64,000 nucleotides of DNA from an uncultured Spirochaetota bacterium (GCA_963734545.1 CAVTHO010000004.1:64001-128000), one strand, 5' to 3'; numbered from the stretch's first letter, positions 1-64,000 are shown. Translations and numbers: made by a program. Notes: generated from the letters alone by a model not told the origin.

Positions 1-1117
<1,117 letters not shown>

Positions 1118-1121
<4 letters not shown>

Positions 1122-1368
1122 GATTCTTCTACCTCCGCGATCCCAGGGGCAGCCCGGTGCGTGCGCGGCCGCGCGATAGGCGCCCGTTGCGCCGTCAGCC
1201 CCGTGCACGACCGCGAGACCGCGCGCCGCAAGCTCAGCGAGGAGCCCGGTCTGCGCGCGCGGGAGTTCCAACAGCCCGGGCAGACCCCGCTGCGCAACCG
1301 CCCCGTGCGCGTCTCGCACCCGGACGATTCCGCGTCCTTCCTCGATAGCCTTTGCCCTGGGCGTCATC
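1118..1368 (-). CDS. Possible small hypothetical protein upstream of ftsH (frameshifted)
   Basis: One frame reads CETRTGRLRSGVCPGCWNSR...AEVEES* and overlaps the ftsH start. No family recognised. Confidence 0.25.
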
Positions 1369-1466
1369 GCGTCACTCAATTCAATTTAATGACGGATGCC
1401 CCGCAAAACAAGCGTAGCACGGATGCCGAGGCCGAGCGGTACGGATGACAGCGGCCGTGCCCGTCG

Positions 1467-1496
1467 TTGACACGGCCGAGCGCACCGGCCTATATA
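1467..1496 (+). promoter_or_regulatory. Possible sigma70 promoter for trpS
   Basis: TTGACA-18 nt-TATATA, followed by the AGGAGG RBS. Confidence 0.35.
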
Positions 1497-1515
1497 GTCG
1501 CAGGAGGAGGCGCGC

Positions 1516-2521
1516 GTGAAGGTTCTGTTCACGGGCATTCAGCCCACGGGCGACATCCATCTCGGCAACTACTTCGGGGCCATCGCCAACTGGGTGCGCC
1601 TGCAGCACGAGTACACGTCCGTTCATCTCCGTGGTGGACCTGCACGCGGTGACCATCCCCTACGAGCCGGCGGAGATGCCGGGCAAGGTCATGGACCTCG
1701 CCACCACGCTCTACGCCTGCGGCATCGACATGGAGAAGACCACCCTGTTCGTGCAGTCGGAGGTGCCCGGGCACGCGGACCTCACCTGGCTCTTCAACAC
1801 CATCACCCCGCTGGGCGAGCTGGAGCGCATGACCCAGTTCAAGGACAAGCGCGACCAGTTCCGCGCCACCGTGAACGTCGGGCCTGCTGGACTACCCCGT
1901 GCTCCAGGCCGCGGACATCCTCATCTACAAGGGAGAGGTCGTGCCCGTCGGGGAGGACCAGGTCCAGCACGTGGAGTTCACCCGCGAGGTGGCGCGGCAC
2001 TTCAACTCCCGCTTCGGCGACACCTTCCCCGAGTGCCAGGCGCTCCTCACCGCCACGCCCCGCGCGTGCTCGGCCTGGACGGGGACGCCAAGATGAGCAA
2101 GAGCAAGGGCAACACCATCGGCGTCCTGGAGACCCCCGAGCAGATCTGGGCCAAGCTCGCGCCCGCCAAGACGGACCCCGCGCGCGTGCGCCGGACGGAC
2201 CCCGGCACGCCGGAGAAGTGCACGATCTGGTCCTACCACCTCCTGGTGACGCAGGAGCCCGAGCTGCAAGGAGATCCACGACGGGTGCACCACGGCGGGC
2301 ATCGGCTGCATCGACTGCAAGAAGCGTCTTCCACGCCAACCTGATGAAGGTGCTGGACCCCATCCGCGAGCGCTACACCGAGCTTGCCGGGAGCCGCAAG
2401 GGCGAGGTGGAGGACCGGCTGGAGGCCAACGCGGCGAAGTGCCGCGCCGTGGCGGCGGAGACCATGCTCGAGGTCAAAGGGAAAGATGGGGTTGAAAAAG
2501 GTATGGAAAATCCAGAGCTGA
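1516..2521 (+). CDS. trpS: Tryptophanyl-tRNA synthetase (frameshifted)
   Basis: [13 protein letters not shown] (HIGH-like), [22 protein letters not shown] and KMSKS, spread over three frames. Confidence 0.95.
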
Positions 2522-3846
2522 AGATCGAAGACCTGAAGGTCGACTCCCTCGGCGAGGCCGAAGATCCCTCCCCCTCGGAGCTGAGCACCGATGAGCGGAG
2601 ACGAGACGGCCAACTACGTGCGGGACACGCAGTCCGTGCTCTACAGCACCGACCGGGATGAGGTCGTGGCGCGCGTGAAGGAAGGCAGGAGATATCCCCG
2701 CCTTCGAGATGGCCGGTCCGCGCCAGACCATCTTCTTCGACTCCGCGCGGGTCAAGGCGGCCATCGTCACCTGCGGCGGGCTGTGCCCCGGCATCAACAA
2801 CGTGATCCGCACGCTCGTGTTCGAGCTGCACTACCGCTACGGCGTGCGCTCCATCCTCGGCATCCGCTACGGCTACCGCGGGCTTCATCCCGAAGTACGG
2901 CTACGAGCCGTTCCCCTCACCCCGGACGTCGTGAAGGACATCCACGAGAAGGGCGGGAGCATCCTCTCCTCCTCCCGCGGGCGAGCAGGACGCGGGGGAG
3001 ATCGTGGACTTCCTCCAGCGCAAGGGGATCTCGCTGCTCTTCACCATCGGCGGGGACGGGACGCTGCGCGGCGCGCTCGGCGATCCACCAGGAGGTGAAG
3101 AAGCGCGGGCTTGCCATCTCCGTGATCGGCATTCCCAAGACCATCGACAACGACATCGCCTTCGTGGAGCGGACCTTCGGCCTGGAGACGGCCTTCTCCG
3201 TCGCCGCGGAGTCCATCCGCAGCGCGCACACGGAGGCAATCGGGGCGCCCAACGGCATCGGGATCGTGAAGGTCATGGGACGGAATGTCCGGCTACATCG
3301 CGGCCAACGCGGCCCTCGCGCTGACCGAGGTCAACTTCTGCCTGATCCCCGAGGTGCCCTTCGGCCTGGAGGGAAGCTTCGGGCTTCATCGCCTGCTCGA
3401 GCAGCGGCTGCGCCAGCGCGACCACGCGGTGATCATCGTGGCGGAGGGCGCCGGCCAGGAGTTCGTGAAGGACACGACCGGCAAGAAGGACGAATCGGGG
3501 AACCCCGTGCTCGGGGACATCGGCGTGTTCCTCAAGGACTCGCATCAAGAAGTACTTCAAGGAGCACACGGACCTGTACGTGAACATCAAGTACATCGAC
3601 CCCAGCTACATGGTGCGCTCGGTGCCCGCGAACGCCCACGACTCCATCTACTGCATCCAGCTCGCGCAGAACGCGGTGCACGCGGGAATGGCGGGAAAAA
3701 CGGGGATCATCGTCGGGCAGTGGAACGGCCAGTTCACGCACGTGCCCATTGCCCTTGCCACGTCACGGCGCAAGGTGCTTTCCCCGGAGGATCCGCTGTG
3801 GCTCTCCGTGCTGGAGGCCACGGGGCAGCCGTACAAGATCGGGTAG
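2503..3846 (+). CDS. pfkA: ATP-dependent 6-phosphofructokinase (frameshifted)
   Basis: [50 protein letters not shown]. Confidence 0.93.
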
Positions 3847-3897
3847 TATTGACTCTCCAGGCGGTGCGCCGACTACTCATGCGCAGCTCGGATCGTT

Positions 3898-3956
3898 GGT
3901 CCCGTGGAGTGATTTGCGGCAGCATTGCAACCACGTAAAAAAGTGCTAAAAAACCA
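3898..3956 (+). ncRNA. SAM-II-class riboswitch aptamer upstream of metK
   Basis: CGTGG(3903-07) pairs with CCACG(3931-35). The conserved TGATTT, ATTGCA and GCTAAA elements occur in SAM-II order. Located in the 5' UTR of SAM synthetase. Confidence 0.78.
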
Positions 3957-4018
3957 GGAACCTCCGCAAGAGCCCGCCTGCGTTTTTTAGACACCATCCA
4001 ATCGAGGGAGGTTGTGTC

Positions 4019-5182
<1,164 letters not shown>

Positions 5183-5186
5183 GATA

Positions 5187-6192
5187 ATGGGGGAGCAGGC
5201 AAGGCGCGAAGCCCTCTGGTGGGAGAGGAGGCCTGACGGCAGGATCGCCTGCCTGCTCTGCCCTCACGCGTGCACGATCACGGACGGCGGCCACGGCATA
5301 TGCGGCGTGAGATTCAACCGGGCCGGCTCCCTGGAGATCCCGCTGTACGGCAGGATCTCTTCTCTTGCCGTGGACCCGATCGAGAAGAAGCCTCTCTACC
5401 ATTTTCATCCCGGCGCACGCATCCTTTCGGTCGGCTTTGTCGGCTGTTCCTTCCACTGCAAGTTCTGCCAGAACTGGCACATCTCCCAGGGCGTCGAATG
5501 CCGAGACGCGCTTCATGGGCCCCGACGCGCTCGTGGAAGCGGCGCGCGGGGAGAGCTCCTTCGGCATCGCCTACACCTACTCCGAGCCGCTCGTGCACGC
5601 GGAGTACCTGCTGGACACGATGCGCCTGGCGCGGGAGGCCGGGCTGAAGAACGTGCTCGTCTCCAACGGCTACATCAATCCCGGACCCGCCGATGAGCTG
5701 CTCGGCCTCCTGGACGCGGCCAACATCGACCTGAAGGCGTTCGATCCGGATTTCTACCGCACGGAGACCGGCGGCGAGCTGGAGGAGGTGAAGCGCTTCC
5801 TCACGCAGGCGGCAGGGCGCATCCACCTGGAAATCACCACGCTGGTCATCCCCACAAAGAACGACGCCATCGACCAGATAGAGGGGATAGCCCGGTTCGT
5901 GGCATCCCTGGACCCCGGGATACCCTTTCACCTCTCGGCCTATCATCCGCAGTATCGGTACGAAATCCCGGCAACACCGGCCGCCACCCTGCGCACTCTG
6001 GCGGAGGCGGCGAAGAGGCATTTGAAGTTCGTCTATGTCGGCAACATCGGCCCCGAGGAGACGATTACGCCGTGCCCGAAGTGCGGCAGCACCCTGGTGC
6101 GGCGCGTGGGATACAGCGTGCGCATCGAAGGAATCCACGAAGGCGCGTGTGCTGCGTGCGGCGCGCCCGCGCCGATTGTGACAGGGGACTGA
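5187..6192 (+). CDS. amrS: AmmeMemoRadiSam radical SAM enzyme (one frameshift near 5500)
   Basis: CLLCPHAC, DPIEKKPLYHF, CSFHCKFCQN (CxxxCxxC), AYTYSEP, C-terminal CPKCG...CAACG. Confidence 0.9.
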
Positions 6193-6334
6193 GCGCAGGA
6201 GTGCGCCGCGGAGGCCGGCCGGAGACGCGCGTGCCGCCGGGGGCGCCGCGGCGCACCGTTGGCCGCCGCACGCGCGCTGCCCCGGCCCCCGATACTTGAC
6301 AATAGGCCGCTTTTTTGCTCTTTTGTGATCACCT

Positions 6335-6407
6335 TCCCCTGTAGCTCAGTCGGTAGAGCGGGTGACTGTTAATCACTAGGTCGGCGGTTCGAGTCCGTCC
6401 GGGGGAG
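6335..6407 (+). tRNA. tRNA-Asn (GTT)
   Basis: Cloverleaf with acceptor stem TCCCCTG/CGGGGGA, D arm GCTC/GAGC, anticodon loop CTGTTAA, T loop TTCGAGT. CCA not encoded. Confidence 0.97.
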
Positions 6408-6418
6408 CAGAACTGGAC

Positions 6419-6448
6419 AGGCAGCTTCAACAGAGGCTGCCTTTTTTT
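6419..6448 (+). terminator. Intrinsic terminator after tRNA-Asn
   Basis: AGGCAGC-10 nt-GCTGCCT, then a T-tract. Confidence 0.8.
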
Positions 6449-6525
6449 CCCCCCGGAGGGTGTCGAAAACGGCAGGGCTCCGCACCACCTTCCGCCTAAC
6501 CCCCAAGAGTAGTACTATTTGTCCT

Positions 6526-6756
6526 ATGGGCACAACTTCGATTGTTTCCGACCCCGACATCATGATGGGAAAGCCAGTGGTCGCGGGCACCAGGATCACA
6601 GTTGAGTATATTTTGGAGGAACTTGCCCACGGGCAACCGATCGACACCCTCGTGGGCTCTCACCCAACCTTAACGCGCGAGGGTGTACTGGCTGCTCTGG
6701 GGTACGCTGCCAAGGTCCTGCGGCTCGACGTCGTAGACCCTGTAGAAACTCCTTAA
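6526..6756 (+). CDS. DUF433 family antitoxin
   Basis: IVSDPDIMMGKPVVAGTRITVEYIL...HPTLTREGVLAALGYA. Confidence 0.9.
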   Translation: MGTTSIVSDPDIMMGKPVVAGTRITVEYILEELAHGQPIDTLVGSHPTLTREGVLAALGYAAKVLRLDVVDPVETP

Positions 6757-6757
6757 C

Positions 6758-7120
6758 GTGGACCTCGCCTTCCTGGCTGACGAGAACGTTGAGATGGACA
6801 TCGTTGATCGACTCAAGTCACTGGGCCACAGCACGGTACACGCGTCTGAGCTATCCGCCGGTCGTCCCGACACCGCGGTGCTCCAAGCTGCATCTCAGGC
6901 CGGGCAGGTTCTCATTACCAACGACAAGGACTTCGGAGAGCTCGTCTTCCGAAAGCATCATAGCTCCTCCGGAGTCATCCTCGTTCGGTTGCCCGGTCGA
7001 CCTCCCGCCACCAAGGCTCGACTCGTTGCACAGGCTATCCAGCGCTACGGCGAAGAGCTTCTGGGTGCGTTCGTGGTGATTGGACCTCGGACGATTCGGT
7101 TGAGGCGATTGCCGGACTGA
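6758..7120 (+). CDS. DUF5615 PIN-like toxin
   Basis: FLADENV...LITNDKDFGEL...GVILVR; adjacent to DUF433. Confidence 0.88.
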   Translation: MDLAFLADENVEMDIVDRLKSLGHSTVHASELSAGRPDTAVLQAASQAGQVLITNDKDFGELVFRKHHSSSGVILVRLPGRPPATKARLVAQAIQRYGEELLGAFVVIGPRTIRLRRLPD

Positions 7121-7145
7121 GACAGGAGCCCGGAATGGCACGGAC

Positions 7146-7231
7146 TCCTCGATCAGTTGCGGGCGGGACGGTGTTAACCTCCCGGTCGCTGGTTCGAGTC
7201 CGTCCGGGGGAGCGACGGCAGAGTCGAACGG
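7146..7231 (+). repeat. att-like junction J2: degenerate copy of the tRNA-Asn 3' half
   Basis: 7191-7213 is identical to tRNA 6386-6408 (23 bp, GGTTCGAGTCCGTCCGGGGGAGC). It is preceded by an anticodon relic, GTGTTAAC. Confidence 0.9.
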
Positions 7232-7279
7232 CGTATGGTTTGCTTAACACCAAGCGATGCGCCGTTTCCGTTTTCGGGA

Positions 7280-7468
7280 TTACCCAATCTCCGGTATCGA
7301 CAGGGAGCGGCAGATTTTGCGCGCAAGCTGATTGGCAACCTCGGTGTGTCTGGGAATGGCTTCCGTGGCTCCCGTCCGTGGATTCACCCAAAGCGAATGA
7401 GAACGACCCTCACGTTTGAGGACACAGCCGTGATAGCGGAGGTGTCTCAGGAAGGCCGTCCTCTTCAC
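7280..7468 (-). CDS. hicA: HicA toxin
   Basis: MKRTAFLRHLRYHGCVLKREGRSHSLW...IPRHTE. Confidence 0.88.
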   Translation of the reverse strand: MKRTAFLRHLRYHGCVLKREGRSHSLWVNPRTGATEAIPRHTEVANQLARKICRSLSIPEIG

Positions 7469-7695
7469 GAGAGACTGACTACGTCCTGAACAGCGTCAGC
7501 GGGCAGACCGCGCTGAGCGTCCTCCCGCCTGTCTTTCAGGATGAGTGCAATCGCATCGGCGAGATTCTTTTTGCATTCCTCGACTGTCTCACCCTGGCCA
7601 TTCGCCCCGGGGATCTCAGGACAATAGCCGATGTACCACTTCCCGTCACGTTCGATGATTGCGGTGAACTCGTTGTGGAGTGTGTGCTTCGACAT
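7465..7695 (-). CDS. hicB: HicB antitoxin (short form)
   Basis: FTAIIERDGKWYIGYCPEIPGANGQGETVEEC. Confidence 0.88.
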   Translation of the reverse strand: MSKHTLHNEFTAIIERDGKWYIGYCPEIPGANGQGETVEECKKNLADAIALILKDRREDAQRGLPADAVQDVVSLS

Positions 7696-7764
7696 GCACC
7701 TATCGTACCGCGAGCACGTTCTACGGACAAGAGGTGAAATGAAGGACAGCAACAGCACGGCCTT

Positions 7765-7940
7765 TCAAACGGCCAGGAGAGTGGGCACTTCCTCGATCTT
7801 ATGCTCGTCGCAATAGGTTCGAAGCTCGTCCAATAGAGGGAGCCTAACTGGACAGGCAGTCGGCAGGTCGCTGGCTGCCTTTTTTGTGTTCTGGGCCTCG
7901 CGGTGGATGATGTCAAAGGGCGGCGTGAAGGCTGGGACTA
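7765..7940 (-). pseudogene. C-terminal relic resembling a large serine recombinase, spanning junction J3
   Basis: PAFTPPFDII...KKAASDLPTACPVRLPLLDELRTYCDEHKIEEVPTLLAV*. The last 79 bp repeat at 15201-15279. The DNA has the dyad GTCCAATAG-AGGGAGC-CTAACTGGAC. Confidence 0.6.
7854..7886 (+). terminator. Terminator-like hairpin related to the post-tRNA terminator
   Basis: AACTGGACAGGCAG...GGCTGCCTTTTTT, as at 6411-6448. Confidence 0.6.
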
Positions 7941-8108
7941 TGTGGTCAATTTGGTGCCTGGCAGACTGGCTCTCACAATACGGAAATAAATAGAGCGAAG
8001 GTATCTTTCCACCATGCTGTCGATCGCTAACTTCCATGTACGGCGCCGGAATGCGGGTATAGGATTCGTCCCATACCCGCGTGCGGGAAGATTGCAGAGG
8101 AGGATCCC

Positions 8109-9365
8109 ATGAGGAGAAACTTGGTCATAGCGTTAGCGGCGCTCATCGCGGCTGCCGCCTTCACACAGACCGCGACGGCACAGGTGACCCTTTCTATCAT
8201 CGCCAACCAGGATTGGGTCACCAAGCCCTATATGAAGGCAGCCTGGGCGAACTACGAGAAGGTCACCGGCAACAAGCTCGACATCCAGGCACTGCCGATC
8301 GACAACTGGGAGACAGTCATGAAGACCCGCGCTGCGGCGGGCGAGCTGCCCGATATTGTGATGACGTTCGCCGGGCCGGTCCTTGACGCGATGCGTCCCG
8401 CCGACAACTTCATCGACCTCTCCAATGAGCCTTTCGTGAAGGACCTGAAGCCCTTTGTCCTTCCCCAAGCCACCTACAAGGGCAAGATCTACGGCCTGCC
8501 GCTTTGGGAGGGTTCAGTCTCCGGCACCCTCTACAACAAGGACATTTTCAAGAAGCTCAACATATCCGTTCCGAAGACCCAAGCCGAGTTCTGGGCCGCC
8601 TGCGAGACAATCAAAAAAGCCGGCATCACGCCGATCTATCTTGCGTTCAAGGACATCTGGCCGGCCCTTCCCCAGTTCGGTCTGGACCCGATCGCCAGGA
8701 AGTATCCCGGCTTTGTGGACAAGCTCAACTCCAACAAGCTCAAATTCGCCGATGTGCCCGAGTTCACGAACCTCGTTGGCTTTTACAAGACCCTCGTCGA
8801 CAAGGATTATCTGGGCGCTGATTTCGTGAGCAACACCTGGGACGGGCAGGCCAAGGCCCTCGGCGAAGGCACCTATGCCATGGCCCTTGCCTGGGACCAG
8901 TACCTCTATTCAGACCTCGAACCCCGGTACGCCGACGCCGCGGCCCACTTCGGCATCATGCCCTTCTTCATGAACGTGACCCCCGAGGGCTCGTACGAAG
9001 GCCCCAACGCATGCATGAGCTTCGTCAACAAGAAAAGCAAGAACGCCAAGGAAGCCCTCGCGTTCATCCGTTTCCTGGCTCGGCCCGAGAATCTCAACCT
9101 CGCCTACAAGGACGTCTTTACCGAAAGCTACTTCAAGAGCGTGACGACCAACAAGGTCTCGCCCCAGGTAGCCGAAGCAAGGGCCTCCGTGGACAGGCTC
9201 ATCCTGGCTTCGGTGCAGGCGGGGATCGTGGGTTACAGCCAGGTGGAAAGCGTGAAGCCCATCCAGATGATGATGCTGGGCCAGCCCGGAGTGGCGGACA
9301 CGGTCAAGCAGATCGACGAGATCAGGATCAAGGTCGCTAAGGCACGGGGACTTGCGGGATTCTGA
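8109..9365 (+). CDS. Carbohydrate ABC transporter substrate-binding protein
   Basis: Signal peptide, ELPDI, GKIYGLP, YNKDIFKKL, CETIKKAGITP. Confidence 0.9.
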   Translation: MRRNLVIALAALIAAAAFTQTATAQVTLSIIANQDWVTKPYMKAAWANYEKVTGNKLDIQALPIDNWETVMKTRAAAGELPDIVMTFAGPVLDAMRPADNFIDLSNEPFVKDLKPFVLPQATYKGKIYGLPLWEGSVSGTLYNKDIFKKLNISVPKTQAEFWAACETIKKAGITPIYLAFKDIWPALPQFGLDPIARKYPGFVDKLNSNKLKFADVPEFTNLVGFYKTLVDKDYLGADFVSNTWDGQAKALGEGTYAMALAWDQYLYSDLEPRYADAAAHFGIMPFFMNVTPEGSYEGPNACMSFVNKKSKNAKEALAFIRFLARPENLNLAYKDVFTESYFKSVTTNKVSPQVAEARASVDRLILASVQAGIVGYSQVESVKPIQMMMLGQPGVADTVKQIDEIRIKVAKARGLAGF

Positions 9366-9389
9366 ACCAGCTTTTGCGGAATAACGCGA

Positions 9390-9432
9390 GGCCGGGGCCT
9401 GCCGATAGCAGAGCCCCGGCCTTTTCGTTTTC
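9390..9432 (+). terminator. Hairpin/terminator after the substrate-binding gene
   Basis: GCCGGGGC...GCCCCGGC, then CTTTTCGTTTT. Confidence 0.55.
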
Positions 9433-9536
9433 CGGCTTTGACGTTTCGGCAGTGATATCCGCGAGGTATCTTTTTTCCATCCCAGCGGTCGAAAAGCTCC
9501 ATTCACCGCACCTGGACTCGGCTTTAGGATGACGAC

Positions 9537-10421
9537 GTGAAGCAGGGCAACCTCGCAACCGTCAAAAAGGCCTATCCCCTCTGGATGACCATCCTGCCCT
9601 TTGGCATCTACGTGGTGTTCCTGGTCCTGCCGTCGACGGCGGGCTTCACGCTCGCGTTCACGAACTGGAGCCCATATACAGAGACCCTCCGATTCACTGG
9701 CTTCGGGAGCTTCGCAGCGATGTTCACCGAGAAGGTCTATGGCGTGGCACTGGCCAACACACTCATCTTCGCGGTGGTCACGACCTTCGGCAAGGCCGGG
9801 CTCGGGCTTGTTCTCGCCCTTGCGCTCAACACCGCGATCCGCTCACGCAACCTGCTCCGCACGGTCTACTTCTATCCGTCGGTACTCTCGCCTCTGGTGG
9901 TCGGCCTCCTTTTCTCGGCGGTCTTCGATGCCAGGGCGGGGCTCGCGAACCAGCTCGCCGCGGGCCTCGGCCATCCCGCCGTCTCATGGCTGGGTGGACG
10001 AACGACAGCCCTCTTCGTCTTCAACTTCGGTGAAATCTGGCGGTCGACCGGCTACGCCATGGCAATCTTCCTCGCGGCCCTGAAGGGCATCCCTGCCGAA
10101 TACCACGAAGCAGGCATGATCGACGGCGCCTCAGCGTGGAGGCGCTTCCGGAGCATCACCTTGCCCTTCCTGATGCCGGCCATCAATCTCGTGCTCCTCA
10201 CGAGCATGCTGTTCGGGCTCAAGATCTTCGACCTGGTTTACATCCTTACCGGGGGCGGTCCGGGCTACCAGACCGAGACAATCTCGACGCTCATCCTGAA
10301 CCAATACGGTCAGGACCTGTACGCGCAATCGACCGCAACCAACCTCGTTTTCACTCTTGTCCTGGTGTCCTTTGCACTTGCGTTCCAGGCCTACCGCCGA
10401 AAGACGGAGGTCGAGGCGTGA
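9537..10421 (+). CDS. Carbohydrate ABC permease
   Basis: Hydrophobic segments; EAGMIDGAS (EAA loop); LTGGGPG. Confidence 0.92.
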   Translation: MKQGNLATVKKAYPLWMTILPFGIYVVFLVLPSTAGFTLAFTNWSPYTETLRFTGFGSFAAMFTEKVYGVALANTLIFAVVTTFGKAGLGLVLALALNTAIRSRNLLRTVYFYPSVLSPLVVGLLFSAVFDARAGLANQLAAGLGHPAVSWLGGRTTALFVFNFGEIWRSTGYAMAIFLAALKGIPAEYHEAGMIDGASAWRRFRSITLPFLMPAINLVLLTSMLFGLKIFDLVYILTGGGPGYQTETISTLILNQYGQDLYAQSTATNLVFTLVLVSFALAFQAYRRKTEVEA

Positions 10422-11254
10422 CCGCGGAGAACAAGGCCGAAGCCAGACTCAGAAGGTTGATCGGAGCTGCCCTCCTCTGGCTGTGCGCGGTCGTCATCCT
10501 CCTCCCTCTCGCCGTTGTCGTTGTGACTTCCCTCAAGAGTCTCAAAGAGGCAGCCTCGCTCAACCTTTCCTTGCCACGAGTACCGCTCTTCGGCAATTAC
10601 GTCACGGTCTTCGCCGAAGGCAAGATCATCCGTGGCATTGTGAACAGCCTTGTCGTGACGGGCACTGCCACGATCCTCATACTCCTCTCTGCTTCGGTGC
10701 TTGGCTTCATCCTGACACGCCGTCGAACGTCAACGACAGTCTTCATGGAAAGGTGCATCACCCTTGGATTGGTGGCGCCCTTCACCGCCCTGCCGACTAT
10801 CATGCTGCTCAAGACCCTCGGTATCCTCGGCACCCGCGGCGCCCTGGCCCTCGTCTACACAGCGATGTTCCTGCCCTTCACCACGATGATGCTCTCTGCC
10901 TTTGTGAAAACCCTGCCACGCGAGCTGGACGAGGCAGCAATCATCGATGGCTGCTCGGGCCCGGCGCTTTTCCGCAGGATCATCCTGCCCCTTCTCACGG
11001 CACCGCTCATGACGTCCTTTCTCCTCAACACAATGTGGGTATGGAACGACTTCATGATCCCCCTCTACCTCCTCAATTCCTCCGCGAGTTGGACTCTTCC
11101 CCTTTCGGTGTTCAGCTTCTTCGGCAAGTACAATCATTCATGGCACCTCATCTGCGCCAATATGGCCATTGTCTCCGCCCCGGTGACCCTGCTCTACCTC
11201 ATCGGGCAGCGCTCGATCATCTCGGGAATGACCGCCGGCGCCGTGAAGGGCTGA
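10418..11254 (+). CDS. Carbohydrate ABC permease
   Basis: ELDEAAIIDGC, WNDF, C-terminal GMTAGAVKG. Confidence 0.92.
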   Translation: MTAENKAEARLRRLIGAALLWLCAVVILLPLAVVVVTSLKSLKEAASLNLSLPRVPLFGNYVTVFAEGKIIRGIVNSLVVTGTATILILLSASVLGFILTRRRTSTTVFMERCITLGLVAPFTALPTIMLLKTLGILGTRGALALVYTAMFLPFTTMMLSAFVKTLPRELDEAAIIDGCSGPALFRRIILPLLTAPLMTSFLLNTMWVWNDFMIPLYLLNSSASWTLPLSVFSFFGKYNHSWHLICANMAIVSAPVTLLYLIGQRSIISGMTAGAVKG

Positions 11255-11273
11255 AGGTGGTACAATAGGCGCG

Positions 11274-13040
11274 ATGCTTGCCAAGCGGTTCACGAATCGG
11301 CTGCTGCTCGCCAACCTCGGGATCCTTCTCGCGCTCCTGGTCTGCGGGGGCCTGGGCCTGTCTTTTGTCCTCGGCGGCTTTCTTCGCGCTGACTTCCGGA
11401 CCCAGCAGGGATATCGCGTCGACAAGATGGCGGAACAGCTTGACAGCGTCCTGGACGAGATGAATCGCCTGTCGATATCCATCCTCGCCTCCCGCCGGAT
11501 CAGTGACATCATGCTCGGCATACCGCGGGACGACAGGAACAATTACTTCCTGATCCATCCTGCCACCCGGTACGAGGTCCTCAACCTGCTCCTGTCCTAC
11601 ACCGCCCTCAAGCCGCTCAAAGGCCGTATCTGCCTGGTCTCGGACAAGGGCGACCTCCTGGACCTTTCGAACCAGCAGGACGCGATGGCCTTCACCAAGC
11701 CTGAGCTCTCGCACATCACGGTCACGAGGGAGGCGGTGCTGGGTGACGAGCCCAAGGCCTTCCTGCCGCCGGGACCTGAACCCTGGTCCCGCCGGCATGC
11801 GGCGGTCATCGCCCTGGTCCGGCGTCTGCAGGATGCGGAACAACGATATGGCTGGCTGGAGATCAACGAGCAGGTCGAGTCCCTCAAATGGATATGGGAG
11901 TCGCGCGGCAACGCTACGCCCGCGCGGGTCGGCCTTTACGATATGGCTGGAACCCTGCTCTACGCCAACTTCAACGGAGCGCCGAGCACCGCCGCGGAGC
12001 TTTCGAACGGGCGGCGCCTGCCTTCCGGAGGAGCGATGGTTTTCATGGCCGAACTCGCCAACGCCGACTGGAGGCTCGCATATTTCGCCGACTCCAAGGG
12101 CCACGAGCTGCTCACGGGCCAGACCATGGGAATCCTCGCCGCGATCCTGCTGGCCTCCTTTGTCCTGATGGCGCTCTTTTCCTGGCTGGCTCTCACGCGC
12201 GTCACGAGGCCGGTACGAAAGCTCACCGACGAGGTTCGGGGCATCACGAGCCTGAACCAGGATTTCAGACCGCCCGACCTGCGCGCGCCGGAGGAGGTCG
12301 CGATCCTGACCCGCGCCTTCCAGGACCTCATCGTCTCTCTCCGGAGGGAGCACGAGGCCCGGCTCCGTCTCCAGGGACAGGAGATGAGCGCGAGGATGGC
12401 GGCCCTGCAGGCCCAGCTCAATCCGCACTTCGTGTTCAACACCCTGACCTGCATCGCGGCCTACGGGAAGAAGCGCGATGGCGCGACCGTGCAGCGGATG
12501 TGCAAGGATCTCACCGCCATGCTCCGTTATTCCCTTCAGAACTCGAATGAGTCGGCGACCATCGACCAGGAACTCGACCAGGCAGAGGGCTATCTCGCTC
12601 TCATGAGCAAGCGCTACGCGCAGTACCTCGAGTATCGGGTCGGTCGGTTCCCGGAGGCGTCCCGGATTCCCGTCCCGCGCCTGCTTCTTCAGCCCGTCAT
12701 CGAGAACTGCTTCGTACATGGCTTCGCCGATACCCCCGGACCCTGGCAGGTCGAAGTCTGCTCCGGCCTGCAAGGGGACAATTGGGAAGTGTCAGTGAAG
12801 GATTCCGGCGGGGGAATGGACGCCGACCGTGTACGGCGCCTTCTTGCCGAGTTTGAGGCGGCGCTGGCCGAGGAATCACCGAGCGTCTTCGACCGCGACT
12901 TCTCGCGCGGCAAGCTCGGCCTCCTCAGCACTTTCGCGCGCCTTCGTGCGCTCTACGGGGAACGGGCGGCTTTCTCTTTGGAAAGCACCGAGGGAACGGG
13001 CCTCCTCGTACGCATCGGGGGGCCGCATGGCCTTGCTTGA
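11274..13040 (+). CDS. YesM/LytS-type sensor histidine kinase
   Basis: ALQAQLNPHFVFNTL, LLQPVIENCFVHG, DSGGGM; two TM segments plus HAMP. Confidence 0.9.
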   Translation: MLAKRFTNRLLLANLGILLALLVCGGLGLSFVLGGFLRADFRTQQGYRVDKMAEQLDSVLDEMNRLSISILASRRISDIMLGIPRDDRNNYFLIHPATRYEVLNLLLSYTALKPLKGRICLVSDKGDLLDLSNQQDAMAFTKPELSHITVTREAVLGDEPKAFLPPGPEPWSRRHAAVIALVRRLQDAEQRYGWLEINEQVESLKWIWESRGNATPARVGLYDMAGTLLYANFNGAPSTAAELSNGRRLPSGGAMVFMAELANADWRLAYFADSKGHELLTGQTMGILAAILLASFVLMALFSWLALTRVTRPVRKLTDEVRGITSLNQDFRPPDLRAPEEVAILTRAFQDLIVSLRREHEARLRLQGQEMSARMAALQAQLNPHFVFNTLTCIAAYGKKRDGATVQRMCKDLTAMLRYSLQNSNESATIDQELDQAEGYLALMSKRYAQYLEYRVGRFPEASRIPVPRLLLQPVIENCFVHGFADTPGPWQVEVCSGLQGDNWEVSVKDSGGGMDADRVRRLLAEFEAALAEESPSVFDRDFSRGKLGLLSTFARLRALYGERAAFSLESTEGTGLLVRIGGPHGLA

Positions 13041-13770
13041 GGTCTTCATCGCCGAGGACGAGCCTCCCATCGCCGAAATGATCGCGTCCATGGTGGACGA
13101 GTCGCCTTCCGGTTTCCGAACTGCTTTCGTCGCGCACGACGGCAGGAGCATGCTGGACCGGCTTGCAGCCAATAGACCGGATCTCCTCCTCGCTGACATC
13201 AGGATGCCGGTCATGGGCGGCCTCGAGCTCATCGAGGCCGCGAGGCGGCTCCATCCCGACCTGCCCTGCGTCATAATCACGAGCCATTCCGATTTCGAGT
13301 ACGCCCGCGCAGCCATCAGGGCGGGGGCCATGGACTACATCCTGAAAACCTGCCTGCCCGAGAGCCTCGACGAGGTGCTTCTTCGCGTGCGGCAATCACT
13401 CGGGCTCGAAGCGCTTGCAGACCACGTGCCGGACGCGCGCCTGGACACGGGGGCGCGGCTCAAGAAGCATCTGGACCAGATCGTCCGCAGTCCCTTTGAT
13501 CTCCGGGATGTCGCGGAAGCCTGGGGCTATAATTCCCTGTATTTATCCCGGGCTTTCAAAGCCCTTGTCGGCATCTCCCCTAAGCGCTACCACACGAAGG
13601 CCAAGATCGATCTCGTTATCACAATGATGAAGAAGGATCGTCGGCTCCTCCTCAAGGAGGCCGCCTCCGTTATTCATTTCGATGACGAGCTCTACCTGGC
13701 GAAGGTGTTCAGAAAAGAGACCGGCATGAGCTTTTCTGAATTCAGGCGGAAACTGGATGATGGGGGGTGA
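13027..13770 (+). CDS. YesN-type response regulator (REC + AraC)
   Basis: IAEDE, DIRMPVMGGLEL, YLAKVFRKETGMSFSEFR. Confidence 0.9.
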   Translation: MALLEVFIAEDEPPIAEMIASMVDESPSGFRTAFVAHDGRSMLDRLAANRPDLLLADIRMPVMGGLELIEAARRLHPDLPCVIITSHSDFEYARAAIRAGAMDYILKTCLPESLDEVLLRVRQSLGLEALADHVPDARLDTGARLKKHLDQIVRSPFDLRDVAEAWGYNSLYLSRAFKALVGISPKRYHTKAKIDLVITMMKKDRRLLLKEAASVIHFDDELYLAKVFRKETGMSFSEFRRKLDDGG

Positions 13771-15100
13771 TCCAGTGCCAGAGGGCCGCGGGGCACGAAC
13801 CGAATGGTTCATGAGGTCACGGTTCGGAATGTTCATCCATTGGGGACTGTATGCGATCCCGGCCAAGGGCGAATGGATCCGCAGCCAGGCACGGATGACC
13901 GAGGAGTCGTACCGCGAGTATTTCGACTCTTTCGATCCCGTGGACTGCGACCCGCGGGTATGGGCTCGCCTTGCGAAGAAAGCAGGGATGAAATACGCGG
14001 TTTTCACGGCGAAGCACCACGACGGGTTTTGCCTCTTCGAAAGCGCCTTCACTGATTACAAATCGACCGTCACGAAGGCTGGCCGCGACTTCGTCGCTGA
14101 ATATGTCGAAGCCTTCCGCGCCGAGGATCTTGAAGTCGGACTCTATTACTCGCTGATTGACTGGCACCACCCCGATTATCCGCACTGGGGAGATCGCCAT
14201 CATCCCCAGCGCGATGACGCTGCGTTTCAGGGCCACCACCACGACTTCGGCCGCTACCTCGACTATCTCCACGGCCAGGTCAAGGAATTATGCAGCAACT
14301 ATGGGAAACTCTCGATCCTCTGGTTCGATTTCTCCTATGACGCGCTCACAGGTGAGGCATGGCATGCCACCGACCTCGTGCGGATGGTTCGCTCCCTCCA
14401 GCCCTCGGTGATCATCGACAACCGCCTCGAGGCCTCCGGTGAGACTCTCGGTTCGATCGTAGGAGGCGAGCCAGGGGAGTACGCGGGCGACTTCGCCTCT
14501 CCCGAGCAGATCATTCCACCCGAAGGCGTGCGGGACGCGCGGGGACGCCCGCTTCCCTGGGAGGCCTGCGTCACGATGAACAACCATTGGGGCTACGCGG
14601 CTGCCGACCACGCCTGGAAGCCGCCACGCCAGCTCCTGCGCAAGCTCGTTGAATGCGTCTCCAAGGGCGGAAACCTCATCCTTAACATCGGGCCGGACGC
14701 CCGTGGCGCAATCCCGCCCGAATCCACGCGCAGCCTCGAGCACATCGGCTCCTGGCTCGCCGCAAATGGGGCGAGCATCTACGGATGCGGCGCGAGCGGC
14801 TTTCCCAAGCCCGAGTGGGGATACTTCACGAAAAATGGCCAGAAGCTCTTCGCCCACGTCTTTGAGCCGCCCATCGGATCCCTTGCCCTCCCCGGTCTTG
14901 GCGGCGGAAGGATTGCGCGCATGCGCCTGCTCAAAGACGGATCTGAGCTCCGTGAAAACGACGCCTGGAACACGAAGATCTTTGCGAATAACGCCTTCGT
15001 GAACTTCGCCGAACCGGCCGATTTCACCTTCCCTCTCCCCGATGAAGACGACACCGTCATCGAAATCGAGCTGCGAGAGCTGACGCTGCCGCATGAGTGA
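13757..15100 (+). CDS. Alpha-L-fucosidase (GH29)
   Basis: RFGMFIHWGLY, TAKHHDGFCLF, LWFD, SKGGNLILNIGP. Confidence 0.93.
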   Translation: MMGGDPVPEGRGARTEWFMRSRFGMFIHWGLYAIPAKGEWIRSQARMTEESYREYFDSFDPVDCDPRVWARLAKKAGMKYAVFTAKHHDGFCLFESAFTDYKSTVTKAGRDFVAEYVEAFRAEDLEVGLYYSLIDWHHPDYPHWGDRHHPQRDDAAFQGHHHDFGRYLDYLHGQVKELCSNYGKLSILWFDFSYDALTGEAWHATDLVRMVRSLQPSVIIDNRLEASGETLGSIVGGEPGEYAGDFASPEQIIPPEGVRDARGRPLPWEACVTMNNHWGYAAADHAWKPPRQLLRKLVECVSKGGNLILNIGPDARGAIPPESTRSLEHIGSWLAANGASIYGCGASGFPKPEWGYFTKNGQKLFAHVFEPPIGSLALPGLGGGRIARMRLLKDGSELRENDAWNTKIFANNAFVNFAEPADFTFPLPDEDDTVIEIELRELTLPHE

Positions 15101-15200
15101 AAATGTTGGTGCCAGAAGAGCCTTTCAGACAACGCCGCGATTGCTCTTGAACGTCAGCCCAGTTGATTTGGGGGACACGGGACCGGCTCGAACAGGCTTC

Positions 15201-15297
15201 TCAAACAGCCAACAAAGCAGGTGTCTCCTCGATCTTGTGCTCGTAGCAGTAGGTTCGAAGCTCGTCCAATAGGGGAAGCGACGGTTGAGTCGAACGG
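15201..15297. repeat. att-like junction J4
   Basis: 15201-15279 matches 7765-7843 at 64/79 by hand count. The right flank GACGG..GAGTCGAACGG matches J2's right flank. Confidence 0.85.
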
Positions 15298-15348
15298 GCT
15301 CGCAGGTCTGACCACCGGCGAGCTCGTTTCGTTCCCGGGCGTGATCGC

Positions 15349-15546
15349 CTACTTCCGTTCAATCGCCAACACGAGCTGCTTGACGATCTTGGGGTGCAGG
15401 TCTTTCCTCGAATGGAAAGGAATGACAAACCTTTTCTGGTCCCGCATGTAGATCCTGTGGCTCCCCTTCGCGCGAACAAACGCGAAGCCATGTTGAAGCA
15501 ATAGGCGCTCCGCCTCGTCCGCCGTCAGACGCGGAAGCCTAGGCAA
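15349..15546 (-). CDS. hicA: HicA toxin
   Basis: MPRLPRLTADEAERLLLQHGF...KGSHRIY...IPFH. Confidence 0.88.
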   Translation of the reverse strand: MPRLPRLTADEAERLLLQHGFAFVRAKGSHRIYMRDQKRFVIPFHSRKDLHPKIVKQLVLAIERK

Positions 15547-15762
15547 TATTCACCTCGACAGACGTTGTGAGGATCTCCTTGCTGAGACGCCGCTTGCGTT
15601 CCTCAACATCCATCGTCTCAGATAAAGCTCAACCGCTTCGCGAATGTTCGCCATCACTTCTTCGAGGGTGGTGCCTTGAGTGTGGCAGCCCTCGAGCTCC
15701 GGCGCGTAGGCGTAGTACCCCTCTTCATCCGTCTCTATAACTACGTTGACTTTGTATGACAC
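15539..15762 (-). CDS. hicB: HicB antitoxin (one apparent frameshift)
   Basis: VVIETDEEGYYAYAPELEGCHTQGTTLEEVMANIREAVELYL; the tail KEILTTSVEVNIA is in another frame. Confidence 0.82.
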
Positions 15763-15799
15763 AGGCGTTCCTTTCTCTTTCATTCCTCGACACCCCAAG

Positions 15800-16019
15800 A
15801 AGGGGAGAGCGAGACTTCTCCTCCGACCGCCATGCCGCGTAGGAGAGAGCCGCTGAGATGTCTTCCCTCTCGAGGTATGGACATTCTTTGAGGATTTCCG
15901 ATTGGGTGTGACCGGACGCCAGGAGCCCTACAAGTGCTAACGGACACCCTCAGGCCGCGGATGCACGGCTTGCCACCGAGGACTCCCGGATCTTGCGTGA
16001 TTCTTTCCAAATGAGGCAT
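15800..16019 (-). pseudogene. DUF433 family gene, frameshifted, no partner toxin
   Basis: ERITQDPGVLGGKPCIRGLRVSV, then in a shifted frame LLASGHTQSEILKECPYLEREDISAALSYAAW. Confidence 0.75.
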
Positions 16020-16175
16020 CGCAGACTTCCCCCGAGTGATGATACACAATAGCTCCGCACCTCTCAACGGCCCTATATGACTGCGGCCACCAAGGTGCAA
16101 CTGAAGACTGGCGGCTTCAGTTCCTGAGCTTCCAAACGTTGTCGGCGGCTACTTTCCCAGCCGAGCCGAACAACG

Positions 16176-16248
16176 TCCTCGATCAACGGCACCGATAGGA
16201 GTGTTAACGACCCGGCCGCCCGTTCGACTCGGGCCGGGGGAGCGAAGA
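16176..16248 (+). repeat. att-like junction J5: diverged tRNA-Asn 3' half
   Basis: TCCTCGATCA-N15-GTGTTAAC...GTTCGA...CCGGGGGAGC, with the same spacing as J2. Confidence 0.8.
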
Positions 16249-16265
16249 GGAACACACTCGAACGG

Positions 16266-16301
16266 AGCGCTTTCTGGGTCACACTGGAAAGCGCTGTTTT
16301 T
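16266..16301 (+). terminator. Terminator-like hairpin after J5
   Basis: AGCGCTTTC...GAAAGCGCT, then GTTTTT. Confidence 0.6.
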
Positions 16302-16415
16302 ACGCCTCCCTCCTGCAACAGGAGGCAGGCGATCAGGCCTGCGAGGGCTGGCTTCTTCTCCTCCTCTGAACTCTGAGAAAACGATCAGAATCTTGGTCAC
16401 CAGGCCCTGGCAGGG

Positions 16416-16463
16416 CCTCACCAAAACCTCGTTGTCCTTGGGAGTAGGTTTTTCCACTTCCTC
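16416..16463 (-). pseudogene. Tiny relic of an MDR alcohol dehydrogenase/quinone reductase N-terminus
   Basis: EEVEKPTPKDNEVLVR; no continuation. Confidence 0.45.
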
Positions 16464-16510
16464 CCCTCGGCAGGCTCGTTGCTTCGGCCGCCCAGCGGCC
16501 TCGCGGCGAC

Positions 16511-16804
16511 GTGCTCCGGGAGTACCAGAAGGTGCTCATGGATGCGCTGGCGCTGGCGGCGACGGTGAGAAAGAACGTCAACGTGCTCCCGCACAGCATG
16601 GGGTACTTCAAGAAGGTCCTGACCGCGGATGAGAAAGCCGAGCTCACCGAGGTGATCGTCCAGTACCACCAGGGCCTGGTGCCGCTCATCGTGCCCGTCG
16701 TTCTGCTTCGCCACCACGCCCGCAAGTACGCCGAGCCGTACCTGCTGCGCCAGCTCTATCTCAACCCGTATCCTGCCGAGCTGATGCTGCGAAACCACGC
16801 GTAG
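16511..16804 (+). pseudogene. YbgA/DUF1722 C-terminal fragment (5'-truncated)
   Basis: NVLPHSMGYFKK...YHQGLVPL...YLLRQLYLNPYPAELMLRNHA; the N-terminal part is absent. Confidence 0.75.
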
Positions 16805-16805
16805 G

Positions 16806-18176
16806 TCAGGGTCCTTCCGTCTCTTCGACGGAACGGAGATACGCGGCCATGTCGAACTTCCTTTTCAAGCCTGAGTCGTTCATGTACCGCACGTTTCCGA
16901 AAATCGGCTTCCTGCCCCACGGCCTGTCGTGCAGCCCGAAGCACCATGCCACCCCGGCGAAAGAGCAGGGGTCCCGGCCGTCGAGGAACCAGCGGTTGTT
17001 CAGTCGGAGCGCTTCGTGGAAGCCGTCCTGCGGGCTGGGGCTCCATTCCAGGATCTTCTTGCCCCAGTACATCCTCATGTACCCGTGCAGCCGGCCCGTG
17101 CGCTTCATCCGGTTCATGGCTGCGTTCCAGAACGGGTCGTGCGTTGCCGCACCCTCCAGCTGCGAGGGCGTGTACAGGAACGGCCGCGGATCGCCGGCGT
17201 GAGCGCCCAGGGTCTCGCGCGCCCACACGGGCAGACAGGACCACTGGTCATAGTCAGTGGAGTGCTCGACGAAGTTCACGGCAAGTTCACGCCGGACGAT
17301 GAGCTGTTCCAGGAACGCGGCGCGGGCGCCTTCCGACGCGTGACGCGCGCGGGCCACGGTGAGCGCGATTCTTACCGGTGAGATCTGGCCGAAGTGGAGG
17401 TACGGGCTCAGCCCCGACTGCGTGCCCAGATTGGGGTCATGTCTCTCGCTGCCGTAGTAGGGAAGCTTCTTCGAGACGAACGAGCGCAGGAGGGAGAGTG
17501 CTTCACGCGTTCCTCCGGTGCCGCCCAGGGACGGGGCGACAGCCGGAACGCTCCTGTCCACCCGCAGGTCGACGAGAAGGCCCGAATCCAGCGAGCGCAC
17601 GGCGTGGGCCACGGAAATGCCCAGGGAGTCCTTCTTCGGGCGCGGAGAACGGTGGACGCGCAGGCAGGTCTCTAACTGCCGATGAATCCTGGGGCGAAGA
17701 GTCGCGGCTGACCATTCCCGCTTCGCGGAGGCGCTGTCCACGGGCACCACGACGTCGCCTTCCACCTCGAGCACCCGGCAGGTGCTGCGCTCCGCGACCG
17801 CGCGACGCCACTCCTTCTGGTGACGAAGGTAGCCGCGGTCGCACACCACGAGAGCCGCTGCGCGTGACGCGGAGAGGGCCGCTTCGGGCGGCGTCCCCGG
17901 GACGACCGCGAGCTGCACGCCGCGCTCCTCCAGCGATTCCCTGGTCTCCCGAAGGCCTTCCAGCATGAACGCGAAATGTCTCAGGTTGGCTTCGGGATAT
18001 GAGACGTCCAGGCCCAGGACGCAGAGCACCGGCAGGGAGAGTTCGTTTGCCTGCTCCACGGCGACATCCAGCGCGGGGTTGTCCTCGGCTCTCTGGGAGG
18101 CCTGCATCCAGTACAGCACGTACCGTCCCCGGCCTACCGCGGCATTGTTGAGGGCCCGTGTTCGCTCTTCGTGCAT
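16806..18176 (-). CDS. phrB: Deoxyribodipyrimidine photolyase (class II-like CPD)
   Basis: YVLYWMQASQRAEDNPAL, SGLSPYLHFGQIS, THDPFWNAA, HGYMRMYWGKKILEW, LDGRDP. Confidence 0.93.
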   Translation of the reverse strand: MHEERTRALNNAAVGRGRYVLYWMQASQRAEDNPALDVAVEQANELSLPVLCVLGLDVSYPEANLRHFAFMLEGLRETRESLEERGVQLAVVPGTPPEAALSASRAAALVVCDRGYLRHQKEWRRAVAERSTCRVLEVEGDVVVPVDSASAKREWSAATLRPRIHRQLETCLRVHRSPRPKKDSLGISVAHAVRSLDSGLLVDLRVDRSVPAVAPSLGGTGGTREALSLLRSFVSKKLPYYGSERHDPNLGTQSGLSPYLHFGQISPVRIALTVARARHASEGARAAFLEQLIVRRELAVNFVEHSTDYDQWSCLPVWARETLGAHAGDPRPFLYTPSQLEGAATHDPFWNAAMNRMKRTGRLHGYMRMYWGKKILEWSPSPQDGFHEALRLNNRWFLDGRDPCSFAGVAWCFGLHDRPWGRKPIFGNVRYMNDSGLKRKFDMAAYLRSVEETEGP

Positions 18177-18204
18177 CTCGCCTCACCCGCGCGCCGCAGA
18201 CGAT

Positions 18205-18732
18205 TCAACGAACCGCTTTCAGGCCGCGTGAAATCTCCACTGCCCCTTCCTCCGAGAAGCGCCCCATCGCTCGCGCGAGGATCTCGCCCGAGGGGGTCAC
18301 GACGAACACCGCTATCTGTTTCGTGTCCCGCAGGCCCAGGGCGCGCGTGAACTCCTTGACGTCGATATACAAGGTGATCGTCGCGGCACGGGCAGTCCGG
18401 TCCGTGATCCCCGATCTCATGCCGTTGTCGATGATGAAGCGCATGAAGACATAGGACCGCGCCATCGTGGGAAGCTCCCACGTGGCCAGGGAGGGGTTCT
18501 CGGACTTCAGCGACTGGACGAACGTGCGCCATGAGTCCACGTCGTCCTGTTGCTTCATTTCAAAGGCCACGAACACCAGGCTGGCAGGGCCGGGAAAATC
18601 GCCCGGAAGGCTGACGTCACGTCCATTCAAGTCCTGGCCGCTTGTCTTCGGGAAAAGCCGCTGGGCGTCGTCCTGCGCATGCGCCCCGAGGGCCGCCAGG
18701 AGGAGGGCGACAATGGGCTGTCCGCGTTTCAT
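18205..18732 (-). CDS. Exported thioredoxin-fold/ATP10-like protein
   Basis: Signal peptide; FPKTSGQDLNGRDVSLPGDF...VAFEMKQQDDVDSW...IDNGMRSGI. Confidence 0.6.
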   Translation of the reverse strand: MKRGQPIVALLLAALGAHAQDDAQRLFPKTSGQDLNGRDVSLPGDFPGPASLVFVAFEMKQQDDVDSWRTFVQSLKSENPSLATWELPTMARSYVFMRFIIDNGMRSGITDRTARAATITLYIDVKEFTRALGLRDTKQIAVFVVTPSGEILARAMGRFSEEGAVEISRGLKAVR

Positions 18733-20027
18733 CAGAACTCCACCCGCACCTGCAGTTCCGCCGTCAGGGAGTTGTTCCCCGTTATGTACGTGAAGGCCTT
18801 GTTCGCCCCCCCGCCTGCCCAGCTGAGGCTGAAGGTGAAAGGCGGCACTCGGGGAAGGTCGATGGACGTCGACAGCCTGCTGAGAAACGACTGGTCGGAA
18901 ACATCCACGAACCCGGCAATCGTTGCGCTCACCCCGTCAACGAACAGGTGCTTCCGGGTCAGGGCAGCATAGGAATACAGCTTGCCGACGTAGAAGGGGG
19001 TGAACAGCTGCGCCGCGGCCAGGGCGGGGTAGCTCGAGACGTCCGAGGTGCCGGCGTCGTTATAGAAAAGCTCCCCCGCGACGCTCCAGTAGCTCAGCTC
19101 ACCGAAGGTCCGCTGGAAGCCGACCGACGACGCCCAGGTGAACGCCGAGCCGCCGGTCGGGATGCCCGCGCTGAGCTCACCGTACAAGTCGAACCCCAGT
19201 ATCCTGCCGGAAAAGTCGAAGCCGACCTGGCTCTGGATTCCGAAGCCTGTGATGCCCGTCACGGCAAGCTCGACACCCAGGACCGTGAGGTCCCACCGGG
19301 CGGCGAGGTTCGTCGTGCGGACCGGGTCGTTGACGGTCCCCGACGTCACGGTGCCGGACATGTCGGCAAAGATGAAAAGGTTGCTGATGCCCGCCGGCAC
19401 CGTGATCCGCACCCCCGGCTTGCCCACGCGCAGGTCGAGGGCGGCCAGCGGGTTCACCCGCTGGAGGTTGACGAAGTCCACCGGGGTCCAGATCACTGAT
19501 GGCCCCCACGCCAGGAGCTGGTTGCCGATGCGAAAGAACACCTTCTGCGCGATGTCCAGGCTGATGTAGAACTCCGCGAGCTGGTAGCTCGCCCCGAAGA
19601 GGTCACCTGCGGACTGCGAAAGGAGCGGGCCGACGGGACCGAACGGGGTGCCCGGGACGGTGCCGGCGGCGCCCTGGTAGAGACTCTTTGAATAGTTGTA
19701 GGCCAGGTAGGCGGCACCATAATCCGGAACGGTTACCTTCACAAAGGCTTTGCCGGAAAACGATCCCCCGCCGCCGTAGCCGCTGAAATCGGTGGTTGTC
19801 GTAACCGAGGTGTCCCACAGGAGGTTCCCCCCGAGCTGGGTCTCCAGCTTCGCCTTCTGCTCCTCCTGCTTGCTTTGCTGGACGTTCTGGTCGAACGCCG
19901 AGGTGTCGAACACGTCCTGACCCGACTCCTGGCCATTCGCGGCGGCGAGAACCGTGAGAAGGAGCACCAGCGCGATGCCGAACGGGGTGCCGGAAGCCGC
20001 CCGGGAGGTCCGCACGAGTCGCCTCAT
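18732..20027 (-). CDS. Putative outer-membrane beta-barrel protein
   Basis: Signal peptide, RIGNQLLAWG, alternating beta strands, terminal F (LQVRVEF). Confidence 0.65.
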   Translation of the reverse strand: MRRLVRTSRAASGTPFGIALVLLLTVLAAANGQESGQDVFDTSAFDQNVQQSKQEEQKAKLETQLGGNLLWDTSVTTTTDFSGYGGGGSFSGKAFVKVTVPDYGAAYLAYNYSKSLYQGAAGTVPGTPFGPVGPLLSQSAGDLFGASYQLAEFYISLDIAQKVFFRIGNQLLAWGPSVIWTPVDFVNLQRVNPLAALDLRVGKPGVRITVPAGISNLFIFADMSGTVTSGTVNDPVRTTNLAARWDLTVLGVELAVTGITGFGIQSQVGFDFSGRILGFDLYGELSAGIPTGGSAFTWASSVGFQRTFGELSYWSVAGELFYNDAGTSDVSSYPALAAAQLFTPFYVGKLYSYAALTRKHLFVDGVSATIAGFVDVSDQSFLSRLSTSIDLPRVPPFTFSLSWAGGGANKAFTYITGNNSLTAELQVRVEF

Positions 20028-20794
20028 CTGGATTTCTCCTCGAGGTAGGCCTTTGTGAACGTGTAGTCGGGAATGGGGGCCGTGGAGATGTTCTCGTTGG
20101 TGAGGAACGTCTGCTGCCCCTGTTCCAGGTTGTTGACCGCGAGGAGCTTGGTGAAGAGTGACTTGCCGTTTCCCAGGCTCTTGTATTCGATGAAGTAGTA
20201 GGTCACCAGGAGCGTCTCGGACACCGAGAGGTTCTCCACCTTCACCGGCAGCCCGTCGGACTTCCGCACGTACCACTTCTGCACCGGGTAGGAGACGTCG
20301 GGCACTTTCGCGTCCAGCCGGACCACCGCGCACTCCCACTTGGAGACCCGGGCCGTGCCGCCGGACGAAGCGGTGTACTGCTCCAGGATCTTCTGGCGGC
20401 CGAAAAGGTCCGTGCGGGCGTCCGTTGACCCGATATTGTCCTTGCGGTTCTTGTACACGAACTCCCTGGTCGAAGGGAGGTAGAAGTACAGGTCGTCGCC
20501 CCTGCGCAGGTATCCTTTTCCCTTCTCGCTGTCAGGATACTGGAAGAGGATGGTGTACATGTCCGCGCCGTCGCGGCGGAAGGTCTGCACGCGCAGCACA
20601 CGGTCCGTCTCCCCGGACTTCTTCTGCACGAGGGTGAATGTGGTGGTGACGTCCAGCCCGTCCGTGTTCAGCTGTGATTCCCACCCCCTCGCAATCTGCT
20701 CGGCCGCGGGGTCGGAGGGGGGCGCGGCGGAGAACGCGAATGACGCCGCTCCCAGGAACAGGAGGATCGTTGTCCTTCGAACAGAGCTCTTCAT
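20024..20794 (-). CDS. LolA-like outer membrane lipoprotein-sorting protein
   Basis: ILFQYPDSEKGKGYLRRGDDLYFYLP...IPDYTFTKAYLE. Confidence 0.8.
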   Translation of the reverse strand: MKSSVRRTTILLFLGAASFAFSAAPPSDPAAEQIARGWESQLNTDGLDVTTTFTLVQKKSGETDRVLRVQTFRRDGADMYTILFQYPDSEKGKGYLRRGDDLYFYLPSTREFVYKNRKDNIGSTDARTDLFGRQKILEQYTASSGGTARVSKWECAVVRLDAKVPDVSYPVQKWYVRKSDGLPVKVENLSVSETLLVTYYFIEYKSLGNGKSLFTKLLAVNNLEQGQQTFLTNENISTAPIPDYTFTKAYLEEKSR

Positions 20795-20811
20795 GGTCTC
20801 AGACTCCTTTT

Positions 20812-22143
20812 TCAGAACACCCGCGTCAGCGCGTCCACGGGCCTGATTTTTCCCCCGTGCCGGGCAGGGAAGAAAGAGAACAGCGCCGAGAAGGCGGCGA
20901 TCAACAGCACGATGCCCGCGATGTCTCCCACCCGCGGGATGAGCACCACGTGGCCTTTGTCCAGGAAGAGCGCCACGGCCCCCGTTGCCGGCAGCGGCAC
21001 CAGCGTAACAAGGATGCCCGCCACCGCGAGGGCAGCGGCCACGCCGATGAGGCTGAACAGAAGCGCGAGCAGGACATTCTCGATCATGAAAAGCGAGGTG
21101 ATCCCGGCCGAACCCACGCCGATGGTGCGCATCGTGCCGATCTCCCGCAGCCGCTCGTTGATGGTCATGCGGAGGTTGATGAAGATGGACACGGCGATGA
21201 TGAACAGCATGATGAGCGCGACGACGGCGCCGACGGCGTTCACCGCGGAGGAGATGATTTTCACGATGCTGACCGCCTCGTCGATGGTTGAGAGGGTGAG
21301 CCGGTTGGAGTCCGCCCCGGAGGCGTCCACCTTGTACGTCGGGGAGGCGGAGGTGACTGCGTCGATGGCCGCCGAGGCATCTGCGGGCTTGTTCACCTCG
21401 AAGCCGCGCCGCGCCAGCTCCGCCGAGAGCTGGCTGCGCTTCTGGTTCATTCCCGCGGGGTCAGGGAAGTACAGGTACAGCGTCGAAGAGGTGTCCTTCT
21501 CCCCCAGGTCGAGCTCCCGCGAGAAGGGCAGTGGACAGAGGACGAGACCCTGGGCGAAGAAGTTCACCGATTCGTAGATCGCCTTTACCTGCAGCGTGCC
21601 GGTGTTGAACGCTCCGAACCGCGTACGAGCCGCCACCACGATCTCGTCGTCCAGGGAGAGGCTGAAGTATTCCGCGACATCCTTCGGCAGGATCACGCCG
21701 TTGGAGGCGGAGGCGAAATCGTCCCAGCCGCCCTTCACGAAGCTCAGCTGTCCCTTCAAGGCGGAGTCCAGCGTGGTGTCGATGCCCGTGAAATCGATGC
21801 GTTTGGAACTGCCCTTGTAGTACAGCGCGGAGCGCACCACGTAGCGCGGGATGATCTTTACCTCCCCGCCGAAGACCTGCCGGACCGCCGCGGCGATCTC
21901 GGGAGTGCGCCGCACACCGAGAAACACACGGCCCGAAGCCGTGTACGAGCCGGAGATGGTGATGTGGCCCGCGGTGGACCGCACCAGGTTCGTGGTGATG
22001 TTCCTGATCGCCCCCTGGGAGAAGGAGAACAACAGCACGAGGATGAAGGTGACCACCGCGTAGTTGATGCCGAGGGTGAACGACCGCCTTTTCTGGCGGA
22101 AGACGTTTTTCAGGGCGACGGAGAAATAGAACCACACGGCCAT
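20812..22143 (-). CDS. FtsX/LolE-like ABC permease
   Basis: ALKNVFRQKRRSF, NERLREIGTMRTIG, PVDAL. Confidence 0.88.
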   Translation of the reverse strand: MAVWFYFSVALKNVFRQKRRSFTLGINYAVVTFILVLLFSFSQGAIRNITTNLVRSTAGHITISGSYTASGRVFLGVRRTPEIAAAVRQVFGGEVKIIPRYVVRSALYYKGSSKRIDFTGIDTTLDSALKGQLSFVKGGWDDFASASNGVILPKDVAEYFSLSLDDEIVVAARTRFGAFNTGTLQVKAIYESVNFFAQGLVLCPLPFSRELDLGEKDTSSTLYLYFPDPAGMNQKRSQLSAELARRGFEVNKPADASAAIDAVTSASPTYKVDASGADSNRLTLSTIDEAVSIVKIISSAVNAVGAVVALIMLFIIAVSIFINLRMTINERLREIGTMRTIGVGSAGITSLFMIENVLLALLFSLIGVAAALAVAGILVTLVPLPATGAVALFLDKGHVVLIPRVGDIAGIVLLIAAFSALFSFFPARHGGKIRPVDALTRVF

Positions 22144-22147
22144 GCTC

Positions 22148-23536
22148 CTATCGATCGTTCATCGCCGCCAGGGGAGTGATGCGCGTGGCAAGGCGTATGG
22201 GGAGGATCGTGGCGATCACCGAAACGGCCGCCACCACGACGAAAGCGGTCACGAACGGGCCCGGGCTCAGCACCAGGAGAAGGGATCCGCCGCCAATGAG
22301 ATACTGCGAAATCGAGTCCGGCAGCGGCAGGCCGGAGCGGGTGCCCATCACGAGCGCCAGTCCGACCGCCATGCCGACAAGGCAGGCGGCGAGGTTCAGG
22401 ATAAGTGTCTCGGCGAGAAAGATCCGCCGAATGAAGCTCTTTTCGCTCCCCAGCGCCCGCATTGTACCGATCTCCCCCGTGCGCTCGATGATGCTGATGA
22501 TGAGAGTGTTCATGAAGATGAAAGCCACGACCAGGAAGACCAGGCCCGTGGCGAACCAGATGAAGGCCTGCAGGGCAGAGGCGACCCGCGCGAAGAATCC
22601 CGAAGCCTCGTCCCAGGGCGACGTCTTCACGTCGAGGCCCTGCGCGGCGAGCCGTGCGCGGAGCGCGGGCGCCGTGGCGTCGTCCTTCAGCAGAACGGCG
22701 ACCATCGTGTAACCCGAGATTGATTCCGACTTCAGCTTCGAGGTGTCGATCGCGGCACCTGCGGGCCCCGCCAGCGCGAAGATGTCGTCCTCGCTCTGCT
22801 GCGCGGCGGCCAGCCCCTTTTCCAGCGCCTCGGGCAGCGATCCGCGGGCCACCCCCGTGAAGTTGTACACCTGCGAGTAGGAGGCCATGTCCATGAAGTT
22901 GATGTAGTTGAACACGTTCTTGTAATAGAGAGGCTCGAAGATCCCCCGTACCTTGGTAGGGAACGCGTTCACGCCCCCTCCGGCACTCAGCCCCAGGACC
23001 GTGACGTCCTGGCCCACGGCAAGACGCACGCCGTAGCGTTTTTCATAGTGGTCGTTCTGGTACTGGCTGATGAGGATCCCGCCGCCGCTGGTGAGGAAAT
23101 CGCCCTGCACCATCTTCACGTTGGTGAAGGCCTTCGCATACTCCACGGGCGGCACGGCGTAGAAGATGAACGGCACGTCCACCTTCGACCCTTTCAGGTC
23201 CAGTGAAAGCAGAGAGTAGTTCTGGGCGTAGGGAACGACGGTCCGCACCTCTGGCTGCGCCGACAGGTATGCCGTCAGCTTGTCCAGGTTCGGCACGACA
23301 GGCAGGGGTGTGTTGAAAGCGAACGGGGAGGGAATCTCCCGCGACTTTGCGGCGTAGACAATGAAGTCTCCCGTAAAGTTGCGGATGATCGAGTTCCGCG
23401 AGGCGATGCCCGCGGAGCGCGTGAGCGTGGTGCCGTACACCAGCAGGATTGTCCCGAAGGCCACGAGCACGGCGATGAGCGCCATGCGGCTCTTGCGGCG
23501 GGCCAGGGACCGGAGCGCGATCTTCACGGTGATCAT
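22148..23536 (-). CDS. FtsX/LolE-like ABC permease
   Basis: IALRSLARRKSR, ERTGEIGTMRALG, ITPLAAM. Confidence 0.88.
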   Translation of the reverse strand: MITVKIALRSLARRKSRMALIAVLVAFGTILLVYGTTLTRSAGIASRNSIIRNFTGDFIVYAAKSREIPSPFAFNTPLPVVPNLDKLTAYLSAQPEVRTVVPYAQNYSLLSLDLKGSKVDVPFIFYAVPPVEYAKAFTNVKMVQGDFLTSGGGILISQYQNDHYEKRYGVRLAVGQDVTVLGLSAGGGVNAFPTKVRGIFEPLYYKNVFNYINFMDMASYSQVYNFTGVARGSLPEALEKGLAAAQQSEDDIFALAGPAGAAIDTSKLKSESISGYTMVAVLLKDDATAPALRARLAAQGLDVKTSPWDEASGFFARVASALQAFIWFATGLVFLVVAFIFMNTLIISIIERTGEIGTMRALGSEKSFIRRIFLAETLILNLAACLVGMAVGLALVMGTRSGLPLPDSISQYLIGGGSLLLVLSPGPFVTAFVVVAAVSVIATILPIRLATRITPLAAMNDR

Positions 23537-23540
23537 CTCA

Positions 23541-24230
23541 CTACCCCCGGGACTCGACATCAGTGACCAGCCCGTCGCGGAGGTTCACCACCCGGCGGGC
23601 GTGCTCCATGATGTGAAGGTCGTGCGTTGAGAATATCAGGGTCGTCTTTTCCACCGCGTTGATCGTCTTCATCAGCTCGATGATCCTGTGCCCGGTGGCG
23701 CTGTCGAGGTTCGCCGTCGGCTCGTCGGCGAGGATGATGAGGGGGTTTGTCACGAGCGCCCGGGCTATTGCCACGCGCTGCCGCTGGCCTCCGGAGAGCT
23801 CGTTGGGCTTGTTCTTCAGCCTGTCGGAGAGCTCGACCTCTTCCACGAATCGCGTGACGATCTTCTCTCTCTCCTTGCGGGAGAGGTTCCGCCTGAGCAG
23901 GAGAGGGAATTCGATGTTTTCGTAGACATTCAGCACCGGAATCAGGTTGAAGGACTGGAAGATGAACCCGATCTTGTTGCGGCGGTAGCGCGTAAGCTCG
24001 GTGTCGCTGAGGTGTTCCACCTCGGTGCCGTCGATCAGCACCAGCCCGTCCGACGGGTTGTCGATGCAGCCGATCATGTTGAGGATCGTGCTCTTGCCCG
24101 AGCCCGATGGGCCCGCAATTGCCACGAACTCACCCTTCTCGATCTTCAGGGACACCCCGCGAAGGGCGTCCACCCGGGTGTCTCCCAGCATGTAGTGCTT
24201 CTTGACATCGACGATTTCCACAACGCTCAT
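23541..24230 (-). CDS. LolD/MacB-type ABC ATPase
   Basis: [32 protein letters not shown]. Confidence 0.93.
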
Positions 24231-24245
24231 TTCATAACCAACCTT

Positions 24246-24288
24246 ATCACGATATGTGTTATTATACACAAAATGTGATTGCCTTCAA
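24246..24288 (-). promoter_or_regulatory. sigma70 promoter flanked by CAC-N5-GTG palindromes
   Basis: TTGAAG(24288-83)-16-TATAAT(24266-61). CACGATATGTG at 24248 and CACAAAATGTG at 24267. Confidence 0.65.
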
Positions 24289-24308
24289 GTCGCTTCCGCA
24301 GGCTCCTG

Positions 24309-25220
24309 TCATTGCCGAACGAGCTTGTTCGCCGTCATGACCGCAGATTCCGCGTTGCGGCCGGTCCCGTCGGCTCCGATCTCTTCCCACAGGTCGCGCC
24401 TGGAGTGGAAGGCCTGACCTCCGGCGATCACACGGGTCGCCCTGAGGAAGTCCTTCTCCCTGACGGCGGCGATGAGATCCGCGGCCTCGACGACATTGCT
24501 CGCGGAAGTGACAGAAATGGCCAGGAGGTTCACGGGTCGTGCTGCAAGCACCTCCAGGAGGTGCCTGATCCCCAGGTTCCCGCCAAGGAATTGTACGCTC
24601 CAGCCATCGAGCCTCAGGAAATCCGAGACCATGCGCGGACCGATCAGGTGCGGCTCGCTGGAAACCGCCAGGACGCAGCAGGCAGCCTCGCCGGTTGGTT
24701 CGCGAGGCGCCCCCTCCAGCGAATAGACCCGGGACATGATGCGTTCGGTGGCCTGGCTGATCACGTGCTCTTCGCCCACGGAGAGCTCTCCGTGAGCCCA
24801 CAAACGGCCGACTTCCTTCAGCGCGGGCTCGAGGACCTCGAGGTACGTCCTTCGTATTCCCAGCGCGCCGCGGGAAAGACTCTCAACGAGCTGCGCTGCC
24901 CCATCGTTGTCGCCTTGGCGAACCAGGCCGAGGTACCGCGCGGCATCGCTTGACGCGGAAAGCGGCGGCTCCGGTATCTCTTCGTTTCGCGACGCCCAAT
25001 CCTGCGTCTTGCGCTTCACGTTGCTGCGCCCCATCAGGTAATCCAGCGATACGTCGAAGTACTCGGCAAGCCTGCCCAGCATCGACTCGTCGGGAAATCG
25101 CAGCTTGTTCTCGTAGTTCGCAATCGTGGTCTGGGCGGTGCCGAAGGCGTCAGCCAGGTCCTGCTGCCGGAGTCGCCGCTCTTTCCGCAACTCTCTCAGG
25201 CGCGTCGCGAAGTCAGACAT
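24309..25220 (-). CDS. XRE-HTH plus cobalamin-binding transcriptional regulator (CarH-like sensor module)
   Basis: RLRELRKERRLRQQDLA...IANYEN...FDVSLDYLMGRS (XRE). W-AHGELSVGE-EH (Wx9EH). EPHLIG (ExHxxG), then a Rossmann fold. Confidence 0.85.
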   Translation of the reverse strand: MSDFATRLRELRKERRLRQQDLADAFGTAQTTIANYENKLRFPDESMLGRLAEYFDVSLDYLMGRSNVKRKTQDWASRNEEIPEPPLSASSDAARYLGLVRQGDNDGAAQLVESLSRGALGIRRTYLEVLEPALKEVGRLWAHGELSVGEEHVISQATERIMSRVYSLEGAPREPTGEAACCVLAVSSEPHLIGPRMVSDFLRLDGWSVQFLGGNLGIRHLLEVLAARPVNLLAISVTSASNVVEAADLIAAVREKDFLRATRVIAGGQAFHSRRDLWEEIGADGTGRNAESAVMTANKLVRQ

Positions 25221-25419
25221 AATTCACCACGAATCGTATTCGCACTCCAAAATGATAGCACATCTCGTGCATTCCGGGCAATACGAAAAACTGCGGCCCC
25301 TCAGCCAGAGAGACCGTTTCTCTCGAACAGGTGTCTGACGGGCGCGTTCGCGTGCATATTTCCGCCGGGCACTCCCCGCGGCGTCCCACCGGCGGGGTCC
25401 CGCGGAGCCCTTGTACGGA

Positions 25420-26166
25420 TCAAAAACGGACGGTGATGCCCGCGGTGGCGTAGTGGAACAGCGCGAAGGTATAGACGTTCCCACCCTCACCGCCGGAGCC
25501 TCCTTCGAGCACCCGATACCCCAGGCGCAGGGCGACCGAATCCGAGAGACGACACTGCAGCGCTGCCAGAACGTCCTCCGCCCGGCCGAAGGGAGTGACG
25601 AGCGCATCCGCGTCAAGGAGGAGGCTCCAGGGCTTTGCAAAACTCCACTCCGCCATCAGGCTCACAAGGGGCACGACGCCGAGGTCGCTGCGGTGAGCAT
25701 AGCCGGCACCGCTCATGAGTGCGATGTCTGCGCTCCGCAGCTTGGCTGTGAGCCCTGCCGCAAGAACGAGGGAATCGTTCTTGACGAATGAGTAGCGGTA
25801 GGTCAACCGGAAGGAATCGAAGCGATAGCTCGACTCGAGCTTTGTGCCTGCGGCGAATGATTGCCCTTGAAAGCTCACCGCGTGATCCAGGACGCCGCTG
25901 CCACCGACCGTCAGCGGGGCAACAAGAAGCATTACCGTATGGCGTTCCGCGAAAGTGTAGCCGCCTCGGACTCTGAACGCGAATGCCGGTGCAGAGACGG
26001 TATCGGTGGCAAGGGAAATCCTGGTCCCGGTGTCGCTCGGTATGCGCACGTCATTGTACCCGGTGAATGCCGCGCCTGTTTCAACTTCCAGGAAACCGTC
26101 GGCATAGAGACCGATCGCCCCCAGCAGGAAAACGCAAAGAGATACTGCTCGGACAAATCCATTCAT
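25420..26166 (-). CDS. Putative outer-membrane beta-barrel protein
   Basis: Signal peptide, YNDVRIP..TGTRISL, YRFDSFRLTYRY, terminal F. Confidence 0.65.
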   Translation of the reverse strand: MNGFVRAVSLCVFLLGAIGLYADGFLEVETGAAFTGYNDVRIPSDTGTRISLATDTVSAPAFAFRVRGGYTFAERHTVMLLVAPLTVGGSGVLDHAVSFQGQSFAAGTKLESSYRFDSFRLTYRYSFVKNDSLVLAAGLTAKLRSADIALMSGAGYAHRSDLGVVPLVSLMAEWSFAKPWSLLLDADALVTPFGRAEDVLAALQCRLSDSVALRLGYRVLEGGSGGEGGNVYTFALFHYATAGITVRF

Positions 26167-26489
26167 AGTTGTGCTTCTTCTGTTGGGAGCCTGCCGCCCA
26201 TCAGGATGCGGTGGAGGCTCTAGACCTGTCTTGCTAGCCGCAAGTGGCAAAGAAAGCTTGCCGGCAAATTGAACTTCAATTTGTGCTAATATCATAATAT
26301 TCAACACAATTTGTAATATCAGGACCTCTGCCGCGAAAGTCAAGAACTATCGCAGGCCAGGATGGCGTCCCTGGCAAACATCTTCGACCCGGAGGCCTGA
26401 GTGCTCGTCCTTCCCCTGGCGCCCCCCGGCGCAGAGCGCCTTGAGGAAGTCCTTGTCTCAAACCGAATACCGGCGGCAGCGGGATGACG

Positions 26490-26553
26490 CCCTCAATCAG
26501 AGCCGGGATTGCCGCGCGCGCGTTTGCTTTCGTTTGATCCGGGGGAGCGAAGA
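26490..26553 (+). repeat. att-like junction J6
   Basis: CCGGGGGAGCGAAGA (26539-53) is identical to 16234-48. TCCGGGGGAGC matches the tRNA end. A terminator follows. Confidence 0.65.
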
Positions 26554-26555
26554 AG

Positions 26556-26589
26556 ACGGGTCCTGCCCAGAGGCGGGACCCGTTTTTTG
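26556..26589. terminator. Intrinsic terminator
   Basis: ACGGGTCC...GGACCCGT, then TTTTTG. Confidence 0.7.
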
Positions 26590-26624
26590 TCACAGGCCGG
26601 ACTCGAAACGAGTGAGTCCGGCCG

Positions 26625-27668
26625 TCAGGCGATCGCGCCCTTCTTCGACGCCCGGCGCTCGGCGCGGGTGGAGAAGAGCCGGTTGAACACGAGCACGAGG
26701 ATCAACACCCCACCCCAGATCACGTCCCGGTAGAAGTTGGAAATCTGGTTGAACATGTTGAGGCCGGACGAGAGGAATTGGAGGATCAGGATGGCGAGGG
26801 TGACGCCCGAGATCTTCCCGAAGCCGCCGTTCGCATCGATGCCCCCGAGCACGGCGATGAGCACGCACTGGAGCGTGTAAGGGGCACCGTACTCTGCCTT
26901 GGCCGAGTTGGCGCGTGCCATCATGATGAGGCCCGCGACTGAGGAGAGGAGCCCGGAGAGCAGGTAGGTGCGCCGCAGGATCGAGCCGGTGTTGACCCCC
27001 GCGTACCGGGCGGCCTTGGGGTTGGTCCCGTAGAGGTACATGTAGGTGCCGAAGCGAGCGCGCGAGAGCATGAGGCCGACGCCGAGGGCAATCACGACGA
27101 AGAGGATGAAAGAGAGGGGAATGAAGTCGAAGAGCTCCGTGTTGCCGAGCTTCGAGTACAGGAGGGGCAACCGGCTCTGGGGCCGGCCGCTCGTGATGCC
27201 GACCGCGATGCCCGTGTAGAGCTGCTGGGTCCCCAGGGTGGCGAGAATGGCGGGGATGTTGAATCGTGAGATCAGGAATCCCGCGAAGTAGCCGCAGGCG
27301 ACCCCCGTGGCCAGGGAGATGAGGACCGCGACGAGAATGTAAGGCAGGACCACTTGAGGCGGCGCGCCGGGGGGCACAACGCCAATAAGGAATTTCGCCG
27401 CGAGGATAGCTGAGAGATTAGCCGTGCCGACGACACCGAGGTCTATGCCCCCGGTGATCATCGTCAGGCTGATGCCGATCGCCATGATGCCGTACTCGGG
27501 GAACTGGCGCATCATCGAGCCGAAATTCGCGAGCGTAGGGAACTGCCCCGGCCGCAGCGCCGTCATCAGCGCGAAGACGACCAGGAGCATGACGAAGAGC
27601 CGCGCGAGGTTCTGGTCGCGGCTCCCGCGCGCCTTGAGGGCGGGGGCCGCCGCGTCGGTGGTCTTCAT
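26625..27668 (-). CDS. Monosaccharide ABC permease
   Basis: ITGGIDLGV, GTNPKAARYAGVN, AVLGG. Confidence 0.9.
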   Translation of the reverse strand: MKTTDAAAPALKARGSRDQNLARLFVMLLVVFALMTALRPGQFPTLANFGSMMRQFPEYGIMAIGISLTMITGGIDLGVVGTANLSAILAAKFLIGVVPPGAPPQVVLPYILVAVLISLATGVACGYFAGFLISRFNIPAILATLGTQQLYTGIAVGITSGRPQSRLPLLYSKLGNTELFDFIPLSFILFVVIALGVGLMLSRARFGTYMYLYGTNPKAARYAGVNTGSILRRTYLLSGLLSSVAGLIMMARANSAKAEYGAPYTLQCVLIAVLGGIDANGGFGKISGVTLAILILQFLSSGLNMFNQISNFYRDVIWGGVLILVLVFNRLFSTRAERRASKKGAIA

Positions 27669-28690
27669 GGCGCCTCCCCTGCACTCTCGGCGGGAATGCG
27701 CTCGCGCCGCCGCTTCGTGCCGATCTGGCGGGCGGTGACCCCCGTGCCGATGATGATGACCGCGCCGGTGAAGAAGCGGGCCCAGTAGGTCGGTATGCCG
27801 ATCAGGATGAGGCTGTTCGCGAGGACGATCATCAGCGCGATGCCGAGCGCGGTGCCCGTGAGGGTGCCGACGCCGCCCGTGACGCGAGTCCCGCCGAGCA
27901 CGACTGCCGCGATGACCGTGAGCTCCATCCCGAGGAAGGTCGAGGGATCGGCGTACGCCATCATCGAGATTCGGGAGACGCCCGTGATCCCGGCGAGTAC
28001 GCCGACCAGGCAGTAGAGGAACATCTTGATGGCGCGCACGTTGAAGCCCGCCCGCTCCGCTGCCGCCTCGTCACCGCCGATGGCGTAGATGCCGCGCCCG
28101 AGCATCGTGTAGCGCAGGAGGAGAAAGCCGAGGAAAAAGACGCCGACCAGGATGAGGACCTGGGAGGGCATGTTCGAGGAGAGGCCGAGCTGTGCGTTGA
28201 CGGCGGTGAAGAGCGTCTCCTTGCCGTGGGCGGCGATCGACGGGGGCACGTCGGAGGCGCTCGCCGCGAAGGCGCCGAACATGAGCCCCGTGTAGAGACT
28301 CGCCGTGCCGAGGGTCACCACGAGCGTCGGCAGCCTGAGGAAGGCGATCAGGAACCCGTTGAGCGCCCCCATGACGAGACCGAGGCCGGCCGACATGGCG
28401 TAGGGGAGAAGAACGCTTCCCCCGTACTGCGACGAGAGGAGGATGCGGTCCGTCACGTACATGGCGAGGGCCGCGACGGCCGTGAAGGAGACGTCGATAC
28501 CCCCCGACACGATGACCATCATGCAGCCGACGGAGAGGAGGCCGGGCACGATCAAGGCCCGCACGAGGTCCACGAGATTGTTGCCCGTGAAAAACTGTCC
28601 CGACCGGGCCTGGATCAAGAGGCCGAGGGCGATGATGGCCGCAAGGACCCAGGGTTCGGACCGTCCCAGCAGCCGGCGCGGATTGATCAC
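27665..28690 (-). CDS. Monosaccharide ABC permease
   Basis: SGGIDVSF, GRGIYAIGGDEAAAERAG, VIAAVVLGG. Confidence 0.9.
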   Translation of the reverse strand: MINPRRLLGRSEPWVLAAIIALGLLIQARSGQFFTGNNLVDLVRALIVPGLLSVGCMMVIVSGGIDVSFTAVAALAMYVTDRILLSSQYGGSVLLPYAMSAGLGLVMGALNGFLIAFLRLPTLVVTLGTASLYTGLMFGAFAASASDVPPSIAAHGKETLFTAVNAQLGLSSNMPSQVLILVGVFFLGFLLLRYTMLGRGIYAIGGDEAAAERAGFNVRAIKMFLYCLVGVLAGITGVSRISMMAYADPSTFLGMELTVIAAVVLGGTRVTGGVGTLTGTALGIALMIVLANSLILIGIPTYWARFFTGAVIIIGTGVTARQIGTKRRRERIPAESAGEAP

Positions 28691-28727
28691 CTTCGCGACC
28701 TCCCTTCTACGACCGCGCTTCCGCCCA

Positions 28728-28799
28728 TCCAACTCCGCGGACTACCGCGGAAGGGCTCGCGCGGTCTCTTCCAACTCCGCGGATTACCGCGGAAGGGCT
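28728..28799. repeat. Two 30-bp REP-like palindromic units
   Basis: TCCAACTCCGCGGA(C/T)TACCGCGGAAGGGCT at 28728 and 28770. Confidence 0.8.
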
Positions 28800-30294
28800 A
28801 CGCAACGCCGGTGGAAAGCTCGCCAAGCCTTGCTTCAGTCGTCGAGGCAGGGTCGAGCTCCTGGACGAATGCGCCGTCGCGCATCACGACGATCCGGCTC
28901 GTGCAGGCGAGCACCTCCGGCAGGTCGTCGGAGACGACGATGATAGCCAGGCCGGAAGCAGCGAGCCTGCGCATCAGGGCGTGGATATCGTACTTCGAGC
29001 CGATGTCGACCCCCATTGTGGGCCCGTTCAGTATGAGCACCTTGAGGTCGTTGGCCAGCCAGCGGGCCAGGACGACCTTCTGCTGGTTCCCGCCCGAAAG
29101 GGTCCGCACCGGGAGGGAGGAGTCCCGGGTCGCGATGGAAAGCTCGGAGACCCAGCGCGCCGTGGTCTCTGCCACGGACTTCCTCCTGAGGATGCCGAGC
29201 AGCCGGGTGGAAAGCCGCGCGAGCACCGCGACCACGATGTTGCGCTCTATGGTCTGGGGCTGGAAGAGGCCCTCGGTGAGGCGGTCGGAGGGCACGTACC
29301 CGATGCCCCGGCGGATCGCGGCCTTGACGCTGCCGATCCGCGCCGGCCGGCCCTGGATCTCGATCGTGCCCGCGTCGGGCTTCGCGATGCCGAAGAGGGT
29401 CTCGACGAGCTCCGTCCGCCCCGACCCGAGGAGGCCGGTGATGCCGAGGATCTCTCCGGGCGCGAGGTCAAAAGAGACGTCGGCGTAGCAGCCGCGCCGC
29501 GCGAGGCCTTTCACGGACAGCACGGGCTTCCCGACCGGGGCAGCGAGTCGATAGGACTCTTCTGTGAACTCCCGGCCGGTCATGTGGAAGGCGAAGGTCT
29601 TCCGGTCGAGGTCCCGCGTGCTGCCGGAGGCGGCGTTCTCCCCGTTCCTGAGGATCGTGTAGCGCTCGGAGATCTCGAAGACCTCGTCGAGCTTGTGGGA
29701 GACGAAGAGGATCGAGATCCCCCTGGCCTGGAGATTCTTGATGACGGCGAAGAGGGCCTTCACCTCCTTCTTGGTCAGGGCTGAGGTAGGCTCGTCCATG
29801 ATGATGAGCTTCGAGTTCTGCAGAAGGGCGCGGCAGATGGCGATGAGCTGGCGTTCCGCCACCGACAGGTTCTCGACGCGCTCGTCGAGGTCGATATCGA
29901 AGCCGATGAGAGAGACGGCATGGGCGGCGATCGACCGGGCCCTGCGGTAGTTCATCAGCTTGCGGCTGTCCATGAGCTCCATGTTGAGGGCGAGGTTCTC
30001 CATCACGCTCAGGTTGGGGAAGACGGAGAAATCCTGGTAGATGACCTGGACGCCGAGGGCGATTGCCTCCATCGGGGTGAGTCGGGAGAAGGAACGTCCG
30101 CCGATCTGAATGCTCCCCTCGTCCGGCTCGTGAACGCCGGAAATCACCTTGATGAGGGTGGACTTGCCCGAGCCGTTCTCGCCGGCGAGGCAATGAATCT
30201 CGCCCGCGCCGATCTCGAGGCTCACCCCCTTGAGCGCCTGTACCCCTCCGAAGGACTTGACGATCCCCTGAACCCTCAAAACCGAATCCGACAT
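28798..30294 (-). CDS. Sugar ABC ATP-binding protein (two ATPase domains)
   Basis: GENGSGKS, MDEPT, LSGGNQQKVVLARW. Confidence 0.93.
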   Translation of the reverse strand: MSDSVLRVQGIVKSFGGVQALKGVSLEIGAGEIHCLAGENGSGKSTLIKVISGVHEPDEGSIQIGGRSFSRLTPMEAIALGVQVIYQDFSVFPNLSVMENLALNMELMDSRKLMNYRRARSIAAHAVSLIGFDIDLDERVENLSVAERQLIAICRALLQNSKLIIMDEPTSALTKKEVKALFAVIKNLQARGISILFVSHKLDEVFEISERYTILRNGENAASGSTRDLDRKTFAFHMTGREFTEESYRLAAPVGKPVLSVKGLARRGCYADVSFDLAPGEILGITGLLGSGRTELVETLFGIAKPDAGTIEIQGRPARIGSVKAAIRRGIGYVPSDRLTEGLFQPQTIERNIVVAVLARLSTRLLGILRRKSVAETTARWVSELSIATRDSSLPVRTLSGGNQQKVVLARWLANDLKVLILNGPTMGVDIGSKYDIHALMRRLAASGLAIIVVSDDLPEVLACTSRIVVMRDGAFVQELDPASTTEARLGELSTGVA

Positions 30295-30330
30295 CAGGAG
30301 CCTCCGCGACTGCCGGACATTGCGGCCACG

Positions 30331-53676: not shown

Positions 53677-53881
53677 CGCGTGGCACGCGATGATCGTCGG
53701 CGTCCGTTTCGCCCGTGCGCTCAGGCGGGTCGAAACGGACGGCTTCTCCCTGAACGCGTGACGTGCCTTTCTCCCACACGAGGATCGTGATATCGTCGAG
53801 GCAGTTGAAAGCTGCCATCGGCGCAAATCAAAATAGCCGCGTAGTCCGCTTGTGACGCCGGACGCGGCAGAGGAGCGACGT

Positions 53882-54607
53882 ATGCTTCGTGTGAGAAAAT
53901 CGTGGGTCCTGATCTCCAGCAGCATCCTGCTCATCGCCCTGACAAGTCTCCATGCGGGCGCCCTCGGAGCAGAGGAGTCGAGATCGGTCCGGGACGTCGG
54001 GGGATTTGACAGCGTCAGCTTCGGCACCAGCGGCGAGCTCTTCATCACGCAGGGGGATCGGGAAGCGCTGGAAATCGTGGCCCCGGCCGGGGAACTTGCG
54101 CGCATCGTGACGGAGGTGCGCGGCGGCACGCTCTTTATCGGCAGGGAGGGAACAGGATCCGCCTTTTCCTTTCGCCTCCCGATATTTCGACTTACGGTGA
54201 AGACGATCGCCGCTCTCGAGACGCACAGCTCCGGCAGCATCAGGGCGAATAATCTCCGCGCGGGCTCTCTGCGCATCCGGATCAGCTCGTCCGGCGGCAT
54301 TTCGATCGATTCACTCGCCGCTGACTTGCTGGAAGTGCAGATCAGCTCGTCCGGATCGGTCAGGGCGGCGGGAACGGTGGAGCAGCAGAGCATCCATCTC
54401 AGCAGCTCCGGGAACTACCGGGCGGGGAATCTCGCAAGCAGGACAGCAAGCGTCAGGGTATCCAGCTCGGGCGATGCAACCCTGCGCGTCTCGGAAAGCC
54501 TCGAGGCGGACGTTACAAGCAGCGGAAACGTGCGATACTACGGAAGCCCCCCGCAGGTGAACGGGAATGTGACAAGCTCCGGCCGGCTCGTCAGGCTCGG
54601 AGACTGA
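53882..54607 (+). CDS. GIN-domain (DUF2807) beta-helix protein
   Basis: Signal peptide; repeated SSG/SSSG motifs; VRYYGSP. Confidence 0.8.
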   Translation: MLRVRKSWVLISSSILLIALTSLHAGALGAEESRSVRDVGGFDSVSFGTSGELFITQGDREALEIVAPAGELARIVTEVRGGTLFIGREGTGSAFSFRLPIFRLTVKTIAALETHSSGSIRANNLRAGSLRIRISSSGGISIDSLAADLLEVQISSSGSVRAAGTVEQQSIHLSSSGNYRAGNLASRTASVRVSSSGDATLRVSESLEADVTSSGNVRYYGSPPQVNGNVTSSGRLVRLGD

Positions 54608-54656
54608 CTTCACCGTGAGCGCGCAGGGGCTTCCGCGGCTGGATCAGGGCACGTCC

Positions 54657-55076
54657 CTACAACCTGGCGGTGCCCCCGCCCATGGCCACGATGGTGTCGA
54701 AGGCTTCCTTCTCCAGCGGCATGACCGAAAGGCGCCCCTCCCGCACCAGGTGTATGTTGCGCAGCGAGGGCTCGGCCTTGATCCTCGACAGCGTGACCGG
54801 ACTCTTCAGCGTCCACGCCGGTGCGACATCAACAGCGGACCAGATCTCCTCTTCGGATGTCTTGTCAGGGAAAGGCTCGGACAGGATCTTCATGGCAGCC
54901 ACGACGCTCTTCTCCTCGCCCGAGTGGTAGAAGAGAACCAGGTCGCCCGGCCTCATTTCCCGAAGATAGTTGCGGGCCTTGTAGTTTCGTATGCCGTCCC
55001 ATGTGGTCTTCCCGTCACGCACGAGATCAGGCCACCCGTAGGTGTCGGGATCGCTCTTGGCCAGCCAGTAGCTCAT
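54657..55076 (-). CDS. EVE domain protein
   Basis: YWLAKSDP, WDGIRNYKARN, FYHS, RLSVMP. Confidence 0.92.
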   Translation of the reverse strand: MSYWLAKSDPDTYGWPDLVRDGKTTWDGIRNYKARNYLREMRPGDLVLFYHSGEEKSVVAAMKILSEPFPDKTSEEEIWSAVDVAPAWTLKSPVTLSRIKAEPSLRNIHLVREGRLSVMPLEKEAFDTIVAMGGGTARL

Positions 55077-55085
55077 ACAGCCTCC

Positions 55086-55709
55086 TTATTCTGCTGACGG
55101 ATGGACCATGACGGGAAAACCTCCCGCAATGACCCGCACAATCGATTTCGGGGTCAACACCTGAAACATCGCGCCGCCGGCCGGGATGGTCCGGCCGTAC
55201 CCACCCGGTTCCCATTGTGTCAGACCATGCTCCCGCACCAGATACGGGAGACCTTCATTGTCCGCCACCAGCACGCCCGGCGGTAATTCCGACACCGGGG
55301 CGAGGTAAGTGCGTTTCCCCCGTTCGCCGTTCACCCGCTCGGCATGCAGAGCGAGATCGATCTCATCCGCGGAAGGTGAAGGCCCTGCGAAGAGGCCGGG
55401 GTTTGCCGCAGCCCAGATTTCCCGAAACAGACGGTACCGCGCATGCTGGCACTCGGCGCACGGCCGGTGGCCTGCTGCCAGCGCCGTCGCCTCATCCAGG
55501 AAGAACAGCTCCGTGTACCGGCCCGGGGCCATGATCGTTCTCTGTCGCCCGCGGAACTCGAGGACGCAGGTGATCCACCTCTTGCAGGCGAAAGCGCGCC
55601 GGATGCTCTGGTGGCCGTCGTGCAGACAGCCGCGGTTGCCCATCAATGTGCCCCGAGAGTCAGTGGCGATCAGCTCACCGAAGGGAGTAACGCGGTTCTG
55701 CCTTGGCAT
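55086..55709 (-). CDS. Conserved hypothetical protein with an Ada-like Cys motif
   Basis: QNRVTPFG, MGNRGCLH, YTELFFLDEATALAAGHRPCAEC. Confidence 0.7.
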   Translation of the reverse strand: MPRQNRVTPFGELIATDSRGTLMGNRGCLHDGHQSIRRAFACKRWITCVLEFRGRQRTIMAPGRYTELFFLDEATALAAGHRPCAECQHARYRLFREIWAAANPGLFAGPSPSADEIDLALHAERVNGERGKRTYLAPVSELPPGVLVADNEGLPYLVREHGLTQWEPGGYGRTIPAGGAMFQVLTPKSIVRVIAGGFPVMVHPSAE

Positions 55710-55802
55710 TCCTTCCTCACAGGAGAAAATAATGGAAAGCGCGGCGCCGGGGGAGACGAAAAGACGATGACGACGGGGCGCCTCTCTATTACATTCAAGG
55801 AG

Positions 55803-56675
55803 ATGAACAGAAAGGGTCTCCTGTTGTTCGCCTCCATGTGCGTGATCTGGGGAATCCCCTATTTCCTGATCCGCGTGGCCGTGGGCGAGATCTCGCCTGC
55901 CATGCTCGTGTTTGCCCGCACCGGGATCGGCGCGCTTATCCTGATGCCGATCGTGATCGCCCGAGGCGGCCTGCGGGGACTCGGCAGAAAATGGATTCCG
56001 ATACTCGCCTTTGCGGTCGTGGAGGTCGGCGGGCCCTGGTTCTTTCTTTTCAGCGCCGAGCAGCGCATTTCAAGCTCTCTGGCCGGACTCCTGGTCTCCT
56101 GCGTTCCGCTGGTCGGGATCGTGGTCGCGCCGCTCTTCGGGAACCGGGAAAAGATAGGACCCGTGGGCCTCGGCGGCCTGGCGCTGGGATTGGTCGGGGT
56201 GGCAGCCATCGTCGGTCTCGATCTTCACGCCTCCGACCCCAGGTCGCTCGTGGAAATGGCGCTGGTGGCGGTCGGCTATGCCGTCGGACCCGCCATTCTC
56301 GGACGCTACCTGAAGGGCGTTCCATCGGTGAGCGTGATCGGCATTTCGCTCGCGGCGTGTGCAGTGGCCTATGCGCCGCTCGCTGTTGCTCAGTGGCCGC
56401 GCGTCATGCCCGGCGCGGACGTGTTCGCATCCGTCGGTGTGCTGGCGGTCGTCTGCACCGCCCTTGCATTCCTGCTCTTCTTCGCGCTGATAGAGGAGAT
56501 CGGGCCCGTGCGCGCCACGGTTATCACGTACATCAATCCCGCCGTGGCAGCAATCGCCGGGATCGCGATCCTGCACGAGACGTTCACGGTCGGGATGGGA
56601 ATCGGTTTCGTTCTCGTTCTGGCCGGTTCCATCCTGGCGACCCGGCGCCGGGAAGTGACGAGAAGCAGAGCTTAG
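55803..56675 (+). CDS. EamA/DMT transporter
   Basis: IWGIPY, about ten TM segments, TYINPAVA. Confidence 0.9.
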   Translation: MNRKGLLLFASMCVIWGIPYFLIRVAVGEISPAMLVFARTGIGALILMPIVIARGGLRGLGRKWIPILAFAVVEVGGPWFFLFSAEQRISSSLAGLLVSCVPLVGIVVAPLFGNREKIGPVGLGGLALGLVGVAAIVGLDLHASDPRSLVEMALVAVGYAVGPAILGRYLKGVPSVSVIGISLAACAVAYAPLAVAQWPRVMPGADVFASVGVLAVVCTALAFLLFFALIEEIGPVRATVITYINPAVAAIAGIAILHETFTVGMGIGFVLVLAGSILATRRREVTRSRA

Positions 56676-56681
56676 GGGCCG

Positions 56682-57242
56682 ATGGAGCCGATCCTCTCGT
56701 TTCGATCCCCTCGGGATTTCCGTGCCTGGCTGGAGGGACACCACGACCAGGAGGAGGGAGCGTGGGTGGAATTCTACAAGGACGGCCGGCCCGCCCTGAC
56801 CTTCAACGATGCCCTGGAGGAGGCTTTCTGCTTCGGCTGGGTAGACTCGCTGCTGAAGAGCGTTGACGAGACCCGGTATCGCCTGAAGTTCTCGAAGAGA
56901 AGAAAGAAGAGCAAATGGTCCGCCCGGAACAGGGAGATTGCGGAACAGCTCATCGCGGCAGGCCGGATGACTCCCTGGGGACAAGCCGCCGTAGACGAGG
57001 CCAGGGCCAATGGGGCGTGGGAGGCTGTGGACCCGCGCCCGCTCTACGAGGATACGGAAGGCTTTCTCCGGGTGCTGGAGAACAACAGGGATGCCTCCCG
57101 GCAGTACGCGACCTTCACGGATTCCCTGCAACGACACTATGCCGGCTACTACTTTTCCGCCAGGCAGGACGCGACCCGGGAAAAAAGACTGAAGATGATC
57201 CTCGAGGCGATGAAGACGAAAAAGCGCCTTGCGGGGTACTGA
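56682..57242 (+). CDS. YdeI/OmpD-associated family protein
   Basis: FRAWLEGHH, EEAFCFGWVDS, SKWSARN, TREKRL. Confidence 0.88.
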   Translation: MEPILSFRSPRDFRAWLEGHHDQEEGAWVEFYKDGRPALTFNDALEEAFCFGWVDSLLKSVDETRYRLKFSKRRKKSKWSARNREIAEQLIAAGRMTPWGQAAVDEARANGAWEAVDPRPLYEDTEGFLRVLENNRDASRQYATFTDSLQRHYAGYYFSARQDATREKRLKMILEAMKTKKRLAGY

Positions 57243-57271
57243 GCGCAGACTCCAGGGCGGTCAGCATTGAG

Positions 57272-57297
57272 TCTGCCGGGGGTGAACCCCCGGCAGA
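57272..57297. terminator. GC hairpin between convergent genes
   Basis: TCTGCCGGGGG-TGAA-CCCCCGGCAGA. Confidence 0.55.
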
Positions 57298-57302
57298 ATT
57301 CC

Positions 57303-57863
57303 TTACTGCATCGGCTCGTAGCACAGCCAGACATTCCCGTTTCCGAAGACGCGCGTCCTGGCCAGCTTCAGCTTCAGCTTCCCTTTGATGCCTTCGAACA
57401 TCGTCCTCCCCCTGCCGATGACGACGGGTATCAGCACGAGCTGATATTCATCGATCAGGCTTTCCTGCGCCAATTGAGTAACGATGCTGCCGCTTCCCAT
57501 GATCACCATGTCTTTCCCGGGCGCCTTCTTCATCTTTCGAACTTCCGCGGCCGGGTCGCCCTTGACCAGTCTCGTATTGCTCCACGATGCCTTGTCCATT
57601 GTTCTCGAAAACACGACCTTCGGCAGGCTGTTCATCCCTTCTGCAACGACCGGATCATTTTTCATCGCCAGAGGGGTCGGCCAGTAGCCTGCCATGAGCT
57701 CATACGTGATCCTGCCGAACAGGAGCTCACCTCCCGCGCTGGCATTGCCCTGGACAAATGCATTGAACTCCGCATCGTTGTTGTGCGCCCAGCTCATGTC
57801 GCCGTTCATGTCCACAAAGTATCCATCCACGGTGACCGAATTGAAAACGATCAGCTTCCGCAT
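57303..57863 (-). CDS. Dihydrofolate reductase/RibD C-terminal family protein
   Basis: MRKLIVFNSVTVDGY, LLFGRITYE, PKVVFSRT, GSGSIV. Confidence 0.9.
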   Translation of the reverse strand: MRKLIVFNSVTVDGYFVDMNGDMSWAHNNDAEFNAFVQGNASAGGELLFGRITYELMAGYWPTPLAMKNDPVVAEGMNSLPKVVFSRTMDKASWSNTRLVKGDPAAEVRKMKKAPGKDMVIMGSGSIVTQLAQESLIDEYQLVLIPVVIGRGRTMFEGIKGKLKLKLARTRVFGNGNVWLCYEPMQ

Positions 57864-58031
57864 GTTGCTGCTCCTTTCGTGCGATCTTTCGGACAGGAGT
57901 CGGAGCAAACGAAGGATTCTCGACATCAGGAACGATTCGCTCTCCCCATTCTGTTGTGCAATCTCGGGAGGAGCCATATAGTATCTTTTCTGCCGGGTCG
58001 GCACGCGACGCGGCCTGAAGGAGAACGTGTC

Positions 58032-58934
58032 ATGAAGGATGAGGGCAGGGTTTCCTATTCCAGCCGCAGGTATGGCACTGGCGCCTTCATGCGCCGCAAG
58101 CAGTGGTGGTACTTCGAGGGTCTCGACGAGGCGAGGAAGCTCTATTTCGTGTTCCTCGCCCTCGAGGCTGTGCCGATGAGCTACGTGTCCCTCAAGGTCA
58201 TCGACTACAAATCCGGGAACCGCTGGACCGAGGACCATTTCGGCCGATTCGACGCTTCTCCCGGTGATCGGGTGGATGTACACGCGAAGGGGAAGTGGGG
58301 CTCTCTCCGTTTTTCGGGAAGGGCAGAGGACGGCTGGCGCGTCGAGGTGAAGACCGGGCGCCTGCAGGCGGAGATCACGCAGCGCCCCGAGGCCGAGCTC
58401 CACGTGAACAACCTCCTCACGCAGCACATCGACTACTCGATACGCCAGTTCATCAAGAACGACTGCCAGGGGGAGCTTGCCCTGGACGGCGAAGCCGGCC
58501 GGTTCTCGGGCCACGGCTACCATGAGCACAACTGGGGCGTGCAGGCGAGGCACTCCACCGCGCACTGGCTCCACTTCTGGTCCCCCGCCGCGGCAGGAGT
58601 CATCCTCTCCTGCCATTACGACGAAGGCCTGCCCCACCACTACAGTTTTCTCTGGACCGGAGGCGAGGAAAAGACACTCCATTCGCCTGCGGAATTCCTG
58701 TTCGATGCCGCGGAACCGGACAAGCCGTGGAAGGTCGTTTCCCCCGACCTCCTGATCGAGGCGCGGCCTGTCACCGGGCACAAGACGCGTATCCGCGTCC
58801 CTCCCCTCCTGCCCTACCTCGACGTGGACTACTACGAGCAGCTCCTCGAGGTGCGAGGCCGCGCGATTGTCGAGGGCAGGGAGGTCCCGATCACCGGCAT
58901 GGGAAAGCTCGATTTCAATTGGAATCGATGGTAG
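58032..58934 (+). CDS. Hypothetical protein, tocopherol cyclase/CrtC-like fold suspected
   Basis: QWWYFEG, GELALDGE...GHGYHEHNWG...HWLH. Confidence 0.5.
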   Translation: MKDEGRVSYSSRRYGTGAFMRRKQWWYFEGLDEARKLYFVFLALEAVPMSYVSLKVIDYKSGNRWTEDHFGRFDASPGDRVDVHAKGKWGSLRFSGRAEDGWRVEVKTGRLQAEITQRPEAELHVNNLLTQHIDYSIRQFIKNDCQGELALDGEAGRFSGHGYHEHNWGVQARHSTAHWLHFWSPAAAGVILSCHYDEGLPHHYSFLWTGGEEKTLHSPAEFLFDAAEPDKPWKVVSPDLLIEARPVTGHKTRIRVPPLLPYLDVDYYEQLLEVRGRAIVEGREVPITGMGKLDFNWNRW

Positions 58935-59041
58935 AAAGCGAGACAGGGCAGGAGGCGCGATGAGCAAAGCAGGCAGAACGAGGGGCGGCCCCGCGCCGGC
59001 CCTGCTGCCCGCCGGGCGTCTCTCCTTCCGCCGGATTTTTC

Positions 59042-59115
59042 TTGACCGTCCATGATTATTGTGATAATTTAGCATTATCGGATTAATCTGAATTATCAGA
59101 AAATACTGAATCGGA
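59042..59115 (+). promoter_or_regulatory. Promoter plus tandem 18-bp operator repeats
   Basis: TTGACC-17-TAATTT, then ATTATCGGATTAATCTGA and ATTATCAGAAAATACTGA (59074-59109). Confidence 0.6.
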
Positions 59116-59143
59116 AAAAGACGGACGGCCGGGAGGGGATCAG

Positions 59144-59416
59144 GTGGCACGGAAACAGGTAGCAAAGACCGCGGGATGCTGCAGCGTCGAGGCCGTGGTC
59201 ACGGTGGACGCGCGGGGGCAGATCGTGCTCCCCAAGGACCTTCGTGATCACGCGGGAATCGCCGCGGGAGACAAGCTCGCGGTCGTGAGCATGATGAGTG
59301 GAGGCAGAGTGTGCTGTCTTTCCCTCATGAAGGTGCAGGAGCTGGCCGGCACGGTGAGAGAGATTCTCGGCCCCGTGGCGCGTGAGCTCGCAGGAGAGGA
59401 GAAATCCAGTGGATAA
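59144..59416 (+). CDS. AbrB/MazE-type protein with two CC pairs (HgcC-like)
   Basis: GCCSVEAVVTVDARGQIVLPKDLR..AGIAAGDKL...VCCLSL. Confidence 0.75.
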   Translation: MARKQVAKTAGCCSVEAVVTVDARGQIVLPKDLRDHAGIAAGDKLAVVSMMSGGRVCCLSLMKVQELAGTVREILGPVARELAGEEKSSG

Positions 59417-60233
59417 CGATGTCAGATCGGAAGTCAGCAAGAGATACGCTGAGACGGCAAAGCTGCCGGTGAGCGCGGGCTGCGGATGCGGGTGCGGGTG
59501 CGGCCCGCAGGGCACGGTCAGCGCTGCAAGCGAGCAGCTCGGCTATGACCGGGAGGATCTCTCGTCCATCCCGAGGGAAGCAGACATGGGGCTGGGATGC
59601 GGCAATCCCACCGCCATTGCGGACCTGCGCCCGGGCGAGACGGTCCTGGATCTCGGTTCAGGAGGGGGGATCGACTGCTTCCTCGCCGCGGGGAAGGTCG
59701 GTCCTGCCGGAAAAGTGATCGGTGTCGACATGACCCGGGAAATGATCGACAGGGCCCGGAAGGCCGCGGGCAAGAGCCCGCACAAGAATGTGGAGTTCAG
59801 GCTCGGCGAGATCGAGAGCCTCCCGGTCCGGGACGGTGAAGCGGATGTGGTCATTTCGAACTGCGTGATCAACCTTTCCCCGGACAAGGGCAAGGTTTTT
59901 CGGGAAGCCTTCCGCGCGCTGAAGCCGGGGGGACGTCTCATGGTGTCCGACATTGTCTTGAGCGGCGAGCTGCCGGAGAAGGCCCGCTCGAGCATGGCTC
60001 TCTGGGCGAGCTGCGTGTCCGGAGCGATCCTTGAAAGGGACTACCTCGGGCTCATGAAAGAGGCCGGGTTCGAGGATATCAGCATAGCAAGCCGCAAGGG
60101 CGCCGCTGACCTGATCGACCCCGAGCAGGCGGAAGCGCTGCGCGGCCAGGTGCCTGACCTGTCAGCGGAGGAGGCAGTCCGGCTCGCCGGCATGATTCAG
60201 AGCGTCAGCGTGAAAGCCCTGAAGAGGCGGTAG
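59409..60233 (+). CDS. arsM: Arsenite methyltransferase
   Basis: GLGCGNP, VLDLGSGGGIDCF, DVVISNCVINLSPDK, WASCVSGA. Confidence 0.92.
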   Translation: MDNDVRSEVSKRYAETAKLPVSAGCGCGCGCGPQGTVSAASEQLGYDREDLSSIPREADMGLGCGNPTAIADLRPGETVLDLGSGGGIDCFLAAGKVGPAGKVIGVDMTREMIDRARKAAGKSPHKNVEFRLGEIESLPVRDGEADVVISNCVINLSPDKGKVFREAFRALKPGGRLMVSDIVLSGELPEKARSSMALWASCVSGAILERDYLGLMKEAGFEDISIASRKGAADLIDPEQAEALRGQVPDLSAEEAVRLAGMIQSVSVKALKRR

Positions 60234-60319
60234 CCCAGGGGCCGGGCCCGGCCAGCCAGCCTGGCCGCCCGGCCCTCGTATTGTCAGGGCTCTGCCCGGC
60301 CCCTGCCTCGCCCGCCTTG

Positions 60320-60706
60320 TTACGACTCCTGCAATACCGACAGGAAATTCCCCGCGGGATCCTTGAACCAGGCTATGTCGGGGCCCTGCCTGCTGGAGAG
60401 TCCGCGCGCAACGCCCTTCTTGTCGGTCTTCAGGCCATTGTCGTAGTGCTCGAATCGCACGCCACGGTTTGCGAGCTCATCCACCGCCTTGTCGATGTTG
60501 TCGACGACGAAGTTCAGGATGGTGAACGTTGCCGGCTGGTGATTGTCTTTTGAGTAGACAAACACCGCGGCGCCGCCGGGCAGGTGAAGCCTCAGCCCCA
60601 TGGCTTGTTCCTCCACCTTCAGTCCCAGGGTCCCGGTGTAGAAGTCCCTGGCTCTTGCCAGATCATCAACCGAAAAGCCGCTGAAAGCGGCATTTGCTTT
60701 GAACAT
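60320..60706 (-). CDS. VOC/glyoxalase family protein
   Basis: [35 protein letters not shown]. Confidence 0.9.
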
Positions 60707-60856
60707 GGCTTCCTCCTCAAAGAGTCCCAAGATAAGATACTTAGGGAAACCGGCTGCGGGGGGCATGAACCCGACAATTCACACCGGAGCGCGGGCAGGC
60801 CGGCCGGGCCAGCGGCTGCGCTGGCCGATCTGCGGGCACTTTCGTACCTTTGGAGA

Positions 60857-61543
60857 ATGCCAGATATCCAGACGGAAAAAGCCATCTACGGCGCGGAGAG
60901 GCTCACCGGCTACCTCGCGGTGCCCGAGGGGAGAGGGCCCTACCCTGGTCTCATCGTGATCCACGAGTGGTGGGGACTGAATGAGCAGATCCGCTCAGTC
61001 ACCGTTGATCTTGCAAAGGCGGGGTATGCGGCCCTTGCCGTCGACCTCTTCCGCGGGACGGTGACTGCGAGCCCTGACGAGGCCAGGAAGCTCGCCATGG
61101 GTCTCGATTCATCACGGGCCGTCTCCGATCTTCACGAGGCCTTTCAATTCCTCTCCGGCAGGCCTTACGTGAAGAAGGGAAAGGTGGGGAGCATCGGCTG
61201 GTGCCTGGGGGGCGGGTACTCGCTGGGCCTTGCGCTTTCCGAGCCCTATCTTGCCGCCTGCGTGGTGTACTACGGCAGGCTCGAAAACGACATCGGGCGG
61301 CTTGCGAAGATCAGGAGCCCCGTACTCGGCTTCTTCGGCCAGGATGATGCGGGCATTCCCGCGGCCTCTGTGAACACATTCGAGGCCGCGATGAAGCAGG
61401 CGGGCCGCGAGATCGAAACGCACATCTACCCGGGAGCGGGACACGCGTTCGCCAATCCCACGCGCACCGAGGCGTACAGACCCGAGGCGACGAAGGACTC
61501 GTGGAGCCGAATGATGAAGTTCCTCGCAGCGAAGCTGGCATAG
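60857..61543 (+). CDS. Dienelactone hydrolase family protein
   Basis: IHEWWGLN, GWCLGG, YPGAGHAF. Confidence 0.92.
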   Translation: MPDIQTEKAIYGAERLTGYLAVPEGRGPYPGLIVIHEWWGLNEQIRSVTVDLAKAGYAALAVDLFRGTVTASPDEARKLAMGLDSSRAVSDLHEAFQFLSGRPYVKKGKVGSIGWCLGGGYSLGLALSEPYLAACVVYYGRLENDIGRLAKIRSPVLGFFGQDDAGIPAASVNTFEAAMKQAGREIETHIYPGAGHAFANPTRTEAYRPEATKDSWSRMMKFLAAKLA

Positions 61544-61633
61544 GCGCCGCAAGTCCCCCCGCGCCTCTTGTCCCTGGACAGCGCCCTCGGTAGGCTGTGC
61601 CTGCAGGTGCCACCGGAGTGGGCCCGGGAAGGA

Positions 61634-62524
61634 ATGAAAATGGACAGATGGTCATTGAAGCTGTCGGTTCTTGCGCTGGTCGTGGCGGTCCTCGCGGGCT
61701 GCGGCCGCGCGGGGGAGGCGCCTGCGCCGGGAAAGCCGGCCCTCGCGCTGGAGCGCGCGGCCTCGGGCGGCGGACAGGAATCCGCCAAGGGAGCCCCCGC
61801 TGCTGAAACCGGCACGGCGGCAGCCACGGACGTCCTGCAGGCAGGTCTTCCGTCTGCACGCATGGTGATCAGAACAGCGTCACTTTCCGTGCGCGTCAAG
61901 GACGTCGACGCGGCGTTTGCGCGCGCCATGCAGCTCACGGAGGCCAGCGGCGGGTACGTCCAGTCCAGCACGCAGTCCGTGGAAGGCGGCCAGCGGGCGG
62001 ACATGACGCTTCGCGTCCCTCCGGAAGGGTTTCTGCCGCTCGTCAGCTCCCTGGAGGCCCTGGGCACGCAGGAGAGCAAGAGCCTGGGCGGACAGGACGT
62101 GACGGAAGAGTATTACGACCTCGACGCGGAGCTGCAGAACAAGGTCCAGGTCCGCGGAAGGCTTTTTCAGCTATTGGAGAGGGCCTCCAAGGTAACGGAT
62201 GCGATCCAGGTGGAGGAACAACTCGATCGCGTGGGCGCGGAGGTCAACAGGATCAAGGGACGGATGAAATACCTGCAGACCATGGTCGGGCTGGCCACCG
62301 TCAATCTCAGCATCTATTCGGAAGCGCGACCCGCGGCGGAGGAATTCATCAACTGGAGCATGATCGGTCATGGCTTCGTCACGGCCGCCCGTGTGCTCGT
62401 GCGCGCCTTCTTCTTCATTCTCCAGGCCCTGGTCGTGCTGGTGCCGCTGGGCGTTCTCGGCGGGGGTATCGCGTGGGGCGTGGTGGCAGCAGTGCGGGCG
62501 CGGCGGAAGAAACAGGCGTCGTAA
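61634..62524 (+). CDS. DUF4349 lipoprotein
   Basis: Lipobox LAGC, MVIRTASL, DVTEEYYDL, C-terminal TM. Confidence 0.85.
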   Translation: MKMDRWSLKLSVLALVVAVLAGCGRAGEAPAPGKPALALERAASGGGQESAKGAPAAETGTAAATDVLQAGLPSARMVIRTASLSVRVKDVDAAFARAMQLTEASGGYVQSSTQSVEGGQRADMTLRVPPEGFLPLVSSLEALGTQESKSLGGQDVTEEYYDLDAELQNKVQVRGRLFQLLERASKVTDAIQVEEQLDRVGAEVNRIKGRMKYLQTMVGLATVNLSIYSEARPAAEEFINWSMIGHGFVTAARVLVRAFFFILQALVVLVPLGVLGGGIAWGVVAAVRARRKKQAS

Positions 62525-62534
62525 CGGCGCGCGG

Positions 62535-62903
62535 CTAGCGCAGGTCCTTCAGTGTCAGCTCGGTTCGGCCGATCAGGATGATGTCTTGCGGGTGCAGGCG
62601 CACGTATTTTCCGAGGGGCACGCGCTTGGAGTTCACGAAGGTGGCGTTCGTGCTGTCCAGGTCCTCGATGAAGTATTCGTTCTTCAGCTTCTGGATCACC
62701 GCGTGATGCCGGGAGGCCAGGGGATCATCCAGCACGATGGAGTTGTCCTCATCCCTCCCCACCGTGATCCGGCTGGTGATGGGGATGCTCCTGCCTTGAA
62801 AGACGAGAAACATGGGGCCGGGCTTGTGCACCTTGGAGAGGCGCTGGCCTACCACGCTTTCCGAGAAGATCGTCTCGTTGGGATTCTCGTCCTTGTTTGA
62901 CAC
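62535..62903 (-). CDS. FHA domain protein
   Basis: ITVGR, ASRHHA, DLDSTNATFVN. Confidence 0.9.
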   Translation of the reverse strand: MSNKDENPNETIFSESVVGQRLSKVHKPGPMFLVFQGRSIPITSRITVGRDEDNSIVLDDPLASRHHAVIQKLKNEYFIEDLDSTNATFVNSKRVPLGKYVRLHPQDIILIGRTELTLKDLR

Positions 62904-63018
62904 GCGGCGCCTCTCCTTCTAGAGCACCCGACATTTTTGCCCGCTCGCGGATTTCACCTGGAAGTGTAGTCTGCAAGCGGGCGGTTTTCAAGGCAACGGA
63001 TCAGCGGTATGCGCCCCG

Positions 63019-63993
63019 CTACCGGGTGACCACGCTGGTGTGGGAGGCCATCCAGCGGCCCACCCGGGCCATGGCCCAGGGATAATAGATACCCGCGGTA
63101 ATGACGCTGAGAAGGCCCTGGCCCCACATGAGAAGGAAGCCCCGTCCCAGCGGGCCGTCGAACTCAAGCGTGGCATGGGTCGGAGCCTCGGGCCCTTCAC
63201 CGTCTTTCACGACGATGCGCTGCGCGATGTAGCGGTACATCCGCAGATAGGCGGCCGGGTAGTAGACGAAGAGCGTGATCACGGTGAGCAGGGTCTGCCC
63301 CAGGAACATGCCGAAGGTGGGCCAGAACCGGGCGTTCCACCGCACCGCGTATCCTTCCAGCCTGAAGTTGTCGTAGAGCCAGCGGTAGACATAATACACG
63401 TAGGCGCCCAAGGCGATGAGGTACACCGGCAGGATGATCAGCATCATGACCAATGACGTCGCGCCCGGCGAATCTGCCCTTGCCTGGGCCAGAGTGACCA
63501 CAACGCTCAGGGCAACGACAGCCGCAATGGGAATGACCAGGGTGAGAAGCACGATAAGGAACAGGCTGCCGCCCTTGCCCTTGAAGTCAAATGACTTGCC
63601 ATCGAAAGAAGTCTCCTCCGTGATGTAGCGGGTGATTCGTGTGACGTACCAGGCCCCGTAGATGCCGAGGGTGATGATCGTGAGGAAGCACCCCAGCAGG
63701 TTCATCCCGAACCAGCGGCCCATGGATCCCCGGAATCCGAACTGCTTCCCCTCCAGGCTCAGTGCGGGGATGGTCACGCGTAGAATGGGGATATACAGGA
63801 GGGTGTACAGCACGAAAAAGAGGACGAAAGCGAGCAGGAGAACAAGGAGCCCCACCGGGTTGCCGGGGTTGTCCTGCAGCCTCAGGGTCTGCGCAATGAG
63901 CAGAATATAGAGCAGGACCGCCGGGATGTAGAGGCCTAGAAACAACGGAAGATAGCGGCGAATGGGCAGATTGTACTCGAACCGTCGCGTCAT
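63019..63993 (-). CDS. DUF898/YjgN family membrane protein
   Basis: Repeated LTIITLGIY.W / LSVITAGIYYPW motifs. Confidence 0.8.
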   Translation of the reverse strand: MTRRFEYNLPIRRYLPLFLGLYIPAVLLYILLIAQTLRLQDNPGNPVGLLVLLLAFVLFFVLYTLLYIPILRVTIPALSLEGKQFGFRGSMGRWFGMNLLGCFLTIITLGIYGAWYVTRITRYITEETSFDGKSFDFKGKGGSLFLIVLLTLVIPIAAVVALSVVVTLAQARADSPGATSLVMMLIILPVYLIALGAYVYYVYRWLYDNFRLEGYAVRWNARFWPTFGMFLGQTLLTVITLFVYYPAAYLRMYRYIAQRIVVKDGEGPEAPTHATLEFDGPLGRGFLLMWGQGLLSVITAGIYYPWAMARVGRWMASHTSVVTR

Positions 63994-64000
63994 GAGTGTG

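Follow-up and report, generated by a model that had tools for sequence, protein, structure and literature searches.

A cassette array at the 3′ end of tRNA-Asn in an uncultured Spirochaetota bacterium, probably built by large serine recombinases whose gene spans its own attachment site

The region 6409-26548 of the window, the 64,000-nucleotide stretch of Spirochaetota DNA that was analysed, is best explained as an accretion array that was made at the 3′ end of a tRNA-Asn gene by a family of tRNA-targeting large serine recombinases (LSRs), with its Y-type cassettes served in trans, and that is now largely frozen; we assign this reading a probability of roughly 0.78. According to this reading, five cargo cassettes and one empty unit would each have been inserted site-specifically at the extreme 3′ terminus of the only tRNA-Asn gene. 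Genomic-island arrays of this general kind are already known, and this locus is a further example.

The tRNA-Asn(GTT) gene lies on the plus strand at 6335..6408 (6335-6407 in Rfam) and is the sole tRNA-Asn gene of the genome; its 3′ end, from the T arm to GGGGAGC, forms the left attachment half at the first junction, J1. The tmRNA gene is located on contig C7, away from the array. An earlier note, made from the sequence alone, had placed six junctions (J1-J6) here, and the core positions and flank repeats confirmed all of them together with the tRNA. Exact GGGGAGC copies on the plus strand end at 6408, 7213, 16243 and 26548 (J1, J2, J5 and J6), and the variant cores AGGGAGC and GGGAAGC occupy 7837-7843 (J3) and 15273-15279 (J4). 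Since the core 7-mer alone was at chance level (16 copies on both strands against 21.5 ± 4.5 in shuffled sequences, not above chance), the junction signal resides in the repeated flanks. All junctions retained ..AGC where the flank type switches, and all six right flanks contained a stem-loop followed by a U run, with folding z-scores of -2.1 to -7.1. Additionally, a probable seventh junction was found at 15176|15177 (GGGGGAC|ACGGGACCGGCTCGAAC), which marks off a 103-bp unit without cargo at 15177-15279. To the right of 26548, neither BLAST with every flank type nor a check by eye at 37466 and 46-47 kb revealed further junctions, and a crude genome-wide scan for core plus terminator, which missed J3 and K4 through its own criteria, gave 26 matches, with 8 known junctions and nothing new right of 26548.

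The flanks were compared with the earlier scheme of two left types (A and B) and three right types (X, Y and Z). The type A flank at J2 (7163-7213) was 80% identical to the tRNA (6358-6408), and its last 23 nt, identical to the tRNA, gave two matches in the window, a number reached in 0 of 100 shuffles; the type A flank at J5 (16193-16243) showed 67% identity to the tRNA. The two type B copies (7759-7843 and 15195-15279) were 80% identical over 85 nt. On the right side, type X was common to J1 and J3 (AACTGGACAGGCAG and then a hairpin), and type Y to J2 and J4 (GACGG..GAGTCGAACGG and then a hairpin). The repeats A, B, X and Y were thereby upheld, but Z did not stand as one type, as the J5 flank has TCGAACGG, as in Y, and the J6 flank resembles the sequence directly after tRNA-Asn in the relative G017. 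The left flank of J6 represents a third type, C, with 80% identity over 80 nt to contig C6 (C6:334523-334601). The proposal that crossovers occurred at the core was supported, and the flank type always switched within the same few bases. Symmetry was rejected as a means of finding the crossover position; the centres of A|Y and A|Z5 disagree.

Cassette C1 (6409..7213, plus strand, 805 bp) begins with an X flank, whose terminator hairpin lies at 6419-6442, and closes with the tRNA-like type A end at 7163-7213 (J2). Its minus strand retains a relic of the LSR 3′ end at about 6409-6500 (...PAVFDTLRGEKKAASVEAACPVLLP), and its cargo consists of a DUF433 gene (6523-6756) and a DUF5615/PIN-like gene (6758-7120). 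Cassette C2 (7214..7843, minus strand, 630 bp) contains a Y flank with hairpin, minus-strand HicA (7280-7468) and HicB (7465-7698) genes and a type B right end at 7759-7843 (J3), the minus strand of which encodes the tail LPLLDELRTYCDEHKIEEVPTLLAV and then a stop. Cassette C3 (7844..15176, plus strand, 7.3 kb) starts with an X flank (hairpin 7854-7880) and a minus-strand relic of the LSR 3′ end at about 7886-7960 (VPAFTPPFDIIHREAQ), which is in frame with the B tail of C2. Its cargo comprises a sugar-binding protein (8109-9365), two permeases (about 9537-11254), a histidine kinase (11274-13040), an AraC-type response regulator (to 13770) and an alpha-L-fucosidase (13757-15100). In the cargo-free unit (15177..15279, minus strand, 103 bp), a Y-like arm (ACGGGACCGGCTCGAACAGG) passes directly into a type B end that encodes the tail LPLLDELRTYCYEHKIEETPALLAV and then a stop on the minus strand and finishes at J4.

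Cassette C4 (15280..16243, minus strand, 964 bp) carries a Y flank with hairpin, HicA (15349-15546), HicB-like (15550-15798) and truncated DUF433 (15780-16100) genes and a type A right end at 16193-16243 (J5). Cassette C5 (16244..26548, minus strand, 10.3 kb) has a Y-family flank (GAAGAGG..ACTCGAACGG with a hairpin) and a type C right end at 26469-26548 (J6), between which lie a photolyase-like gene (16806-18176), two FtsX permeases (20812-23560), an ABC ATPase (23541-24269), an HTH/B12-binding regulator (24309-25220) and several unknown genes. The distal flank Z6 (26549..26625, plus strand) contains a terminator hairpin at 26553-26586 and a second hairpin; about 75 nt of it are like the sequence that follows tRNA-Asn in G017, and Z6 probably represents the right half that the attachment site had originally. 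As a candidate for the original right neighbour, the ABC transporter on the right of J6 was rejected: five relatives have 90-91% identical orthologues, none of which adjoins a tRNA or a junction.

Profile searches of the window ORFs revealed no recombinase gene in the cassettes, and no replication or packaging genes were found among the 20 ORFs scanned. The cassettes thus carry attachment flanks and lack recombination and transfer genes, in which they agree with cis-mobilizable elements. The earlier statement that they hold only cargo is correct as to the recombinase gene but not as to C1 and C3, which begin with LSR 3′-end relics. Because both keep these relics, C1 and C3 are LSR-deleted derivatives. 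The view of the units as miniature non-autonomous cassettes agrees with the missing recombinase; the X-type units, however, derive by deletion from once-autonomous LSR elements and were not purpose-built. Like integrons, the array combines short stacked cassettes, toxin-antitoxin cargo and exchange at a short common core, which would suit a true integron-like platform, that is, a fixed chromosomal recombinase and attachment site capturing promoterless cassettes for expression. However, profile searches with PF00589 and PF00239 found no recombinase beside the array, the serine enzyme, where present, itself travels on a cassette, a terminator follows every junction, and the genes occupy both strands, with cassettes in both orientations. 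IntI, attI, attC and a common promoter are all missing; such a platform is highly improbable, and the earlier likening of the array to an integron does not extend to its components.

The genome has a single serine recombinase gene (one PF00239 match), located on another contig within a second array (C6:318159-319973), directly behind an X flank at the same kind of junction (A′|X, C6:318428). The 94% identical copy of G006 matched PF00239, PF07508 and PF13408 (Resolvase, Recombinase and Zn_ribbon_recom) above the cut-off, so this intact copy has the domain order of a large serine recombinase, Resolvase and then Recombinase plus zinc ribbon. Solved structures gave only distant matches, to catalytic domains, and the genes beside the LSR gave no Pfam match. 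Flanks X and B are parts of the LSR gene's own 3′ end, with ...KKAAS..ACPVLLP specified by X, LP by the core and a conserved tail of 25 residues by B. In the intact copies of G006 and G013, one open frame runs across X, the core and the left flank, and four of five metagenome proteins (P0001-P0004) are C-terminal parts of the LSR, ending in ...PPFDII.RIA..KKAAS..ACP.(L/R)LPLLDELRT(Y/F)CYEH.(I/V)EE... Because X, core and B encode successive parts of this 3′ end, the LSR gene spans its own attachment site and is cut when the element integrates. Among 15 B copies of the genus (14 distinct; 15 of 19 rows were kept, the four dropped being short or diverged copies), differences from the consensus at codon positions 1, 2 and 3 numbered 40, 26 and 90; counted by codon, 87 differences were synonymous and 44 non-synonymous. 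A tblastn search of the genome for the full-length B tail returned only the three known copies, none joined to a gene.

These observations suggest how the array may have been assembled. An intact element carries the LSR gene at its tRNA-proximal end, reading toward the tRNA, and the gene's last codons extend across the X hairpin and the core into the left flank. Integration would detach the last 26 codons of the LSR, which make up flank B, and leave them at the opposite end of the element, the integrated LSR would gain a short tail encoded antisense to the tRNA, and the X hairpin would double as the tRNA terminator. C1 and C3 would have lost the LSR gene save its last 20-30 codons. Because no LSR trace was found in C2, C4, C5 or the empty unit, these units with Y-family arms would have moved only via an LSR supplied elsewhere or by riding with neighbours. 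We infer that this LSR made these junctions and that the Y-type cassettes use it in trans.

The recombinase with ends matching the flanks that the earlier note anticipated therefore exists as far as X and B are concerned, but Y was not seen beside an LSR gene. In the genus arrays surveyed, no Y, W or Z flank was found by an LSR gene or relic, and the Y-type cassettes with toxin-antitoxin pairs contain no LSR trace. This would fit two systems at one site, in which the LSR would serve the X/B elements, and a different recombinase, such as a tyrosine integrase with the tRNA-Asn 3′ end as its target too, would have inserted the cassettes flanked by Y, W and Z. Consistent with this, Y repeats the T arm in inverted orientation (GTTCGAGTC / GAGTCGAAC), with a centre of symmetry that lies within the core and about 2 nt to the left of that of A|Z5, and type A flanks resemble the tRNA from its anticodon loop onward, as classical tyrosine-integrase attachment sites reportedly do. 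Tyrosine recombinases are also abundant in the genus (18-50 matches per genome in five genomes), and on G032:C85 one of them and an A fragment are 3.6 kb apart. However, PF00589, with six matches in the genome, has none in the window, on the array contigs G032:C92, G001:C257 and G008:C98 or near the arrays of G009:C14 and G015:C10. Moreover, Y-type and X-type cassettes share A and B as the left flanks at their ends, B being LSR coding sequence, and the mixed junctions (B|Y, A|X, B|X and A|Y) need one exchange point common to all types. We regard a second recombinase as improbable.

Comparison of the tRNA-Asn loci of relatives revealed the gain, loss and reordering of cassettes that the earlier note had led us to expect. 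In G017, tRNA-Asn is directly followed by a Z6-like flank (an empty site); in G014, other cargo is present together with the C3 cargo (91% identical) ending in B; and G002, G018 and G006 have different right flanks. Within the genus, left flank B is paired with X, Y-family or W on the right, and left flank A with X or Y. G032:C92 has C1-like and C2-like cassettes in an order different from here, and a C1-like cassette follows B|X on G008:C98. As the C1- and C2-like copies in relatives are only 74-82% identical, and the C3 cargo with its C|Y″-B end is common to the window and G014 as one block, many junctions are old. The array is probably largely frozen in this genome now because its one LSR copy is damaged: three indels (+1, -1, +1) in the last ~65 codons leave the conserved PPFDIIH segment and the tail outside the reading frame. 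Sequencing runs, used as contigs, were matched by sampled words (best 0.31, none reaching half), and four of them gave three joints, none of which was accepted as excision; in these contigs, neither a circle nor an empty site nor a variant of this strain appeared. Joint 6360>7184 is the tRNA-Asn of another organism fitted to both tRNA-like copies, and joints 7212>15216 and 7214>7996 come from 90-95% identical relatives in one peat run and represent other arrangements, not this strain.

The damaged LSR, the visible LSR deletions in C1 and C3, cassette copies in relatives as diverged as core genes and the lack of any sign of present mobility in the four runs and the contigs would suit a decay residue of successive autonomous islands, without trans movement at any time and with mixed flanks arising from deletions and homologous exchange between repeated flanks. 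Against this, both arms are complete and LSR relics absent in C2 (630 bp), C4 (964 bp) and the 103-bp unit, the stretch in which flank types switch is too short for homologous recombination, and the same cassette stands behind different left partners, X-C1 following the tRNA here and B in G008. Pure decay is a real but less probable alternative.

A speculative extension of the accretion reading, which we consider rather doubtful, is that the LSR senses its own state: each recombination would swap the C-terminal tail, the tail would set the direction of the reaction, and LSR-less cassettes would retain their A and B flanks because these supply the tail to any LSR arriving beside them. The 25-residue tail, which is under purifying selection, would terminate an LSR that lies behind a B flank, on a circle or in an array, and a 12-residue tail, with the anticodon-loop TAA as its stop, would terminate one that adjoins the tRNA or an A flank. 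If so, the array would be a cassette exchange system, integron-like in effect. The locus allows the notion of an integrase that alters its own C-terminus through the reaction it carries out to be put to the test. In myxophage Mx8 (intP/attP), the attachment site likewise lies inside the integrase gene, and integration alters the C-terminus of the enzyme; unlike the LSR, Mx8 Int is a tyrosine recombinase with a much larger exchanged part.

The array is, most probably, a site-specific accretion of non-autonomous cassettes that is closest to the Dehalococcoides ssrA islands and not an integron. Units without recombination genes that are flanked by att sites and stacked by autonomous elements also occur as cis-mobilizable elements of streptococcal ICEs and in SCC arrays, where CcrAB, a serine recombinase, tolerates several site pairs; those systems involve other recombinase clades, other targets and much larger units. 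PMC3146451 describes the Dehalococcoides islands as tandem, downstream of a single-copy tDNA and bounded by 3′-end repeats, with the DsiB gene beside attL in reverse orientation and in a frame that overlaps attL and stops only in the tDNA or a neighbouring island. It also mentions islands without an integration module, proposed to be cis-mobilizable, and the suggestion that a complete enzyme would be made only from the circle or from a position behind a neighbour that provides the 3′ fragment. The tandem units after a single-copy tDNA and the reverse-strand LSR beside attL with its frame into the tDNA are alike here, as are the bounding 3′-end repeats and the units without an integration module. 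In contrast, the target is tRNA-Asn instead of ssrA (tmRNA), cassettes go down to 630 bp and 103 bp, and the genome, with its one PF00239 match, has no counterpart of the six-gene integration module and its additional small serine recombinase, DsiA. The tail from the left flank is conserved as coding sequence here, whereas DsiB C-termini are described as divergent in PMC3146451. Prochlorococcus tycheposons, as portrayed in bioRxiv 10.1101/2020.12.28.424599, lie adjacent at tRNA genes with partial tRNAs between them and degenerated remnants in islands; 27 of 937 have a large serine recombinase, most use tyrosine recombinases, and many carry replication genes. The array here has partial tRNAs between its units and no integrase in the window, and the cassettes lack replication and packaging genes.

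The array provides a natural collection of attachment-site halves in many combinations and shows the accumulation of very small toxin-antitoxin cassettes in genomic islands. It also documents a widespread family of LSRs directed at tRNA 3′ ends; as tools, serine integrases whose natural targets are both defined and conserved are attractive for genome engineering. The Islander paper (2014) states that serine integrases were not known to target tRNA 3′ ends, and our literature search found no description of an LSR family at tRNA-Asn. In eight of 13 genus genomes with B or X flanks, several of them incomplete, no LSR was detected with the query used. The LSR gene DNA was 92-94% identical between G000 and G001, G006, G013 and G014, whereas the genes upstream of tRNA-Asn were 76-79% identical to those of G001, G006 and G013 and 90% to those of G014. 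The LSR family was found at tRNA-Asn and tRNA-Gln 3′ ends across many phyla. Among the best 80 loci with an LSR relative, a convergent tRNA lies no more than 400 nt away at 63 (27 Asn, 28 Gln and 8 other); four of the remaining 17 lie at contig ends, and 13 have no such tRNA. Where a tRNA is adjacent (63 loci), the stop of the LSR frame falls within the tRNA in 51 cases, lies only beyond it in 11 and precedes it by 2 nt in one.

The tRNA-Asn(GTT) gene at 6335-6408 (ARAGORN; 6335-6407 by Rfam) was the sole tRNA in the window and the one tRNA-Asn gene of the 5.1-Mb genome G000, and the cassette array that follows it is a genuine feature. The cores of the six junctions were all found where the earlier note had placed them, namely at the 3' end of the tRNA (J1, ending at 6408) and at cores ending at 7213 (J2), 7843 (J3), 15279 (J4), 16243 (J5) and 26548 (J6). 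The shared 7-bp core was present at each, but the 7-mer alone was uninformative, with 16 matches against 21.5 ± 4.5 expected; the junction signal is carried by the flanks and not by the core. Type A left flanks were located at 7163-7213, where the last 23 nt were identical to tRNA-Asn, and at 16193-16243, which was tRNA-like. The two type B left flanks (85 nt) were 80% identical, the X and Y right flanks each recurred among the window junctions, and each of the six right flanks folded into a hairpin with a run of U after it. The proposal that the cassettes carry only cargo held, as a Pfam search of the cassettes returned cargo genes alone: DUF433 with DUF5615/PIN, two HicAB pairs, a block of sugar uptake, two-component and fucosidase genes, a photolyase-like gene, an FtsX/ABC exporter and a B12-binding regulator. 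In cassette C4, the match of the DUF433 ORF (15780-16100) was limited to positions 1-23 of the 56-position profile; the ORF had no partner toxin, and it looks like a remnant of a decayed toxin-antitoxin pair.

Exactly one serine recombinase gene was found in G000 (contig C6, 318159-319973, minus strand), directly behind the X flank of a junction at C6:318428 and reading towards that junction. None of the six tyrosine recombinases of the genome was near the arrays. An intact copy in the relative G006, 94% identical to the G000 gene, contained Resolvase, Recombinase and zinc-ribbon domains, the set of a large serine recombinase (LSR). The frame of the intact genes in G006 and G013 continued past the conserved ...PPFDIIHRIAQEA into the X hairpin (read as ..TKKQA....ACPVLLP), the core (read as LP) and the left flank. 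When 61 residues from the minus strand of 7765-7950 were compared with metagenome proteins, five longer proteins were revealed; four of these (P0001-P0004) were C-terminal parts of LSRs ending in the B tail, and the fifth continued through a tRNA-like flank. The B motif was collected from 19 places across the genus, and four short or diverged ones were dropped, leaving 15 copies (14 distinct). Differences from the consensus at codon positions 1, 2 and 3 numbered 40, 26 and 90, and 87 differing codons were synonymous versus 44 non-synonymous; the copies are related to one another, so that these counts overstate independence, but the third-position excess is strong nonetheless. Most copies had a stop at the same codon, and the similarity between the B flanks of J3 and J4 ended about 7 nt past the stop codon. 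Judged from the continuous frame, the metagenome LSR ends and the codon-position bias, flank B is the final 26 codons of the LSR gene, which integration of an element carries to its far end. Behind a tRNA or type A flank, the frame added 12 residues after LP and stopped at the anticodon-loop TAA or at its GTTAAC mimic. Right of J1 (PAVFDTLRGEKKAASVEAACPVLLP) and right of J3 (VPAFTPPFDIIHREAQNTKKAASDLPTACPVRLP), the minus strand also encoded relics of an LSR end that share the frame of the core; cassettes C1 (6409-7213) and C3 (7844-15176) are therefore elements that lost their LSR gene.

Alignment of the G000 LSR gene with the intact copies revealed three indels in the last ~65 codons (one base gained at ..ILPG, one lost before ..TKK and one gained immediately before the core), while the 465 codons upstream were open. 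With all three inside 200 nt, read errors seem a poorer explanation than genuine decay. Contigs from sequencing runs that were compared with the array showed no polymorphism of this strain.

When the flanks were searched by BLAST across all contigs of G000, four junctions beyond the window were identified (left/right flank): A/X at contig C4:570103, A'/X at C6:318428, B/Y at C6:334704 and A'/X at C6:346361. The region C6:318225-346375 (loci L021 and L022) is a second array, which contains the sole LSR of the genome and, at 334601-334704, an inner C/Y''-B/Y junction; the two ends of the array carry copies of a 219-nt repeat that are 91% identical. Its cargo included a 998-aa fusion of SWI2/SNF2, type I R-like and peptidase S24 parts and several proteins without a Pfam match. 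No tRNA gene was present on this contig, and the left junction was abutted by a molybdopterin oxidoreductase gene. The junction at contig C4:570103 (locus L024) was a lone tRNA-like/X junction remote from tRNA genes, and ~2.5 kb past it lay a HicAB-like stretch 89% identical to window 15478-15557. A further HicAB copy, at C6:380157-380508, was 90% identical to that of cassette C2 (window 7380-7731).

A survey of the LSR family confirmed at least 570 relatives among at least 599 pattern matches, and the closest among those listed were records titled Spirochaetia MAGs. Within the best 80 of the at least 570, a convergent tRNA lay no more than 400 nt from where the match ended at 63 loci (27 tRNA-Asn, 28 tRNA-Gln and 8 others), the contig ended within 250 nt at 4, and 13 had no convergent tRNA within 400 nt. 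At the 63 tRNA-adjacent loci, the LSR frame stopped inside the tRNA in 51 cases, only past it in 11 and 2 nt short of it in one. The Spirochaetales locus L029 showed the plain layout, tRNA-Asn/X followed by the LSR.

The array belongs among tDNA island arrays. It resembles the ssrA islands of Dehalococcoides, which, in the available portion of their description, form tandem units at the tDNA 3' end, with a serine recombinase on the reverse strand whose frame overlaps attL; islands without the integration module were interpreted there as cis-mobilizable elements, and the recombinase was suggested to be complete perhaps only on the circle (PMC3146451). The accessible text of the tycheposon preprint reports adjoining elements with partial tRNAs between them, together with degenerated remnants, and a large serine recombinase in 27 of 937 tycheposons (10.1101/2020.12.28.424599). 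According to the available part of the Islander paper (2014), tRNA genes were not known as targets of serine integrases, and no tRNA-specific statement on serine integrases was found in the available part of the TIGER/Islander note (2025). Our literature search on large serine recombinases at tRNA-Asn and on tandem tRNA islands found no description of the present LSR family. New here are the LSR clade targeting tRNA-Asn/Gln and its breadth, the very small cassettes (toxin-antitoxin and empty), and the left flank kept as the alternative C-terminus of the LSR.

Across the junctions, the flank type always switched inside a few bases ending in ..GGGGAGC, and the same cassette occurred with different left partners. 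Homologous recombination needs more sequence than these few bases offer, and one cassette can stand next to more than one left partner; the junctions are therefore best read as products of site-specific exchange. The earlier view of cassettes stacked at the tRNA by a recombinase acting in trans is partly right: the array is real, and an LSR exists whose 3' end matches X and B. Y, like W (a right flank of relatives) and Z, was never beside an LSR at the junctions of G000 and the genus, and we can only infer that these arms are substrates of the same LSR. Y was an inverted copy of the T arm, with a symmetry centre slightly off that of A/Z5. A tyrosine recombinase was absent from the array contigs of five relatives; on contig C85 of G032, one lay 3.6 kb from an A fragment. 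Compared with the tRNA T arm, B contained a 5-nt insertion. Half-site work on LI integrase reportedly found that such spacing differences set attP apart from attB half-sites, and the insertion may, as a lead only, be a difference of this type.

The genes upstream of tRNA-Asn were kept in 28 of the 31 genomes searched, while the content downstream differed, and the contigs of many of these relatives broke at the locus. In G004, G010, G011, G012, G015, G016 and G001, the contig ended within about 1 kb of it, at 3-1107 nt from the match, which is what would be seen if short-read assemblies break on repeated flanks and on differences between strains. In G017, ~75 nt resembling Z6, the right flank of J6, directly followed tRNA-Asn, which supports a reading of 6409-26548 as inserted; as the genes beyond differed, Z6 could alternatively be one more arm. 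Cassette content and order varied among relatives, in line with the earlier expectation. The closest relative, G014 (90%), contained tRNA/W, 4 kb of other cargo, the C3 cargo (91% identical) ending in C/Y''-B, and W again; X followed tRNA-Asn in G002, and W did in G018 and G006. The array on G032:C92 had five junctions of type A, and its C1-like and C2-like cassettes stood in a different order; G001:C257 contained B/X, A/Y'', B/Y and A/Z inside 4 kb, where the empty 103-bp Y''-B unit of the window was also present, and in G008:C98 B/X was followed by a C1-like toxin-antitoxin pair. B or X sequences were present in 13 of 21 genus genomes and the LSR in 5 of 21; across the genus, B was paired with X, the Y family and W, and A with X and the Y family.

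The LSR gene of G000 was 92-94% identical at the DNA level to those of four relatives, whereas core genes in three of the four were only 76-79% identical, which points to a recent spread of the LSR element. Cassette copies in relatives were 74-82% identical, and many cassettes are therefore old.

At G015:C10:792517 (position 4518 of locus L156), the X hairpin of a B/X junction was immediately followed by an inverted X, a core and a tRNA-like flank (..GCCTGTCCGATCCTGCTCCCCCGGCCGGACTCGAAC), a head-to-head pair of sites. Synteny with G002 downstream of its tRNA-Asn did not pick up again until about window 46.3-47 kb, so that the stretch right of J6 may be variable too; in 26549-47100, no additional junction was recognised. 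Unconnected with the array, a 9-nt periodic, GC-rich short repeat family was observed within a coding region at 38491-39119.
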